From positions 143,030 through 207,029 of IMG/VR virus record IMGVR_UViG_3300042387_000948: 64,000 bases of DNA. The stretch is one strand, 5' to 3'. Position numbers and translations under genes: made by a program. The notes beneath the pieces were generated by a model. The model did no database searches, was not told where the DNA came from, and saw nothing but the letters and a program-made list of their open reading frames with translations. The number at the start of each line of letters is the position of its first letter. Positions within the stretch are counted from its first letter, which is position 1. Shown here piece after piece: positions 1-64,000 of the stretch.

Positions 1-340
1 GTCCAACAAACCAACTCTCAATGTTAGAACCATATCCATCAAATACAAATAATCGGGTCAATTCTAACACACCATCTCTTGGGAGTAACTCCGATATCGA
101 TGCTCCCGCGTTTCTACCAACCGGGTCACCATAACATGCAACTCCAACTAATTGTTCGTTTACACCACTAAAGAAATTATGTTCATCTTCGGATATGTAA
201 AACAAACCAATAGCATAGGATACCTTCGTCCATATCCCACTATAATGGTTATTTACAATGATATCCTTTGCTATGTTTTTGTTTATCTCTCTAATTGAAA
301 ATTTAGAGATATCGCAATATTGTTTACCTTCTATTTTCAT
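1..340 (-). CDS. Mom-family (GNAT-fold) DNA adenine-modification enzyme, 3' end runs off the window
   Basis: Not in the ORF track. Manual translation from ATG at 340 (ATGA overlap with the upstream stop) gives MKIEGKQYCDISKFSIREINKNIAKDIIVNNHYSG...LVGVACYGDPVGRNAG...VLELTRLFVFDGYGSNIESWFVG. The HY / GVxxYGxP / ELxRL / NxES pattern is typical of Mom-like proteins. Confidence 0.75.
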   Translation of the reverse strand, partial: MKIEGKQYCDISKFSIREINKNIAKDIIVNNHYSGIWTKVSYAIGLFYISEDEHNFFSGVNEQLVGVACYGDPVGRNAGASISELLPRDGVLELTRLFVFDGYGSNIESWFVG

Positions 341-540
341 AAACTACCAGACCAAAATTCGTTTAGATGAGTCCAAGTTTTACGTTGGATAATTTTTAAC
401 ACATTTGATGGTGATACCTTATTGTTTCGGGCAATCACTTTAATATTCCTATGACCCATTTGCCATAGTCTTCTAATTTGTAACACCTGCTCATCCGTAA
501 GTTTGGCAGATGGGTGCGTTTGACCCCTTAATATTCCCAT
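337..540 (-). CDS. Small stand-alone HTH DNA-binding protein resembling the C-terminal domain of HNH homing endonucleases
   Basis: GQTHPSAKLTDEQVLQIR...IARNNKVSPSNVLKIIQRKTW pattern; no nuclease domain; has its own promoter. Confidence 0.65.
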   Translation of the reverse strand: MGILRGQTHPSAKLTDEQVLQIRRLWQMGHRNIKVIARNNKVSPSNVLKIIQRKTWTHLNEFWSGSL

Positions 541-544
541 GTAA

Positions 545-576
545 CAAATATAACACTTTTATTTGGATTTTCCTAA
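545..576 (-). promoter_or_regulatory. Bacteroidota-type primary-sigma promoter (TTAG-N20-TATATTTG)
   Basis: TAnnTTTG at 545-552; -33 element with one mismatch at 573-576; ATG lies 4 nt downstream. Confidence 0.6.
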
Positions 577-580
577 TTTT

Positions 581-844
581 TTATCCTAAATTTTCATTTA
601 TGGCAGTTTCATATACCATTTTAGATTGAGCTCCCACAATTCTTTTTACTTCCTTACCATCTTTAACTAATAATACAGTTGGTACTGAACGGATTCCAAA
701 TTGAGATGCAACATCTGAACTATCATCAATATCGTATTCGTTGAAGGATACTCCACTAAATGAATTTTTTACCTCATTAAATGTTGGTGCCAATGTTTTG
801 CATGGGCCGCACCAACTTGCCGAAAATTTCTTAACTTCTAACAT
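581..844 (-). CDS. trxA: Thioredoxin
   Basis: WCGPC active site, SVPT cis-Pro motif, directly downstream of nrdA. Confidence 0.95.
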   Translation of the reverse strand: MLEVKKFSASWCGPCKTLAPTFNEVKNSFSGVSFNEYDIDDSSDVASQFGIRSVPTVLLVKDGKEVKRIVGAQSKMVYETAINENLG

Positions 845-864
845 ATTTTTATTTGTTTATTTGT

Positions 865-2646
865 TTATCCCTCACAACTTACACAGTCCGGGTCAGTTGC
901 TCTTGCTGCAATATCACCTCTTAATACTGATTCGGTTCTCATATAATATAGGGTTTTTACTCCCTGCTTCCAAGCTTCCATAGTTACTTGATTAATCCAT
1001 TTCGGGTCAGCGATTGATGGAAATGCTAAGTTTAGAGATACCGCCTGGTCAATGTATTGTTGTCTTATACCTGCCTGCTTTACCAAATCTAATTGGTTAA
1101 TCTCTTTGAATGTACGGAATACATCCTTAACTGAATTACATTTATTCTGATGCTCTTCCGTAGTCACTTCGTTACATTGTACTAACTTACTATCCAAGAA
1201 ACACCACTCATCTAAAAATGCTAAATCTTGCACCGAACCACCATCTTCTAATATTCTATCCCAAGTTTCTTTTGTATTTTTTCCAATCTTTTTCAAAACT
1301 CTTTCCAATTCAGGATTCTTACGGATAAACGTACCTTTAGAAGTTTGCTCCGTAAATACGTTAGCTGCCCAAGGTTCAATACCACTACTCACGTTACCAC
1401 TCAATTTAGAGTTTGATACCGTTGGTGCTACTGCTCTTAGGTGAGTATTTCTGAAACCTGTATCTCTACACCATAGGGGTTCTCCCAATTCAGCTGCCAT
1501 ATCTCTACTTGCTCTTTCCGATTCAATCTTAATTTGAGAGAATATTTTACGAGTTTCAAATTGTGCCTGCAATCCTTCAAATGGAACACCTTTTTGTTGT
1601 AGGTATGTATGCCATCCTAAAACTCCCAATCCCAATGCTCTTCCTTTTGCCGCTGAACGAACTGAATTCTCAAATCCAACCAATCCCTTAGCTCTTTGAA
1701 TAAACTCCTCTAAAACACCATCTAAAAACATCGTAGACGTGTACACTAAATCAGTATCTTTCCACTCATCGTATTTGGCTAAGTTTAGTGATGAAAGGCA
1801 ACATACAAATGAGTGAGATTCATCAGTATGTAGAACAATCTCCGAACAAATGTTAGTCATAAACACTTTTAATCCGTTCTTCTTATATGCTTCTGGATTT
1901 TGTTTGTTCACATTACCTTTAAACATAATATAAGGTTCTCCAGTTGCTTTTCTCTTTTGTAATAGTTTACCCCACTTTCTTCTTGCTTCGGATTCCCCCT
2001 CCTGCAACTTTCTCATAAACTTATCACCCACTACCGCACATTGGTGCATATTAAGTGATTGGCGGTTTACATCACCCTTTGGTTCTCTAATCTCCAACCA
2101 ATCTTCAAAATCTTTGTGTTCAATGTTCATATTCACCGAAGCGGCTCCTCTACGAACTGAACCCTGATTTGTTGCTAATATAGTTGAATCGTAAATCTTA
2201 CAAAATGGAACTACACCATCGGATGTTCCATTACCAGTAATCTTTGCACCTGCTGGTCTGATTTGATTAATACCAATACCTACACCACCACCATGCTTTG
2301 CCAATAACATCAACTCCAAATTCTTATATCCAATCTCATAGATACTATCACCAACATCGATTCCAAAACAAGAGATTGGTAATCCTCTATCAGTACCTGT
2401 ATTTGATAATACCGGTGTTGCTAAACATAACCATCCTTTCCAAATGTAATCAAAGAACTTTGTAGCAAGTTGTGGTTTACCCAATCTTCTAGCTACTGCC
2501 GTTGCAACTCTCCAATAGGCATCTTTTGGTTTTTCACCATCTAATAGATAACCTTTTGAGATTGTTTTAACGTATATTTCCGTATTTCCCCACGATGGGT
2601 AATCAACATCGATTTCCCAACCGAATTCTTCTCCGTAATGCTTCAT
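865..2646 (-). CDS. nrdA: Class I ribonucleotide reductase alpha subunit, no ATP-cone
   Basis: ATPVLSN, PISCF, KHGGGVG, TNICSEI (N-x-C-x-E), APTVSNS, KTLYY and a C-terminal CVSCEG. Confidence 0.95.
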   Translation of the reverse strand: MKHYGEEFGWEIDVDYPSWGNTEIYVKTISKGYLLDGEKPKDAYWRVATAVARRLGKPQLATKFFDYIWKGWLCLATPVLSNTGTDRGLPISCFGIDVGDSIYEIGYKNLELMLLAKHGGGVGIGINQIRPAGAKITGNGTSDGVVPFCKIYDSTILATNQGSVRRGAASVNMNIEHKDFEDWLEIREPKGDVNRQSLNMHQCAVVGDKFMRKLQEGESEARRKWGKLLQKRKATGEPYIMFKGNVNKQNPEAYKKNGLKVFMTNICSEIVLHTDESHSFVCCLSSLNLAKYDEWKDTDLVYTSTMFLDGVLEEFIQRAKGLVGFENSVRSAAKGRALGLGVLGWHTYLQQKGVPFEGLQAQFETRKIFSQIKIESERASRDMAAELGEPLWCRDTGFRNTHLRAVAPTVSNSKLSGNVSSGIEPWAANVFTEQTSKGTFIRKNPELERVLKKIGKNTKETWDRILEDGGSVQDLAFLDEWCFLDSKLVQCNEVTTEEHQNKCNSVKDVFRTFKEINQLDLVKQAGIRQQYIDQAVSLNLAFPSIADPKWINQVTMEAWKQGVKTLYYMRTESVLRGDIAARATDPDCVSCEG

Positions 2647-2656
2647 AAAATTTTAA

Positions 2657-3670
2657 TTAAAATATATCAGACCAATCTTCACCTTCGTTTGCTTTACTGT
2701 AATCAGTAGGTCTCATTGCAAAGAAGTCGGTATGGGTTACTCCACCAGTTAAGTGATAGAACCAATCTAATTGAGATGCTGATTCTTCGTTGTATTCAAA
2801 GTAATCATCACCACCGGGTATTGGGTTATATCCCAACTCTCCTAATTTCTCATTAACTCTTTTTGTAATAAATTCTTTTAGGTCATCCGCTTTTAGATTT
2901 TCTAAATCACCTTTTTCAAATATTCTATCAATGAATTTGTGCTCCAAATCTCTAATGATTAATGCTGCTTCATATATAGATGATTTTGCTTCTTCTAACA
3001 ATTCAGGAAACTCATCACACATATGTCTGAATAATTGACAACCCATCTTTGAATGTAGGGATTCATCTCTAACACTCCACTTCATTTGTTGTCCAATTCC
3101 TTTTAATAGGTTTCTCATTTGGAATGAATATAGAACTGCAAATGATGAGTATAGTGCTACACCTTCAGCAAATGCCGAAAAAATAGCAAGTGAACGAGCA
3201 ACCTCAACTCTAGCTTTGTGATTTGTTTGTAAATCAGTAGGAGTCCAATCTGCGGTTGTATTTGTTAATAATTCAAATCTCTCCTTCATAACATCATCGT
3301 GCATAAAACCTGCAAAATCATCCAATCCTAAAGTTTCATTCAAATACGAATATGCAACCGAATGTATTGTTTCTTGCGAACCAAACGCCATTGCCATTTG
3401 TTTAATTTCGTGTTTTGGAAACCATTTAGTTACCATCCCCGTCCAATAATCGGAAACCGCACATTCAGTTTGGGCAAAACCCAATAGAATATTTCCTACT
3501 AAATGTTTTTCTTCTTTTGTTAAATTTTCATTCCAGTCTTTAACATCTCCTTGCATTGGGATTTCGGTATGTAACCAAAATGCCTGCATTTGCTTCAACC
3601 ACCCTTCGGTGTAATAGTCTGGATATTCAAATGGTTTGTACGCTATTCTTTCTGTAAATAAATTGCTCAT
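2657..3670 (-). CDS. nrdB: Class I ribonucleotide reductase beta subunit
   Basis: FWLHTEI, ETIHSVAY, FAEGV and DESLH di-metal motifs; DFF near the C-terminus. Confidence 0.95.
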   Translation of the reverse strand: MSNLFTERIAYKPFEYPDYYTEGWLKQMQAFWLHTEIPMQGDVKDWNENLTKEEKHLVGNILLGFAQTECAVSDYWTGMVTKWFPKHEIKQMAMAFGSQETIHSVAYSYLNETLGLDDFAGFMHDDVMKERFELLTNTTADWTPTDLQTNHKARVEVARSLAIFSAFAEGVALYSSFAVLYSFQMRNLLKGIGQQMKWSVRDESLHSKMGCQLFRHMCDEFPELLEEAKSSIYEAALIIRDLEHKFIDRIFEKGDLENLKADDLKEFITKRVNEKLGELGYNPIPGGDDYFEYNEESASQLDWFYHLTGGVTHTDFFAMRPTDYSKANEGEDWSDIF

Positions 3671-3782
3671 ATGTAATTATCTTTTTGTATGCTTTAGGTT
3701 TTAATAAATACAACCAATCTTAACTTCTCATACAAAAAATTGCATGTTTTTTTAACTTTTTATTTTTATATTTTTATATATC

Positions 3783-5180
3783 TTATCCTAGTCCAGATAC
3801 CGGCTTTACTGCCCCACCCAACGGCATAGTATCCATATATTTTTTGTGTAATAATTGCCTTTCTTCTTCAGCTCCACTATTACTTTCTTTCCGTGCTAAT
3901 ATCCCATCTGCTGAATTTGCATCAAATACTTCAATTATTCCTTTATTAGTATCCATTTTAGTTGGGAATGTGATACCATCCATACCAAAACGATTTTTCA
4001 TAACGTGAACCCTAGCAGTATTGTTTAGTTTATCCTTTGATTTTCTACTAACACTCATAATAAAATCTGCATTCATTACTTTAGCGTATGAATCTGCAAT
4101 CTTATCAGCTTCAATAACCTCTGAATCTATACCACTTCTATTTGTTTGTGATGCTGTCCAAATTGGAATACCTAACTCACCACCCATTCCTCTCAATTCA
4201 ATATACACACCACCTTGCTCCCCATATGTACTATCATTCTTATTTGAGTGTGATAGTAGTAAATCGGCATAATCTACAATGATTAAATCGGGTTTATTAC
4301 CAGCTGCTGTCATCTTTTCAATGTGAGCTTCAATCTTTTTGGATGATACACCCTTTGGTGGGAAATACTTAATCAATAACTTACCTGCTAATGATTTTAT
4401 TTTTCTATGTACTAAATCTCTATTATCAACCAAATCCGCAGATGGGATACTAGTAAAGATTGTATCGTATCTCTCACCTACATAGTTTTCGGATAGTTCC
4501 AATGAGTAGTGAACAACACTCTTACCTGCTTTAACTGCAGCCGCTCCGATTGCTGCAAGAACCCAAGTCTTACCAACCCCAGAAGGTGCCACTACAACCC
4601 CTAACTCACCCGGTCCTAAACCTCCGTTCATTAATTCGGTAATAACCTCCCACGGAGTAGCAATGGTATCTCTTTTCTCATCCTCAATACGAGCTATGTA
4701 ATCCAATAGATAATCATGTCCCAAATCGGTTTCAATACCAACTTTCATTGCCTTATCTACTAAATCCTTAATCCTATCGTAATTACCCGCTTTGAGTAAA
4801 TCTACCGATTGTATAATTACCTCTTTTAGATTCTGATTGATACAAAATGATGAGAACTCCTTCTTTACATAATCCGTATCATCTTGTCCAACTTGGGTAT
4901 AAACTACTTTAAGTTGCTCGATTATGGTTTTTTGTAAAGATGGATTATCTACTTTGGATATTTCTGATTTGAATACATCCAATGTAGGTTCTTTCTTAAA
5001 CTCATCAAAATAATCTTTAATTGTTTCAACTATCCATTTATTAGCTTCCGATTCAAAAAACTTCTTATGTATAATATCACTTAACGAATCCAAAAGTTTA
5101 GCATCCGTCAATAATACAGATATTACTTTTGATTGAAACGATTGACCGTATTTAGATAATGTATCTAATGCTTCTGCCAT
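3783..5180 (-). CDS. Replicative DnaB/T4 gp41-like helicase
   Basis: Walker A APSGVGKT, SLE, IVDYAD, TASQTNR, KNRFG. Confidence 0.92.
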   Translation of the reverse strand: MAEALDTLSKYGQSFQSKVISVLLTDAKLLDSLSDIIHKKFFESEANKWIVETIKDYFDEFKKEPTLDVFKSEISKVDNPSLQKTIIEQLKVVYTQVGQDDTDYVKKEFSSFCINQNLKEVIIQSVDLLKAGNYDRIKDLVDKAMKVGIETDLGHDYLLDYIARIEDEKRDTIATPWEVITELMNGGLGPGELGVVVAPSGVGKTWVLAAIGAAAVKAGKSVVHYSLELSENYVGERYDTIFTSIPSADLVDNRDLVHRKIKSLAGKLLIKYFPPKGVSSKKIEAHIEKMTAAGNKPDLIIVDYADLLLSHSNKNDSTYGEQGGVYIELRGMGGELGIPIWTASQTNRSGIDSEVIEADKIADSYAKVMNADFIMSVSRKSKDKLNNTARVHVMKNRFGMDGITFPTKMDTNKGIIEVFDANSADGILARKESNSGAEEERQLLHKKYMDTMPLGGAVKPVSGLG

Positions 5181-5186
5181 TTATTT

Positions 5187-6230
5187 TTATTTAACTATAA
5201 TGTTTGAAAATGTTGATTTTAACCAATCGTTAATATCACTCCAATTTTGTAGGATTTTGTATTTAGCGCCTACCTTAAAGAACTCCATCTTTTCAAACTT
5301 CTTATTTGGTTCTCTAAACCTATCTAAAATTTTCATCTTTTCGTTAGTGGAAATTATAGGTTCGGCTAATTGCATTAATTGTTGATTTCTTAAAATAACA
5401 TCTTTATTAGCTACAATATCAGAATATAATTTAGATTCTTTGATTTTAGTTTCCGCAATATCAAAAAACTCATCAAATTCTATCTTTCTATCTTCACTTA
5501 ACTCTGGGAATCTTTTTAGTACTGTCTTTAATCCACACCCCTTTACACCCGGAATATTATCCGAATTATCCCCATCCAACGTTCTGAATAGAAGTAGATT
5601 TTGTGGATATAAGCCATACTCTTCAAATACCGCTTTCCTATCATATTTTTTCTTTTTAGTTGGAGAATAGATTGTGACCTTATCATTTACCAATTGTAGG
5701 AAATCCTTATCAGTAGATACGATTACACACTCTTCATCCTCACCCAATAGTTGTGTAGTGATGTGTCCGATAACATCATCTGCTTCGATACCATCATACA
5801 CCATTGTTGTAACAGGCAAACTATCTAATATATCCACTAACCAAACGAATTGGCGTTTCATAGATACCTGCTCATCTTCTTGGGTCATCATTTCGGGGTA
5901 TTGTCTATTAACTCTGAAACGATTCTTACCTCTTTCAGATTTATACCCCTCATAAATCTTTTTTCTACCATTAGAACCACCCTTACCATCAAAAGTAAGG
6001 ATAACTCTTGTAGGGTTAAATTGGCGAATGCCAAACCCTATTGATTTCAATGAACCAATAACTCCACCCGTATGGTCACCATCCTCATTCATTGTAGGAT
6101 TGGTTGTCCAACTACGGATGAAGGTATTTAGTCCATCAATGATAAGAACTCTACTATTTCTCACTCTTTGAGAGTTTGAGTCGTGTTCCGTTTCTACTTC
6201 ATTGAGTAATTTTTTGTAAAGTTCTTTCAT
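5187..6230 (-). CDS. 5'-3' exonuclease / flap endonuclease (T4 RNase H-like)
   Basis: LIIDG, FDG, YK, EADDVI, STDKD, GDNSDNIPGVKGCG motifs. Confidence 0.92.
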   Translation of the reverse strand: MKELYKKLLNEVETEHDSNSQRVRNSRVLIIDGLNTFIRSWTTNPTMNEDGDHTGGVIGSLKSIGFGIRQFNPTRVILTFDGKGGSNGRKKIYEGYKSERGKNRFRVNRQYPEMMTQEDEQVSMKRQFVWLVDILDSLPVTTMVYDGIEADDVIGHITTQLLGEDEECVIVSTDKDFLQLVNDKVTIYSPTKKKKYDRKAVFEEYGLYPQNLLLFRTLDGDNSDNIPGVKGCGLKTVLKRFPELSEDRKIEFDEFFDIAETKIKESKLYSDIVANKDVILRNQQLMQLAEPIISTNEKMKILDRFREPNKKFEKMEFFKVGAKYKILQNWSDINDWLKSTFSNIIVK

Positions 6231-6253
6231 TTTGTTTGTAACATATTAGTTAA

Positions 6254-7375
6254 TTAATCTCCAATAACTTCCGAATCTACAAATAGTTCATCTGAATCGA
6301 TTGTACTACCCTTTTTGTATTGTAAGATGGTTGCCTCACAAATACGTTTGTAGATTTGGTCTTTAACTGATTGATTAGTTTCCAATAATTCAGGAAAATC
6401 CTTTGATTGGAACTTAATTTCCTCACCGGTATCAGTGTCCACATAAGTGTACCAAGCACCAGATTGTTTAAGTAAGCTATTGTCTTTCATACTACCCAAC
6501 CAAGCTCCGTAGTTATCAATACCTCTATCAAAGAAGATATCAAAATCCGCCGTTCGTAATGGTGGGCCCATACGATTCTTTACAACCTGACAACGAACTT
6601 TAATTCCCACAATTTGGTCATTTCCATTCTTGTCTTTTGCTTTAATTGTACCCATACCCTTCAATCGTAAACGAACCGAAGCATGAAAAGCGATTGCTTT
6701 ACCACCAGAAGTTGTCCACGGGTCAGAGAATGGCATAGCGTTCATCTTCTGTCTTAATTGATTTGTGAAAACCAAAGTGATTTTCTGTCTACCAATTAAG
6801 TTAGTGATTTTACGCATTGCTTTTGAGATAATGATTGCCTTATCGGTAGCGTATCCGTCTTTATCGTAATCAGCATCCATCTCCTTTTTAGTTGATGCTG
6901 CTGCTACTGAATCCACTACGATAGTTACATACTTATCCTTTGATGCAACTCTCACTTTTTCGATAATCGTTTCGGTGTACTCAAAACACTCTTCCACAGT
7001 TTCAGCTGCTACATAAAGCATTTTAGATACATCTACTCCAATTGCGTTTAAGAACTCCGCACTTACTGCATTTTCAGTATCAATTAATACTGCCAATCCA
7101 CCTAACTTTTGCGTTTCGGCAAGAAGGTGGGCGGATAAGAGCGATTTACCACTCTGCTCCAACCCAGTAACTTCGGTAATTCTACCAACAGGCAATCCAC
7201 CATAAGGGCGATTTGAGATAGCCACATCCAACAATGATGCTCCAGTTGATACCCAACCTTCTACATTTGTAGGTGCTTCATCCGAATCCAAAAAGAATGC
7301 CACTTTCTGGTCTTTAGATTGTTTGTTTAGAGTTTCAGCAAGTATATCTGCTAACTCAATTTCCTTTTTTGCCAT
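6254..7375 (-). CDS. recA: RecA/UvsX recombinase
   Basis: GGLPVGRITE, GLEQSGKS, DSVAA, NQLR, TSGGKAIAF, VVKNR. Confidence 0.95.
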   Translation of the reverse strand: MAKKEIELADILAETLNKQSKDQKVAFFLDSDEAPTNVEGWVSTGASLLDVAISNRPYGGLPVGRITEVTGLEQSGKSLLSAHLLAETQKLGGLAVLIDTENAVSAEFLNAIGVDVSKMLYVAAETVEECFEYTETIIEKVRVASKDKYVTIVVDSVAAASTKKEMDADYDKDGYATDKAIIISKAMRKITNLIGRQKITLVFTNQLRQKMNAMPFSDPWTTSGGKAIAFHASVRLRLKGMGTIKAKDKNGNDQIVGIKVRCQVVKNRMGPPLRTADFDIFFDRGIDNYGAWLGSMKDNSLLKQSGAWYTYVDTDTGEEIKFQSKDFPELLETNQSVKDQIYKRICEATILQYKKGSTIDSDELFVDSEVIGD

Positions 7376-7386
7376 AATAACTTATT

Positions 7387-8223
7387 TTAGTTGTTGAAAA
7401 GGTCATCAAATGCAGATGTTACATCATCTAATTTCTTAGTTGGTGCTGGTGCTTCCGTTACTGCCTCCACTTTCGGTGTTGGTGTTGGAATTACCGATTC
7501 CGCAGGTGATGCCGTTGAAGATAATGTTTGAGCCGATACTGATGTTTCTAATTCATCATCACCGGTTGCAGATGGGTTTAACCATCCCTCTAACACACTT
7601 TTCAACTCTGAATAAGTTAATTCTTGATAAAGGTCTGTGATTTCCATTTGGCTTGTAAGGAATTTCTTAGTTTCCTCCGCTGATTCTACCAATGGTGTTT
7701 CTTTTGGTTTTACTCTGATTGTTGTAACAGGGTATGATGTACCACTATCTTCAGCCGATACAATCTCAACAGTGATATCTCTACCAGTTGTTGGGTCAGT
7801 AATATCGCCGTAATCTGGGTCAGCCATATATCCTAAGATTTCTTGGTAAACAGTCTTACCAAATCCCCAAAAACGAACACCTTCTCCTTCTTCACCTCTT
7901 ACCAATACAGGTACGAATGTACGAAGTTTTGGCTCCATCTTTTTCGCTGCTTTCCAATCTTCCTTATCACCCATACGCTTTAATTTGTCAGCGAACTCAA
8001 CAATTGGGTCAGGTCTGCCAAATGACATTGGAGATAAATAAGATTTGTTGTTAATGTTGTAATGAAAATAAAGTTCGATAAAAGGATTTTCTTCGTTGAA
8101 CTTATATGGGACTAATCGGATTTGATGTTTGCCCGGTGCTGGTTTCCACAATTCTACTTTCTTCGATGTGGTTGATTGCAGTTTGTTCAGTCTGCCTCTG
8201 ATAGCATCTAAATTAATAGCCAT
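7387..8223 (-). CDS. Single-stranded DNA-binding protein (T4 gp32-like)
   Basis: WKP..G...IRLVP, FWGFGKTVY, DITDPTTGRD and an acidic-hydrophobic tail FDDLFNN; next to recA. Confidence 0.85.
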   Translation of the reverse strand: MAINLDAIRGRLNKLQSTTSKKVELWKPAPGKHQIRLVPYKFNEENPFIELYFHYNINNKSYLSPMSFGRPDPIVEFADKLKRMGDKEDWKAAKKMEPKLRTFVPVLVRGEEGEGVRFWGFGKTVYQEILGYMADPDYGDITDPTTGRDITVEIVSAEDSGTSYPVTTIRVKPKETPLVESAEETKKFLTSQMEITDLYQELTYSELKSVLEGWLNPSATGDDELETSVSAQTLSSTASPAESVIPTPTPKVEAVTEAPAPTKKLDDVTSAFDDLFNN

Positions 8224-8290
8224 TTTTTTGAGTTTTAAGAGTTTATGATTTATGGTTTTATTTTGGTGTCTGTCCTACACCGACGTCCTA
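8224..8290 (-). promoter_or_regulatory. Putative translational autoregulatory leader of the SSB gene
   Basis: GC-rich hairpin GGTGT-AGGACAG-ACACC (8265-8281) followed by about 41 nt of G-free A/C/T sequence with repeated TAAA units up to the ATG. Confidence 0.45.
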
Positions 8291-8309
8291 TATAAATATA
8301 ACGTTCTTA

Positions 8310-8341
8310 CAAAGATACGAAGAATATTTGATAATACCAAA
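8310..8341 (-). promoter_or_regulatory. Bacteroidota-type promoter (TTTG-N20-TATCTTTG)
   Basis: Exact match to the -33/-7 consensus upstream of the replication operon. Confidence 0.8.
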
Positions 8342-8389
8342 TGTTTTTTTAAACTTTTTTTTATGCAGATATTTTTCATATAATTGTAA

Positions 8390-8421
8390 CAAAGATACTA
8401 ATAATTTGTTACAAATCCAAA
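8390..8421 (-). promoter_or_regulatory. Second tandem Bacteroidota-type promoter (TTTG-N20-TATCTTTG)
   Basis: Exact match, 80 nt upstream of the first, just downstream of a terminator. Confidence 0.8.
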
Positions 8422-8422
8422 C

Positions 8423-8452
8423 AAAAAAGGGAAAACTTTCGTTCTCCCTTTT
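8423..8452 (-). terminator. Rho-independent terminator
   Basis: GGGAGAAC-GAAA-GTTTTCCC followed by TTTTTT, immediately after the 8455..9576 stop. Confidence 0.85.
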
Positions 8453-8454
8453 GT

Positions 8455-9576
8455 TTATCGTATGATTGATTCTTTTACTAATTGTTGGAGTTGATTAACT
8501 GCCAACCTAGCTTCGTTTTGTGTTATAGTATCACCTTTCTTTTCTGCATTATATTCTTCAACTGCTTTTGCTATTATTTCATTGGGTATATCCATTTTTT
8601 CTATATTATCGGCTATTACTGAAAGAAATTGCTCCATTGCCTTTTCTTCATCACTATCAGTATCACCAGCAAATAATGCTGCCTTACCAACCCCAGCTAT
8701 AATAGTTTCTTCAACAACATGCGGAATGAATCCACTAACACACTTTGCGGCAAATGCACCAGCACCAGCTCCCAATCCACCTGTCACAACACCAAGTACA
8801 ACCCCTAATGCAAACTTTTTAGCAACACTTTTTACTGCTTTCTTTTGTGGTTCGGTCATATCAATACCATCTTTCCACATTGCAATTCCTGTTGCAGCAT
8901 CTTTAAATGTATGAACTTCGTGTTTAAACCCTTTTTTAAGAGCATGGTAAGCACCGACTGCTTTATCTTTTAATGCCTTACCCCAACTTCTTCTTTCTGG
9001 TGTATCACCTTTATGTACTTTTTCTTTAAAAAATGCTTTTTCTTCTTCCGCCCAATCTTTGATACCATCTTTAATTGCTCTAACATACACTTTTGGTTTT
9101 GTTACTGCGGTTTTTACATTTTTTCTTAAACCAGCTTCATCATCACTACCTGATGAATGAGCTGCTATTTTAGCTTGTGTTTCTTTTTCTGTATCCATTC
9201 TAGCTGCCATAGCAGGGTCTGCTGTAAATAATTGAGCTTTTACTTGTGGTGATGGTTCGTTTGAGGATGGTTTTTCAGATTGCGGTGTTTTTTCATCACC
9301 ACCTTTTTTAGTATTATTAATTGATGGTACTGATTTTCCATCTTTTTCACTACCCAATGATTTGTTTATTGCTTTTCTTTCTGGTGTCCCATCCTTTGGA
9401 AGTGTTTTTTCAGCAGCAATTCTACCTGCACTATCTTTGGGTAATCTTAACAAATTACCAACAATACCTTCGGTATCTTCACCTTTGGAGTTTTTGTATT
9501 TTATCTTTTTATTTAACGCAGGATTACTAAAATTTTTATCATCTGCCTCCGTTACTAACTTTGATAATCTAATCAT
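8455..9576 (-). CDS. Putative internal head / ejected protein with a hydrophobic hairpin
   Basis: N-terminus MIRLSKLVTE-ADD resembles a prohead-protease (hydrophobic-x-E) site; K/E/P-rich linker; hydrophobic segment FALGVVLGVVTGGLGAGAGAFAA. Confidence 0.45.
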   Translation of the reverse strand: MIRLSKLVTEADDKNFSNPALNKKIKYKNSKGEDTEGIVGNLLRLPKDSAGRIAAEKTLPKDGTPERKAINKSLGSEKDGKSVPSINNTKKGGDEKTPQSEKPSSNEPSPQVKAQLFTADPAMAARMDTEKETQAKIAAHSSGSDDEAGLRKNVKTAVTKPKVYVRAIKDGIKDWAEEEKAFFKEKVHKGDTPERRSWGKALKDKAVGAYHALKKGFKHEVHTFKDAATGIAMWKDGIDMTEPQKKAVKSVAKKFALGVVLGVVTGGLGAGAGAFAAKCVSGFIPHVVEETIIAGVGKAALFAGDTDSDEEKAMEQFLSVIADNIEKMDIPNEIIAKAVEEYNAEKKGDTITQNEARLAVNQLQQLVKESIIR

Positions 9577-9615
9577 TGAAAATATATTTATTATATACTA
9601 TAAATATTGTGAAAT

Positions 9616-9646
9616 AAAAAAGGAGGAATAAATCCTCCCTTTTTTT
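9616..9646 (-). terminator. Rho-independent terminator
   Basis: GGAGGA-TTTAT-TCCTCC stem-loop followed by TTTTTT after the endolysin stop. Confidence 0.8.
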
Positions 9647-10517
9647 ATGCTAATAAGTGATAGTATTCTTTGAAGTGTTTGATTCTGTCTGCCAAACCAA
9701 TTGTACCTCCGTTTACTCTTTTAGTAATCTTTGTTACAACTGCATCCGAACTTCCTTCATCTGCCATCTTATGTAATCCATTTTTAGAAAAAAACCAAGC
9801 TGCTGATAATAATGCATATGGACCAGCTACTTTATCCTGATTAACTGTCATATCTTCACCAATTGATTTACCAAATGCAGTATAATTTTCTTTTCCAGTC
9901 AATTGGATATATCCTCTTCCTCTGAATTTGTATCCCTCTCCACTACTTTCAGGTCCGTTACCCATTCTACCACCATATACTCTATTTGCAATCTTTTCCG
10001 GCTTTCTTTCGTAAGCTGCTGCTAATGCTGAAGTTGGGAAGTACTTTTTGAATATACCCATCAAACCTTTTGCAGAATAGTTTAGGTTTTCTTGCGTTGC
10101 ACGGAATCCTCCACTTTCGTGTCCACATTGTGCTAAGAAGTGTGCTAATCTTAACGGTGTATTGATACCGAACTTTGCAGCAGTATCAGGAATCATTGCA
10201 ATTACATTATCAGGAATATGACCTTTTAATTTTGCCAAATTCAATCCAGCTACACTTACCACCGGTGTAGATGAAACAGGTTGTGGTGCAGGTACAGTAG
10301 CGGTTGGTTGTGCTACTGGTTTTGGAATTTGGGTAACTCCCATAATTTTGTTCCAAGTATTAGGTCCAACAATACCATCGGCAGTTAAACCATTCTTTGC
10401 TTGCCATGCTTTTACAGCATCTTCCGTTTTAGGACCGAAGTTACCAATTGGTTCTAAACCCAATTTGGCTTGTAACTTCTTAACATCTTCGTTATTATCG
10501 CCTCTTTTTAATAACAT
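9645..10517 (-). CDS. Modular endolysin: peptidoglycan-binding domain plus GH19 lysozyme
   Basis: LKRG...VKKLQ...FGPKT...WQ...GLTADGIVGPNTW; AHFLAQCGHESGGF, ENLNYS, FRGRGYIQLTG, NGGTIGLADR. Confidence 0.93.
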   Translation of the reverse strand: MLLKRGDNNEDVKKLQAKLGLEPIGNFGPKTEDAVKAWQAKNGLTADGIVGPNTWNKIMGVTQIPKPVAQPTATVPAPQPVSSTPVVSVAGLNLAKLKGHIPDNVIAMIPDTAAKFGINTPLRLAHFLAQCGHESGGFRATQENLNYSAKGLMGIFKKYFPTSALAAAYERKPEKIANRVYGGRMGNGPESSGEGYKFRGRGYIQLTGKENYTAFGKSIGEDMTVNQDKVAGPYALLSAAWFFSKNGLHKMADEGSSDAVVTKITKRVNGGTIGLADRIKHFKEYYHLLA

Positions 10518-10531
10518 TTCTTAAATATTGT

Positions 10532-10957
10532 TTAATTAGTGGTTGTAACTTCTTCTTTTTCCTCACCAAATGATATTACCTCAAAAACACGAGTTTGTAT
10601 CTTTTTAGTTCCGGTTGCGTTTGTTAATATGATTGAATTCTTAAACTTAGGCCAATCAATTACAAAATTGGAGTTCAATACCCCACCATTCTCCTCTTTA
10701 ACTAATTCGTTAAGAGCATTAATTGTGTATAAGGTATTAGATTCCTTTTTTCTATGTATTAATATAGTGTTTTCTAACGGAGTTGCCGGTTGAAAAGCTG
10801 TATCTATGTTGTATGTAATAAACAATTCCTCTAAATTGGATTTGTTTTGTAGAATATAAATATAGTTGTAAACTATATGATATATTTCTCTAATTTGTTG
10901 TAGAGTGTTTTGTAACTCTTCTTTTGTTGTAAACGTGCAAAGTAACTGTGTCTTCAT
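10532..10957 (-). CDS. Hypothetical protein co-transcribed with the endolysin
   Basis: Clean ORF with upstream TATTTAT motif; no transmembrane segment, so not a typical holin. Confidence 0.6.
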   Translation of the reverse strand: MKTQLLCTFTTKEELQNTLQQIREIYHIVYNYIYILQNKSNLEELFITYNIDTAFQPATPLENTILIHRKKESNTLYTINALNELVKEENGGVLNSNFVIDWPKFKNSIILTNATGTKKIQTRVFEVISFGEEKEEVTTTN

Positions 10958-11023
10958 CTATCCTTCTTTGTAATTCTTATTCATAAATAAATATTAAATT
11001 ACAAATGAAACATAGTTTTGGAG

Positions 11024-13255
11024 TTATTTTTTAGCTTTACTCTGCAAACAATCTCTGATATCTTTACCAAAATAACTTGCTACTTTTTGAGTAGTACCTG
11101 CGGTTCTCCACTGGTCATTAAATAATTCAACCTCCTTACCCTCATTCATTACACTTACCTTTTCACCACCAGGTGTTACTCTTGATTTTTTCAAAAGATG
11201 TTCTTTAAGTCCATTTTTACCTTCAGATGTACTTAAATCACCATTGTATCCACTTTGTTCAGCTATACAATTTCTAATCATAGATGGTTTTACGCCATTA
11301 AAACCCATTTGTATTAACATTGCATCATCATCCGCATCATCTAAATCTATGTAAGTTCCCAAATGCATTGCATCCATTACACCAGAAATATAAGCTTGGG
11401 TATGCTTCCCATTATCTGCATTTGGCTTTGTATCAGGATGATACCCATCAGGCTCATCATCTTTAAACAATTGATTAGTTACTTCGGTATGAACGGCGGT
11501 TACAATATCTTTTTCAGTTTGCTTTATAGCTTTAGTTTCATCATTTACACCAAATTCTCCTAATTTAATTGCTATTTTTCCAAATGGTTCATATGGTAAT
11601 CCTATTTGACCTAATGATTTAATAGGACCAACTTCGTTTCCATTATCATCTTTATAAAAAGTTCCCTCATCTTTTTCTACAATACGTGAATTTCCTTGCT
11701 CATCATATAATCTACTATTAGAATATTCGTTCATTAATTCTAATTTTTTGGAAGTGGGTAAATTTTTCCAATCTTTTACTTTAGATTGGATGTATTTTGA
11801 AAATCTATGTTTACCATCGGTGGCAATGCCATCCAATACATTCATATAGTTTTTCATTTTTGGAGATTCACACGCACTAACTACCAAATCATCAATTTTA
11901 ATTTTAGCTTGACTTTTTACAGTAGCTGCTGCAGCATTTGATACTTTTTGAATTCCCTCTTCAATTGTATTAGAAACCCCAACTGATACATCATCCCCAA
12001 ATTTAATTTGCATTAATCTTAATCTTTGTGCTGGAGTTGTGTTGTTTTGTGGGTCTTTAACTTCTGAATCTTTTTTATTTGAAATACTAACTATTGCGGT
12101 TCTTCCATTTTTATCCTTTCCTATTGCAAATGTATCGTGATAACTTTTAAATTTTTTAAATAATTTTAATTGATGTGCATAATATTGCTTATCATCACCT
12201 TCGGATTTTACAACCATATCTTCTAAGTGAGCTTGAACTGCATCATTTAATTCTGTCGTTGATTGTACAACTTTATGTGGTTGTGAAGTATCTAATTTAG
12301 ATTCATTTAATCTGTTAATGGTTGATAACCCACCGGCATATGCAGCTCGCATCCATTCCATATACGCTTTTTCATTATTATCAAAACCTGTTTTTCCTGG
12401 TTTACTAAATACACTATCCGAATCCGATTGTGCTTTTTGTAAATTAACTTCCGCAAATACTTCTCTTTCGGCTAATATTGTTAAAAATTCATCACTATCT
12501 GATTTTAATCCCAATGATATAGCAAATTTTTTCTCTTCAACATTTAATTTTTTTCCTATTAATTCTTTTGTTTTTGTTTGTATTTTTTCTGAATTTTCTT
12601 TTTTAAATTCATCTAAATTATTAATTGAATTGCAGTATTTAGATTCACCCTCACTAGCCACAGGACCACCAGCCCCAGCTATACCTTTTTCTCTATTTAA
12701 TTCAACCTCATTTTGGTATTTAGTTATTGTATCAAAATTACCTTCATTTAAGTCATTAACAATTTCTTGTTGAGTAGGTCCATTAGGTGCATCTTTATAA
12801 TTTTTATTTTTGGTATCAAATCCACTTCTATCAACATTTGTAGCTTCTTCTTTTGATTTGGGTTGCTCTTTTGATTGAGGTTCTGCTTTTGGTTTTGGTG
12901 TTTGCTCCTCACCACCTCTTTGTGATTGGTAATCACCACCAAACAAATCCGAACCTGCTACTTTTTTAGGTTTATCTTCATCATCGGCTTTCATTGTGTG
13001 AGTTCCATCTTTTACAGCCGCATCTCTTGCTTCCTTTGATTTAAATACGGAAGTTTTACCTGTATCTTTTTTGGTTGCGGTAAATGTATCATCCGCTTCC
13101 ATTAAATTTTTTAATAGTTCGTGTTTTATTTCACCCAACCCCATTTCGGTTAATACTAAAGATAGTTCGGTTAAATGTTTTGAGTTCTTTGGATTTGGCA
13201 TACCATTATCCACTCTATAAGCCCACTCTTCTAATATATTGTTAATTAAAGACAT
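11024..13255 (-). CDS. Putative internal head protein, possibly with a PD-(D/E)xK-like domain
   Basis: N-terminal segment ends LME-ADD, the same junction as 8455..9576; charged linker; E...HDT...ISNKK pattern. Confidence 0.4.
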   Translation of the reverse strand: MSLINNILEEWAYRVDNGMPNPKNSKHLTELSLVLTEMGLGEIKHELLKNLMEADDTFTATKKDTGKTSVFKSKEARDAAVKDGTHTMKADDEDKPKKVAGSDLFGGDYQSQRGGEEQTPKPKAEPQSKEQPKSKEEATNVDRSGFDTKNKNYKDAPNGPTQQEIVNDLNEGNFDTITKYQNEVELNREKGIAGAGGPVASEGESKYCNSINNLDEFKKENSEKIQTKTKELIGKKLNVEEKKFAISLGLKSDSDEFLTILAEREVFAEVNLQKAQSDSDSVFSKPGKTGFDNNEKAYMEWMRAAYAGGLSTINRLNESKLDTSQPHKVVQSTTELNDAVQAHLEDMVVKSEGDDKQYYAHQLKLFKKFKSYHDTFAIGKDKNGRTAIVSISNKKDSEVKDPQNNTTPAQRLRLMQIKFGDDVSVGVSNTIEEGIQKVSNAAAATVKSQAKIKIDDLVVSACESPKMKNYMNVLDGIATDGKHRFSKYIQSKVKDWKNLPTSKKLELMNEYSNSRLYDEQGNSRIVEKDEGTFYKDDNGNEVGPIKSLGQIGLPYEPFGKIAIKLGEFGVNDETKAIKQTEKDIVTAVHTEVTNQLFKDDEPDGYHPDTKPNADNGKHTQAYISGVMDAMHLGTYIDLDDADDDAMLIQMGFNGVKPSMIRNCIAEQSGYNGDLSTSEGKNGLKEHLLKKSRVTPGGEKVSVMNEGKEVELFNDQWRTAGTTQKVASYFGKDIRDCLQSKAKK

Positions 13256-13262
13256 TATTTTT

Positions 13263-13907
13263 CTATTTTATTAGGTTATGCTTAACCAATTGTTTGAATA
13301 AGTATTCTGATATCTTCCTATCCGATGGAAAATGTACACCACTTAATTCTCTTACTCTTTTTATTTTGTGATAAAATTTATCTATTTCTTCTGCCGCTTC
13401 GGGTTTTATTTTTCCAAAGTGATATAATGTTACTAAAAAATCTAATGAATGTCCTGATGGGTATGATGCCGAATTTGCATCGGTTGTTACTATTGCATAC
13501 AATTCCAATCCCAATTCTCTTGCCAATTGATATGGTCTTGGGCGGTTGAATTTATCTTTAAGATAAAACAATACCGGGTCTATATCAAAACACCAATTCT
13601 TTACCTGTTCGGTAGTGACATTTAATCCCAATTTTCTACCAGCTAATGCTAAAAAATCGTGATGATTATGCTCTAATAATTTACAAAATTTAAAGTCATC
13701 AGCATCAGCTTTTTTTGTAATTTCAACCAAATATTCTAATTCCTTTTTGGTTTCATCTGATGAATTGGTTGGAAATGGATGATTTTCTAATATATCCTTT
13801 ACTATACCCTTATTAATACAATCCTGTAAGATACCAGCTCTATCAGCTTTTACCTTATCATCTTGCTCTTTGGGTGGATTACCAAATTTTATATCATCCA
13901 AATTCAT
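13263..13907 (-). CDS. PAP2-superfamily phosphatase (soluble, haloperoxidase-like fold)
   Basis: KDKFNRPRP, SYPSGH and RELSGVHFPSD: all three PAP2 motifs. Confidence 0.9.
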   Translation of the reverse strand: MNLDDIKFGNPPKEQDDKVKADRAGILQDCINKGIVKDILENHPFPTNSSDETKKELEYLVEITKKADADDFKFCKLLEHNHHDFLALAGRKLGLNVTTEQVKNWCFDIDPVLFYLKDKFNRPRPYQLARELGLELYAIVTTDANSASYPSGHSLDFLVTLYHFGKIKPEAAEEIDKFYHKIKRVRELSGVHFPSDRKISEYLFKQLVKHNLIK

Positions 13908-13989
13908 ATATATAAGTATTAATTGAAAAGAAACTCATTTCTAATCAAACATTTTGTTGTTGGTATGCTGCGGTTTAAATAACCTATAT

Positions 13990-14619
13990 TTATTTAAATT
14001 TAAATCCGGTCAATTTTTCTATTTGTGTAATCGGTACTTCGTTATTTTGGAATCCATCGGCCGGTGATAAATCATTGTTGAATAGATATGCGTGCCATTT
14101 TCCTGCTACCTGAACTACTTTCCAGCATTGTGTAGGAACTGATACTAACCCTATTTTCTTTGCTTCACCAACTGAACCACTCCATACTCTTACTTTTGAA
14201 CTAATCATTGCCCAATTTCGGGTTGCAGTTTCTAATGATTTCCAATCCCCTGCATTTAATCTATGAGTTTGTGCTACCATATTACTAAAATAGAAACATT
14301 CATCCTGCACCGCTTGAGTTTGACAAAGGTTGTCCGCCGCCGGCATTACATGTCCTCTATCGTATCCACTTTTTAGGTAATAAAATGCAATATTAGTTTC
14401 ATCTACCAATTGTGGGTCAGGTTTAAAGTTATCTTTTCTTTTTAGGGGTGTTGGACAACCTACCATTGCTTTTGTTGTTTCCCATTCCACTAATACTGGG
14501 TATCTTTTTGATTTACTGAAGTGTGTTGTGTAGTTTGTGTGTTTGATTACTACGATGTCTTGTGCTCTTACAACAATTAATGTAAAAAAGAACAATAGAG
14601 ATAAACCTAATTTTTTCAT
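13990..14619 (-). CDS. Secreted DNA/RNA non-specific endonuclease (NucA/Serratia family)
   Basis: Signal peptide MKKLGLSLLFFFTLIVVRA/Q; FKPDP, GYDRGH, SNMVAQ, LNAGDWKSLE motifs. Confidence 0.9.
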   Translation of the reverse strand: MKKLGLSLLFFFTLIVVRAQDIVVIKHTNYTTHFSKSKRYPVLVEWETTKAMVGCPTPLKRKDNFKPDPQLVDETNIAFYYLKSGYDRGHVMPAADNLCQTQAVQDECFYFSNMVAQTHRLNAGDWKSLETATRNWAMISSKVRVWSGSVGEAKKIGLVSVPTQCWKVVQVAGKWHAYLFNNDLSPADGFQNNEVPITQIEKLTGFKFK

Positions 14620-14660
14620 ATGTTATAGTATTGTTTTGTATATACTATAAATATGGTTTT

Positions 14661-15947
14661 CTACACTTTTCCATAATCCAAACCCCAACTTGCTTTGATT
14701 GGAAACCCACCCTCTTCAATGATTTCTTTCAAATCCTTAATCTTATTCTTATCCACATTCGTAGGAACATCAAATAGAAACGAGTCATAAGTATATAAAC
14801 TAAATCCGATTCCACTATTTCTAATGTAATCTAATATCTTTTTCATCTTATCAATGTTCATTTCAGTCTCTAAGGCTTGTAGAAGATAGTTAAACACCTT
14901 TTGTGGATTTGAACCCTCTATCCAACTTAGGGGTATTCTACGATATTTGGTTTGTAGGTATCCGTTTTGTTGTGTTTCAATCCATAATCCATCTATGTAA
15001 TCAGCTACTGCGTTTAGATATGGAATTTGACGGAATGTATCATCGATTCCCCCATATAGTAATTGGAATGTAATACCCTTACCCTCATTTACATCACATC
15101 CATATTGTTCGGCTAACCACTCATGCACATTACCATCCGGCATATCAAACTTAATCAACTTACCAATAAGACGGGGGTGGTATGCATTATAATCCATTTG
15201 TAGGAATATCCCATCGGAAACGAAACACTCCCTACTACCATCCGATTTATTGAGAGCGGCATAGTTCACACCACCATGTCGATTTGAAGGTCTACCCGTT
15301 ACCGTAAATGGATTGTATTCCGTAAACACTTTACTATCATCTGTCAAATGTCTAATAGCTTGATTCCATCTATCAGTAAATTTTTTCCTATCGACCCGAA
15401 TCCCATATCCCTCCATTTCTGAAAGTGTGGGTATGAATGTTTGGTTATACCATCGATATGTGTTAGAATCTGAATTATTGGAATAGTATTTAATGAATTG
15501 TGGTTCTATTACTTCCACAATCTTCATTAAAGGAATGGATTGAATTAAGTCATCTCTATACCCTTTATGAGTTAGCGTTGATAATAAAGGATTTAAAGGT
15601 GCCTCATAATCAATAACCTCACCTGTCCTTACAAAGTATTCCGAATCTACATCATATAGATTTACCGAAACATAAAGAGAGTGTAATATTTTTTTCTTTT
15701 GGAATACCCACTTCTTACCATTGGTATTTAGTATCGATTTAACGTCCGATACTTTGATTGTAAGAGCATCTGCGTGTTGAATTGGTAAAACATACAACTC
15801 ATCCAAACATCGTACCAGTATGAGAGAAAGATTAGTATGAAGAGGATGCTTTGAGTTATCAACCCATAGTGGATACCATATAGATACTTCGGTTTCCAGC
15901 TTATCTTTCAACCAATTTACTTCCTCTATGGATTCTATAACTTTCAT
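14661..15947 (-). CDS. Miniature family-A DNA polymerase-like protein (about 428 aa)
   Basis: TGRPS, motif A MDYNAYHPRL, motif B KGITFQLLYG, NYLLQ, motif C YDS. Start moved to ATG 15947 because the longer ORF start overlaps a promoter and terminator. Confidence 0.8.
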   Translation of the reverse strand: MKVIESIEEVNWLKDKLETEVSIWYPLWVDNSKHPLHTNLSLILVRCLDELYVLPIQHADALTIKVSDVKSILNTNGKKWVFQKKKILHSLYVSVNLYDVDSEYFVRTGEVIDYEAPLNPLLSTLTHKGYRDDLIQSIPLMKIVEVIEPQFIKYYSNNSDSNTYRWYNQTFIPTLSEMEGYGIRVDRKKFTDRWNQAIRHLTDDSKVFTEYNPFTVTGRPSNRHGGVNYAALNKSDGSRECFVSDGIFLQMDYNAYHPRLIGKLIKFDMPDGNVHEWLAEQYGCDVNEGKGITFQLLYGGIDDTFRQIPYLNAVADYIDGLWIETQQNGYLQTKYRRIPLSWIEGSNPQKVFNYLLQALETEMNIDKMKKILDYIRNSGIGFSLYTYDSFLFDVPTNVDKNKIKDLKEIIEEGGFPIKASWGLDYGKV

Positions 15948-15951
15948 TTTA

Positions 15952-15983
15952 CAAAGATACAAAAAAAATCCCACAATTCCAAA
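15952..15983 (-). promoter_or_regulatory. Bacteroidota-type promoter (TTTG-N20-TATCTTTG) for the polymerase gene
   Basis: Exact consensus; ATG lies 4 nt after the TTTG. Confidence 0.8.
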
Positions 15984-15996
15984 TGGAAAAGTGGGA
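15961..15996 (-). terminator. tmRNA terminator overlapping the downstream promoter
   Basis: TCCCACTTTTCC-ATTT-GGAATTGTGGGA followed by a run of T, directly after the CCA end. Confidence 0.7.
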
Positions 15997-15997
15997 G

Positions 15998-16377
15998 TGG
16001 TGGAGATGGCGGGATTCGAACCCGCGTCCAGATAAGTTTCTAATGTAAATCGTTCACAAGTTTAGGATAGTGTTTTATCTTACTAACACTCCAAAAGAAT
16101 TGGGGCCGAATGGTTAATTCAGCAGATTCCACCAATCCATTTTAAGTTTGGATAAACTTAAATGTTCACTTCTTTTTAAATCCCATGAGTGATACGGGAG
16201 CGATTAGGCAGCTACTGCGTAATCGAAAGACTCCATCCATGCCATAGCATCTCCGAAAGTCATTGTAGATAATTCTACGTCTGCACTTATTGTTTGATAG
16301 GTCTTCAAAGGTTTCCATCTAACCTTACTTGCATCAATACAACCAGTCTTCATACCTGTCAAAAGCCGGTCATCCCC
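15998..16377 (-). ncRNA. ssrA: tmRNA, one-piece, 380 nt
   Basis: 5' GGGGATG pairs with 3' CATCTCC-A-CCA including the G3-U70 Ala determinant; T-arm GCGGGTTCGAATCCCGC; tag ORF 16204-16284 ending YAVAA-stop. Confidence 0.95.
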
Positions 16378-16396
16378 ATATTTTAAAGAACTCTTA

Positions 16397-16428
16397 CAAA
16401 TATACGATAAATATTTGTAATTTCCAAA
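16397..16428 (-). promoter_or_regulatory. Bacteroidota-type promoter for tmRNA (TTTG-N20-TATATTTG)
   Basis: Exact consensus ending 19 nt upstream of the mature 5' end. Confidence 0.8.
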
Positions 16429-16782
16429 TTAATACTTATAAAATTGTAAATAGTTTAAAAGATATATTAATATTCCCTTCATTTTGTGTGAGGCTAGTTT
16501 AACTGATTTAAAATTTGATTCTTTTATTTGTTCAATAGTTCCATTTAATCTCCAATCTAATGTAATAGTTGTGTAGAAGGAATTATTGTTTAAATTAGAA
16601 TATGTATTTAAATTAATTTCATATATGACAGAATTTGTATCATTTGTTTTTTGAGCAAAATATCTAGTTATGTACCCTCTCTTATAATCAGTTTCCGAAA
16701 TTATAGGAATGTGTGTATTAATTTTTTTTAAATTATAATCATCTGGTAATTGTACTATTTTTTTATATCTAGTTATATCCAT
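16429..16782 (-). CDS. Hypothetical protein at the end of the baseplate operon
   Basis: Clean ORF downstream of the hub gene. Confidence 0.55.
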   Translation of the reverse strand: MDITRYKKIVQLPDDYNLKKINTHIPIISETDYKRGYITRYFAQKTNDTNSVIYEINLNTYSNLNNNSFYTTITLDWRLNGTIEQIKESNFKSVKLASHKMKGILIYLLNYLQFYKY

Positions 16783-16796
16783 TTTATTTAGGTTTT

Positions 16797-19076
16797 TTAT
16801 GCTGAAGGTAACTGTCTAAAACCACCACTTATTTCAGTTTTCCAAGTCATATCCGTAATTGTATGTTTTACAGATAATACTTGAAAAAACCCACCAGTTT
16901 CATATTGTTCAGGTATTCCTTTAATTCTAAATTTATCTCCCCGCTTTATTCCACTAATACCATGTATTGTAAATGTGAAATTTATTGGAAATAGTATTGA
17001 TACACTTGTTTTATTTAATTTTTCATCCGAACCAACTTTTATTGATTCAAATAAAGCTAAATCATCCAATGATGCTATGTATGATTGGTCTGAAATATTA
17101 TCCGAAACCGTATCTTTTGTTATCATAACTTTGGGAAATATACCAACTTTACTTAAAAATAATTGTAAGTTTTTTTCTTTTAATTTTTCCTCATCTTCAT
17201 CACCTGCAACCGTTGATGGTGTTTTTTTTGGAAATGGTGATGCTTCAGCTCTTTTTATTTCAGTTAGTATTTTATCTTTTAAATTTTTTGCAAAAAGCTT
17301 ACCAGTAACAGGTGGTTGTGATGAATTTACATTATTTGATAATCGTTGACCTATAATTTGATTCATTTTAGCTCCTGATATATTTAAATCCAAAGATGCA
17401 TCCATAAATATTGATTTATTACCATATACATCAAATGCAATTGGTAATTCGGGAACTGCATTATTTTTTAAATTTAAATCTACTACAACTAATTCTGTTA
17501 CTTCTGGATTTTTGGGGTCTGTTGTCTCTATTATTTGATAATCCCAAATTCCACCGGCCGCAGATGCCATTCCATTTAAGATTTGATATAAAGCATCTTT
17601 AACATAAAAATTTTTTGTTTCTAATATACCTTTTACAAAATCAAAATTAACATACAAATCATCTAAAAATCCCCAATGTTCACCAGGAACATTAAGTGAT
17701 TCAATTGTAGAATCTTTATATGATAGAATACCTTTATATGTTTGATTATCAGTTATAGCACCTTTTGATGGGAAATGTATATCCAATGCCTTTCCACCAC
17801 TTGTCCCAATAACACTATTATTTAAAATTTCTTTATATTTTTTTTGTGGCGTTTTGGATTTTATAGCTGCCAATAAATCAAATTTTGGTGTTTTTGGATT
17901 TGGAATGAATAATTTTGATTTATTACAACTAAATATTTTAGGAAATGCACTTACAACAGTTCGTTCGGTATTCACTTGCATTTTTACTTTCTTTCCTCCA
18001 ATAACATAGTGGTCTATACCTATTGCATTTATTATTTTCATTAATGTACCAAATCTAATAAATTTATCAGGTCCAATTATTTCAGTACCAGATGGAAAAC
18101 TTACAGATTCACTACCAACTGTTGCCGAATTTTCAAATATTCCCCATGCCCAACCATCCGTTTGATTGTTCATTTCTTCTCTAACCGATTCATCAAAATT
18201 TATAAAATTGACTACATGTGCAACTTCCTTCGTATCTTTTATTAAACCATATACAGCATCCGTTCTTCTATTTGATGGTAGTTGATTATACATCATCATA
18301 AAACGTTTTAAACCTAAATCTGTTTGAGCTGATATTTCAGCAGGGTCAAACTCATTTGCTGCTTCTTCTAACTCTTCTGGTGTTTGGTCTGGTTTTGTAT
18401 TATCTGCGGCTAAAAAGTATGCAGGTAATTCCGTAAATCCAGTACATTCTACACTTATTTCCCAAAATTGTCCACTTATAGCTATACTACCGCCTGTTAT
18501 AAATCCCAAATAATTATCATATAAACCACCAGTTTCCTCTCTTCGTTGATTTACATTTTTAAAAGATTGATTTTTTGCAACATAAGGAACACTTATTGCC
18601 TCAAACCCATTCATTGCTCTTCTTTCATTCCACCCCCATTCTAAAAATATAGTAAATCCAGGCTCTAAAAAAAATTTACATAATTCATTTAATTGACCCG
18701 GTGTGTATGCAGTTATTGTAAATTTTGCTTTTCTAGAAAGATTACCAGCTCCCTCATCTATTTCTATTGAGGTTACATTTGGCTTTGGTCTAAATGCTAA
18801 ATCATTATAATCTATATAAGGTCTACCATCCCATGTTACTCCAATAGTTCCACTTGATGATTGATTACCATATATAGTACCAATAGACCTATCTCCAGCA
18901 GCTTCAAATATTGTAAAATTAGGATTTGAATATAGTATTAATCCAGAATCAACACCAGAAGCAATTCTAACCCAAGCGTTTAAACCACTAATAGTTTCAA
19001 TTGGGTTTGCAATTCTTCTATCCAATTCCGCTCTAGCGTATGGAGCAACATTTGAAAAATTAGGAAATCCTGACAT
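16797..19076 (-). CDS. Baseplate hub protein (gp27/late control D-like)
   Basis: EPGFTIFLEWGW; C-terminal FTIHGISGIKRGDKFRI...FQVLSVKHTI...WKTEI; follows the LysM gene. Confidence 0.7.
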   Translation of the reverse strand: MSGFPNFSNVAPYARAELDRRIANPIETISGLNAWVRIASGVDSGLILYSNPNFTIFEAAGDRSIGTIYGNQSSSGTIGVTWDGRPYIDYNDLAFRPKPNVTSIEIDEGAGNLSRKAKFTITAYTPGQLNELCKFFLEPGFTIFLEWGWNERRAMNGFEAISVPYVAKNQSFKNVNQRREETGGLYDNYLGFITGGSIAISGQFWEISVECTGFTELPAYFLAADNTKPDQTPEELEEAANEFDPAEISAQTDLGLKRFMMMYNQLPSNRRTDAVYGLIKDTKEVAHVVNFINFDESVREEMNNQTDGWAWGIFENSATVGSESVSFPSGTEIIGPDKFIRFGTLMKIINAIGIDHYVIGGKKVKMQVNTERTVVSAFPKIFSCNKSKLFIPNPKTPKFDLLAAIKSKTPQKKYKEILNNSVIGTSGGKALDIHFPSKGAITDNQTYKGILSYKDSTIESLNVPGEHWGFLDDLYVNFDFVKGILETKNFYVKDALYQILNGMASAAGGIWDYQIIETTDPKNPEVTELVVVDLNLKNNAVPELPIAFDVYGNKSIFMDASLDLNISGAKMNQIIGQRLSNNVNSSQPPVTGKLFAKNLKDKILTEIKRAEASPFPKKTPSTVAGDEDEEKLKEKNLQLFLSKVGIFPKVMITKDTVSDNISDQSYIASLDDLALFESIKVGSDEKLNKTSVSILFPINFTFTIHGISGIKRGDKFRIKGIPEQYETGGFFQVLSVKHTITDMTWKTEISGGFRQLPSA

Positions 19077-19082
19077 AACTTT

Positions 19083-19379
19083 TTAATTTATTTTAGTTTG
19101 ATTTGATACTATTTCTATATAATTTAATGGTATCCTTAATATTGTACCATCTTCAAATCCAAATACCGCATTATGTATGTTATTAGCCGATGCTATTATC
19201 CAACCTAATGTAGAATCTCTATAATAATCGTATGCTAATGTATCCAACCTATCACCGGTTTCAGTAGCAACATACAAATCATCATCTCTCAATGGTATGT
19301 TTGGATATATTTTTGGTTTATATACAGTTCTCCCATCAACAGTCTTTTTAGTTTCGTTATTTGAATATCTACTTATCAT
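19083..19379 (-). CDS. LysM-like baseplate wedge protein (gp53 / tail X-like)
   Basis: GDRLDTLAYDYY.D...WIIASANNI...GTILRIP. Confidence 0.8.
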   Translation of the reverse strand: MISRYSNNETKKTVDGRTVYKPKIYPNIPLRDDDLYVATETGDRLDTLAYDYYRDSTLGWIIASANNIHNAVFGFEDGTILRIPLNYIEIVSNQTKIN

Positions 19380-19392
19380 TTTAATTATTTAT

Positions 19393-22035
19393 TTAGAGAC
19401 CCGCTCCACCAAGTAATGAACCACGTCCTTTATTTAAAAATTTATTAAATGGATTATCTTTATCTATTTTTTGTTGTATTTCTGTTTGACGTTTATTAAA
19501 ATTTTCGTTACTTAATATCGCTGATGGTGTTTTGCTTGTTACGGATGCTGCCTTTTTTTGTGGATTTACCTCTTGGAGTTTTTTAGCAATATCATTTTGA
19601 GGAAGTGTACTATTCCATCCATAAAAATTATTTACAGTATTATTTCTACTTTCTATAAATTTAAGACTTATATTTACACTAACTACCATTGGAAGTTTAT
19701 ATCCGTTTAATGGTTTTGTTACTTCGGCAGTATTACCATCAGTTTCAATATTTACTTTACCACCATTACCACCATATGATTTATTATCACCAATTTCCCA
19801 ACCAGCAGTATCATCTACCGTATACGATAGACTATCTATAATACATTCTTTATCTTTATATAAATTACCAATTGTTACTTTTGTAAATGGTGAAATTATA
19901 TAAGTTTCATTATGATATCCAGCAGGATATGCTAATGATGTTAAGAAGTTTATTCGTTCCCACATTGCTACGTGCTCTTGTGAATTTGTAGAATATAATG
20001 TAAGTGTAAAACTAACACTTCGTTCTATACCCGAATATGTATAATAATTAAAAGGAGAACCTAAAAATTTAGCAGAATCCCAACTAGGTGATACATTTTC
20101 ACTAATACCAGTAATTGTAGCTGTAAAATTAACTGATTTTTTGTTTGGTACGGATGTAAACTTCACAGTTATAAAATCCAAATCCCCAAATACATCATTT
20201 CCAGTATCAGTATAATGATTTTTTGTATTTAAAAAATTTACAGCATTTCCTAATGATTTTTTAGATTCAATACTACGAGCAAATTCTTCTGAACTATACT
20301 TTAACTTATCGGTTTTTTGTGGTATTCCATTATTACCAATTCCGGTTATATTTAATTCATTACCAGTAGATTTTGTTTCAGCTACAGTTTGAATTTTAGT
20401 TAATAAAGTAGATAAATCATTTCTACTTTTTTCATCATCATTTGTTTCATCAACCGTATTTGAATAAGCAGTTGCAGATAATCTAGGGTCATATTTTAAT
20501 AAATCGTTTCCTTTTGATTCTTGAACTTTTCTACCTAATTCTTGCTGTCCTTCTTTTCTAGCAGTTAATAAATCTTCTGCTTTTGCGGGTGGGGGTATTA
20601 TTATACCGTTTGGTAATGATAACCCATTTTCACCAGCCAACGCTTTAAATAAACTTTTTTCTTGTTGAGTTTTTTTATTTAAACCAGCAAATTGAGAACC
20701 TATTGATGTTGTACTTTGTTTATCCTTTGTAGTTGCATTTATTAATGCAAGACTTGCAGGGTCTACACCTCCAATTTGTTGTAATCTTGTAGATAAATCG
20801 TTTCGTTGTTCAATTACCAGTGATTCTTCATCAACTGTATTTGAGTATTTTGTTATTGTATTATCAGCATTGTATTTTAATATACCTTCACCAGTTCCTA
20901 CTTTTAATAATTCCTTACCTATTACTTGCTGTCCTTCCTTTCTACCCGTAATTAAATTATTTGCATTTGCTTTTGGAATTGTAAATACGTTTGATTGATT
21001 TGCTCCCTTAACTGGTATATTAAATACGTTTGAAGTTCCCGATTTACTAGGTAAACTAAATACGTTTGATACACCGCCTCCGCCTATACTAAATGGATTT
21101 GATACACCACCACCACCTATACTAAATGGATTTGATACACCACCACCTACAATTGAACTAAATAAATTATTTGGTTTATTTTCTTTTGATAATCGTAAAT
21201 ATTCACCACTTAAATTAGCAGGTCCATCTTTTTTTATTGTTGATAATTCATTTTTTATTGTTGATAAATCATTTCTTAATTTTAAATCTGTACCTGTATA
21301 ATCTACGGTATCTTTATATGGCATTGCGCTTGAATACAAACGTGATGTAGGGTCATTTTTTGCCAATAATTGTTGTCCACTTTTTCTTGCACCAAATAGA
21401 TAAGTTTGAACTTTATCTTTTGCTAATTGAATACCAGAACCCAACACTGCGTTTCCAATTTGTCTAGGAGTTCCTGTTACGTTTTGTGCTAAAAACTTAC
21501 CAACCAATGTCCCACCTGCATCTTTTTTAATTTTAGCAAGTGTTTGCATTGTATTTGGTTCAAGTCCATTTTTAAAATCATTTTTTAATATTACTCTAGA
21601 TGGAATTATCTCTTCTGGAAATGCTACACCTATTTTTGATGCTAATTCTAATCCTTTTCCTTTTACTTTGTTTAATAAGTTTCCAATTATACCATTATTA
21701 CCCGCATTTCCATTTACACCAGCTTTCATATCATCCAACATATTGGTGGATAATCTATTTAAGCGGATAATATCCGTACCATATATGATTGGCTGTGATA
21801 AAAAACGTAATTGTCTTAATCCTAATAATTCTTCTTCGATGACAGTTTCTCTCGTTCTATCACTTATTCTACTTCTACGCAATTTATTTACTAACGGAAA
21901 TGAAGTTGCGTTTAGAGCACCATTTGGAGTTGATATTGATATATCTTTACTATTACGGGTTTCGTATTTTTGTTCAGCAGTTTGTGTGTTGCTTAATTTT
22001 TTAGTTTGAAAAAGTTCTAATATAGTTTTTCCCAT
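19393..22035 (-). CDS. Baseplate / tail-tube initiator-like protein with a long repetitive N-terminal region
   Basis: C-terminal FTATITGISENVSPSW...YTYSGIERSVSFTL...LAYP tube-initiator-like fold; lies between tape measure and LysM genes. Confidence 0.6.
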   Translation of the reverse strand: MGKTILELFQTKKLSNTQTAEQKYETRNSKDISISTPNGALNATSFPLVNKLRRSRISDRTRETVIEEELLGLRQLRFLSQPIIYGTDIIRLNRLSTNMLDDMKAGVNGNAGNNGIIGNLLNKVKGKGLELASKIGVAFPEEIIPSRVILKNDFKNGLEPNTMQTLAKIKKDAGGTLVGKFLAQNVTGTPRQIGNAVLGSGIQLAKDKVQTYLFGARKSGQQLLAKNDPTSRLYSSAMPYKDTVDYTGTDLKLRNDLSTIKNELSTIKKDGPANLSGEYLRLSKENKPNNLFSSIVGGGVSNPFSIGGGGVSNPFSIGGGGVSNVFSLPSKSGTSNVFNIPVKGANQSNVFTIPKANANNLITGRKEGQQVIGKELLKVGTGEGILKYNADNTITKYSNTVDEESLVIEQRNDLSTRLQQIGGVDPASLALINATTKDKQSTTSIGSQFAGLNKKTQQEKSLFKALAGENGLSLPNGIIIPPPAKAEDLLTARKEGQQELGRKVQESKGNDLLKYDPRLSATAYSNTVDETNDDEKSRNDLSTLLTKIQTVAETKSTGNELNITGIGNNGIPQKTDKLKYSSEEFARSIESKKSLGNAVNFLNTKNHYTDTGNDVFGDLDFITVKFTSVPNKKSVNFTATITGISENVSPSWDSAKFLGSPFNYYTYSGIERSVSFTLTLYSTNSQEHVAMWERINFLTSLAYPAGYHNETYIISPFTKVTIGNLYKDKECIIDSLSYTVDDTAGWEIGDNKSYGGNGGKVNIETDGNTAEVTKPLNGYKLPMVVSVNISLKFIESRNNTVNNFYGWNSTLPQNDIAKKLQEVNPQKKAASVTSKTPSAILSNENFNKRQTEIQQKIDKDNPFNKFLNKGRGSLLGGAGL
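20985..21150 (-). repeat. 33-bp tandem repeat encoding GGGGVSNPFSI, decaying into SNVFxxP variants
   Basis: About three near-exact and two degenerate units in frame within 19393..22035. Confidence 0.8.
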
Positions 22036-24887
22036 TATTTAAGTGCGTATGAATTTGAAGTTACAGTAGATACTACTTTTGAAACGCCAGATGTTACTTT
22101 TTTACCATCCATATGTACTGATATTTTACCAGAATTTAAATCTGTTCGTAATGCTTTTATTTCGTTTATTAATTCATCCATTTTAGCATTTTTATCTTCA
22201 GCTTCTTTACCACCACCTTCTCCACCACCACTTAGTGCCTCTATAACAGAACCACCACCTATTTCTAAAAATGTACCAACTGCTAACATTGCAGGTATTG
22301 CTAATAATCCAGCTACTGCAAACGATGCCATTGCAGCAGATAATGCAATAAATCCACCTGCCATAGAAAATAAAGCGGCTGCTGCATCCATAGATAACAA
22401 TGGTAATATTTTAACCATTAAATCACCTATACTACCCACCACCGATGCAATTCCCTTTCCAATTGATTCTACTACACTACCAATTGATTTACCAATGGAT
22501 TCAATTAATGGTGCTAACAAACTCAATGCATATGTTAATGGTATTAATGATGCACCAAATAATGCCAATAATCCAATTCCAATTAATGCAGCCGGTGCAC
22601 TAACACCAAATGCGGACAATCCTCCAGCTAATGCAACTAATCCAATTGCTGCGGCTTCTCCACCCAATGCAATTGCAGCTAAACCTAATGAACCTACTGT
22701 CATAATTGCAAATGCCAAACCAGCTACTACTAATACACCAGCACCAGCTAATACTTTACCATCACCAAATGCGGATAATCCTTTAGCTAATGATTTTAAT
22801 CCAGTACCAACCGTACTTATATCAATTTTTGATAAAACAAATAATGTTGGTAAACCTACCGACATTAATGCAAAACCAATTCCAGTTGGTATTAAATTAA
22901 AAGCACCAAATAATACTTTTGGATTTCCCATTGCTTTTAATCCTGAAGCTAAATCTTTAAGTTTATCACCCATTGATTTATCTTTATTCATAGATTCGGT
23001 TGCTTGTTCTACACCTTCAGGTGATGTTACGGAATCTATTTTATTATCTACTAAATCTTCTACTTTACCACTTGCTTTATCTTGTATAGTTTCTTTTGCT
23101 TTATCCGCTAAACTACCTCCAGCTACATCTGCTATTGATTGAGTTGCCGTTGATACCGCTCCACCACCCATAAATTTTTGCAGTACATTAGATGCCATAT
23201 TTTTTATAAATTCAGCTGATGTTTTTACCCAACCACCCATAGTACTACCAATTGATTTTGCGTACTCACCCAATTTTGTAAATTTAACACCCATTTGACC
23301 TAATGCACCTCCAAATTGAACTCCTGTCATTATTCCACCACCTAACAATTGTATAAATGAACCCAATCCTGTATTCATACCAGCTTGTATAGTTTCATTT
23401 ATCATACTAAATTGTGAATTCATTTGTCCAGTTAATGTAGTTGCATTCTCCTGATTAGCAGCCATTTTACCAAGTTCAGCTACGGATATACCTAATAAAT
23501 CTGCAGTTGCTTTCTTTTGGAAATAATCCATTTTATTAAAAGCATCCACACCACCTAATGCATTTAAAGTTTCTTGTGTAGCTTCTTCAATTTTACCTTC
23601 AAATGCTAATGCTCTAGCTCTATCTAAATTGATATTCTTACCCATTAAAGCACCCAATTCCAATTCTTTAGTTATTGATGTTTCAAAATCTAAAAGGTTA
23701 TCAGCAATACCGGTCATAGTTTTTAAACTAACACCCATTTTGGCTGCTGCTGCTGCTGCTTTTATTATATTCTCACCGCCATCTTTACCAAATAAAGCAA
23801 ATTCTTCAGCAGAACCGGCTAAATCTGCCATTAAAGCTGCAGGTATTATTCCATTTTGTTTTGCAAACTCTTGTGTTGATTTTGTTAAATTTAGGGCAGC
23901 TTCTTCACTATTTCCGTTTAATCTACTAAAAGAACCCAATAATCCGGCTGCTTCAGTTCCACTAATACCCATATTTTTGGATATTAATGATGTTGATGCT
24001 TGTAATTCCCCACTAACATTATTCATACCTCCGAATTCGGAAGCTAATGCTTTAGCGTTTTCAACTGCATTATCATCAAAGAAAGCCAAACCAGTTGTTG
24101 CAAATTCTGTTAATCCTCCCAATTGAGAACGAACTTCACCTAATTTATTAACAAATGTACCAACTCCCATAACCATCAAACCAATTGCTACTTGTGGTTT
24201 TTTTAATGCAGTTGTTATTTGGTTAGCAACTGCATTAAACCTAGCTTGCATTCTATTTGCCTCTTCGGTAAGTTCTTTATAAGCATCTAACTCATCTTCA
24301 GTAAGACCTATCGTTGCCTGCATTGCTTTATTTACTTTACTTTGTGCCGCACCAAAATCCTGAACTGCTCTTGCTATATCTTTATTATTACTAAAAACAG
24401 AATCGCTAGATTTTATTAAATCTACATACATTTTTTTTGCAATATCTAAATTTTCAGTAGCCGCTTTCATTGCATCGGAATCACCACTAGCAGATGCATG
24501 CATTAACTCATTTTGGGCTTGTGTTAGCATATCAGCACCTGCCATAAAATCTTTTACAAAATTAGCAGCATCAACATCACCAACATCAATACTTATACTA
24601 CCTATTTTATTAACTTGCTTAGCCATAAGAGTAAGTTCTTTACCCATATCGGATGTAACATTACCAGCTAATGACATTTGAGTTGTTAAGTCTTTAAAAT
24701 TAGAAATCGATTCTCTAATTCCTTTTGTTCTACCAATAAAATCATTTATTTTTTTAATTTTTTTATCTAAAGCACTTATTTGAGCAGAATCTTGCGCAGC
24801 AGTTGCTTCTGCAAGTTTTTCTTGCAAATTGGCTAAATTTTGTATAGCTTTAGCTTCGGCATCAATTAATTTTGATTTATCTGCCAT
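22035..24887 (-). CDS. Tape measure protein
   Basis: 950 aa, Ala/Gly-rich helical sequence with hydrophobic C-terminal segments; follows tube and chaperone genes. Confidence 0.85.
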   Translation of the reverse strand: MADKSKLIDAEAKAIQNLANLQEKLAEATAAQDSAQISALDKKIKKINDFIGRTKGIRESISNFKDLTTQMSLAGNVTSDMGKELTLMAKQVNKIGSISIDVGDVDAANFVKDFMAGADMLTQAQNELMHASASGDSDAMKAATENLDIAKKMYVDLIKSSDSVFSNNKDIARAVQDFGAAQSKVNKAMQATIGLTEDELDAYKELTEEANRMQARFNAVANQITTALKKPQVAIGLMVMGVGTFVNKLGEVRSQLGGLTEFATTGLAFFDDNAVENAKALASEFGGMNNVSGELQASTSLISKNMGISGTEAAGLLGSFSRLNGNSEEAALNLTKSTQEFAKQNGIIPAALMADLAGSAEEFALFGKDGGENIIKAAAAAAKMGVSLKTMTGIADNLLDFETSITKELELGALMGKNINLDRARALAFEGKIEEATQETLNALGGVDAFNKMDYFQKKATADLLGISVAELGKMAANQENATTLTGQMNSQFSMINETIQAGMNTGLGSFIQLLGGGIMTGVQFGGALGQMGVKFTKLGEYAKSIGSTMGGWVKTSAEFIKNMASNVLQKFMGGGAVSTATQSIADVAGGSLADKAKETIQDKASGKVEDLVDNKIDSVTSPEGVEQATESMNKDKSMGDKLKDLASGLKAMGNPKVLFGAFNLIPTGIGFALMSVGLPTLFVLSKIDISTVGTGLKSLAKGLSAFGDGKVLAGAGVLVVAGLAFAIMTVGSLGLAAIALGGEAAAIGLVALAGGLSAFGVSAPAALIGIGLLALFGASLIPLTYALSLLAPLIESIGKSIGSVVESIGKGIASVVGSIGDLMVKILPLLSMDAAAALFSMAGGFIALSAAMASFAVAGLLAIPAMLAVGTFLEIGGGSVIEALSGGGEGGGKEAEDKNAKMDELINEIKALRTDLNSGKISVHMDGKKVTSGVSKVVSTVTSNSYALK

Positions 24888-24890
24888 TTA

Positions 24891-25082
24891 TTATTTTGCG
24901 TATTTATCTAAATATTTTACTAAATCATCCAAATCATTTGTTATATTTGCTAATTTTTTAGATACTTCTGGATGCTTTTCTGCCGATTTATTTATAAAAG
25001 TTTGGTCCAATCCTTTTTTATAAGAATCAAAAAAAGCATCTACAAATTTATTGAGAATTCCTTCGTTTAATTTTTTTGCCAT
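24891..25082 (-). CDS. Small hypothetical protein, possibly a processed virion protein
   Basis: MAKKLNE-G start; upstream TATTTAT motif; abuts the tape measure gene. Confidence 0.55.
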   Translation of the reverse strand: MAKKLNEGILNKFVDAFFDSYKKGLDQTFINKSAEKHPEVSKKLANITNDLDDLVKYLDKYAK

Positions 25083-25116
25083 TTGTACAGTTGGTTATAT
25101 ATAATAAATATTGAAT

Positions 25117-25151
25117 AAAAAAAAAGTGAGGATTATCTCATCCTCACTTTT
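25117..25151 (-). terminator. Rho-independent terminator
   Basis: GTGAGGAT-GAGATA-ATCCTCAC followed by a run of 9 T, spanning the stop of 25133..25363. Confidence 0.85.
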
Positions 25152-25363
25152 CCTGCTTTTGATTTACTTTGTGCAGCTTTCATTTCATCTGCTTCTTTCT
25201 TTTTGATATCAACTAATTTTTTAAAATAAAATTTTCTAAGATGTATTGGCATCGTATAAACTTCTGTCCAATTGAATCCATTACCAAAATGAACCATTTC
25301 CCAAATTTGATTATGAAGTGTTGTTTTATAATCAATTGGCAGGGTAAAAAAAGCTAACCCCAA
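25133..25363 (-). CDS. Tail assembly chaperone, second part (gp51 / lambda T-like), probably expressed by frameshift
   Basis: EVYTMPIHLRKFY motif; only a TTG start embedded in the upstream gene, overlapping a 7-T run. Confidence 0.65.
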   Translation of the reverse strand: MGLAFFTLPIDYKTTLHNQIWEMVHFGNGFNWTEVYTMPIHLRKFYFKKLVDIKKKEADEMKAAQSKSKAGKVRMR

Positions 25364-26123
25364 ATGGGATATCTAACGCCTCCGTTTCGCCTGTTATATC
25401 TGATGTAAATTCGAATTTTAAGTCTAAATCTGGACTAATTTCTCTAACATATTTTCTAAATGCTTTTGTATCTAATGCTAAAAATCCATTTTGAATCCAT
25501 TTGTTAATAAATCCACCATCCTTATTACCATCTACTGATAAAATCATATATCTAAACCGAGTAGTTACATCAAAAGATGTTGTGTTTTTTGTTTTATTTA
25601 CTCTTTCCAATGCTTGATTATCTTTATTAATATCCTGCTCATCACCATGCGTTAATAACTTAAATTCAATTACCTTTTTACTTTGTGGTAATGTAAATTT
25701 GTACACATTTTCGGCGTTTAATACAGATTCATCAACATCTTTTGTTTGTACTTTTGATAAATCAATTGTAACTTCTTGCTTTTCGGATGTAAATGGGTCA
25801 GTAATTTCAACCGTATAATCAGCCCCATATCCTAAAATACGAGTAGCCAATAGAATTGCGTTTTTATCACCAATGAAAATATCATTTATATTTACACCAG
25901 GTTCAACAACAACCGATTCAAATAACTTATCTAACACAATACCTTTTTTAATTAAATTTTGAGATGCTAAGATATCTTCTTCTCTTGCTGTCATATATTT
26001 TATTTCAACCGTTCCTTTACTCAAAGGGTTATCTTTTGAATATACCAATCCTCTTGATGGTAATTCTATAATTTCGGTTGGAAATTCAAATTTACTTGTA
26101 GTTGCATTTGCACTTTCTGCCAT
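25332..26123 (-). CDS. Tail / baseplate hub assembly chaperone (T4 gp26-like)
   Basis: IELPSRG, MTAREEDIL, GDKNAILLATRILGYG, C-terminal SFFYP; between tube and tape measure. Confidence 0.8.
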   Translation of the reverse strand: MAESANATTSKFEFPTEIIELPSRGLVYSKDNPLSKGTVEIKYMTAREEDILASQNLIKKGIVLDKLFESVVVEPGVNINDIFIGDKNAILLATRILGYGADYTVEITDPFTSEKQEVTIDLSKVQTKDVDESVLNAENVYKFTLPQSKKVIEFKLLTHGDEQDINKDNQALERVNKTKNTTSFDVTTRFRYMILSVDGNKDGGFINKWIQNGFLALDTKAFRKYVREISPDLDLKFEFTSDITGETEALDIPFGVSFFYPAN

Positions 26124-26182
26124 AACTTTAATAATTTAGTTTTATATATATATAAATACATCAAAATAAAAAAATTAGAAAT

Positions 26183-26215
26183 AAAAAAGGGATAACCTTT
26201 CGGAAATCCCTTTTT
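26183..26215 (-). terminator. Rho-independent terminator after the tail tube gene
   Basis: GGGATTTCC-GAAA-GGTTATCCC followed by TTTTTT. Confidence 0.85.
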
Positions 26216-26234
26216 AATATTGTAGTAGATATTA

Positions 26235-26726
26235 TTAATATTCCAAAATAGCGTAATCGTAAGCTATTTCTAATGTAATATCGGCAGGGTCAGTAGCGTT
26301 TGACCAATCCAAGTCTCCAAAATTTGCATTTACTATAAATGCTCCTTTAAGAGTCCATTGTTCAATTACATCACCAACAGGTCCTAACATTTTACAAGTT
26401 ATATCTTTTTTGTAAAAATCAGCATAACCTCTTCTACCAGTGATTGATTCGTGTCCTAAACGTACCCACTCCATTACAGCTTGAGCCGCAGATGGAACAA
26501 TAGGGTCAATAAGTGTAAATGTTACGTTAGACCACTCACCCTTTCCTTGCAACTTTCTTTTTATATTAATATGGTCTAATGTTACCGTTTCAAATGCAAT
26601 AGTCGGTCTTTGCGCCACTTTAATAGTATATGCTTGAAGCCCGTCTACATCAATTGTAAAACGATGCTTCATTTTAGGTTCGAAGTTCGTATAGAACATC
26701 TTGTCAAACTCTAGTATCTCTGCCAT
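26235..26726 (-). CDS. Tail tube protein (gp19-like)
   Basis: FEPK...RF, GKGEWSNVTFTLIDP, EQWTLKGAF...FGDLDW, IAYDYA; follows the sheath gene. Confidence 0.9.
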   Translation of the reverse strand: MAEILEFDKMFYTNFEPKMKHRFTIDVDGLQAYTIKVAQRPTIAFETVTLDHINIKRKLQGKGEWSNVTFTLIDPIVPSAAQAVMEWVRLGHESITGRRGYADFYKKDITCKMLGPVGDVIEQWTLKGAFIVNANFGDLDWSNATDPADITLEIAYDYAILEY

Positions 26727-26783
26727 TTTTTTTTAATTTCTATTTTGTTATTAATAAATATTGGTTTTTCGTTTTTTTCTTAA

Positions 26784-29102
26784 TTAAGCGTTAAACGATG
26801 CTCCAGTTGGTAAGATGTTGAAATCAATTACGATGAATTCAGCTGTCTTAGCCGGTTGTAAAAATATTTGTCCTGCTAATACATTTCTATCTATTACATC
26901 AGGAGTATTGTTAGTTTCATCCATCACTACTTTGAATGCGTATAAACCTTGTCTTTGTTGAATTGCTTCGAAATAAGGGTTTACAGTGTTTAAGAATCTA
27001 TTTCTAGTCGTTGTAGTGTTTTGTTCAAACAATAGGTAACGAGACGTAGATGCGATGAATTTCTTAACAGTGATTAATAATCTTCTTACGTTGATTCTAT
27101 CCAATGCTGATGCTTTATCTTGCAATGTCTTCTGTCCGAATGCTACAATACCTTGTCCAGGGAATGAAGCGATTGGATTAACTTTGTTTTCGTATAAAGT
27201 ATCTCTTTCAGAATGTGTTAATCTATTCAATACACTAATTGCTCCAGTGATACCACCTCTATTTAAACCAGCAGGTGCGAACCATTCTGCTGCCAATCTA
27301 TCATTAGCTGCAAACACTCCAGGTAATAATACTGAAGGTGGAACACTCATTATTTTATTATTATTATTGTCAATTGTCTTAACCCAAGGGTAGTAAGTTG
27401 CTACATAGTTTGAATCTACTGAATTAGATTGTAAAGTAGTATCTGCTATATCGGAATCAGCTTCACTAAAGTCAGCTATGTAGAATGTATCTTGTCTATC
27501 TTCAACCATATCAATAACCTTAGTAGTTACCGATGGGTGTAGAGAACGAATGATACCAGGAGTTACAACTAAGTTAATATCATACTCATCCGGATTAGAT
27601 ACAGCGTTTATTGCTTTGAAATATGCAGTTGTACCAGATGATGCTCCATTTGAACAATCAAATCCTTGCGTATTTTGTTGAGTGATATCAGTTCCAAGTG
27701 CTTTAGCTACCGTTGGGTTCATACCATCGTATCCACCTTGCAATGCTAATACAAACTGTCTTTTAACCATATCTGCCGAATTTGAGCCCGTCATTTGATA
27801 ATTTAATTGAGAATCAAACGCAAATGTTACGTTAGAACCAGTTTGTGCATTTGCAGGAAGTGGTTTTAAATATTGTTTGTTATCAATTGCCACACCAACA
27901 GTTTCAAAATCAAATCCAGAATAATATAATGGAGATGATGATGTATTTCCAGTTGAGCTTGTTTGTAATGTTATAGCAGGTACTAATAACGATTCTGCAG
28001 CATTTGTTGCTGTAATTGGGTTTGTATATGCCCCATGTCCAAAAGGTGCTGCTGATATAGGGAATGAACCCTGAGCTGCTACTTCAACTCTAATATATTT
28101 TGAACGATTTTGGTAATCACCATTTTCAGTAATTTTACCATCTTGATTTAATGTAATAAATCTATCACCAATTCTTCTTGCAATATAATTTGTAGAAGCA
28201 GGGTCTAAGTTTACATTATTAAATGTTTCAAAAACTACTTTTCTTTTATCAGTATCAGAGTATGAACGAACAGTTACAGTAAATGTTGAATAATCCGTTG
28301 CTCCATCTTCGCCAGCTGCCTTAACATTAGAGATACCAATTTTAAATTTAGTATTATAAACATTACCATGTCCTAATGTGTGGAAACTGAATAGAGGATA
28401 TCTAACACCACTAATATCTTGAGATACTACAAATGGTGTTGATGCTACACTTGCCTCATATGCATAATCTTGAGTTGGTAATACAACTCTAGTTATTACA
28501 ATGTTATTTCCAGCAGAACCTGTGTAGAATGATGCCAAATTCTCAAAATAAGAATGTACATATGCTGCTTTACTTCCAAATGGTGATTCACCAAATACAT
28601 CAGCTAAATCGTTTGTTGCGGTTGGTAATATTGATGCGGATACGTTTGTACCAGCAACCAATGCATTGATTACAAAAGAACCATCTAATGCATCATTACT
28701 AACTATACTTGCTCCAGTAAATCCAACACCCTCATCACCAGCTGCAGTTGAGTGTAATACACCAATTAGTTTAGTTCCTACTGATTGTGCCGATGAACCA
28801 GAAGCAAATATTGCTAAAGGTGCTACTTGAGAATATCCAGCAGTACCAGCTACCCTTACAATAGTTGCTGAACCAGCTTCTCTAAGGTAGTTTTGTACTG
28901 CATATTCAGTATAATATGTCCCATCAGGTGTACCGAAGATATCTTCAAATTCTGATTGAGTTCTTACAATCGTTGGTACGAATGCCGGTCCTTGCTTAAA
29001 AGGTCCTATAAATGCTGCTCCGATTTCACCGATTCCTTGCGCTAAGAAGGATAAATCGTTTTCTCTTGTGAATACACCGGGTGATACAATTCTTTCTGCC
29101 AT
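26784..29102 (-). CDS. Tail sheath protein (gp18-like)
   Basis: SPGVFTRENDLS, WFAPAGLNRG, LYENKVNPI, FGQKTLQ, DRINVRRL, FEQN, AEFIVIDF. Confidence 0.95.
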   Translation of the reverse strand: MAERIVSPGVFTRENDLSFLAQGIGEIGAAFIGPFKQGPAFVPTIVRTQSEFEDIFGTPDGTYYTEYAVQNYLREAGSATIVRVAGTAGYSQVAPLAIFASGSSAQSVGTKLIGVLHSTAAGDEGVGFTGASIVSNDALDGSFVINALVAGTNVSASILPTATNDLADVFGESPFGSKAAYVHSYFENLASFYTGSAGNNIVITRVVLPTQDYAYEASVASTPFVVSQDISGVRYPLFSFHTLGHGNVYNTKFKIGISNVKAAGEDGATDYSTFTVTVRSYSDTDKRKVVFETFNNVNLDPASTNYIARRIGDRFITLNQDGKITENGDYQNRSKYIRVEVAAQGSFPISAAPFGHGAYTNPITATNAAESLLVPAITLQTSSTGNTSSSPLYYSGFDFETVGVAIDNKQYLKPLPANAQTGSNVTFAFDSQLNYQMTGSNSADMVKRQFVLALQGGYDGMNPTVAKALGTDITQQNTQGFDCSNGASSGTTAYFKAINAVSNPDEYDINLVVTPGIIRSLHPSVTTKVIDMVEDRQDTFYIADFSEADSDIADTTLQSNSVDSNYVATYYPWVKTIDNNNNKIMSVPPSVLLPGVFAANDRLAAEWFAPAGLNRGGITGAISVLNRLTHSERDTLYENKVNPIASFPGQGIVAFGQKTLQDKASALDRINVRRLLITVKKFIASTSRYLLFEQNTTTTRNRFLNTVNPYFEAIQQRQGLYAFKVVMDETNNTPDVIDRNVLAGQIFLQPAKTAEFIVIDFNILPTGASFNA

Positions 29103-29255
29103 TTTTTTATCTCTAAAATTCTATGTTTGTTATTTTGTAAAAAGTATTCCAATTTACACATATAAATATAAACAAAATACCCAAAACATAAATTTTATAT
29201 TAAAAATATATTTTGGGATGTTTTACTATTGTTTTATTGTTTTAAATGATACCTA

Positions 29256-29687
29256 TTATGGATTAGATATACTTACAAACTCCCATCTATCACAAAATAT
29301 TTCGGAAGATATACTTGCTCTCCCTGGCCAACCACCATTGCTAGGACTCTGAAACCAAAGGTCGGCTTGTCTAAATGATGTACTCCAACCCCTATCTATA
29401 TTTGCACCACTTGTCCAACTTCCAGCATTGAAACCATAAGTGTTTCCACCAGTATCAACCCATAACGCATTCCATATTGTCAATGCTGAATTAAAATCAG
29501 AAGAACCATTTGTTTGAACAAATGACATATAAGTTTTAACAATAATGTGTAGATGCGGATTTCCTCCAGAAATATTAAATCGAAGGTAAGGACCAACATT
29601 ATTTTTACCGCGTGAATATACTCTCATATAAGAGTTATTATTCGATTGATTCATAATTAATCCCTGATTCCCTGTTATTCTTGCCAT
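29256..29687 (-). CDS. Small beta-rich protein, paralogue 3 of a triplet; candidate fibre-tip component
   Basis: Similar size, composition and terminal patterns to its two neighbours. Confidence 0.5.
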   Translation of the reverse strand: MARITGNQGLIMNQSNNNSYMRVYSRGKNNVGPYLRFNISGGNPHLHIIVKTYMSFVQTNGSSDFNSALTIWNALWVDTGGNTYGFNAGSWTSGANIDRGWSTSFRQADLWFQSPSNGGWPGRASISSEIFCDRWEFVSISNP

Positions 29688-29693
29688 AATTAT

Positions 29694-30155
29694 TTAATCA
29701 CTAAAAACGTTTACTACTAAATTTGAAAATGACATAGTACATATATTTATCCAAACCGAACCAATTACTCCCGTAGCCATACCACTATTTGCCCCTATAA
29801 ATATAGATGCACCACCTTTTCCTACATATGGGAATAATATCCCATTACCTCCCCAACTATGCCAATCTAATCCAGAACGCATTTCAACTTCACCATATGT
29901 TTGCATAGAAAATCTTGCAGATGCGTAAAGAATAGGTAATTCTGTTTTTGAACCTTCCGTTCTTATTGCTGCCCATCTTAATTGTACTGATACTTCTTCT
30001 CTTGTGCCTGTTCCACCACTTTGATACATTTGTATCATATTAATATTAGACTGATACGGTGCCCAAGTTCTAGTTGAGGTATATACTCTAGACCCCCATT
30101 GGTTGTTGTTACTACTATCTATTCTTATACCTTCGAGTGAACGTAAAACTGCCAT
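29694..30155 (-). CDS. Small beta-rich protein, paralogue 2 of a triplet
   Basis: Starts LEGIRIDSSNNNQW, compared with NQGLIMNQSNNNSY in the neighbour. Confidence 0.5.
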   Translation of the reverse strand: MAVLRSLEGIRIDSSNNNQWGSRVYTSTRTWAPYQSNINMIQMYQSGGTGTREEVSVQLRWAAIRTEGSKTELPILYASARFSMQTYGEVEMRSGLDWHSWGGNGILFPYVGKGGASIFIGANSGMATGVIGSVWINICTMSFSNLVVNVFSD

Positions 30156-30156
30156 A

Positions 30157-30618
30157 TTATACGCAATATAATGTTATTAAATCTATCCTTTCACTATATA
30201 CCATCACACGATGTATAGTAGTTGATACTCCAGCTGCACTTGACGCTCTCCACGTTATTGTTCTATTTCCTACATCCCAATAAGACCAATCTGTACTACC
30301 AGCATTAAATTCTAGTTGATATGCAACAAAATTTGCAGCACCATTACCTGTTGGGTTATCAATATTACCATTTGATTGAACTCTCCATCCATGCGCAAAA
30401 GCTATCCATCGTATATCAGCCCCATTATTATGGGTAACAGTTTCCTCTTGTAGTGTTGAAAAATAAAATTCAGGATTTCCACCGGATACTTCTAATCTTA
30501 AACTACCAACAGTTTGATATGAACCTCCATTACTTTTTCCACAAACACATTCTTTCCATCCGCGTGTTGCAGATTGGGTACGTGTAATACCGTGTAATTG
30601 TCTGTTTAATAATCTCAT
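30157..30618 (-). CDS. Small beta-rich protein, paralogue 1 of a triplet
   Basis: LRLEVSGGNPEF matches LRFNISGGNPHL in 29256..29687; VYSERIDLI matches IFCDRWEFV. Confidence 0.5.
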   Translation of the reverse strand: MRLLNRQLHGITRTQSATRGWKECVCGKSNGGSYQTVGSLRLEVSGGNPEFYFSTLQEETVTHNNGADIRWIAFAHGWRVQSNGNIDNPTGNGAANFVAYQLEFNAGSTDWSYWDVGNRTITWRASSAAGVSTTIHRVMVYSERIDLITLYCV

Positions 30619-30621
30619 AGT

Positions 30622-30978
30622 TTATGGTATAATTGGGTCTTGCGTTTCCATTAAGGTAGGCAAACCATTCCATGCTACATATTCTCTATTAGTAAATTGT
30701 TCATTAATAGCTCTTCTTAAACTAGCCTTTACATTAGCCATAGGTTCGCAGTTTTCTACCCAACTTATAATTTCTTCTTCGGTTAGTTCATCGTAGGGTT
30801 TAAAGTTTTCAACATTTGGTGTATCAACCGGCACATCTGCTAATGCCCAATCAAACTTTGGTAATCCTGCAATTTCCGCACTAACAATAAAATCAGCACT
30901 TACTACAATATCCTCCAATCCATCAAATGATTTTACTTTCTTGATTCCAACAAGTGTGTATGAATAATTTATTTGCAT
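30622..30978 (-). CDS. Fibre-associated small protein (paralogue of 30985..31383)
   Basis: YSYTL...D.V....F, NFKPYDELTEEEIISWV. Confidence 0.6.
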   Translation of the reverse strand: MQINYSYTLVGIKKVKSFDGLEDIVVSADFIVSAEIAGLPKFDWALADVPVDTPNVENFKPYDELTEEEIISWVENCEPMANVKASLRRAINEQFTNREYVAWNGLPTLMETQDPIIP

Positions 30979-30984
30979 ATTTTA

Positions 30985-31383
30985 TTAATTAGTTGGTGTT
31001 AGTGGTTGTGGTGTTACACTAGAACCGCTTGTTGGTGACCATGGTAAATTAACATCACTAACTTCCGCAATAGACAATTTACTTCTATTGATTTGTTTAT
31101 CCATTTGTCCTTGAATATGGTCCCAATAATTTGTTACAGCCGAACTACTTACCGTATGTTTAATCCACCCTAATACTTGAGTTTCAGTTAAATTAGCATA
31201 TTCAATGAAACTACCCGTATCAATTGTTTTTAAATCAAATGGAGTTGCTCCACTAAATTCACCAGTATTTCCATCCATATCGGTACAAATCACTTTCCAT
31301 CTAGTTCCAATAACAGCATCATTGATACTATCGGAAGTTGCTTTTTTAATACCTGTTACAGACCATTCGTAGGTATATCCCAT
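30985..31383 (-). CDS. Fibre-associated small protein / chaperone
   Basis: YTYEWSV...FSGATPF...FIEYANLTETQVLGWIK...LPW; immediately downstream of the fibre gene. Confidence 0.6.
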   Translation of the reverse strand: MGYTYEWSVTGIKKATSDSINDAVIGTRWKVICTDMDGNTGEFSGATPFDLKTIDTGSFIEYANLTETQVLGWIKHTVSSSAVTNYWDHIQGQMDKQINRSKLSIAEVSDVNLPWSPTSGSSVTPQPLTPTN

Positions 31384-31442
31384 AATTTTATTCGTTTATT
31401 ATATATTATAAATATAGTTATTTTTTATTTTTATTGTAAACA

Positions 31443-34400
31443 TTACTTACCCAATAATGCCTTTAATTCATTTATTTGTTGTTGTTGTTCTTTTATTGCC
31501 TCAATTAGTAATGCCGTTATTCTTCCATAAGATACCGAATCTGCTTCTCCAGATTTTGTAAAGTTAATAATTTCAGGAACAATATCTGCAACTTCTTCCG
31601 CAATTACACCAATTTCAGTATCATCCGAACCTTTTCTATTGTAAGTTACACCTCTTAATAATAATACTTTATCCAATGATTTATTTAAACTAACTACATT
31701 TTCTTTATATCTAATAGATGATGTTTCTGTCAATGATATACAATTCAGTACATTTAAGTTTGTTGTACCATCCGGGTCACAATAATACCCACTATTATTT
31801 GAATCATAAATTATAGTTGACCAGAATACACCTGAACTTTCGTTCAAGCCATACATTGCTATTTTATACCAAGCACGTTTTGTATTCCAATAAGATGTAT
31901 GCCATAAACCTTGAATAGGTCCACCAACTATTTGGATACCATATCCGTTATTATACCCAGCTACATAGTGATGGGCCTGAACACCTACATAGTGAGATGT
32001 ATCACCAGGAGAGTTTGGAATACCACCCCAAGTATCAATAAATCCAGACCCCCAACCAAATGCAGAAATAAAATCGGTTGTACCCCAACCCATTGTACCT
32101 ACCCAATAGTTAGAATCTCCAGTATAATCGTTTCTTCTAAAGTTACCTTTGGCTGTCAAACCAATTCTCATTTTAGAGTAATCATCAGTTCCTTGCCATC
32201 TAGTAGTACCATTTCCATCAAAATAGAATCCGGTATCACTTCTGTCATAAAATATAGCTGAGCGAATATCTCCCGTATTAATGTATGAACCATCGTTTAC
32301 GGTTAATGGTACGTTAAAGTAAAAATTAGGTCTATCAGTGTACATGTGTGCATGTCCACTATTCGCAGGTCCAAACCAAATATATCCATCATTTGTTCTA
32401 AATCTAACTCCCCATGTACTTTCCCCATCAAATCTACCAGTATTAGTTGATGTACCAAATCTTAGTTGATTAAATATAGATGTAGATAACGGGTCTGCGT
32501 AATATCCAGTATTATCTCTATCATAAAATATTGGTGCTCTCATCGAATCTCTAGCAAACATATTACCAGAAGTATCTATACCACCAACCGTTTGACCTGC
32601 AGCTTCCGAATAAAAATGGAAAGATTCAGTTCCCACTAATTGCGATGTTACTCTTTTACCAACATACCAACCACTACCACTACCACCATTATAACGAACC
32701 ATAGCTTCGTATCCATTTCCTGGATTGATATAAAGGTATTTGTTTGATGCACCGGTAATAGTTAAATCCCAAAGAACAGATGTTGAACGAGGGTCTGTAT
32801 AATAACCGGTATCGTTACTATCGTAGAATATTGGTGCTCTTAATGAGTTACCACCCGTTGCGTAATTGTTAAATAATACAGTATTGTTTGGATACAACTC
32901 CATATTAGTAACTCTAGTACCAGATGTGTTAGTATTGTAGAAATATATATCCCCAGATGAAGCGAATCTCATATAACCTTGTCCAAACGAAGTATTTAGT
33001 CTACCAAATCCAGAAGGAGAACCACCATCGTTTGTTACGTTATATCCAAATCCAGCTCCTTCCCAACTTACATTAGGTTCAGAACACCACATTTGCAGTT
33101 GTACAATACCAGTACCATTTCCATTATTTGCAGCAGGTAATCTATTAATTATTTGAGAAGTAGCATGTGCTCCACTATTTCTTATACCACCAAATAATTC
33201 GGTAAATGTTGCAGGGTCTACATAATAAGCAGTATTTGCCGAATCATAAAACGCAGTTGCATATAATCCAGTAGCGTTCCAATATCCTAATTCAGCTCTA
33301 TTATAACGATAGAAATGTAATGCTCCTCCAGCTGCACCAGCTTCAGTTTTTCTGCCACCAATACCAGCATATTCTCTAATTGTTCCACCACTATCTTTTA
33401 GTTGGAAATGTAAATTAGAACCTACTGATGTTGCTGAGTTATTGTGATTTGTTCTTGTTAAATGTAATGTACCATATGTACCATCATCACTAAATGAAGT
33501 TCCACCTTTTCTCATATCAAACGCAACAGGTGTCGAATTTGATGTGTGCTCTAATATTACTTCATTTGCATTACTAAAGTTTATTGCATTACCAGCGTTT
33601 GTTAAATTTAATGTAGCAAATGTTGGAGAATCGGTTGTTTGAATATTTTGATTCATTAAATGAACTTCAGTTGCACCAGGACCTGTGTTAATATTACCAG
33701 CTATTGTTAGTGTAGTACCATCAAATGTAAGATTACTTTCAACTGTTGCGTTTGGTGCAGTTCCGTTTAATGTAATTACACCATTATCGGTTGTACCGGT
33801 TAAAGCAAGTACTCCAGACGTACCAGATGTACCAGCGCCAGATGTTCCAGACGTACCAGATGTACCAGCACCAGATGTACCACTACTTCCAGATGAACCA
33901 GATGCGCCGGATGAACCAGATGCGCCGGATGCACCAGAAGTACCACTACTTCCACTACTTCCAGAAGAACCAGATGCGCCGGATGCACCACTACTACCAC
34001 TTGTACCACGTGTACCAGACGTACCTGATGTGCCTGAAGTACCACTTGTACCAGAAGTTCCGGATGAACCAGAAGTTCCGGATGAACCAGAAGTACCACC
34101 AGAACCAGAAGTACCAGCTGCGGCTAACCAAGCTGAACCATTATATCGATATATGTTTGTATCTGAAGTATTGTAATATATTTGTCCAGCTTTTGTACCA
34201 ACAGGATTTGTTGCGAATGCTGGAATTCTCAATGAACCACTTATATCCACCGAACCAGTAAATTCTTGTGTATCATTTGTTGCATCACCAAATTTATTTG
34301 AACCAGATGAGTAAATTAAAGATGATGAAATAAATTGTACTAATATTTGTTGTGCTCGGATTGTACCACCAACAGTTAAGTTACCACTAAGGGTTTCGTT

Positions 34401-37400
34401 TCCAGTAATAGTAGAATTACCCACTAAAGTTTGAGTTCCAATAACATTTAAGTTTTGAACTCTAGTACTACCACTTACATCTAATGCAAATGTTGTTGAT
34501 GGGTTTTGATTTATACCTAAACTACCAGTAATTATTGTATGTGCGGTTGATATTACAGTATTTCTACCACCAATAATATCAACTTTCTTTAAATTAGTAT
34601 TATTTAATAAAGATGTTGGTTGGGTTGCTTGTGCAGTTAGTGTTGTAACTGAACTACCTCTTGTCAAATATACATTAAAAGTTCCGGCAGCACTAGTACA
34701 AGCCTGCACAAACACCCATATTTCAGGATTAGTTGCACTTGCAGTATCACCTACTATAAAACTATTTATAGTTGTATTATTTAATCTACTATATGGATGT
34801 ACAATTATATCAGTTCCCTGATTATATGCCCCCACTATAAAAGTCACTTCACCACCATATCCATTATTATCCCAACTACTTTCAATATAAGTTGATAATG
34901 TTTGTTGACCATAAGTTGTGTATGAATTATGTATTCTTATATAAGCAGCGGGGTCTCCGGGATTTCTAACTAATGTTAATTTTGTATTATAAACATTACC
35001 ACCTCTAATGTACTCACCAGTTATACCTCTGATTATTGTTACATCATTTCGTAATCTAGTAGAACCACTAACATCTAATGTAAATCCACCATTTACAGTT
35101 GAACCAACGGTTAAGTTACCACTAATGGTTTCGTTTCCAGTTACCGCAAGAGTTGTACCATTAAATGTTAAGTTTGCCTCAACACTTGCGTTTGGAGCAG
35201 TTCCGTTTAATGTAATTACACCATTATCAGTTGTACCTGTCAATGAAAGTAAACCAGAAGAACCAGAAGAACCAGATGTACCGCTTGTACCGCTTGTTCC
35301 AGATGAACCACTACTTCCAGAAGAACCACTACTACCGCTTGTTCCGGAAGTACCTCGTGTCCCAGATGTTCCGGATGTTCCAGAAGTACCGCTTGTTCCA
35401 GAAGTTCCAGAAGTACCGCTTGTTCCACTAGCACCAGTTGCTCCAGAAGAACCACTACTTCCAGAAGAACCACTACTTCCAGATGAACCACTACTACCGC
35501 TTGTTCCAGAAGTACCTCGTGTCCCAGATGTTCCAGAAGTTCCAGATGTACCGCTTGTACCACCAGTACCAGCAGTTCCCATTGTACCACTTGAACCAGA
35601 TGTTCCAGAAGTACCAGATGTTCCACTTGTGCCGGAAGTACCACTACTACCGCTTGTTCCAGAAGTACCACTTGTACCCCCACTACCAGATGTTCCGGCT
35701 GCTGCTAACCAAGTTGTACCATTGTATCGATATATGTTTGTATCAGCTGTGTTATAATATATTTGTCCAGCTTTTGTTCCCGTTGGGTTTGATGGATATG
35801 CTGGAATTCTTAATGAACCACTAATATCTACCGAACCAGTGAATTCTTGTGTATCATTTGTTGCATCACCAAATTTGTTACTCCCACTTGCGTATATTAA
35901 TGATGATGAAATATATTGTACTAATATTTGTTGTGCTCTGATTGTACCACCAACCGTTAAGTTGCCACTAAGGGTTTCATTTCCAGTTACCGTTAAAGTA
36001 GTACCATCGAATCTAAGATTAGCCTCCGCAGTTACGTTTGGAGATGCACCATTAAGAGTAATTACACCATTATCGGTTGTACCACTTATAGATAATGCTC
36101 CAGAAGTACCAGATGTTCCGCTTGTACCGCTAGTACCAGATGTACCACTTGTACCCGAAGAACCTCCACTACCAGCAGTTCCGTTTGTTCCACTTGAACC
36201 CGATGAACCACTACTTCCGCTTGAACCACTACTACCAGATGTTCCGCTTGAACCAGATGTTCCAGATGAACCTCCACTTCCTGCAGTTCCGTTTGTTCCA
36301 GAAGAACCAGAAGAACCAGATGAACCAGATGTTCCGCTTGTTCCACTTGTTCCGCGTGTACCAGATGTACCACTTGTTCCAGATGTTCCAGAAGAACCCC
36401 CACTACCAGCAGTTCCACTACCACCACCAGCTCCAGTTACACCACTACTACCACTCGTTCCAGATGTTCCAGATGTTCCACTTGAACCAGTAGTTCCAGA
36501 AGAACCACTACTACCTGATGAACCCGAAGTACCTACAGTTCCAGAAGAACCAGAAGTACCTGATGTACCCGAAGTACCAGCAGTTCCCGAAGAACCACTA
36601 CTACCAGATGAACCACTACTACCAGATGAACCACCAGCTCCAGTTATACCACTTGTACCGGAAGTACCAGATGTTCCACTTGTACCAGATGTTCCAGAAG
36701 TTGCGGATGTACCACTCGTTCCAGAAGAGCCAGTTGTACCAGATGAACCAGTTGTTCCACCACTACCAGATGTACCAGATGAACCAGTAGTACCACTACT
36801 ACCACTTGAACCAGAAGTTCCAGAAGTACCTCCACTACCAGATGTACCAGAAGAACCAGATGAACCAGATGAACCAGATGAACCAGATGTACCACCACTA
36901 CCAGCAGTTCCTCTTGTACCACTACTACCGCTTGTTCCAGAAGTACCAGAAGTACCAGAAGTTCCGCTTGTTCCAGAAGAACCCCCACTACCAGATGTAC
37001 CACCACTACCAGACGAACCATCCGTACCAGATGAACCAGATGAACCAGATGAACCACCACTACCGCTTGTACCACCACTACCGCTTGTACCAGATGAACC
37101 ACCACTACCGCTTGTTCCAGATGTTCCAGAAGTACCAGAAGTACCAGATGATGCAGCTGCAGTTCTTCTACCAACCACACCAGTAGTTGTATTAAGTACT
37201 AAGAATTCTTGCGTTGTATTATCGGTAGTTACATTGGTATTATCAAATCTAACACTACCAGAAACTGCTAAACTACCACTTATACCTAACGAACCTGTTA
37301 TTTCTTGTTTATCGTTACTTGCATCACCAAATTTGTTTGAACCAGATGAAAAAATAATTGATGATGATATATAAGTTACTTTTAATTCAGTTGCGTTTAT

Positions 37401-38171
37401 TGTACCACCAACACTTAAATTTCCAGTTATTGTTTCATTACCAGTGATGGTTTGATTTCCAATCACACTTGAATTACCCACTAAAGTTTGAGAACCAGTT
37501 ATTCTTAGTGCACCAGATATAAAAGTTGAACCACTTATATCAAATTGAGTTGTTGGTGTTTTTCTTATACCAACATTTCCACCACCATTTGCTAAAATTA
37601 CATTAGATGTTGATGCCCTATTAAGATATAAATCTACATTTGTTGAATCTATTCTACCATTAGATGGTGTAATTGCAATTGTTCTACCATTAGTAGTTGC
37701 GGTTATTGAAATTGAAGTATCGGGTGCGTTTACATTAATACCACCACTAACTATGTTTAAATTTCCACCATTTATGTTTTCACTACCACTAATATTTAAT
37801 GAACCACTTATCGTTGTATTTGTATTTACAACTAATCCTAAATTTGGTGAAATTACTGCTTGTGCTGAACCTGATTTAATTCTATCCAAATCACCAATTG
37901 AAGATGCATTGATATTCGTTAAACCACTACCATTTCCTGTAAATAATGATGCCGATACTGAACCACTAAATTGTGAATTTGCATTTATTTGTAATGTTGC
38001 TCCGTTTGGAGTCCCAATTTGATAAGTTTGTACGGCCGAACCACTTAGTTTACCAACAACACTTACCGATTCTGAAGTAGCAGTTAAAATAGATGAACCA
38101 CTTACAAAAAGTGATACACTATTTACACTATTTTGATTTAACCCATTGGGACTTTTACCGTTGAACTCCAT
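31443..38171 (-). CDS. Long tail fibre (2242 aa) with Gly-X-Y tracts and a C-terminal peptidase S74 intramolecular chaperone
   Basis: C-terminal TSSIRYKEN...LRGVTY...IGVIAEEV...[16 protein letters not shown]; three (GTS/GSS)n tracts; FYD..TGYY.DP repeats. Confidence 0.85.
33810..37150 (-). repeat. Three proline-free (Gly-Thr/Ser-Ser)n tracts (about 33810-34120, 35255-35700, 36100-37150)
   Basis: 9-bp degenerate periodicity; Gly at every third residue. Confidence 0.95.
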
Positions 38172-38190
38172 TCAATTATGTTTTTTTATT

Positions 38191-38523
38191 TTATGTCAAT
38201 TCTAATATTGAAACAATCACATCTGCTGAATTAGCTAATGAGGATGTTACCGAAAGTAAATCATTTGCTTCCATTACCACTTTTTGTTCTCCACCAACTA
38301 ATACCGTTGAACCACCCTGTACAATTAAAGCATCTTTTACTAAAAATACTGCTTTATTTGCCGAAGTATCTCTCAACATTACACTAACCGATATGTTTTG
38401 TGAAGCTACATTAGCCACATTTACACCAATTACCGTTGTTGTAGTTGCAGATGGTACAGTGTACACCCCAACTCCCGTTGAACCAATTGAACCAGTTATA
38501 CTATTTTTAAATATATTTGCCAT
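38191..38523 (-). CDS. Small beta-sandwich virion connector protein
   Basis: VYTVPS...VIGVNVAN...KVVMEANDLLSV...VSILE; homologous to the ends of 50292..51164. Confidence 0.65.
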   Translation of the reverse strand: MANIFKNSITGSIGSTGVGVYTVPSATTTTVIGVNVANVASQNISVSVMLRDTSANKAVFLVKDALIVQGGSTVLVGGEQKVVMEANDLLSVTSSLANSADVIVSILELT

Positions 38524-38529
38524 CTTTTT

Positions 38530-38859
38530 TTATCCTAATGCAATAGCAAAAGCTAATGCGGTATCTAATACGTTTACACCATCTACTTGAAATTGTCCTC
38601 CATCAATTACATTTATACTACCTTGAACTTGCTCCGAACCACTTATAAACACAGAACCAGTAATTCTTTGTCTATCCGTTGATAATGTACCAACAGTTAT
38701 TGTTCTTGTAACTGTTAAGTTTTCAAAAGTAGCAGTATTTACTTCAATTTGACCTTTAAATGAACCAGTAAAAGACCCAGTGAATGAACCACTTAAATTT
38801 GCATAGGCATTTGCCGATTGAATTATCGAACCCGAAAATATGGGACTTTGTATTTTCAT
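38530..38859 (-). CDS. Short fibre-like adaptor ending in the hydrophobic helix ALAFAIALG
   Basis: Six SGS/TGS motifs in 109 aa; hydrophobic C-terminal helix. Confidence 0.6.
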   Translation of the reverse strand: MKIQSPIFSGSIIQSANAYANLSGSFTGSFTGSFKGQIEVNTATFENLTVTRTITVGTLSTDRQRITGSVFISGSEQVQGSINVIDGGQFQVDGVNVLDTALAFAIALG

Positions 38860-38905
38860 TTAATAGTTTGTAATGTTATAGATATAAATATAAGTTATCT
38901 ATCTT

Positions 38906-39349
38906 TTATGGTTTCTCCGGCCAAACTATACTGAAAGGGTCTGATTGATTTGTAATATCTCTCAAATCTTGTCTATATGATTGGTAGGAAGTTTTAATAC
39001 TTTCAGAAACATCCGATAATTGTGTCCAATCACACTCTGATAATAACTGATTTCTTAATTCTCTAATTTCACTCCATTTTATTGCTAATCTTAATTCTTT
39101 TTCAGAATTAGAAGCATCTATTTGTACCCAATTTTGATAATATATACCATCCGTTAAAGTTGGAGTACCTTCGGATATGTTTTTAGTATAATCGTTTGGT
39201 TTTTGGGTTTGAGTTACTTCAAATACACCAAAATCACTTAATATTTCAGTTGGTATGTTTAACGGAAATGTATAAGTTTTATTATCCACTCTAAATTGTT
39301 TTAAAGAGTATGGGTATGTTATTTCATTATCTATTATTCTTAAATACAT
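38906..39349 (-). CDS. Tail fibre assembly chaperone
   Basis: RNQLLSECDWTQLSD...YRQDLRDIT...WP; start moved to MYLRII at 39349, just after the upstream stop. Confidence 0.8.
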   Translation of the reverse strand: MYLRIIDNEITYPYSLKQFRVDNKTYTFPLNIPTEILSDFGVFEVTQTQKPNDYTKNISEGTPTLTDGIYYQNWVQIDASNSEKELRLAIKWSEIRELRNQLLSECDWTQLSDVSESIKTSYQSYRQDLRDITNQSDPFSIVWPEKP

Positions 39350-39350
39350 A

Positions 39351-40253
39351 TTATTTGAAAGTTGATGGTATTGATGCAAAGTTAGTTAATCCAGTACAAT
39401 TTCTAAATGCACCAGTTCCAAAAGGTGTTGGCGTTCTTAACCAAATTGTAGGAGCAGTTCCACTAATACTATTTGTTGTAGATGTCATATAATACACATT
39501 TTGAAAAGTTGAAACCGCTGTATTAAAGGTAAATTGAATTACACCAGATGTTATTGCTGCACATTGTCTAAATGTTTGTGAAAAGTTTACTACATCAGGA
39601 CATAAATCAAATAAAGTCAAAGGTACGGTTGTTAATGATACACATCCGTAAAATGTAGATGTAAAATCAGTTGCTAAAGGTACATTATTAAACAATCCAG
39701 AAGGAACTGAAGTTATTTGGGTAAATGAAAATGCACTACTAAATATTTGTGCATTAGGTGAAAAATTAAACATATCAGATGGAATTGATGTTAATCCAGT
39801 TCTTGACATAAATCCCGTCCAATCAATCATTTCATCTAAACCATCATATCCACCAACTGCAGATAAAGATGCGGAGGATGGAATTGATGTTAAAAGATTA
39901 CATCCTTGAAAGTTTAATCTTCTTAATCCATTTATACCAAATTGTACAATGGAAGTGTATAAACCACGATTAGATACACTATTATTCACAGTAAATGCGG
40001 GCATAAACCCACTTATACTTATTGTATATGAACCTATGGATACATAATTATGTGTTAATGCTATATCCGATGATGATGTTATTACATCACTACTACCATC
40101 TCCCCAATCGACAACAAAATTTGGAGTCAATCCCTCATAATCAAAAATAGGTAATCTAAATGCTCTGTTGGCAGTTGTAGTTGTTATTGTAACCTTAAAT
40201 GGAAACAATTCACTACCTTCACCCGATGATGTTAATCTTCTAAATATTCCCAT
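39351..40253 (-). CDS. BspA/DUF285-like leucine-rich-repeat protein with PKD-like N-terminus; candidate adhesin
   Basis: VDWGDG...HNY...G.YTISISG followed by LTSIPSDMF / FTSTFYGCVSLTTVP repeats. Confidence 0.75.
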   Translation of the reverse strand: MGIFRRLTSSGEGSELFPFKVTITTTTANRAFRLPIFDYEGLTPNFVVDWGDGSSDVITSSSDIALTHNYVSIGSYTISISGFMPAFTVNNSVSNRGLYTSIVQFGINGLRRLNFQGCNLLTSIPSSASLSAVGGYDGLDEMIDWTGFMSRTGLTSIPSDMFNFSPNAQIFSSAFSFTQITSVPSGLFNNVPLATDFTSTFYGCVSLTTVPLTLFDLCPDVVNFSQTFRQCAAITSGVIQFTFNTAVSTFQNVYYMTSTTNSISGTAPTIWLRTPTPFGTGAFRNCTGLTNFASIPSTFK

Positions 40254-40258
40254 AACTT

Positions 40259-43200
40259 TTAATTCATGTTTAATCCGGTCACAAATCCATAATAAGATGA
40301 GCCCCCATCAAATGTGTAAAATACTAATATATCCTCACCAGATGAAGTTAAAATTGGAGGTGTACCACCTACCCAATTTACACCACTCCAAGCTAATGAA
40401 TGTGCTCCTGCGTTTACTGCTAATAATGTAAATCCAAATGCTTTTCCAGCAGGTGCATTTGAGAATGATATTGAACCATTTCCAGTAAAAGTTCTCTTAA
40501 AGTTGTTAGCAGTTGATAAATCAATTGATGCACCACTACCACTTCCTAAATCAGAGAAAGTTTCTCTGAAAGTTGTTGATGTTGTAAATCCAGTTGTAGA
40601 TAAACTAGTTGATAGATTTACACCATTTGTTGCAATTATGTTTAAAGATGTGGGTGAAGTCAAATTAGGAGTTCCACCGGTATAAATGTTAAATGCTGAT
40701 GCGGATACGGGTCCAGTTGCTTGAATTGTACCAGTTACAGTTAATGTACTACCATCAAAAGTTAAATTACTTTCAACCCGTCCATTTGGTGCAGTACCAT
40801 CTAATGTGATAACACCATTATCAGTAGTTCCTGTCAATGCTAAGAAACCACTTAAACCAGACGAACCAGATGTTCCAGCTCCAGATGTACCCGATGTTCC
40901 AGAAGTTCCAGATGAACCAAAATTTGTTCCATCTAATCCAGATGAACCAGAAGTTCCAGATGTACCATTTGTACCTTCACCAGATGTTCCAGACGTTCCA
41001 GACGTTCCTGATGTACCACTACTACCAAATAAAGTTCCATCTAAACCAGATGTACCAGACGTTCCCGATGTACCATCTGTTCCAGTTGAACCAGATGTAC
41101 CAGACGTTCCTGATGTACCACTTGTACCAGACGAACCAAAGAATGTTCCATCTAAACCAGAAGTCCCAGAAGTTCCAGAAGTTCCAGATGTGCCATCTGT
41201 CCCAGATGTACCCGAAGTACCACTTGTTCCAGATGTTCCAGACGAACCAAAATATGTACCATCTAAACCAGATGTGCCAGAAGTTCCAGATGTGCCAGAA
41301 GTTCCATCAGTAGCATCAATTCCAGATGTTCCAGATGTACCACTTGTTCCAGAAGTTCCAAAGAAAGTTCCGTCTTGTCCACTTGTACCAGATGTACCCG
41401 ATGTACCAGAAGTTCCATTGGTAGCATCTAAACCAGATGTTCCAGATGTACCAGATGTACCATTTGTTCCAAAAAAAGTTCCATCTTGTCCACTTGTACC
41501 AGATGTACCACTCGTTCCGCTTGTACCATCGGTCCCAACACCAGATGAACCAGAAGTTCCGCTTGTACCAGATGAACCAAAGAATGTACCATCTACACCA
41601 CTTGTACCAGATGTACCACTTTCGCCACTTGTACCAGATGAACCGCTTTCTCCACTTGTACCAGATGAACCGCTTTCTCCACTTGTACCAGATGAGCCAA
41701 AGAATGTTCCATTTAAACCAGAAGTACCGCTTGTACCAGATATACCATCAGTACCACTAACACCAGATGAACCAGAAGTACCGCTTTCTCCACTTGTACC
41801 AGATGAACCAAAGAATGTTCCATCTAAACCAGAAGTACCGCTTGTACCCGATGTACCAGAAGTTCCATCAGTCCCAGAAATACCGTTTGTACCACTTTCT
41901 CCACTTGTCCCACTTGTTCCAGATGAGCCAAACAATGTTCCATCTAAACCAGAAGTACCAGAAGTCCCAGAAGTTCCAGATGTACCATCGGTCCCAGATG
42001 TACCAGAAGTTCCATCAGTACCAGAAGTTCCATCAGTACCGCTAGTACCAGATGTACCACTTTCACCACTTGTTCCGCTTGTTCCAGATGTACCACTTGT
42101 GCCTGAAGTACCAGATGTACCACTTGTGCCTGAAGTACCAGATGAACCAAATAAAGTTCCATCTAATCCACTTGTTCCAGATGTACCAGATGTTCCATCG
42201 GTACCCGAAGTACCAGAAGTTCCATCAATACCGCTTGTACCAGATGTACCTGATATACCTGAAGTACCGCTTGTACCCGAAGTACCAGATGTTCCATCAG
42301 TTCCAGAAGTTCCGCTTGTTCCAGAACTACCATCACTACCACTTGTACCAGATGTTCCGCTTGTACCAGATGAACCTTCAGCCGATGTACCACTACTACC
42401 ACTTGTACCAGATGTTCCATCACTACCACTTGTACCATTTGTACCACTTGTCCCACTTGTACCATCACTTCCAGAAGTTCCGCTTGTTCCGCTTGTTCCA
42501 GAAGTACCACTTGTACCTGATGTACCATCAGTTCCGCTTGTACCCGATGTACCATCAGTTCCGCTTGTACCCGATGTACCATCGATTCCCGAAGTTCCAG
42601 AAGTTCCGCTTGTACCAGATGAACCGCTTGTACCAGATGTACCATCAGTTCCGCTTGTACCAGATGTACCATCCGTACCGCTTGTACCAGATGTACCGCT
42701 TGTACCAGATGTACCATCAGTCCCAACACCAGAAGTTCCAGATGAACCGGAAGTACCATCAGTTCCAGAAGTTCCACTTGTCCCATCTGTTCCAGAAGTA
42801 CCGCTTGTACCAGATGTACCATCCGAACCAGTTGTACCACTACTTCCGCTTGTACCAGATGTACCATCAGTTCCGCTTGTACCAGAAGTACCGCTTGTAC
42901 CAGATGTACCGCTTGTACCAGATGTACCATCCGAACCAGTTGTACCACTACTACCAGAAGTACCGCTTGTTCCATCGGTTCCTGAAGTACCAGAAGTACC
43001 GCTTGTACCGCTTGTACCAGATGTACCGCTTGTACCAGATGTACCGCTTGTACCAGAAGTACCGCTTGTACCAGAAGTACCATTTAACCCAGAAGTTCCC
43101 GATGTACCACTTGTTCCGCTTGTTCCACTTATACCACTTGTTCCAGAAGTACCAGAAGTTCCAGAAGTACCATTTGTACCAGAAGTACCAGAAGTACCAG

Positions 43201-46200
43201 AAGTACCAGATAAACCACCGGAACCAGATGTGCCCGATGTACCAGATGTGCCAGAAGTTCCATCAGAACCATCAGCTCCATCACTACCAGATGTTCCACT
43301 TGTACCAGAAGTACCCCCACTACCTGCACTACCATCTATTCCATCCGAACCTTTTGCTCCAGATGTTCCGCTTGTTCCTGATGAACCAGACGTACCAGAT
43401 GTTCCCGATGTACCATTTAATCCGTTTACACCAGAAGTACCCGAAGTACCAGAAGAACCAGATGTTCCACCACTACCAGCAGTACCAGCAGTTCCATTTG
43501 TACCACTTGTACCGCTTGTTCCACTTGTACCACGTGTGCCACTACTTCCACTTGTTCCAGATGTTGCGGATGTACCTGATGTTCCACTAGTACCAGATGT
43601 TCCGCTTGTACCAGCAGTTCCAGATGTTCCAGATGTTCCCCCACTTCCAGATGTACCAGAAGTTCCAGAAGTTCCAGATGTTCCAGATGTTCCATCCGAA
43701 CCAGTTGTACCACTACTACCGCTTGTTCCAGAAGTACCGTCCGAACCAGTTGTACCACTACTACCGCTTGTTCCAGAAGTTCCAGAAGTTCCGCTTGTAC
43801 CAGATGAACCACTTGAACCGCTACTACCAGATGAACCTGATGAACCACTTGTTCCAGATGTTCCAGATGTTCCAGATGTTCCCGAAGTACCATCAATTCC
43901 ACTTGTTCCCGAAGTACCGCTTGTACCAGATGTTCCGCTTGTTCCAGAAGTACCATCCGTACCATTTGTACCAGAAGTACCAGAAGTACCAGAAGTACCA
44001 GAAGTACCGGCTGCCTGCTGAACATCTCTTGTTTCTAATTTTTTAGTAGTAGGGTCCCAAGTTACAACCAATTGAGAGGCTGATGATGTATAAAATTGTT
44101 GTATATATACACTACCAGTAATATCTAAACTACCAGTTATTACCAAACTACCACTAAATCTTTGATTACCTGAATTTAGTAAGAATGATGATGTATCTAT
44201 ACTTTGTGCATTTAATGCAAATTGTGCAATACTTGCAAATGATGAACTAAATACTGTCATCGATGCAGTTTGTGCATTTGTAATAAATCCTTCCGCAGAT
44301 AATACCCCACCTAATACATGAGATGCGGTTAGTGCGTAAGATGCGGAAACTGCTAATGAAGCAGTACCAACCAACATTGATGCGGTTTGTGCATTTTGTA
44401 CAAAGTTAGCAGTATCAACATTTGATGCGTTTTGTGCAAATAATGCGTAAGAAGCAGTTCTAGCAAACGATGCACTTAATACTGTCATCGATGCGGTTTG
44501 TGAATTTAACACAAATTCACCAGCATTTACCGATGCTGATATTAATGCTTCTAAAGATGCCGTATTTAATCCTATTACACTGCCAGCTATGGTTGCAAAA
44601 TTAGCGTTTACCGCATGTGATGAGGAAAGTACCGTTCCAATTACTCTATCCGCCTGAATTGTACCATTTATTAACGAACCACCACTACCAATTACGATAT
44701 GTCCACTTGTCAATCCACTAAATGTTACTTGAACAGTGTTATTATCGATTGCTAAAATAGATGCAGGAAGAATCATTTCATCTTGCGAACCAGTTCCATA
44801 CACCTGTACCATTGGGTATCTAATATCCAAATTATGTACAATCGTTACCGAACTTGCGTTACTAAATGGTACAGTCTCCGTTAATGAAGTTTCGGGTTGA
44901 GGAATATAGTATCCCCTATTCTCATCATATCTTAAAGTATTGTATTCCGCAGATGCTTCGATACCAGCTCCATTAAATGTATATGTACCATTAAATGAAC
45001 CACTAAAGAATGGAGAATATGCAAAACTTGCGGTTAATTCAGGCGTTGTTATAAAATCAGAATAAGTTCTACCATAGATACTTGCCGATGTATTAACAAC
45101 AAAACCATTATCAGGTGAAATCGATGCCGTAAATGAGCCCGATTTCATTATAAATGTTTCAAATGATAGATTTGCAATGTTGATATTATTCAAACCACTA
45201 CCATCTCCAACAAATCTACTACCACTTTGAACAATAATTGAACCACTTTGAACAATAATTGAACCAGTTACATGCAACGAACCACTTTCAATTGAAGTAT
45301 CGGTATTTATTTCCAATCCTCTGTTTGGAGATATGACAGCTTCAACAGAACCCGATTGAATTCTATCTAATTGAAGGTCTTGTAATGATTCAGCAGGAAT
45401 GTTAAATAACCCACCACCATCTCCAGCAAAAAATGATGCAGTTACCGTTACGTTTACATTTAATTTTTGTGGGTCTAATATAGCTAAAGCAGAGCCGGAA
45501 ACTAGTCTATCCAATTCTAGATTTGTCAATGCTTCAGCTGGAATGTTAAATAGTCCACCACCATCTCCTCTATAAAATGATGCCGATATCGAACCACTTA
45601 ATAATGTACTACCACTAACAACTAAACTAGAACTAAAGTTTGCATTTCTTTGAATTGTTAAAGGTACATTTGATATCAGTCCATTATTTGGTGATATTGA
45701 TGCGGTTGCACTACCACTAGCAATACGAGGTGCATCTCCGGAAATTTCAGCAATTACACCGGTCAATTGAGAACCATCTCCAAAATAAGTTGTTGCTCTT
45801 ACTGAACCACTTACTACAACACTTCCACTAAATGTAGAACCACTTGCTACTGAAGTTACTAAAAATCCAGTATTAGGTGAAACCGAAGCAGTTACCGAAC
45901 CACTTTGAATTCTTGGTGATGCCGCTGCTACTACATTTTGTAATTGAGAACCATCTCCAATAAATGTAAATGCAGCTACCGAACCACTTACAACAGTACT
46001 TCCACTAAGAATTATACCATAACCACTAACTTCCGAACCACTATAATCATTTGATATTACTTTGAATCCATATGCAGGGTCTACTGAAGCAGTTACCGAA
46101 CCTGATGCTATTAATGTTGCTACCAATGCATCAGGTGTTAAAGCTGAACGAGGGATATCAAATAAACCAGCACCACTACCACTAAATACCGATGCAGTTA

Positions 46201-49200
46201 CTACACCAACAACTTTAGTATCACCAACTAATTTTATTTCCGATGGGATATAGATGGCATCTACTACATTAATAGTACCAGCCATTGCAACATTATTCTC
46301 ATTATTGTAATAAAGAGTATCAGGTGCACTACTTGAAACTAAGAACGATATAGTTCCGTTATCTTCACCATTATTAGTTACCCAACTATCATATCCGTTT
46401 TGATTACCAATTGCACTAGCACTATTAATCCAAAATGAATATCCTACCGCATCTACGTTAAAAATATAAGAATTACCTCTTACTAATGTTAAATTTACAT
46501 TTGAACCACTAGCTGCTCCACTAAACCAATATGCAGAACTTCCATCGTTTACTACATCAAATGTATTTGGTAATTCATCCAATGGAGTAGGTCTAGCCGA
46601 TGATGAAACTACAAAACTACCACTAATGGTAGTAAATGTGTTTACAACCAATCCTTTATTTGGTGAAATCGATGCCGTAGCTGAACCACTTGTTATTTTA
46701 TTAGAAATTAGTGCATCAATAGTTAAAGCAGAACGAGGAATATCTGATAATCCGGCCCCACTACCACTAAAAAATCCACTACCGCTTGGTATTGTTATCG
46801 AACCACTTACCGAAATACTACCACTAAAAATTGAACCACTTACTATTGAAGTTACTAATAAACCAGTATTGGGTGCTACTGAAGCAGTTACACTACCACT
46901 AGCAATACGGAATACTTCACTTGCTAATGCTGATTGAGGTATATCAAATAATCCTCTACCACTACCACTAAACATTGATGCGGAAACAGGAAATTCGAAT
47001 GTTGAAAATGTATTAACTACAAATCCATCAACAGGTGAAATAGATGCAGTTGCCGTACCACTAAATATCTTTGTTGAATCAATTGCTAAGTTGGCAAGAG
47101 TAATATTAGAAAGATATCTACCATCTCCAATAAAATATGAAGAACTAGGTACATATAAATTACCACTTACAATAGTATCCCCTATAAATTTAATAGTAGG
47201 GTCAATTTGATATTTTTCTTTTATAATAATTGTACCTGCCATTGAACTATGGAATTGACAATTATAATATAAAATATTAGGAGAACCAGTTGGTGGTGTA
47301 AATGTTATTGTGGCATTTGAAGCTCCATTATTTACTACACCAATATCATATGTATCTAAAGTTCCAGTTGTTTTAGTGGTCTTTATCCAAAAAGGGTGAC
47401 CTGTTGCTGCAATATTAAATGTATATGGTACATTTTGATATAAAACTAAAGTAGGATTTGAACCACTAGCCGCTCCACTAAATACATATTCTCCACTACC
47501 AGCATTTACCACATTAAATGTAGTATCTAATGAAGATGTTGATAATTCCCAACCAGATGATGATACTATTAAACTACCACTAATTGTTGTAATTGCGTTT
47601 ATACCAAATCCAGTCAATGGGTCAGCTGATGCAGTTACACTACCACTTGCTACTCTATATGCTTCGGTTGCTAATGCAGATTGTGGAATATCAAATAATC
47701 CTTTACCACTTCCACTAAAAATGGATGCAGATACAGTATTTGTAAAGAATGCAGGTACATTTACATTAAATCCTTCCGATGGTGAGATTGATGCCGTAGC
47801 ACTTCCACTAAATATCTTTGTTGAATCAATTGCTAAGTTAGCAAGTGTTATGTTTGAAAGGAATCTACCATCTCCAATGAAAAATGAACTACTATTAATA
47901 GTTACACTACCACTTACATCAACGCTTCCACTTATTTTAGTTCCGTTTTCAACCGATTCTACAACAAATCCTCTATCAGGTATTGCGGATGCGGTTACTG
48001 AACCAGATGCTATTCTAAATACTTCTTGTGATAATGCCGATAATGGTAAATCAAATAAACCAGCACCACTACCAGTAAACATAGATGCCGATACCGTATA
48101 TTCAAAATTAGCAGGTACATTTACTATAAATCCGTCAACAGGAGATATAGATGCGGTTGCTGAACCACTTGCTATTTTATTAATTTCAAATGCTAAAGCT
48201 GATTGTGGTATTTCAAACAATCCTTTACCACTACCACTAAAGAATGAACCAGTTGTTATTTGAATACCACCACTTACAAATAAACTTCCACTAAATGTTG
48301 AACCACTTACTACCGAAGTTACTACAAAACCAGTATTTGGTGCTACCGAAGCAGTTACCGAACCTGATTTAATTTCAGTTGATACTAAAGCATCTACCGA
48401 TAATGCCGAACGAGGTATGTCTTTTAAACCAGCACCACTACCACTAAAGAATGAACCAGTTTCAACCTGTATATTACCACTAACAATTAAACTTCCACTA
48501 AATGTACTACCACTTGCTACTGAAGTTACTACAAATCCTTTATTTGGACTAACGGAAGCAATCACACTACCACTTTCTATTAAAGTTGCGGTTAATGCCG
48601 GTATATTAAACAATTGAGAACCATCTCCAATAAAAAATGATGATGATACACTACCACTAACAACCACATTCCCAATAAATGTAGAACCACTTTCTAAAGA
48701 TGTTACAACAAATCCACCATCAGGTGACACCGATGCTGTCACAGAACCAGATTTAATTTCAGTTGTTAGTAAAGCATCAAATGTTAATGCTGAACGAGGT
48801 ATATCGGTTAAACCAGCACCACTACCACTAAAAAATCCACTACCGGTGGGTATTACTATATTTCCACTAACAATTAAGCTTCCGCTAAATGTAGAACCAC
48901 TATCTATTGAAGTTACTAAAAATCCGGTATCAGGTGAAACCGAAGCAGTTACTGAACCTGATTTTATTTCGGTTGATATTAATGCATCCTGTGTTAATGC
49001 TGAACGAGGTATATCAAACAATCTAGCTCCACTACCACTAAATGATGAACCAGAACTTAATTCAATTCCACCACTTACAAATAATGAACCAGTAAATTGA
49101 GAACCACTTTCTAATGATTGAACCACAAATCCCGTATCAGGACTTACCGATGCAGTTACACTACCACTTGCAATTCTACTAGCATCACCAGATAGATTTG

Positions 49201-50227
49201 AAATAGGAATATCAAATAATCCTCTACCACTACCACTAAACATTGATGCTGATACTGAATATTCAAAGAATGCGGGTACATTTACCAACAATCCAGTACT
49301 ATCTTGAATTGATGCAGTTGCCGAACCACTAGCAATTCTATTCGAAGTTAATGCATCCGGTGTTAAAGCAGAACGAGGTATGTCAAATAAACCAGCACCA
49401 CTACCAGTAAACATTGATGCAGATACCGAATATTCAAAATTAGCAAATGTGTTTACTACCAAACCAGTATTTGGTGCAATTGAAGCAGTTGTAGAACCAC
49501 TTGCTATTAAAGTTGCGGTTAATGCTGGTATATTTGTTAGTCCACTACCATCTCCAAAAAATGAACCACTAAATGAACCAGTAAATGAACCAGTTGCAAT
49601 TACACTTCCTATAAATGAACCACTAAATGAACCAGTTGCACTATTTACCGTTAAAATATCTCTAATTCCAACCGAACCTGTTAGTTGTTGGTTATCAAAC
49701 CCACTATCTCCAAATATGTTAGAACCTGATGAATAAATTATTGATGATGATATATACGTTACTATAAGAGATTCCGCATATATTGATTTTGATACATATA
49801 AATTACCTTCAATTGATGTATTACCTTGAATTATTGCATTAGTATTTACAACTAATGAAGTACCATCAAATGATGCAGTTTGCGAACCACTTGCAATAAA
49901 TGGTGCAACTACGGATGGTACGTTTACTAAACCACTACCATCTCCTACAAAATTTCCTAAAAATGAACCACTAAATGAACCAGAAAGGTCAGCAATACCT
50001 TTAAATGAAGATGTTATTTCATTTAATACAATTTTTTGTGCAAATCCTCTATTACCCTCACTATCCGTAATTAAAATAGCCGGATTGGATTCTAAAGATG
50101 CCGAAAATGAAGGAACACCAAAGTTTGGTTCAACTTGGGATAAATCTACAAATTCGTATCTATCTGATGTTACATTTTTAGGTCCTTTTAATCGAACTCT
50201 ACCACTTAATAGGTTGCTTATTGCCAT
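40259..50227 (-). CDS. Giant fibre-like virion protein (3322 aa)
   Basis: Many [10 protein letters not shown]...[12 protein letters not shown] repeats, two cupredoxin-like domains, about 1050 aa of Gly-X-Y, and a C-terminal IDLSTANNF...W..V.W.GG.PP.LT...DIL.F.T.DGG domain. Confidence 0.8.
40845..44010 (-). repeat. About 3.1 kb (Gly-Thr-Ser)n tract with periodic GTxFG interruptions
   Basis: Directly visible in DNA and in translation. Confidence 0.95.
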
Positions 50228-50291
50228 TAGTACTTTCTAGCTTTGATATAAATATTCAATTACATATAAATATAATTGAAAAATATAATCG

Positions 50292-51164
50292 TTATTCGTT
50301 TGCACTCTCTAATAAAGAAAGAATTACACTTAATTGAGTTGAGCCAGAAACTATAAAACCATATGTTTCTTCCAATACCAACTTACCAGAAACTACCGGT
50401 GATAGTGAATCAGCAGGAGGTATTAAAACATTAGTAACTAATTGTATTGGGGGTTGTGCAACTAATGTAGGATTTTCAATTGTATTTATAACAACATCGG
50501 TAAACCTTTCTAATAAATAAGATGAACCACTAAGTTCTAAATCAGTTGGTGTAATTGATGTGTTAAACGATTGAGTAACTGTATTTTGATATATTGTATC
50601 AACTAATGTTGAACCAGTTATTGATTGATTTTTAATAACTTGTTGAGCCAATATATTTGCATATTCTATTGTAAGTAAAGATGCGCTATATTCGGTAGAA
50701 TCAATTACACTAACACCATTTTTTGTAAAGAATGATTTTGCGTATTTATCTGTTCTAATTGTTGTATTATTTTTTATATCATATGCAAATGCATCAACTT
50801 GGTCCAAAGCATATCCTTCAAATAAAGATGATACAAATGTAAATGGAGTTTCGGATAAACCATTTTGATTTTGAATATATGCAGCTGTTTCTTTTCTTAT
50901 AAATTGTCTGTTAAGTGTTAATAAAGCAGATGCTGATACATAACTTCCAGTTGCTTCAATTCCAGCAAAATTTGGTGCAGGTAATTCTTTATTTGATGTT
51001 ACAAAAATAGTTACAGGTTGATTTGAAACACTATTGTTTGTAATTTGACAAGATAGTACAATTGATGAAACTCCAGCGGGAGTTGCATATATTTCATCTT
51101 GCTCACCAGTCAGAGTTGCTACTACGGACTGGAATCTATTTAAGGGTACAAAAACTTCTGCCAT
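50292..51164 (-). CDS. Connector protein paralogous to 38191..38523, with an inserted helical repeat
   Basis: IYATPAGVSSIVLSCQITN and GKLVLEE...ILSLLE ends flank one degenerate copy of the repeat from the 3067-aa protein. Confidence 0.65.
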   Translation of the reverse strand: MAEVFVPLNRFQSVVATLTGEQDEIYATPAGVSSIVLSCQITNNSVSNQPVTIFVTSNKELPAPNFAGIEATGSYVSASALLTLNRQFIRKETAAYIQNQNGLSETPFTFVSSLFEGYALDQVDAFAYDIKNNTTIRTDKYAKSFFTKNGVSVIDSTEYSASLLTIEYANILAQQVIKNQSITGSTLVDTIYQNTVTQSFNTSITPTDLELSGSSYLLERFTDVVINTIENPTLVAQPPIQLVTNVLIPPADSLSPVVSGKLVLEETYGFIVSGSTQLSVILSLLESANE

Positions 51165-51189
51165 TTCTTTTTATTTTTATTTCTTTTTT

Positions 51190-54100
51190 TTAAATTTGTA
51201 GTGCCAATGAGAACGGAGTTACTAATGAGAACAATGATTTACTAAATGTTCTACCAACCAAAGTTCCAGTAGCTTGATTGATACTTAAACCAGTACCAAT
51301 TCTAAAGTCACCATCCTGATTTCCAGAGGTAAAGAATATTCTACCACCACCTAATTCAGTAATTTCAAATATTGGATTTGGAACACCACTACCACCCTGA
51401 TTTGGGGGAAGTGCTTTAAATGTAACACCACTACCATTGTAAGAGTAGTCAATACCAGTTGCCACAATTAGTGAACCAAATGATTCCAAAGGTGCACCTG
51501 CTGCTATAAACTCTGCTCTAGTTCTTAAATATCTATTTGTTTCCAAAGTTTCCAATAATTGGTCTCTAGTCACAGCTATTGCACTTCCATATTGACCATC
51601 ATAGTATGATGATGCTGCTCTGATTCCTCTTTCGTTTCCACCATATAATAAATCAGTTACAGCCGCATCTACAATAAATCCAGTATCACGCGAACAACTT
51701 GCCTCATTATATACTAAATATGGAAAAGCTCCATTTGTGTATCCAATTGCTCTTTGTTTTAATTCTTCTTTACCACCTTTTAATCTTTCAGCTGCTTGTC
51801 TTCTTAATGTAGTTGGTGCTAAGTAAGTTAATAGCGTATTTGCTACTATTTTTTCAGAAAGTCCTCTTGCGAAGTTTATACCATCTACCGTTTGTTTTTT
51901 CTGTCCGTTATTATCACCATAACTTTCCAAAATTGCTACTGATGGGAATTTATAGTAGTAAGAACCTGCCTCAATACTTCTTTCATTACCACCATAAACT
52001 AAATCCGTTCTAATTGCATCTATAATAAATCCTAAATCTCTAGAACAACTCACTTCATTGTATTTTAAACCACTCCAAGATGCAGATAAGAACGTTATAG
52101 TTTCTTTTTGTATTAATTGTTTGTTATCTGTCAATAATTTTGCGGTTGTCAATAATGATGCCGATGGTACTAAATATGTTGGGTTAGTTATTACCTTTTT
52201 AGATACCCTTCCGGCATATCTGATACCAGTAAGTGTTGGGTCTGATTGATTTTGTGTAGATGGAACTCCCTTATTAGTTGCATTCGATGGATATAAGTAA
52301 TAATACTGCCCAGCTATCACACTTCTTTCAGTTCCACCATATAATACATCCGTTGCTGCCGCATCTATTAAGTATCCAACATCTCTTTTACAAGTTGCTT
52401 CGTTATAATATACACTACTCCAAGAAGAAGATACATATGCGATAGTTTCTTCTGCTATAAATGCTTTATTCTTTCTTAATAAATCAAATGATGCAGATGC
52501 CTCTAATGAAGCTGTTACAAATGTAGTACCACTTACAATTTTTTGTGCTATTCTACTTGCGTAATTTATACCATCAATTGTTTGTCCTAATTGTCCTACA
52601 CCATCACCATCTCCCAATAAGATTGCTTTTGATGGATATTTGTAATAGAAATCACCAGCTACTACACTTCTTTCGTTTCCTCCGTATAATAAATCAGTAG
52701 TTGCTGCATCTAATATGTATCCTAAATCTCTAGCACATTTTATCTTATCATATTCAAAATTACTCCAACTTGCAGTTAAGTAAGCCATACTTTCACTTAC
52801 AATAAATGTTCTATTGTTTCTTAATAATGCTACGGATGATGAAACAACCAATGAAGCAGTATTGAATGAAAGATTTTGAACTAATTTAGTTGCTAAACCT
52901 TTTGCGTAATCAATTGCGGTTACAGTTGGGTCTAATTGAGAACCAGTTACTTTTGATGGAGCCTCCCAATATGCAATTCCAGCTAAAGAACTACTATGAT
53001 TTCCACCATAAAGAATATCACCAGCTACTGCCTCAACAATATATCTAATATCTCTAGAACAAGTTGTTGAATTGTACTCAAATCCACTCCAAGAAGATGA
53101 TAAGAATGATATACTCTCACTTTGGATAAATCCTATGTTTTGAGTTAATAAATCGTATGCAGCAATCTTTGATAAATCGTTTGATGGAGTTAAACCAGTA
53201 GATTGAGATACAGGTGTAGGTATCAACCAATTGTTTATAGAAGCAGATACTAATCTAGCTGCGTATTTGATTCCATCTATTGTTTCAGTTAATTGAGTAT
53301 CAGTAGCCTCCGATGGATATAAGTAATAGAACTCACCAGCTTTAGAACTTCTCTCATTTCCACCATATAATAAATCAGTTGAAACTGCATCTAAGATATA
53401 TCCAACATCTCTCTTACAAGTTTCTTCATTGTAATAGAAATCAGGGTATTTAGCGTTTATATATGCAACACTTTCACTTTGGATAAACTTCTTATTACTT
53501 CTGATTGAATCATATGCAATTGATGAAGTTACATAGAATTGTGCATTCTTAATTACATTCAATGCCAATCCTTTTGCATATCTAACACCAGTTAAAGTTG
53601 GTTCTAATTGAGAATCGGTAGCTTGAGATGGGAAATCATAATAATATTTTCCAGCTATAATACTTCTTTCATTTCCACCATATAATAAATCAGTTCTTAC
53701 CGCATCTACTATGTATCCAATATCTCTAGCACACTTAATTTCATCATATCCAAACTCACTCCAAGAAGAACTTACATAAGCTATACTTTCACTTTGAATA
53801 AATCCTTTATTTTTAGTTAGTGCTACATAAGATGCCGAAATAGTTGCTGATGCTGATATGTGAGTTAATACAATATTTTGTACAACCTTCTCAGCCACAC
53901 CACTTGCGTATTTGATTGCGGTAATTGTTTGGTCTAATTGTGAACCGGTAGCCTGTGATGGGAAATCAAAATAGAACTTACCATTAAACAACGATGCCGA
54001 ATTACCACCATATAAAAGGTCAAATGCAGAACCACTAAGGATTCCTGTCAAATCTCTCTCACACTTACTTTGAGTATATGCAAATCCACTCCAAGATGAA

Positions 54101-57100
54101 CTCATATAAGCAATAGTTTCATCAACTATGAATTTAGAGTTACTTACTAATAGATTATATGCCGAATTTATTTTTGTATTTGTATTTGCTATTGGGAATG
54201 TTGATGGTCTAAATCCAATTGAGCTTGTACCATTGTTCAATAACACATCAATTACTAAAGATAAGGATGCTGATATTAATTTACCTTGCAATCTTGCTCC
54301 ACCACTTCCACTTATAATTTGTGGTGTGTTGGTTATCTTAATACTTGCCGATGTATTTGATACAATTGTTGGAAGTAACGATGTTCCATTTTCTACAATA
54401 TCCAAAACAATTCCAAAACCAGATGATACTTTATTTATTTCAAATTGCCCAGCAGTTTGTGTATTTGCAGTTGGTAGTAATCCCGTCTTTGTAATTGAAC
54501 CACTGGCATTTGTTACCAATGTAGGAATTGAACCAGTACCATTTGCAATTATATTAACTACAGTTCCAAATGAAGAACTTACAACATTTGTTTCGGTTGG
54601 ATATGTTCCAATTCCAATTATTTGAGAATCTGAACTAATATTCCATAAGTTTGGATTATTTAGATTAAATCCATATAACGATGGAAAATTAGAAACTAAT
54701 GAATCAGGTAAAGATGATGAACCATTCTCAATAATATCAGTAATCAAATTAAATGAAGCAGTAATTAAACCAATTTCACTACCACTAGCTGAATTAGATG
54801 CTGTGATTGGAAAAATGTTATTTACTTTTATTCTACTTTCAACATTTGATACAATTGATGGTTTTACTTCAACACCACCCTCAATAATTTTAGTTACAAT
54901 ACTAAATGATGAAGAAACATTTGTTACTTCAGTAGAACTTCCACTATTGGCAGATGTTAATTGAATTACATCAGATACTTTTATGTTACCATCCGTATTT
55001 TTACCAAAATTAATTGTATCTAATGTAATATTTGATACTAATTTGTTCACTAAACTATTTGCATAATCTATTGAATCTATTGTTTGTCCTTTTTGCTCTA
55101 CCGAAGTTGCTTTTGATGGGAATTTGTAATAATATACACCAGATTCCACACTACGTTCGTTTCCACCATAAACAATATCAGTTGCTACACTATCTACAAT
55201 AAATCCAACATCTCTACTACAAGAAGCTTGGTTATATACCAAATTAGGATAAAATGCGTTAGTGTATTGAATAGTTTCTGTTTGGATAAACTCTCTATTT
55301 GCTTGTACTAAATTTCTTACATTTAATTTTTCGTTTGAAGCAGTTACAAATGTATTACCTAATACAATTTTTTGAGCCAAACCACTACCATACTTAATAC
55401 CAGTAATTGTTGGGTCTAATTGATTTGTTACAGAAGGAACACCACCAACAGTTGCTGCCGATGGATATAAGTAATAGAATCTACCGGCAGTTATTGTTCT
55501 TTCGTTACCACCATATACCAAATCGGTTCTTACTGCATCAATAATATATTTTACATCTCTCTTACATTTAATCTCATCATATTGAACACCTCTCCAAGAA
55601 GAACTTACATAAGCAACCACTTCTTCAGAAATTAAATTTTTATTTAACGATAATAAATTACTAGCATTTGTTTTGTTTTGTGAAGCAGTTACAAAAGTAG
55701 TACCAACAACAACTTTTTGTGTTATTCTACTTGCGTAATCGATACCATCAATTGTTTGTATTAATTGAGAACCAGTTGCTTGGGATGGGTATAAATAATA
55801 AAATGCACCAGCCGTTACACTTCTCTCATTTCCACCATATACTAAATCCGTTCTTACTGCATCAATTACGTGTCCAATATCTCTCTTACACTTAACATCA
55901 TTATAATCAAAATTACCCCACGAAGATGATAAGTAAGCAATAGTTTCACTTTGAATAAATTCTCTATTGTTTTTTAATTGTAATGATGCATTTTGTACTT
56001 CGGTATTTGCAAAAGAATAAACTATATTTTGTAAAGTTTTTTGTGCTAATTTACTAGCATACTTTATACCATCTACAGTTTGATTTAATTGAGAACCAGT
56101 TGCTGCTGATGGATATTCTAAATAGTATTTTCCATTTACTAATGATGCTGAATATGAATTATATAATAAATCTTCCGCTGCTCCATTTACAATTAAACCA
56201 ATATCTCTACTACAACTTACATCATTAAATACAAACCCATTCCAAGAAGAAGATAGATAAGCAATAGTTTCTGCCTGAATAAATGGAATGTTTTGTTTTA
56301 ATAAATTATATGCATAATATACAACTATATTATTAGATGCGGATACATATGATGATGTTGGTAATAATAATGATGATGTTACTCCACTATTTCCACTTAA
56401 AATATCAACTACCAATGATATTGATGCTGATATTAAAGTTGCTTCAGCAGATGTACCACTAAATGATGATGAAATGTATTGTGGTGTATTCGTTACTTTA
56501 ATACTTTGTGATGTATTTAGGGTAATTGTAGGAACTACACCTAACCCATTTTTAATAATATTTTTAATTGTTTCAACCGATGAACTAATTGCAGTTGCTT
56601 GTGTTTGAGTTGCATTACTACCAGTCCATTGAGTTACATTTGTAACTTTAATACTTTGTGATGTATTTGATTGAAATGTAGGTATTGAACCTGTTCCATT
56701 TTGTACAATGTTTATAATTGTACCAATAGAAGAACTAATTAAATTAGCTTCTGCTTGAGTTGCGGATGAGGCGGTTGTTAAAGTTAAACCACTTACAATA
56801 ATCAAATCAGATTGAGATGAAGTTATAGCAGGTGATGTTGAACTTCCACTTTGAATAATTGAAGTAATTATATCAAATTTAGTATTAATTGAAGATGTTA
56901 AATTAGCAGAAGATGTTGTTGATGTTATTTGAACACCATTTGTAATATTTAATGGATTTGTATTACTCCAATTTTGTCCATTATTTTGTGCTAAAATTGA
57001 AGGTATTACCGAAATACCTCTTTTTACAATTGATTCTATTATAGTAAACGAACTACTAACATAATTTTGTTGAGTCACACTTCCACTAAAAGATGATGTT

Positions 57101-60100
57101 TGATTTGTTAAAGATGATAATCTAAAATTCTTCTCATCATTAAAAACAATACGTGGGGTATCTAATATTTGATTTTGAACAATAGTATCTCCAATAATTT
57201 TTGCATATCTAATACCAGCAATAGTTGATGTTCTTTGAGTTGTAGTTGCTAAAGATGGATAATCGTAATAATATCTACCAGCAGTTACACCTCTTTCAAT
57301 TCCACCATATAATAAATCGGTTGCTATATTATCAACAATATACCCAACATCTCTTTTACAAGTTGCTTGATTATATTTTAAGTTTGGAAATGAAACATTA
57401 ATAAATTGAATTGTTTCGTTTTGAATTAATTCTTTATTGTTTATTAAATTGTTGTATGCAGATAATGTTGTTGCATCGGGAGCTGTAAATGGTTTTTGTT
57501 TTAATAAATTATTAATCAATCCACCAGCATATCTAATACCATCCGCAGTTTGTCCTAATTGTCCAACACCATCACCATCACCTCGTACGATTGCCAATGA
57601 TGGAAATTGATAATAGTACTCACCAGCAATTATACTTCTTTCATTTCCACCATATTTTGCATCAGTTGCTACTGCATCTAAAATGTACCCAACATCACGT
57701 CTACATTTTTCCTCATTATAATAAAAATTAGACCAAGATGATGATAAATAAGTTATTACTTCATTTTGTACAAATGTTTTGTTATCTCTAATAGTATCCC
57801 AAACATCATCTGCTTCCGTTGATGGTTCTGTATAAACTTTACCTCTAATTAAATTTAGTGACACTCCGGCTGCATGTTTCATAGCAGTTAATGTTGGTCC
57901 TAATTGTGTAGTTATTGCTTCGGATGGAAATTGATAATAAAATAAACCATTTCTAATACTTTCTTCGTTACCTCCAAAAAGTAGGTCTTTTGCTACACCA
58001 TCTACAATATATCCAACATCTCTTTTACAGGTTTCTTCCAAATATGAAAACCCACTCCAAGACGATGATACGAATTGTATTACCTCATCTTTGATAAATT
58101 CTTTGTTATTTACTAATATTTCATATGCTGTTACAACATCAATGTTTGTTTTAGCTATTGAACTACTTTGTATTGTAGCTGGATATGTTAATGTATTCTT
58201 AATTAAGTCAAATGGTGTTGTGGATGAATTTATTATATCAATCGTACCCCCCATTGAACTTCTATTCTGCGATACATAATATAATCTATTTGGTGCGTTA
58301 TAAGGTACTGTAAATGTTATTGTACCTCTACTATCACCATTATTTACCATACCAATATTATAATCATATTTTTCAGTAATACCTTCTAATTGTTCTGTTC
58401 TAATCCAAAAAGGATATTCAATTCCACCAAAATCTTCTATCGCATCTACGTTAAATTTGTAGGTTTCTCCTCTAAATAAAGTTAATGTAGGATTATTGCC
58501 AATTCCTTCAAAATTAAATGAAGAACTATTATTATTTGTTATTACAAAAGATTTTTGGTGATTAGCCGGTATTGGTAAAATATTACTACCAGTACCATTT
58601 GCTAAAATATTATAAACAATGCTAAAACTTGCACTTACGGAATTTATTGTTGCTAAAGATGATGTTACACCAAGCATGGTTTGGTCGGTAGTTCCCCCCT
58701 TTATACTACCACTTGCATTTGCTACATAAGTTGGTTTAACAGAAACACCCTTTGTAATAATATTAAGTACTGTACCAAATGATGAACTTACACTTGACGT
58801 AAGTGGAGATTCATTTGCTATTGGTTGAATCGTATCGTTACCAATTTTTCTACTAGCACTAGTGTTAGATTTAAAGTTAAATGAACCAGTACCATTTGCT
58901 AATATACTTAACAAAGCTGCATATGATGCACTTGTAGTATTTAAATCATGTTGAGTAGCTGATATTGATGATGTTATTTGTTGTGCTCCTAAAATATTAT
59001 ATGGAGAATCAAATCCATATCCTTTTATAGAACTTTTTGCTAATAAAGTTGGGAAATTAGATACACCTTTATCAACAATTTCACTTATTAATTTATAATC
59101 CGAAGATATTTCATCTGCGGCAGCAGTTGATAATGTTGTTGTTGCCGGTACTCTACTTTGTGTGTATAATACAGGTGAAGTTAAACGAATACCCTCATCA
59201 GTATTTAATTTTGTTATGGTTGGTAATCCGTTTTCCAATCCTTTGTTAAGAACATCAACAACACAACTCCAAGTTCCTCTTACACTATCTCTAGCTGCAA
59301 TGTTACCACCACTGCCAGAAATAAAACGAGAACCAGATGCATACATACCATACAAACCAAATGAAATATTTGAGTTGTTTAGTGTAGCATGTCCACCATT
59401 GTTTACTCTAATAGAATAGTATGAAAAGTTATTAAAGAAAGATACCAACTGAATAAAACCTCTACCATTAACCAAACACCCAACTCCGTTTGGAGAAATT
59501 TGAGTGTAGGCATCTAATACCATTGAAGCCAATGGTGAATCTGGGTCTACCACATCACCATTAACATAAAGACCACCACCACCCGGTGGAATATCCTCAT
59601 AGAGTTCCGTAAATGAGTTCTCCTGATTCGAAATCTGCGAGCAGTTCTGAATGTATGGGGAAGTTGTTATGAACGCTCCTGGTTGAAATGCCACAGCAAA
59701 TCCTCTTTCAGGATTTATTTGGTCTGGGAATAATCTCAAACCACCCATAGTTACCTCTGCAATATAACATCCAGAGTTTACATGAAATAGGTCTTCTGTT
59801 GGACTTTTAGCGTTAATTTTAGTAATACGCAAACCAGCACCCCAAATACTTGTGTTTTTTGGAAGTATTACAGGATTATCTTCCAAATATGTTCCTGCTT
59901 GTACTTTAATTACATATCCATTAAATACAGAACCAGTATCAAAACCATATCTACCATCATAACCAGGTGTTGCTAATGATGCTGCTTTTTTAATTGTACG
60001 AAGTGGGTATTGAATACTTCTACCATCATTTGAATCATCTCCATCGGTTGAAGATACATAAAGTGTAGGTAAATTTGCACCAAAATCTCTAGAACGAATC

Positions 60101-60393
60101 CCATCGTACAATATAGTATCTTCTGCTAATAATGCGTTAGATGCAGTTGCAGATAATAACGTTAAGTTAGCAAGATTTAATTCACCATCAATAATTAAAG
60201 AACCTGTAAGAAAAACCGAACCAGTAATTTCACCCCTATCAGTTAATTCATTTCCTAAAAAGAAATCATTATCAACCTGTAAAGAACTACTAAATAGGGC
60301 ACTTCCAGTAACAATTAAATCTCCACCAATTCGTAATGAACCGGATAGGTCTTGTTGTTCTTCAATTTGTTTACGAGGTATTAATCTTGCCAT
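51190..60393 (-). CDS. Giant virion protein (3067 aa): beta-helix region plus 15 phycobiliprotein-like helical repeats
   Basis: [14 protein letters not shown]...[16 protein letters not shown] and SPYIQNCS (pectate-lyase-like beta-helix start); 15 CxRD...DL.YGGN repeats; C-terminal [13 protein letters not shown]...TPFSLAL. Confidence 0.8.
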   Translation of the reverse strand: [3067 protein letters not shown]

Positions 60394-60776
60394 TATACTA
60401 TTTCTGCTATTTTTCCTTTAACTTCAAAATCTATTGCTCTAACATCAGCTGGTACTCTTGTTATATCAGCTATAAATGTTATTATTATATCATTATTATT
60501 TGCAATTATATTATATCTATCTTGTGGTTGTTTTACTCCATATAAATACACATCAACATAATCTTTTACATTATCAACTTCCAAAATATCAAAAATAAAT
60601 CTTTTACTTCTCAAACTTAGTGTAAAATAAATGCCATCCGTTAATACTATATCGGTTGGAAAATAACTATATGTAAATGTGTCTGTATTAACTTTTAATA
60701 CAAAATCTTTAAATCCTAACCTATCTCTCCTTTTAAGAGTTGTTCCTAAATCAATATTTGGTACTTTTCTGCTCAT
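60393..60776 (-). CDS. Hypothetical virion protein
   Basis: DVYLYGV...I.F...VKGKI C-terminal pattern shared with both upstream neighbours. Confidence 0.55.
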   Translation of the reverse strand: MSRKVPNIDLGTTLKRRDRLGFKDFVLKVNTDTFTYSYFPTDIVLTDGIYFTLSLRSKRFIFDILEVDNVKDYVDVYLYGVKQPQDRYNIIANNNDIIITFIADITRVPADVRAIDFEVKGKIAEIV

Positions 60777-61129
60777 TTGAATTTTTCTACGTCTCCGTTT
60801 ATTTTAACTTCATCAGTTTCATCGATAGTATATGGGTCACCAAACCTATCTAATTCTGGAAATTGAGTTCTTATAAATTTTATATAAAAATCGTTTCCAA
60901 TCATTCCAAAAATATAATCAGTATCTCTTATAAATAATCCATTTATAAAAACATCAAATCTTGCGGATGGCTTTCTTAAATTTTCTAATTTTGAAAATAA
61001 AGTTTTTACTCTAACGCCATCTACTTTAAAAATCCAATAAAAGGGATGTTCTAAATCATAAGCAAATAATTCAAACTCATTTGGAGCATTGACTTCTTTC
61101 ATTATGTTTTTTAATTGTGTTATGTTCAT
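60773..61129 (-). CDS. Hypothetical virion protein
   Basis: FDVFINGLFI...DETDEVKING, similar to the C-terminal domain of 61126..62190. Confidence 0.55.
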   Translation of the reverse strand: MNITQLKNIMKEVNAPNEFELFAYDLEHPFYWIFKVDGVRVKTLFSKLENLRKPSARFDVFINGLFIRDTDYIFGMIGNDFYIKFIRTQFPELDRFGDPYTIDETDEVKINGDVEKFK

Positions 61130-62190
61130 AGTTCTTGGAATTTACCAGTTATAGCAACTTCGTCTTGAGAATCTAATGTAAATGATAATGCAGTAAACGT
61201 AAATATTATTTCTTTAGTTGCCCCATTATATGAATATGTATAAGCAGATGGGGAAATAAAATCACCATTTATATAAATTCTAAACCAATTTACAATATCA
61301 AACACACCAATTAATTCGGATGGAAGTATTGGTTTTCTAACATTAGTCAATTTAACGGTAGTACCATTTACAAATTCTGCCATTTGTGAACCTCTAACTG
61401 CTACAAAATCAATTACCTGTGCATATTCATTATAAAGAGATGGTTGACTTCCTAATATACCACCGGTTAAATCTGTCTCAATCCCAAATACCACTTTTTT
61501 AGCAGTAAATGATTTTTTAACAGTTGGTTTATTGGAATGTTCGGCAGGTAATAGATATGCATTTACTACCATAGTAAATACAGTACGAATTATTCTTTCA
61601 GTACCATCCCCAACTTCTTGTTGATTATCAAATGAATCTATTCGGGTTCTAAATTTATATCCATCTTTACTTCCCCAATATCTATCAGTTGCATATTGAA
61701 ATTGTTCTACTATTTGATTCATATGTTCCGTAAATGATGTCCAAATCATTACTTCATATGTCACAGTAACATAAGATGGCATTGCAACATCATATTGTTC
61801 ATACGATGGATTTGCATTATTTTGTAAACTAAATCTTTCGTATCTATTTCTTTTTGAATATTTTTGTATAGATGGCATCGATACACCATCTTTAAAATTA
61901 GTAATAGATGAATCTCTTTCAATTGAGTTTCTTTTAAACATTACTAATGGTATTTGTATTCTACCTCTAACATCTCTTAAATACCCGTCCTTTCTAGCAT
62001 TATTCCATCTTTCCGAATTACCATATATTAATGGAACTTTTATAGGAGAACCATTTTCTTCCAATTCAGGTATAATTGTATTAACCATATAATCGGCAAT
62101 AGTAGTATCAATATCAATTAAGTTTACACTTCTTTGAACTTCTTTTTCTATTGGAATTTGATTTGCTCTATTTGTTTCTCGTATGTCCAT
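61126..62190 (-). CDS. Tail completion / sheath stabiliser (gp15-like) with a C-terminal extra domain
   Basis: KVPLIYGNSERW, PSYVTVTYEVMIWT...MNQIVEQ; follows the neck genes. Confidence 0.7.
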   Translation of the reverse strand: MDIRETNRANQIPIEKEVQRSVNLIDIDTTIADYMVNTIIPELEENGSPIKVPLIYGNSERWNNARKDGYLRDVRGRIQIPLVMFKRNSIERDSSITNFKDGVSMPSIQKYSKRNRYERFSLQNNANPSYEQYDVAMPSYVTVTYEVMIWTSFTEHMNQIVEQFQYATDRYWGSKDGYKFRTRIDSFDNQQEVGDGTERIIRTVFTMVVNAYLLPAEHSNKPTVKKSFTAKKVVFGIETDLTGGILGSQPSLYNEYAQVIDFVAVRGSQMAEFVNGTTVKLTNVRKPILPSELIGVFDIVNWFRIYINGDFISPSAYTYSYNGATKEIIFTFTALSFTLDSQDEVAITGKFQEL

Positions 62191-62651
62191 TATACTACCC
62201 TCATTTCGGTTTGAATTGAACTTTTTCTACTCATAAATGTTGAACAAATAATTGAGAAATGTTCCTGGTCACCAGTTCTACCACCTATCAATTGGTCTTC
62301 TCTCACATTATCAATTTCAAAGTAAGCATCATTATGAAAAATAATATCTCCAATTTCAGGATAAAATCCAGTATCTTTCAATGTAAATCTATTAAAACGA
62401 AAATCTACAGTTTGCCCCTGGTCAGAACCAAATCCTTCATAAGTTGCAGTTGTATCCTGTCTTTCAATCATAGCGTTACATTCAACACCCGAATAATAGG
62501 TTTTGGAAAGTGATTCTCCATAAAGATTTGTTTTTGAATTTTCTATGACAAGTTTATATAGTACAACAGCCGTAGTTACAACTGCATCTACTAATTCTCT
62601 TGATATTCCCTCGAAAAAATTTATATCACGTTGAAGTGTAAAGCGAGCCAT
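62190..62651 (-). CDS. Head closure / neck protein (gp14-like)
   Basis: NLYGES, YPEIGDII...YFEI. Confidence 0.7.
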   Translation of the reverse strand: MARFTLQRDINFFEGISRELVDAVVTTAVVLYKLVIENSKTNLYGESLSKTYYSGVECNAMIERQDTTATYEGFGSDQGQTVDFRFNRFTLKDTGFYPEIGDIIFHNDAYFEIDNVREDQLIGGRTGDQEHFSIICSTFMSRKSSIQTEMRVV

Positions 62652-62654
62652 ATT

Positions 62655-63809
62655 TTATCCGATATAAATTGCTAATGGTACTTTTCTCAACATTTCTTGA
62701 TGTTGATTTGCCTCATTATTTCTATTTTCAAATTGAACTTTTCTGCTCAACTCTTCTAAATTTTCTCTTAATTGAGTCATTAGAGCTTCTTTCTCCGTTT
62801 GGGCTTCTGCTCTCAATGCCGCACCATCCAATGATACTTCGGAACCGGGTATGGGTATAGTAGAATACTTTTCTCTAACTGCTCCCAACAATTCTTTAAC
62901 TAATGAAAGAGTATATTTTCTAATCCATTGTTTACCTACATCATTGATATCAGAATATTGAATAAAATCATATCCTACATTTGAATAATCTGCAACTACA
63001 TCCGATTGTACACCAACTGAATTTTCTATAAAATCTTTTCTCACATAATAGTCTATCCAAAGTTCTTTTATAGTTGATGCTGCTGGTCTTGGGAATATTG
63101 TCAATTTATTATCCACAATATTGAATGTATGTGCGGATTTTCTTATCAGGTCATTGAATTCTATTTGTTGAATACGAAGTAAATCCTCAAATATTGGCAT
63201 TAACACAAATTGTGCAGCCGGAGAGAATGAACCAAAACCAAATTCATCAATTAAGTTCAATGTACCTTGTCCACTTACTGAATAAGGGTCAAAGAAACGA
63301 GAGATTGCTGGTGTTACTTCAAAATATACTTTTGCTATATCAATTGGTTCTCCATTTTCATCAGGAACTGCAATCAATTGATGTAAATCGTAGACTTGCT
63401 GTGAACCAGTCAACATTATTTTTACCTTTTTGTATTCTGTCTTACCACCTGCCCCAACTAATGTACCATAGGCATCAGAAATAGTTACTAATTGTCCTAA
63501 ATTACTACCATTTACTAATTTTTGAGAATAGTTTGTTCCAGCCGCCTTACCTTTTAAGGTCTCCAGATTATTTCGTATATTAAATTGATTAACTTGTGCT
63601 CCATATTCAGATGTTGCCTCTTCAAAACATGCGTAGAAGTTTTCATCTACCAATTCCACATTTTGGATTGGATAACCTAATCTTCTAGCACACCATAAAG
63701 CAACCTTTGGAGCATCCGATTGAAATGTATAATCATTATCATATATTTCAAAAGGTGTTTGACCGGGAAAGAATGATGATGAACCGGGATATATTAATTC
63801 TTGTGCCAT
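62655..63809 (-). CDS. Neck / head-tail adaptor (gp13-like)
   Basis: RRLGYPIQNVEL, WIRKYTLSLVKELLG.VR.KY, V.LDG..L..EA..EK..L, final IYIG. Confidence 0.85.
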   Translation of the reverse strand: MAQELIYPGSSSFFPGQTPFEIYDNDYTFQSDAPKVALWCARRLGYPIQNVELVDENFYACFEEATSEYGAQVNQFNIRNNLETLKGKAAGTNYSQKLVNGSNLGQLVTISDAYGTLVGAGGKTEYKKVKIMLTGSQQVYDLHQLIAVPDENGEPIDIAKVYFEVTPAISRFFDPYSVSGQGTLNLIDEFGFGSFSPAAQFVLMPIFEDLLRIQQIEFNDLIRKSAHTFNIVDNKLTIFPRPAASTIKELWIDYYVRKDFIENSVGVQSDVVADYSNVGYDFIQYSDINDVGKQWIRKYTLSLVKELLGAVREKYSTIPIPGSEVSLDGAALRAEAQTEKEALMTQLRENLEELSRKVQFENRNNEANQHQEMLRKVPLAIYIG

Positions 63810-63877
63810 TTATATGTCTTCGTAATTGATGTTACATATAAATATAAAGAATAAAAAGAATAGTATTTGGAATGGGA

Positions 63878-64000
63878 TTATAATCCATAACGAGTTTTAG
63901 TTGCGTTATAATTTTGTAGTACTTCCGTAGCACTTAATCCTTTTGTATAGAAATAAGCTGCTCCTATTTTACCATTCAAATAAGGAGAACTAACACCAGC
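63878..64000 (-). CDS. C-terminal end of a LamG/ConA-like domain protein (partial)
   Basis: Manual translation: ...YLNGKIGAAYFYTKGLSATEVLQNYNATKTRYGL-stop. Confidence 0.7.
   Translation of the reverse strand, partial: AGVSSPYLNGKIGAAYFYTKGLSATEVLQNYNATKTRYGL

What the first reader, a model, noticed from the sequence alone, without database searches (positions are those of the whole stretch)
26784..63809. Virion-wide [S/T]-[G/A/S]-S motif: a candidate modification sequon written into unrelated structural proteins
Seen: SGS, TGS, SAS, TAS and SSS recur heavily in proteins of unrelated folds. Examples are the fibres ([20 protein letters not shown]), the helical repeats (YLSSSW, ATGSQ, FVTAS), the 109-aa adaptor (6 copies), the 290-aa connector (about 6), the sheath (FASGS, VSASI, YTGSA, QTGSN, MTGSN), a fibre chaperone and the neck protein. 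They are rare in the cytoplasmic enzymes, tube and tape measure. Inference: enrichment independent of fold and limited to external proteins is what a recognition sequon for a phage-encoded modifier (such as an O-glycosyltransferase) would produce. It differs from the Bacteroidota D-(S/T)-(A/L/V/I/M/T) O-glycosylation sequon. No modifier gene is visible in this window.
Basis: partly seen in the sequence, partly recalled or inferred. Interest (0 to 1): 0.75.

Follow-up and report, generated by a model that had tools for sequence, protein, structure and literature searches.

The report
Serine-rich fibre motif near glycosyltransferases
A short Ser/Thr-Gly-Ser pattern really is over-used in this phage's tail fibres and tail sheath, and the phage does carry a large sugar-building gene cluster, but the pattern looks mainly like a signature of the fibre building blocks, and its role as a sugar-attachment signal is unproven.

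Summary
The excess is real. With collagen tracts masked and composition shuffled locally, [ST]GS occurs 185 times against 37 expected, [ST]AS 90 against 25 and [ST]SS 77 against 44. This is in 12 fibre-type proteins plus the sheath. It is directional (TGS far above SGT), acts at protein level, survives weighting for repeats, and is absent from T4 and from cyanophage homologues of the helical giant.

It is not virion-wide: 16 other tail, neck and baseplate-region proteins have 4 against 13.7 expected. The fibre proteins are not unrelated either, because they share shuffled modules. Two collagen-like proteins (the 2242-aa fibre and a 341-aa protein outside the window) owe their counts to local composition.

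The predicted modifier exists outside the window. A glycan cluster of about 21 kb with no membrane-spanning proteins holds at least 8 glycosyltransferases. Its core cassette (nuclease, GT461, GT-B p430, small ORF, collagen-like protein, GT2) was conserved in all 13 inspected long related contigs that reach past the small ORF.

Sheaths of three lineages that share this GT core are enriched at partly different positions. A related sheath whose searched genome region lacks p430 and GT2 orthologues is not.

In fibres the motif sits between hydrophobic residues or at helix ends, and is tied to particular shaft modules.

Verdict: mostly a structural module signature. Fibre glycosylation is plausible. 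The sequon is unproven (about 0.2).

The parts
26784..29102 (-). Tail sheath, 772 aa. It has 8 motif sites, all between residues 101 and 440, which is the variable insertion region.
   Evidence: phrog_23 E 5e-73. Foldseek top hits are T4 gp18 and other sheaths. 8 vs 3.3 by local shuffle; [ST]GS 4 vs 0.76, p 0.0065. 73 orthologues average 9.0 vs 3.1. In the AF2 model the sites lie in loops or at strand ends.
30985..31383 (-). 132-aa protein of unknown function (phrog_7802), 3 motifs.
   Evidence: 3 vs 0.6-0.8, p about 0.02.
31443..38171 (-). 2242-aa collagen-like tail fibre with a C-terminal Peptidase_S74 chaperone domain. It holds three copies of the module '[16 protein letters not shown]-x-FTGS..ISGS'.
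   Evidence: Pfam Collagen 4e-54, Peptidase_S74 5e-10. 91 motifs, below local-shuffle expectation for the whole protein. Non-collagen part: [ST]GS 28 vs 8.6. Modules listed.
38191..38523 (-). 110-aa fibre-associated protein (phrog_1276 N-terminal type), 2 motifs.
   Evidence: not significant (p 0.2-0.3).
38530..38859 (-). 109-aa protein. It is a stand-alone copy of the fibre N-terminal 'LSGSFTGSF' module, with 6 motifs.
   Evidence: 6 vs 0.9. BLAST links it to the 3067-aa and 2242-aa proteins. Residue -1 is hydrophobic at 100% of sites and residue +3 at 83%.
38906..39379 (-). 157-aa tail-fibre assembly protein (chaperone), 0 motifs.
   Evidence: phrog_4912 4e-17; count.
39351..40253 (-). 300-aa protein (phrog_9915), 4 motifs, not enriched.
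   Evidence: 4 vs 2.5, p 0.22.
40259..50227 (-). 3322-aa fibre. The N-terminal ~1700 aa are tandem '[10 protein letters not shown]...SGSTFSGSL' repeats with two inserted globular domains. A (GTS)n collagen region of about 1100 aa follows.
   Evidence: Pfam Collagen 4e-110. Sequence. Non-collagen part: [ST]GS 85 vs 15, [ST]AS 42 vs 8.7. Spacing peaks at 4-6 residues.
50292..51164 (-). 290-aa fibre-associated protein, 6 motifs.
   Evidence: 6 vs 1.5, p<=0.008. BLAST link to the 3067-aa giant.
51190..60393 (-). 3067-aa giant structural protein. It has 15 helical repeats of about 110 aa (C-x-RD...YGGNERS) that carry 'Y-x-SSSW', 'ATGSQ' and 'FVTAS'. It also has shorter 'SSSF..NGTGSIPT..SGSIK' repeats.
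   Evidence: phrog_4527 5e-134, phrog_5342. 82 vs 21-26. Repeat alignment A3. In the AF2 repeat model the motifs fall at helix termini. Cyanophage homologues are not enriched.
60393..63809 (-). Neck and tail-completion genes (127, 118, 354, 153 and 384 aa). They are essentially motif-free: 2 motifs in 1136 aa.
   Evidence: phrog_211 and phrog_227. Counts.

Best explanation
The tripeptide excess is a genuine, lineage-specific, protein-level feature, but it is not one uniform signal. Most of it is the sequence signature of a few serine-rich fibre building blocks. These were multiplied by tandem duplication and shuffled among at least ten fibre-type genes:
(i) a beta-strand unit, hydrophobic-[S/T]-G-S-hydrophobic. 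In a regular strand, Gly and the flanking hydrophobic residues would face the fibre core and the two hydroxyl residues would face solvent (inferred from the alternation pattern);
(ii) Ser/Thr-x-Ser at helix ends in the helical giant, and at conserved repeat positions in the 764-aa fibre (no structure was predicted for that protein);
(iii) G-S-S variants of collagen triplets.
A second, independent component is about eight semi-conserved x-G-S loops in the outer insertion region of the sheath.

Separately, the phage encodes a glycan-assembly cluster of about 21 kb with no predicted membrane-spanning proteins. Its conserved core is physically coupled to a collagen-like fibre gene. I therefore think fibre glycosylation in the cytoplasm is plausible (inferred, about 0.4). 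The more likely acceptors are the Thr/Ser of the (G-T-S)n collagen tracts or Ser/Thr-rich fibre surfaces in general, not a strict [S/T]-[G/A/S]-S sequon.

Shown here: the enrichment, its context, the module sharing, the gene cluster and its synteny. Inferred: any modification.
For: - Hydrophobic residues at -1 and +3 in 50-100% of sites, against a background of about 33%.
- Motifs fall at fixed positions in repeated modules.
- In the repeat model, SSS is the C-terminal end of helix 2, TGS sits just before helix 5, and TAS lies in the linker before the next repeat.
- The fibre-type proteins share BLAST-detectable segments.
- Giant fibres in 18 close relatives have [ST]GS O/E of 0-2.0 (14 of them 0.6 or below). 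The eight compared by BLAST share with ours essentially only the motif-poor C-terminal ~600 aa, plus short segments in four of them. Their sheaths keep about the same number of sites.
- In several variable sheath columns (query residues 140, 421, 489) x-G-S, or G-[S/A] at 421, is better conserved than the first S/T.
- Other structural proteins are depleted.
- Cluster: Pfam hits for 4 GT2, GT11, 3 GT1-type, 3 epimerase/dehydratases, 2 FkbM methyltransferases, DegT, an acetyltransferase and a 2-epimerase. p430 resembles viral GT-B proteins. No TM-like segments.
- The cassette nuclease-GT461-p430-small ORF-collagen-like protein is present in all 13 inspected long loci that reach that far.
- GT461 is 82-100% identical in the 80 loci kept, out of 277 related IMG/VR stretches. 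That is more conserved than the sheath.
Against: - The enrichment is not imposed by fold. Cyanophage homologues of the helical giant lack it (17 vs 10, 9 vs 10; no SSSW). T4 fibres and sheath lack it (27 vs 30.6; [ST]GS 7 vs 11).
- Sheath sites turn over in position while their number is kept across three lineages that share the GT core (own 8, Mel-JY01 11, immuto 10; 8 of 10 immuto sites fall at columns the family does not use). The related LR756508 sheath has none, and no p430 or GT2 orthologue was found in the 30-kb region searched around its GT461 orthologue. That pattern is what selection for motif density, as for a sequon, would give.
- The motif residues are predicted to be solvent-facing, so they are compatible with modification.
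- No coordinates were available, so burial was not measured.
Confidence: 0.5

Rival explanations
1. [S/T]-G-S (with weaker A/S variants) is a true O-glycosylation sequon. The conserved soluble GT-B pair (GT461 and p430) would attach the first sugar to exposed motif serines on sheath and fibres in the cytoplasm. The variable downstream transferases would then extend the glycan.
For: - A 5-fold, directional excess over locally shuffled composition.
- SGS and TGS are the top two of the 64 tripeptides over S/T/G/A both in the small fibre-associated proteins and in the unrelated sheath family.
- Sheath enrichment in three lineages sharing GT461-p430-GT2_210 (p 0.0065, 0.0085, 0.0005), with positional turnover. 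None in LR756508 or T4.
- Sites are confined to the variable insertion region of the sheath, in loops.
- Depletion in other tail proteins: 4 vs 13.7 here, 144 vs 287 in relatives.
- No membrane-spanning proteins in the cluster.
- Precedent for phage-encoded virion glycosylation (PMC11256854, citing Freeman 2023).
Against: - Close relatives carry giant fibres with almost no motif.
- Context is hydrophobic flanks or helix caps at fixed repeat positions.
- The first position is poorly conserved in several variable sheath columns.
- The S- and G-rich 143-, 153- and 153-aa proteins next to the sheath have 0.
- The co-occurrence with transferases rests on four lineages with a single negative.
- No modified residue has been observed.
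Confidence: 0.2
2. There is no virion modification at all. The glycan cluster remodels host surface polysaccharide (superinfection exclusion, or preventing re-adsorption), as is usually proposed for such clusters in cyanophages and jumbo phages. The motif is purely structural.
For: - This is the published interpretation of similar clusters (P-SSM2, PMC1079782; jumbo phages, PMC7824862).
- The distal part of the cluster is polymorphic among relatives, as those papers describe.
- The enzyme set (GT11, FkbM, DegT, epimerases) is typical of O-antigen or capsule loci.
Against: - No flippase, polymerase, lipid-carrier initiating transferase or any TM-like segment in the cluster (a crude hydropathy scan).
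- The core GT461-p430-GT2 is conserved in phages of a cyanobacterium and a Flavobacterium, whose surface glycans are expected to differ.
- A collagen-like structural gene sits inside the conserved cassette.
- p430-like proteins fall in clusters that are 96-100% viral.
Confidence: 0.25
3. The excess is a statistical artefact of Ser/Gly-rich composition, repeat copy number and post-hoc choice of motif.
For: It is true for the whole 2242-aa fibre and the 341-aa collagen protein, which fall at or below local-shuffle expectation. Repeats do inflate raw counts: effective length is 20-65% of the real length in the giants.
Against: - Local shuffles, collagen masking and redundancy weighting all leave a 3.5-5-fold excess.
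- The reversed tripeptides are not equally enriched.
- A motif defined on the fibres alone is enriched in sheaths of three lineages and not in controls.
- Many different codons are used.
Confidence: 0.05

Closest known systems
Virion O-glycosylation of mycobacteriophages (Che8, Rita; Freeman et al. 2023, as summarised in PMC11256854)
   Same: Phage-encoded glycosyltransferases in a tailed phage. The proposed targets are virion structural proteins, modified before lysis.
   Different: There, two to a few transferases act on the major capsid protein (tail-tube targeting is from my own recollection of Freeman 2023). Here there are at least 8 transferases plus sugar-tailoring enzymes. The tube has no motif, and no capsid gene was found on the contig. 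Nothing is shown biochemically here.
Chlorovirus (PBCV-1, NY-2A) virus-encoded capsid glycosylation with atypical sequons (PMC9614988)
   Same: Soluble virus-encoded transferases build complex, methylated glycans. The best solved relative of GT461 is chlorovirus NY-2A B736L (3OY2, E 5.6e-10). The idea of a virus-specific sequon (NTXT there) is a precedent.
   Different: That system is N-linked, on the capsid of a eukaryotic virus. The similarity to B736L covers only about 130 residues of the GT-B C-terminal domain. B736L's own acceptor is unknown.
BclA-type collagen-like glycoproteins of the Bacillus exosporium (own knowledge; BclA and anthrose mentioned in PMC9614988, PMC6222408)
   Same: Trimeric collagen-like filaments with Thr-rich G-X-Y triplets. 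The genetic neighbourhood has deoxy-, amino- and methyl-sugar enzymes and transferases. Here the (G-T-S)n protein lies inside the transferase cassette.
   Different: BclA is a bacterial spore surface protein, not a phage fibre. No glycan has been shown here.
Serine-rich-repeat adhesins glycosylated by GtfA/GtfB (own knowledge)
   Same: Cytoplasmic O-glycosylation of S-x-S-type repeats by a pair of GT-B proteins, followed by soluble extending transferases.
   Different: GT461 finds no GtfA or GtfB among solved structures at E<=1, and p430 finds none at all. No accessory Sec system was looked for. The repeats here are embedded in hydrophobic beta or helical modules, not disordered tracts.
'LPS/capsule' gene clusters of cyanophages and jumbo phages (PMC1079782, PMC7824862)
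   Same: Large, polymorphic clusters of epimerases, kinases and several transferase families in big myoviruses.
   Different: Those are proposed to act on host surface polysaccharide. Here a highly conserved GT-B pair is coupled to a collagen-like structural gene, and no membrane components are present.
Bacteroidota general O-glycosylation, D-(S/T)-(A/I/L/V/M/T)
   Same: A three-residue O-glycosylation sequon.
   Different: That sequon is not enriched here (29 vs 44.7 in fibre-type proteins plus sheath). From own knowledge, that system acts in the periplasm, whereas phage particles assemble in the cytoplasm.

Membership tests
Protein glycosylation sequon (generic) | Over-representation beyond composition and repeats | tested here: met
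   [ST]GS 185 vs 36.9. Redundancy-weighted O/E about 3.5.
Protein glycosylation sequon (generic) | Recurrence in proteins of unrelated fold | tested here: inconclusive
   Fibre-type proteins share modules. The sheath is one independent case. Other structural proteins are depleted.
Protein glycosylation sequon (generic) | Surface exposure of acceptor residues | tested here: inconclusive
   Only secondary structure was available. Sheath sites are mostly in loops of the insertion region. Helical-repeat sites are at helix termini. Model coordinates could not be read, so no solvent accessibility was computed.
Protein glycosylation sequon (generic) | Co-occurrence of motif and modifier across genomes | tested here: inconclusive
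   Three lineages have GT461-p430-GT2 and enriched sheaths. One (LR756508) has no p430 or GT2 orthologue in the 30-kb region searched and no enrichment. Too few independent cases.
Protein glycosylation sequon (generic) | Site occupancy by glycan | not testable with these tools
   Needs mass spectrometry of virions.
Phage-encoded virion glycosylation (mycobacteriophage type) | Glycosyltransferase genes in the phage genome | tested here: met
Phage-encoded virion glycosylation (mycobacteriophage type) | Capsid or tail-tube protein as acceptor (tail tube from own recollection of Freeman 2023) | tested here: not met
   The tube (163 aa) has 2.5% Ser and no motif. No capsid gene is recognisable on the contig.
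Collagen-like glycoprotein (BclA type) | G-X-Y triplet region rich in Thr/Ser | tested here: met
   Pfam Collagen E 4e-54 and 4e-110. (GTS)n seen.
Collagen-like glycoprotein (BclA type) | Genetic linkage to sugar-synthesis and transferase genes | tested here: met
   The collagen-like gene follows GT461, p430 and a small ORF in all 13 inspected long related loci that reach that far. In this genome it lies at 125141-126166, inside the cluster.
Collagen-like glycoprotein (BclA type) | O-glycan on triplet Thr | not testable with these tools
   Needs biochemistry.
SRR adhesin / GtfA-GtfB system | GtfA/GtfB-type transferase pair | tested here: not met
   No GtfA/GtfB chain among the PDB sequence hits of GT461 (E<=1). 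p430 has no hit.
Bacteroidota general O-glycosylation | D-(S/T)-(A/I/L/V/M/T) sequon enriched in targets | tested here: not met
   29 vs 44.7 (O/E 0.65) in fibre-type proteins plus sheath.
Host-surface polysaccharide (O-antigen/capsule) locus | Membrane components: flippase, polymerase or initiating lipid-carrier transferase | tested here: not met
   No TM-like segment in any ORF between genome 104 and 128 kb (crude hydropathy scan). No such Pfam family.

The most novel reading that the evidence does not exclude
A widespread lineage of large uncultured myoviruses (more than 600 related sheath stretches in IMG/VR) decorates its tail sheath and fibres with phage-made glycans. A conserved, virus-specific pair of GT-B transferases would read a minimal directional sequon, [S/T]-G-S. 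Selection would keep the number of sequons on exposed domains while their positions drift, and would purge them from other tail proteins.
Probability: 0.17. Interest if true: 0.8.

Novelty: new variant of a known kind. Interest (0 to 1): 0.5.

Why it matters
Covalent glycosylation of tailed-phage particles has so far been demonstrated essentially only in some mycobacteriophages. If this abundant environmental lineage glycosylates its sheath and its giant collagen-like fibres, virion glycosylation would be a much broader phage strategy, for example for shielding, stability or adhesion. The conserved GT461-p430-collagen cassette would be a compact system for testing it in a heterologous host. 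Even on the conservative reading the result is useful. The tripeptide marks a family of serine-rich fibre shaft modules with no solved structure. It also shows that large 'LPS-like' clusters in big phages can be physically coupled to a structural gene.

Tried and rejected
- DNA-level explanation (a repeated oligonucleotide or recombination signal). Rejected: motif instances use many different 9-mers and both Ser codon families.
- Pure composition or repeat artefact. Rejected for most proteins, accepted for the collagen tracts.
- A generic property of myovirus fibres and sheaths. Rejected: T4 has 27 vs 30.6, the cyanophage giants are about 1x, and LR756508 has 18 vs 15.6.
- DNA glycosylation as the cluster's role. 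Made unlikely by analogy: the Flavobacterium phage immuto, which has the syntenic cluster, has fdPreQ1 replacing dG and no sugar-modified nucleoside was reported (PMC10516641). Not tested for this phage.
- Bacteroidota D-(S/T)-x sequon. Not enriched.
- GtfA/GtfB kinship. No hit.
- Solved homologues of the SGS fibre modules. Only non-significant similarity to a left-handed beta-helix (LpxD, E 0.04-0.5).
- Isolate-phage relatives of the SGS repeat region. tblastn matched only the two inserted globular domains.
- Search for head genes, to test 'virion-wide'. None found on this contig or a 188-kb relative with Pfam Gp23. The control genomes did not ring either, so that search is uninformative. PHROGs on 20 large ORFs and tblastn with Mel-JY01 head proteins also found none.
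It was rerun with window and IMG/VR sequences only.
- Correlation of fibre and sheath motif load among relatives. Weak (rho 0.33, p 0.06) and confounded by relatedness.
- Testing whether transferase content and motif swap together. Not feasible: contigs holding both the cluster and the sheath are near-identical to this genome.

Full report
CONTEXT. The window is the last 64 kb of a single 207,029-bp viral contig. All genes in it lie on the minus strand. It is a myovirus. The sheath is at 26784-29102, the tube at 26235-26726 and a baseplate hub at 25332-26123. Neck genes lie at 60393-63809 and replication enzymes at 865-15974. A fibre block of about 31 kb sits between the neck and sheath genes. 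It holds:
- a 2242-aa collagen-like fibre with a Peptidase_S74 chaperone domain;
- a 3322-aa fibre, with about 1700 aa of tandem Ser-rich repeats followed by about 1100 aa of (GTS)n collagen;
- a 3067-aa giant made of helical repeats;
- several small proteins.
The nearest isolates by sheath are Microcystis phage Mel-JY01 (48%), an uncultured 484-kb phage LR756508 (44%) and Flavobacterium phage immuto (35%). IMG/VR holds more than 600 related sheath stretches, and the 80 best loci have 63-100% identical sheaths.

(1) Shuffling within each protein, globally and in 30- or 12-residue blocks. The excess persists for the sheath (8 vs about 3.3), the 109-aa protein (6 vs 0.9), the 290-aa protein (6 vs 1.5), the 3067-aa giant (82 vs 21-26) and the 3322-aa fibre (172 vs 141). 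It also persists for three fibre proteins outside the window (764 aa, 46 vs 8; 422 aa; 228 aa). It vanishes for the 2242-aa fibre as a whole and for a 341-aa collagen protein.

(2) Masking the collagen tracts. The remaining sequence has [ST]GS 185 vs 36.9, [ST]AS 90 vs 24.9 and [ST]SS 77 vs 43.7.

(3) Down-weighting positions whose flanks recur elsewhere. O/E stays near 3.5.

(4) Same-composition controls. The signal is directional: TGS 59 vs 15.6 against SGT 29 vs 15.1. SGS and TGS are the top-ranked small-residue tripeptides.

(5) Codon usage. Many different 9-mers and both Ser codon families are used, so the constraint acts on protein.

The other 239 minus-strand genes of the genome have 64 vs 74.

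It is not virion-wide. Sixteen other tail, neck and baseplate-region proteins of the window total 4 vs 13.7. The tail-fibre assembly protein has none. Three Ser- and Gly-rich small proteins next to the sheath have none. In relatives, genes downstream of the sheath total 144 vs 287. Head proteins could not be judged. No terminase, portal or capsid gene is recognisable on this contig, which ends 190 bp after the neck gene.

The proteins are also not of unrelated fold. BLAST links the 109-, 228-, 290-, 422- and 764-aa proteins with the giants. One module (YISSS..SSGSNxFGD..H/Q-x-FTGS..SGS) occurs three times in the 2242-aa fibre and twice in the 764-aa fibre, and a similar stretch appears near the N-terminus of the 3322-aa fibre.

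WHAT THE MOTIF LOOKS LIKE IN FIBRES. The residues at -1 and +3 are hydrophobic in 50-100% of sites, against about 33% background. In a regular strand this pattern puts Gly and the flanks inside and the two hydroxyls outside (inference).

In the helical giant, 11 of 15 repeats carry Y-x-S-S/A-S-W. The other four have x-x-[FY]-P there, as the cyanophage homologues do. A model of one repeat (pLDDT 79) places SSS at the C-terminal end of helix 2 and TGS directly before helix 5. TAS falls in the linker before the next repeat. These are classical capping positions (own knowledge).

The motif is tied to particular shaft modules. In 18 close relatives the giant fibre upstream of the sheath has [ST]GS O/E of 0-2.0, and 14 of them are at 0.6 or below. 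The eight of these that I compared by BLAST share essentially only the motif-poor C-terminal ~600 aa with ours, plus short segments in four of them. No solved structure resembles the modules.

WHY FOLD ALONE DOES NOT EXPLAIN IT. Cyanophage homologues of the helical giant (S-RSM4 gp214 and S-CAM1 gp73) share the repeat but not the motif (17 vs 10, 9 vs 10). All 21 T4 structural proteins tested, fibres and sheath included, give 27 vs 30.6, and [ST]GS 7 vs 11.

The sheath is the most telling case because it is unrelated to fibres.
- 73 IMG/VR orthologues average 9.0 motifs vs 3.1 expected. TGS (2.57 vs 0.49) and SGS (2.70 vs 0.53) rank first of 64 tripeptides, and SGT is depleted (0.12 vs 0.49).
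- Nearly all sites lie between residues about 100-210 and 380-490, the variable insertion region, and mostly in predicted loops.
- By local shuffles, [ST]GS gives p = 0.0065 (own), 0.0085 (Mel-JY01) and 0.0005 (immuto). The counts are 0 vs 0.5, 0 vs 0.3 and 0 vs 0.7 in the two LR756508 sheath paralogues and T4 gp18.
- Positions turn over. Eight of ten immuto sites and about half of the Mel-JY01 sites fall at columns the family does not use (alignment uncertainty applies at 43-52% identity).
- In several variable columns, x-G-S (G-[S/A] at one of them) is more conserved than the first S/T.

THE MODIFIER. Outside it, at genome 108.4-129.4 kb, lies a cluster with:
- three GT2, one GT11 and three GT1/GT4-type transferases, one of which (p430) is recognised only by language-model and structure similarity to 96-100% viral GT-B clusters;
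- three NAD-dependent epimerase/dehydratases, two FkbM methyltransferases and a hexapeptide acetyltransferase;
- a DegT aminotransferase, a UDP-GlcNAc 2-epimerase and a PfkB kinase.
A further GT2 lies at about 81 kb. No ORF in the cluster has a TM-like segment (a crude scan).

Three motif-rich fibre genes (228, 422 and 764 aa) lie about 4 kb beyond the cluster's far end, with seven other ORFs in between. A (GTS)n collagen-like gene lies inside the cluster.

GT461 is 82-100% identical in the 80 loci kept, out of 277 related IMG/VR stretches, so it is more conserved than the sheath. I inspected 14 of the 16 loci of 15 kb or more. All 14 show the order nuclease, GT461, p430, small ORF. In the 13 that extend further, a collagen-like protein (332-786 aa) comes next. 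A GT2-sized ORF of about 210 aa follows it in seven of them, and other ORFs follow in the rest.

Mel-JY01 and immuto have the syntenic nuclease-GT461-p430-GT2 core without the collagen gene. LR756508 has a GT461 orthologue. No p430 or GT2 orthologue was found in the 30-kb region searched around it, and no GT2 family hit was found anywhere in that genome.

GT461's best solved relative is the chlorovirus transferase B736L. In immuto, DNA analysis found fdPreQ1 and reported no sugar-modified nucleoside (PMC10516641). This argues, by analogy only, against DNA as the cluster's target.

WEIGHING. For a sequon:
- the excess is directional and lineage-specific;
- the same top tripeptides appear in sheath and fibres;
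- positions turn over while numbers are kept in sheaths of lineages that share the GT core, and the one lineage without detected p430/GT2 lacks the motif;
- other tail proteins are depleted;
- the enzymes are soluble;
- mycobacteriophages (PMC11256854) and chloroviruses (PMC9614988) are precedents.

Against a sequon:
- the motif is embedded in hydrophobic or helix-cap contexts at fixed positions of shuffled modules;
- close relatives carry fibres without it;
- the first position is weakly conserved in several sheath columns;
- the co-occurrence rests on four lineages;
- the usual reading of such clusters is remodelling of host surface glycans (PMC1079782, PMC7824862);
- no residue has been seen modified.

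The (GTS)n collagen tracts are the substrate best supported by gene linkage, yet they do not match the motif.

VERDICT. The best-supported account (0.5) has three parts. The motif is mainly the signature of serine-rich fibre modules plus a set of x-G-S loops in the sheath's outer region. The phage probably can glycosylate something, and the most economical candidates are its collagen-like fibres. The [S/T]-[G/A/S]-S sequon is unproven. The sequon proper gets about 0.2. A purely host-directed cluster with no virion modification gets about 0.25. A statistical artefact gets about 0.05.

I could not compute solvent accessibility because model coordinates are not exposed. I also could not test enough independent genomes for motif-modifier co-variation.

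Noticed in passing
Outside the window: genome 125141-131077 (L008:1141-7077; L007). Relatives L098-L177.: The gene order PD-(D/E)XK nuclease, GT461, GT-B-like p430, small ORF (139-185 aa) is conserved in all 14 inspected long IMG/VR loci. In the 13 that reach further, a collagen-like (GTS)n protein of very variable length (332-786 aa) comes next. A GT2-sized ORF of about 210 aa follows it in seven of them. GT461 is more conserved (82-100%) than the sheath (63-79%).
   Followed up: yes
window 16797-26726 and 60393-63809; relatives L012-L091 downstream of the sheath: Other tail, baseplate-region and neck proteins are depleted in the motif relative to composition (4 vs 13.7 here; 144 vs 287 in relatives). 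This goes beyond the mild depletion in T4 (27 vs 30.6) or in the rest of this genome (64 vs 74).
   Followed up: partly
window 63810-64000 (contig end) and genome 1-100000 (L001-L006): No terminase, portal, protease or major capsid gene is recognisable anywhere on the 207-kb contig. The contig ends 190 bp after the neck gene although it is rated 100% complete. The head module is probably missing or very divergent.
   Followed up: partly
window 29256-60393: A block of about 31 kb with three giant fibre genes and their accessories sits between the neck and sheath genes. In Mel-JY01 the neck-associated genes run directly into the sheath gene (L009:16950-22430). Relatives swap the giant fibre upstream of the sheath for versions with different shafts.
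   Followed up: partly
window 46260-47530 (about residues 900-1000 and 1220-1320 of the 3322-aa fibre): Two copies of a globular domain inserted in the repeat shaft match tail-fibre or baseplate proteins of many marine cyanophages (P-SSM2, Bellamy, P-TIM68; 32-45% identity). The surrounding SGS repeats match no isolate phage.
   Followed up: no
window 40806-44021 (+), 35839-37374 (+) and other long plus-strand ORFs; GC 0.41-0.48 at 40-44 kb: Long antisense ORFs (up to 1071 aa) and a local GC rise coincide with the (GTS)n collagen-coding repeats. They are most likely by-products of the repetitive codons, not genes.
   Followed up: no
Outside the window: genome 141473-142273, 133804-135018, 129385-129936, 67814-69340, 36247-37413: Family hits: a Mom-like DNA modification protein, a DruA-like (Druantia) protein, a weak sub-threshold Acb1-like anti-CBASS hit, a tryptophan-halogenase-like protein and a T4 RNA-ligase/tail-fibre-attachment-catalyst homologue.
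   Followed up: no
L092:16512-18986 and 20001-22475 (LR756508): The 484-kb uncultured phage has two adjacent 824-aa ORFs. The second matches the sheath; the first has the same length but was not compared. Neither carries the motif in its insertion region.
   Followed up: no
window 29256-30618: Three adjacent small proteins (143, 153 and 153 aa) are rich in Ser (8.5-13%) and Gly (10-12%), have no family match and no motif. Function unknown.
   Followed up: no

Follow-up and report, generated by a model that had tools for sequence, protein, structure and literature searches.

A giant tail-fibre-like gene with fifteen repeated units

The window, which is the whole 64-kb stretch of DNA that was analysed, contains a gene for a protein of 3067 aa (Table 1). 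In a PHROG search this protein matched phrog_4527 (E 1e-134) and phrog_5342 (E 1e-124), two families of giant tail-fibre or virion proteins, and a Pfam search of the protein matched no family. Around the gene lie others that are gp13/gp15-like, genes for fibres and one for fibre assembly, and the upstream genes match the head-tail adaptor and tail sheath stabilizer families of PHROG as well as Phage_T4_gp13 and T4-gp15_tss among the precomputed Pfam assignments. Because both the PHROG matches and the gene neighbourhood fit, we infer that the product is a tail-fibre or other virion structural protein carried in the particle, as proposed in the initial annotation, which described a giant virion protein.

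Table 1. Features of the giant gene and its neighbours. Coordinates are positions in the 64-kb window; all features lie on the (-) strand.
Feature	Coordinates	Strand	Remarks
Next giant fibre gene, 3322 aa	40259..50227	(-)	Collagen-like tail-fibre repeats; PHROG tail-fibre families
Downstream 290-aa gene	50292..51164	(-)	One extra Cys-less unit, aa 77-186; weak phrog_4527 match
Giant tail-fibre-like structural gene, 3067 aa	51190..60393	(-)	ORF list and translation; PHROG matches
Conserved C-terminal domain, aa 2969-3067	51193..51489	(-)	C-termini of phrog_3442 and tail-fibre family phrog_17885 matched by aa 2974-3065
Array 3 (units 8-15), aa 2073-2968	51490..54177	(-)	Cys 2111, 2221, 2326, 2445, 2553, 2668, 2783, 2900
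Unit 9 (in array 3)	53527-53847	(-)	Modelled alone
Ser/Thr-rich spacer 3, aa 1794-2072	54178..55014	(-)	S+T 27%; mini-repeat motif x3
Array 2 (units 4-7), aa 1356-1793	55015..56328	(-)	Cys 1394, 1502, 1610, 1725
Ser/Thr-rich spacer 2, aa 1081-1355	56329..57153	(-)	S+T 35%; mini-repeat motif x3
Array 1 (units 1-3), aa 751-1080	57154..58143	(-)	Cys 789, 897, 1012
Ser/Thr-rich spacer 1, aa 441-750	58144..59073	(-)	S+T 25%; mini-repeat SSSF..I.NII.NG.G..PT (motif scan and composition)
N-terminal region, aa 1-440	59074..60393	(-)	4 Cys outside CxRD; aa 111-215 match tail-fibre family phrog_5342
Neck and tail-completion genes, upstream	60393..63809	(-)	gp13-like 62655..63809; gp15-like 61126..62190; three small ORFs

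The protein contains 15 helical units of ~108 aa, grouped in arrays of 3 + 4 + 8 that are separated by Ser/Thr-rich spacers of ~275 aa, and residues 110-167 of the N-terminal region give a weak PDB match to 7v6m (E 3e-4). The motif C-x-R-D occurs exactly 15 times, once in each unit, and the remaining four of the 19 cysteines are found at aa 209-377, so that every unit has a single Cys. The corresponding Cys codons run from 58029-58027 to 51696-51694, with a Cys-to-Cys spacing of 105-119 aa. When the 15 units were aligned, C39, R41, D42, D53, Y69, S74, Q80 and T84 were invariant and the mean column identity was 54%; unit 9 is 36-58% identical to the other units, and a unit HMM recovers the 15 copies with E-values of 1e-26 to 1e-46. 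No tandem repeat was detectable at the DNA level, so the copies are old. All of this bears out the initial annotation, since its 15 copies with an invariant C-x-R-D and one Cys each are present in the translation, its list of Cys codons agrees to within 1 nt and the two peptides that it quoted belong to units 3 and 9. The same HMM, used together with a six-frame scan, did not find the unit in the 3322-aa fibre gene; in the 290-aa gene it recovers one copy (E 1.3e-21), which has F-E-G-Y where C-x-R-D is expected.

Resemblance of the units to phycobiliproteins

Unit 9 modelled alone with AlphaFold2 from the 15-sequence alignment reached pLDDT 82 and pTM 0.76, and units 4-5 modelled together from 101 sequences of other phages reached pLDDT 89 and pTM 0.81, with five helices per unit. 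A Foldseek search of the unit 9 model against 350,542 PDB chains returned phycobiliproteins for all of the best 50 matches, with probabilities of 0.99-1.0 and a top TMq of 0.82 (2vjh_B, rmsd 2.6 A; E 0.1-0.5), and only phycobiliproteins exceeded a probability of 0.25 with the two-unit model. The E-values for both models were all 0.1 or worse (0.1-3), and the models gave TMq of 0.7-0.82 against a TM by target of only 0.45-0.55, which is low because the unit is shorter than phycobiliproteins. In BFVD, tail and structural proteins of cyanophages share this predicted fold (TMq 0.82-0.89). The KCxRDIGY motif, which AlphaFold2 saw in training, may have biased its models.

At the sequence level, a profile of the units had only two matches in the PDB, both to alpha chains of phycocyanin and both aligned at the Cys84 site, and a more diverse profile of 93 units had none. 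Among 18,950 NCBIfam models the best match was TIGR01338, phycocyanin alpha, with E 1.1e-4 and 22 bits against a cut-off of 269. The initial annotation had pointed to PF00502, yet neither the protein nor any of its 15 units matched this family, even at E <= 10, and the units therefore lie below the family cut-offs of both models. The comparison of the unit with CpcA by hhalign gave a probability of 70-79% (P 2-4e-5), placing unit residues 4-60 on CpcA 38-105, and its score of 35 was reached in none of 150 column-shuffled controls (12 +/- 2.5). The extended alignment matched helices A-B-E, and also F-G at low confidence, and tblastn of CpcA against related loci gave at most 35% identity over 66 aa. 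The phycocyanin motifs given in the initial annotation were tested on 120 real CpcA sequences and were found there, the first beginning with KC[AV] and the second reading Y[IV]EALK[YH]IK.

According to these data, the resemblance of the units to phycobiliproteins is supported beyond the C-x-R-D motif, albeit with weak sequence support: two models built from different units and alignments, the PDB and NCBIfam matches and hhalign agree on a likeness over several helices, as the initial annotation had argued. The globin-like phycobiliprotein fold is predicted for helices A-G, and the Cys84-x-Arg86-Asp87 site on helix E is in register with that of CpcA. Each unit follows directly on the previous one, beginning where CpcA has residues 35-38 (helix A), and is not a canonical member of the phycobiliprotein family because it lacks the N-terminal X and Y helices and apparently also helix H. 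We consider it very improbable that an unrelated five- or six-helix bundle carries C-x-R-D by chance, through convergence or an artefact of structure prediction. The Foldseek E-values, the absence of a Pfam match, the diverse profile without PDB matches and an hhalign probability below 80% would be expected in that case, but partly independent lines (PDB sequence matches, NCBIfam, hhalign versus shuffles, tblastn and the two models) agree on both family and register, and the best 50 structural matches come from one family.

Conservation and possible function of the C-x-R-D site

Conservation was evaluated in ~1,560 units from 150 representative related giant proteins. Copy number in the family ranges from 2 to ~36 per protein. 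The chromophore triad is present as C in 95.1%, R in 94.9% and D in 98.2% of the units, usually preceded by the equivalent of Lys83, and D42 is missing in 24 of 69 Cys-less units versus 1 of 1,490 Cys-bearing ones. These alignments strongly support that the Cys84-Arg86-Asp87 triad is under strong selection across the family. The two most conserved positions are nevertheless D53 (99.4%) and Y69 (98.4%), which have no counterpart in phycobiliproteins, and Cys-less units still keep D53, so part of the conservation is unrelated to bilin.

The initial annotation also proposed a reactive Cys-Gln thioester, which would allow each unit to bond covalently to the host surface, from an invariant Q-x3-T. 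Q80 and T84 are indeed invariant across the 15 units of the 3067-aa protein, but family-wide position 80 is Gln in 59% of the units and Glu in 36%, so the pairing of a conserved Cys with a conserved Gln that characterizes thioester-domain adhesins is not found. Glu cannot form a thioester, the predicted fold is all-helical and phycobiliprotein-like rather than that of a thioester domain, and in the low-confidence extended alignment Q80 has no CpcA counterpart, being part of an insertion. Mainly because of the replacement by Glu, we regard the thioester as extremely improbable.

In phycobiliproteins, the Asp of this site contacts the pyrrole nitrogens of the bilin and the Arg a propionate. The reading that we favor, to which we give slightly less than an even chance, is that the units represent a shortened, phage-borne branch of the phycobiliprotein/bilin-binding-globin fold on a tail-fibre-like protein and that each binds a linear tetrapyrrole. 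Each unit is predicted to consist of helices A, B, E, F, F' and G and has phycocyanin alpha as its nearest sequence, and the three arrays are spaced like strings of beads along the giant protein. A thioether would join the bilin to the single Cys, and the Asp and Arg would make the same contacts as in phycobiliproteins. Host or phage bilin synthesis could supply the bilin for loading inside the infected cell, and its attachment could be autocatalytic, as in the bilin-binding globins known as BBAGs, or mediated by a lyase. The virion fibres would then carry a row of pigments. Their likeliest use would be either to make fibre behaviour (adsorption) respond to light or to shield the particle from it, a choice that is speculative. 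Genes for heme oxygenase, bilin reductase or lyase were not found in the window by PHROG and Pfam scans of its ORFs (~140-215 kb of the genome lie outside it), and tblastn with cpeT and pebA gave no match either in the window or in the DNA flanking the related loci.

A structural exaptation is rather unlikely in our view, although it deserves real weight. A helical domain derived from phycobiliproteins could have been captured and then repeatedly duplicated to serve as a rigid, chromophore-free spacer that determines how long the fibre is. Folding, packing between units or contacts between chains would then account for the retention of C, R, D, D53 and Y69. The pTM of the two-unit model suggests a fixed geometry between units, the variable copy number resembles that of a length module, and the strong conservation of D53 and Y69, the Cys-less units that retain D53, the short B-E loop and the missing helix H point in the same direction. 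However, a spacer does not predict that precisely the three chromophore-contacting residues are retained at 95-98% in so many diverged units or that the Asp is lost almost only together with the Cys, and a single free Cys per extracellular domain would be unusual for a scaffold. It is improbable, on the other hand, that the pocket binds something other than a bilin, such as heme or some other tetrapyrrole that the virion would display to exploit a receptor for uptake, or a ligand on the host surface, in which case the units would be receptor-binding modules. Members of the globin-like superfamily bind tetrapyrroles of various kinds, with BBAG-2 proteins being specific for biliverdin (PMC10151467), the protein is encoded among tail-fibre genes, and the family-specific D53, Y69 and T84 could shape another site. 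Against this, it is the bilin triad that is conserved and not a heme-ligating His, and 15-36 internal repeats on a shaft are unlike the usual receptor-binding tips.

Host and light-dependent adsorption

Among cultured phages, Microcystis phage Mel-JY01 is the most closely related (sheath 48% and UvsX 54% identity), Flavobacterium phages being further off (35% identity), and all 360 isolate phage records that carry the domain are cyanophages. The virus is thus most probably a myovirus that infects a cyanobacterium, and the non-photosynthetic Bacteroidota host suggested in the initial annotation is unsupported. As the domain-bearing isolates are all cyanophages, there is no longer any need for the proposed phycobiliprotein mimicry that would bait bloom-degrading hosts. 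At 50% identity the phage-borne branch falls into 1,322 clusters. No units turned up in cells when 185,579 cellular genomes were covered by a limited motif scan, and we found no published description of the domain, which may be useful as a cyanophage marker in metagenomes.

Adsorption of S-PM2 and of P-HM1/P-HM2 depends on light independently of host photosynthesis (PMC6628666; PMC2984593), and the domain could bear on this behaviour. Both S-PM2 and P-HM2 carry CxRD units, with 4 in S-PM2d218 and at least 2 in P-HM2 gp7; none were found in the podovirus P-SSP7, which adsorbs in the dark, and the cpeT gene of S-PM2 is located 1.4 kb upstream of its giant gene. These facts are anecdotes and not a correlation because the domain is in 360 cyanophage records and few cyanomyoviruses are likely to lack it and provide a contrast. 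That bilin-binding units make cyanophage tail fibres or the baseplate light-responsive, as a virion-borne photoreceptor, we hold to be doubtful; if true, it would explain the long-known light-dependent adsorption, whose mechanism is so far unexplained, and give the phage bilin genes ho1, pebS, pcyA and cpeT a target in the virion. More generally, the analysis points to a large phage-borne branch of the phycobiliprotein fold, in virion fibres, whose triad is kept under strong selection. If the units bind bilins, there would be pigment-carrying phage particles, one would have to reconsider what cyanophages use their bilin genes for, and the 15-year-old question of light sensing in cyanophage adsorption would be open to simple assays; if they do not, this would still be a clear capture of a host photosynthetic protein fold rebuilt as a viral structural module.

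Comparison with known systems

Phycobiliproteins are regarded as cellular light-harvesting proteins, and the recently described BBAGs are, to our knowledge, the only known relatives of them outside phototrophs. With phycobiliproteins, and especially with CpcA (PF00502, TIGR01338), the units share the predicted globin-like fold of helices A-G and, in the same register on helix E, K-C-x-R-D-[IV]-G-Y with G-G after it; the likeness is weaker at the FP(Y/N) end of helix B and at Y-x-K in helix G. They differ in their length (~108 aa versus 160-175 aa), in the absent helices, in an 11-residue deletion in the B-E loop, and in being phage-encoded with up to 36 copies fused in one virion polypeptide, whereas phycobiliproteins are encoded by cells. 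In phycobiliproteins the X/Y helices form the alpha-beta interface, both the alpha-beta monomer and the (alpha-beta)3 discs are built with them, and the B-E loop covers the bilin; the shortened loop and the missing helices mean that the bilin pocket of the units may be open or absent.

BBAGs are bilin-binding globins of non-photosynthetic bacteria, some of which have CXRD, the recognised bilin-attachment motif that they share with phycobiliproteins, and bind bilins without lyases (Rockwell et al. 2023; PMC10151467). Compared by description, they resemble the phage units as phycobiliprotein paralogues outside the phycobilisome, but they are single-domain cellular proteins whose genes cluster with those for heme oxygenase and a ferredoxin-dependent bilin reductase (pre-PcyA), while the phage units are tandem and structural and no such genes were found within the window. 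The giant tail-fibre-like and baseplate proteins of T4-like cyanophages, none of which is annotated as phycobiliprotein-like, have the same unit with CxRD, the same predicted fold (BFVD) and the same PHROG families. S-PM2d218, P-HM2 gp7 and the 'virion structural proteins' of Syn9 and S-ShM2 show 18-38% identity and fewer copies per protein, and these phages belong to the Kyanoviridae, another myovirus lineage whose sheath is ~29-39% identical over the aligned 42-57% of the protein.

Results

The giant tail-fibre-like gene, identified from the ORF list and its translation, encodes a protein of 3067 aa in which the C-x-R-D motif appears exactly 15 times, with the Cys codons where the initial annotation had placed them. 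Of the 19 Cys in the protein, the four outside this motif belong to the N-terminal region (aa 209-377), which leaves one Cys per unit, as had also been claimed. The units follow each other at a spacing of 105-119 aa and are grouped as three arrays (3 + 4 + 8), between which lie Ser/Thr-rich spacers of about 275 aa with the mini-repeat SSSF..I.NII.NG.G..PT. Aligned with one another (alignment A1), the 15 units have a mean column identity of 54%, with C39, R41, D42, D53, Y69, S74, Q80, and T84 invariant, and a unit HMM regained all of them (E 1e-26 to 1e-46). Tandem Repeats Finder did not detect any tandem array at the DNA level, which indicates that the unit copies are old. Megablast of the giant gene against 50,697 phage records gave no match, and no interpretable PDB match came from phmmer searches with the N- and C-terminal regions of its protein. 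Antisense ORFs are numerous in this AT-rich sequence, and one of 165 aa that lies within the giant gene shows no sign of being a real gene.

The giant gene is placed in a minus-strand T4-like tail module, with gp13-like and gp15-like neck genes upstream. Downstream come, in this order, a 290-aa gene, a collagen-like fibre gene, a fibre-assembly gene, and another giant fibre gene, and past these the sheath, tube, and baseplate genes; the three giant fibre genes are held in 29 kb of the window. According to the unit HMM, the 290-aa gene carries a sixteenth, degenerate unit (aa 77-186, E 1.3e-21) that is Cys-less, with F-E-G-Y in place of C-x-R-D and the D53 equivalent retained. Similar F/Y-x-x-Y variants are also found in other phages.

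Coordinates of the features discussed in the text
Feature	Sequence	Position	Strand
Giant gene with 15 units	window	51190..60393	-
290-aa gene with Cys-less unit	window	50292..51164	-
Giant fibre gene, 3,322 aa, collagen-like tail-fibre repeats	window	40259..50227	-
Tail-fibre assembly gene	window	38906..39379	
Giant fibre gene, 2,242 aa, collagen-like tail-fibre repeats	window	31443..38171	-
Two neighbouring paralogous small genes, DUF7936 matches in both	window	30622..31383	-
tmRNA gene, full length	window	15998..16377	-
Antisense ORF, 165 aa	window	54128..54625	+
Thioredoxin, two Mom-like proteins, family B DNA polymerase, DruA-like (same phage, just past the window's low end)	L091	12307-14203 and 20658-21782	
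S-PM2 cpeT and unit-carrying giant gene	L082	3845-4372 and 5821-17160	

When the A1 profile was searched against 1.84 billion representative proteins, 1,322 passed a threshold of E <= 1e-3, of which 536 also passed E <= 1e-30. Among the best 150 of these 1,322 proteins most have 1,000-6,400 aa, the number of units per protein reaches about 36, and the about 1,560 units that they provide were used to measure conservation. C39 is conserved in 95.1% of them, R41 in 94.9%, D42 in 98.2%, D53 in 99.4%, Y69 in 98.4%, T84 in 90.9%, and K38 in 52%, and exactly one Cys is present in 83% of family units. D42 has been lost in 24 of the 69 Cys-less units versus only 1 of the 1,490 Cys-bearing ones; since its loss is nearly confined to units without Cys, Cys and Asp act together as a single functional site, and the triad is under selection. 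D53 serves another purpose, as it is kept in 68 of the 69 Cys-less units. The initial annotation had left room for a Cys-Gln thioester, which we reject because position 80 is split between Q (59%) and E (36%) across the same units.

Every unbiased scan that gave any match to the unit itself indicated one family. Pfam returned nothing relevant, either for the whole giant protein or for each unit singly. The A1 profile gave two matches among 177,635 PDB sequences, both phycocyanin alpha chains (E 0.7-1) and both aligned on the Cys84 site, and when the whole protein was compared with 18,950 NCBIfam models, the best match was TIGR01338, C-phycocyanin alpha (E 1.1e-4, with a score of 22 bits versus a cut-off of 269). 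A more diverse profile of 93 units found no match in the PDB, so that sequence-profile evidence is insufficient alone. For profile-profile comparison we used real cpcA, cpcB, cpeA, and cpeB genes from cyanobacterial plasmids together with 120 sequences of phycocyanin alpha (CpcA). Hhalign paired the units with CpcA at a probability of 70-79% (P 2-4e-5), aligning CpcA 38-105 (helices A, B, and E) to unit residues 4-60 with a score of 35, versus 12 +/- 2.5 (maximum 27) in 150 column-shuffled controls and 9-11 for reversed alignments. With permissive settings the alignment also takes in, with low confidence, IIAG/LIAG, P-S, and helix G with its Y-x-K. In related loci, an ordinary tblastn search with CpcA as query gave up to 35% identity over 66 aa.

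An AlphaFold2 model of unit 9, built with the 15-sequence alignment, is all-helical (pLDDT 82, pTM 0.76). The Foldseek comparison proposed in the initial annotation, here against 350,542 PDB chains, returned phycobiliproteins in all of the top 50 positions, with probabilities of 0.99-1.0 and E-values of only 0.1-0.5; the best query-normalised TM was 0.82 (2vjh_B, rmsd 2.6 A over 112 columns). Because AlphaFold might have taken the fold of unit 9 from its KCARDIGY motif, we built a second model as a control. Seventy-five related loci from IMG/VR yielded 1,190 units, from which came an alignment (A3) of 100 two-unit sequences, a few being copies of the same phage. The model of units 4-5 (motifs SCSRDIGL and KCKRDIGH) with A3 shows the same helices in both units (pLDDT 89, pTM 0.81), and in the PDB only phycobiliproteins exceeded a probability of 0.25, with a maximum of 0.96.

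Tblastn of units 8-10 against the 50,697 isolate phage records found 67 records, all of them cyanophages, and a marine-type query from S-PM2 found 360, which are Synechococcus or Prochlorococcus phages or labelled 'Cyanophage', with one exception labelled 'Marine'. Among isolates, therefore, the unit is restricted to cyanophages. The matches to the 360 records are annotated as short tail fibre, tail protein, virion structural protein, or gp7 baseplate wedge initiator. S-PM2d218 (S-PM2, 3,779-aa ORF) has four units, three of them with CxRD, and P-HM2 gp7 (4,454 aa) at least two CxRD units. High-probability matches in BFVD (TMq 0.82-0.89) were essentially all tail and structural proteins of cyanophages or uncultured caudoviral phages. 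A strict scan of 185,579 cellular genomes for the freshwater-type motif, with a degenerate DLLYGGNER pattern, matched six loci, none of which contained a unit.

The window makes up the end (64 kb) of an IMG/VR contig of 207 kb (207,029 bp), and genes of this phage are also present on a 279-kb contig (279,674 bp). The phage is outside Kyanoviridae. The initial annotation had assigned it to a Bacteroidota host, which finds no support, given that the nearest match to its sheath and UvsX is Microcystis phage Mel-JY01 (48% and 54%), followed by an uncultured 484-kb phage and only then by Flavobacterium phages (35%). A cyanobacterial host is more likely, and the idea of mimicry as a bait for Bacteroidota is rejected along with that host. 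The first 35 kb of Mel-JY01 contain neither a unit nor synteny with the giant gene. The phage genome also carries a tmRNA gene (Rfam RF00023, 99.6 bits, E 1e-37, model positions 1-374 of 374) with the tag peptide ADVELSTMTFGDAMAWMESFDYAVAA according to ARAGORN.

Genes for heme oxygenase, bilin reductase, or lyase were not found in the 64-kb window, and tblastn found no cpeT, pebA, or 2OG oxygenase either there or in the 75 related loci; for cpeT and pebA this holds for the flanks of these loci too. The 10 kb beyond the low end of the window hold replication genes, two Mom-like genes, and DruA, and no photosynthesis or bilin genes. A homologue of the T-type bilin lyase, the phage cpeT, is found in S-PM2 at 1.4 kb upstream from the unit-carrying giant gene; the interval is taken up by a series of tRNA genes, a 2OG-Fe(II) oxygenase, and two small ORFs, and this closeness may be a coincidence.

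Discussion

The predicted fold and the profile comparisons argue strongly that the unit has a truncated globin fold of the phycobiliprotein type, probably homologous to phycobiliproteins. The fold and the motif are already known, and what appear to be new are the tandem arrangement of a truncated form within virion fibres and the phage-only distribution. In full-text literature, mostly from journals outside subscription, we found no phage structural proteins described as having phycobiliprotein-like domains, and none of the isolate phage annotations mentions a likeness to phycobiliproteins.

The leading reading, at somewhat less than even chances, is that the units bind bilins. In that case each Cys would hold the bilin by a thioether, loading would occur inside the infected cyanobacterial cell and, if every unit binds one, a row of pigments would run along the fibre. 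The main alternative, which we consider rather unlikely, is that a captured host gene has given rise to a structural bead without chromophore. Coloured phage preparations are not known to have been reported, which is uninformative: at 1e11 particles per ml, with tens of bilins per virion, the absorbance would by a rough estimate be about 0.001 units.

A more speculative and quite improbable role for such putative fibre pigments would be to render adsorption dependent on light. S-PM2, P-HM1, and P-HM2 need light to adsorb, independently of host photosynthesis, and light-sensitive tail fibres were suggested earlier without a molecular candidate (PMC6628666; PMC2984593). In the dark-adsorbing P-SSP7 we found no unit. 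This link is anecdotal, as 360 cyanophage records carry the unit and few cyanomyoviruses are likely to be without it. Our finding lets routine assays address two open questions about cyanophages.

Finally, the unit is not a canonical phycobiliprotein, since it is devoid of the X/Y helices and apparently of helix H, and its B-E loop is shortened by an 11-residue deletion. CXRD is the recognised bilin-attachment motif of phycobiliproteins and is also present in the bilin biosynthesis-associated globins (BBAGs) of non-photosynthetic bacteria, to which bilins are attached without lyases (PMC10151467).
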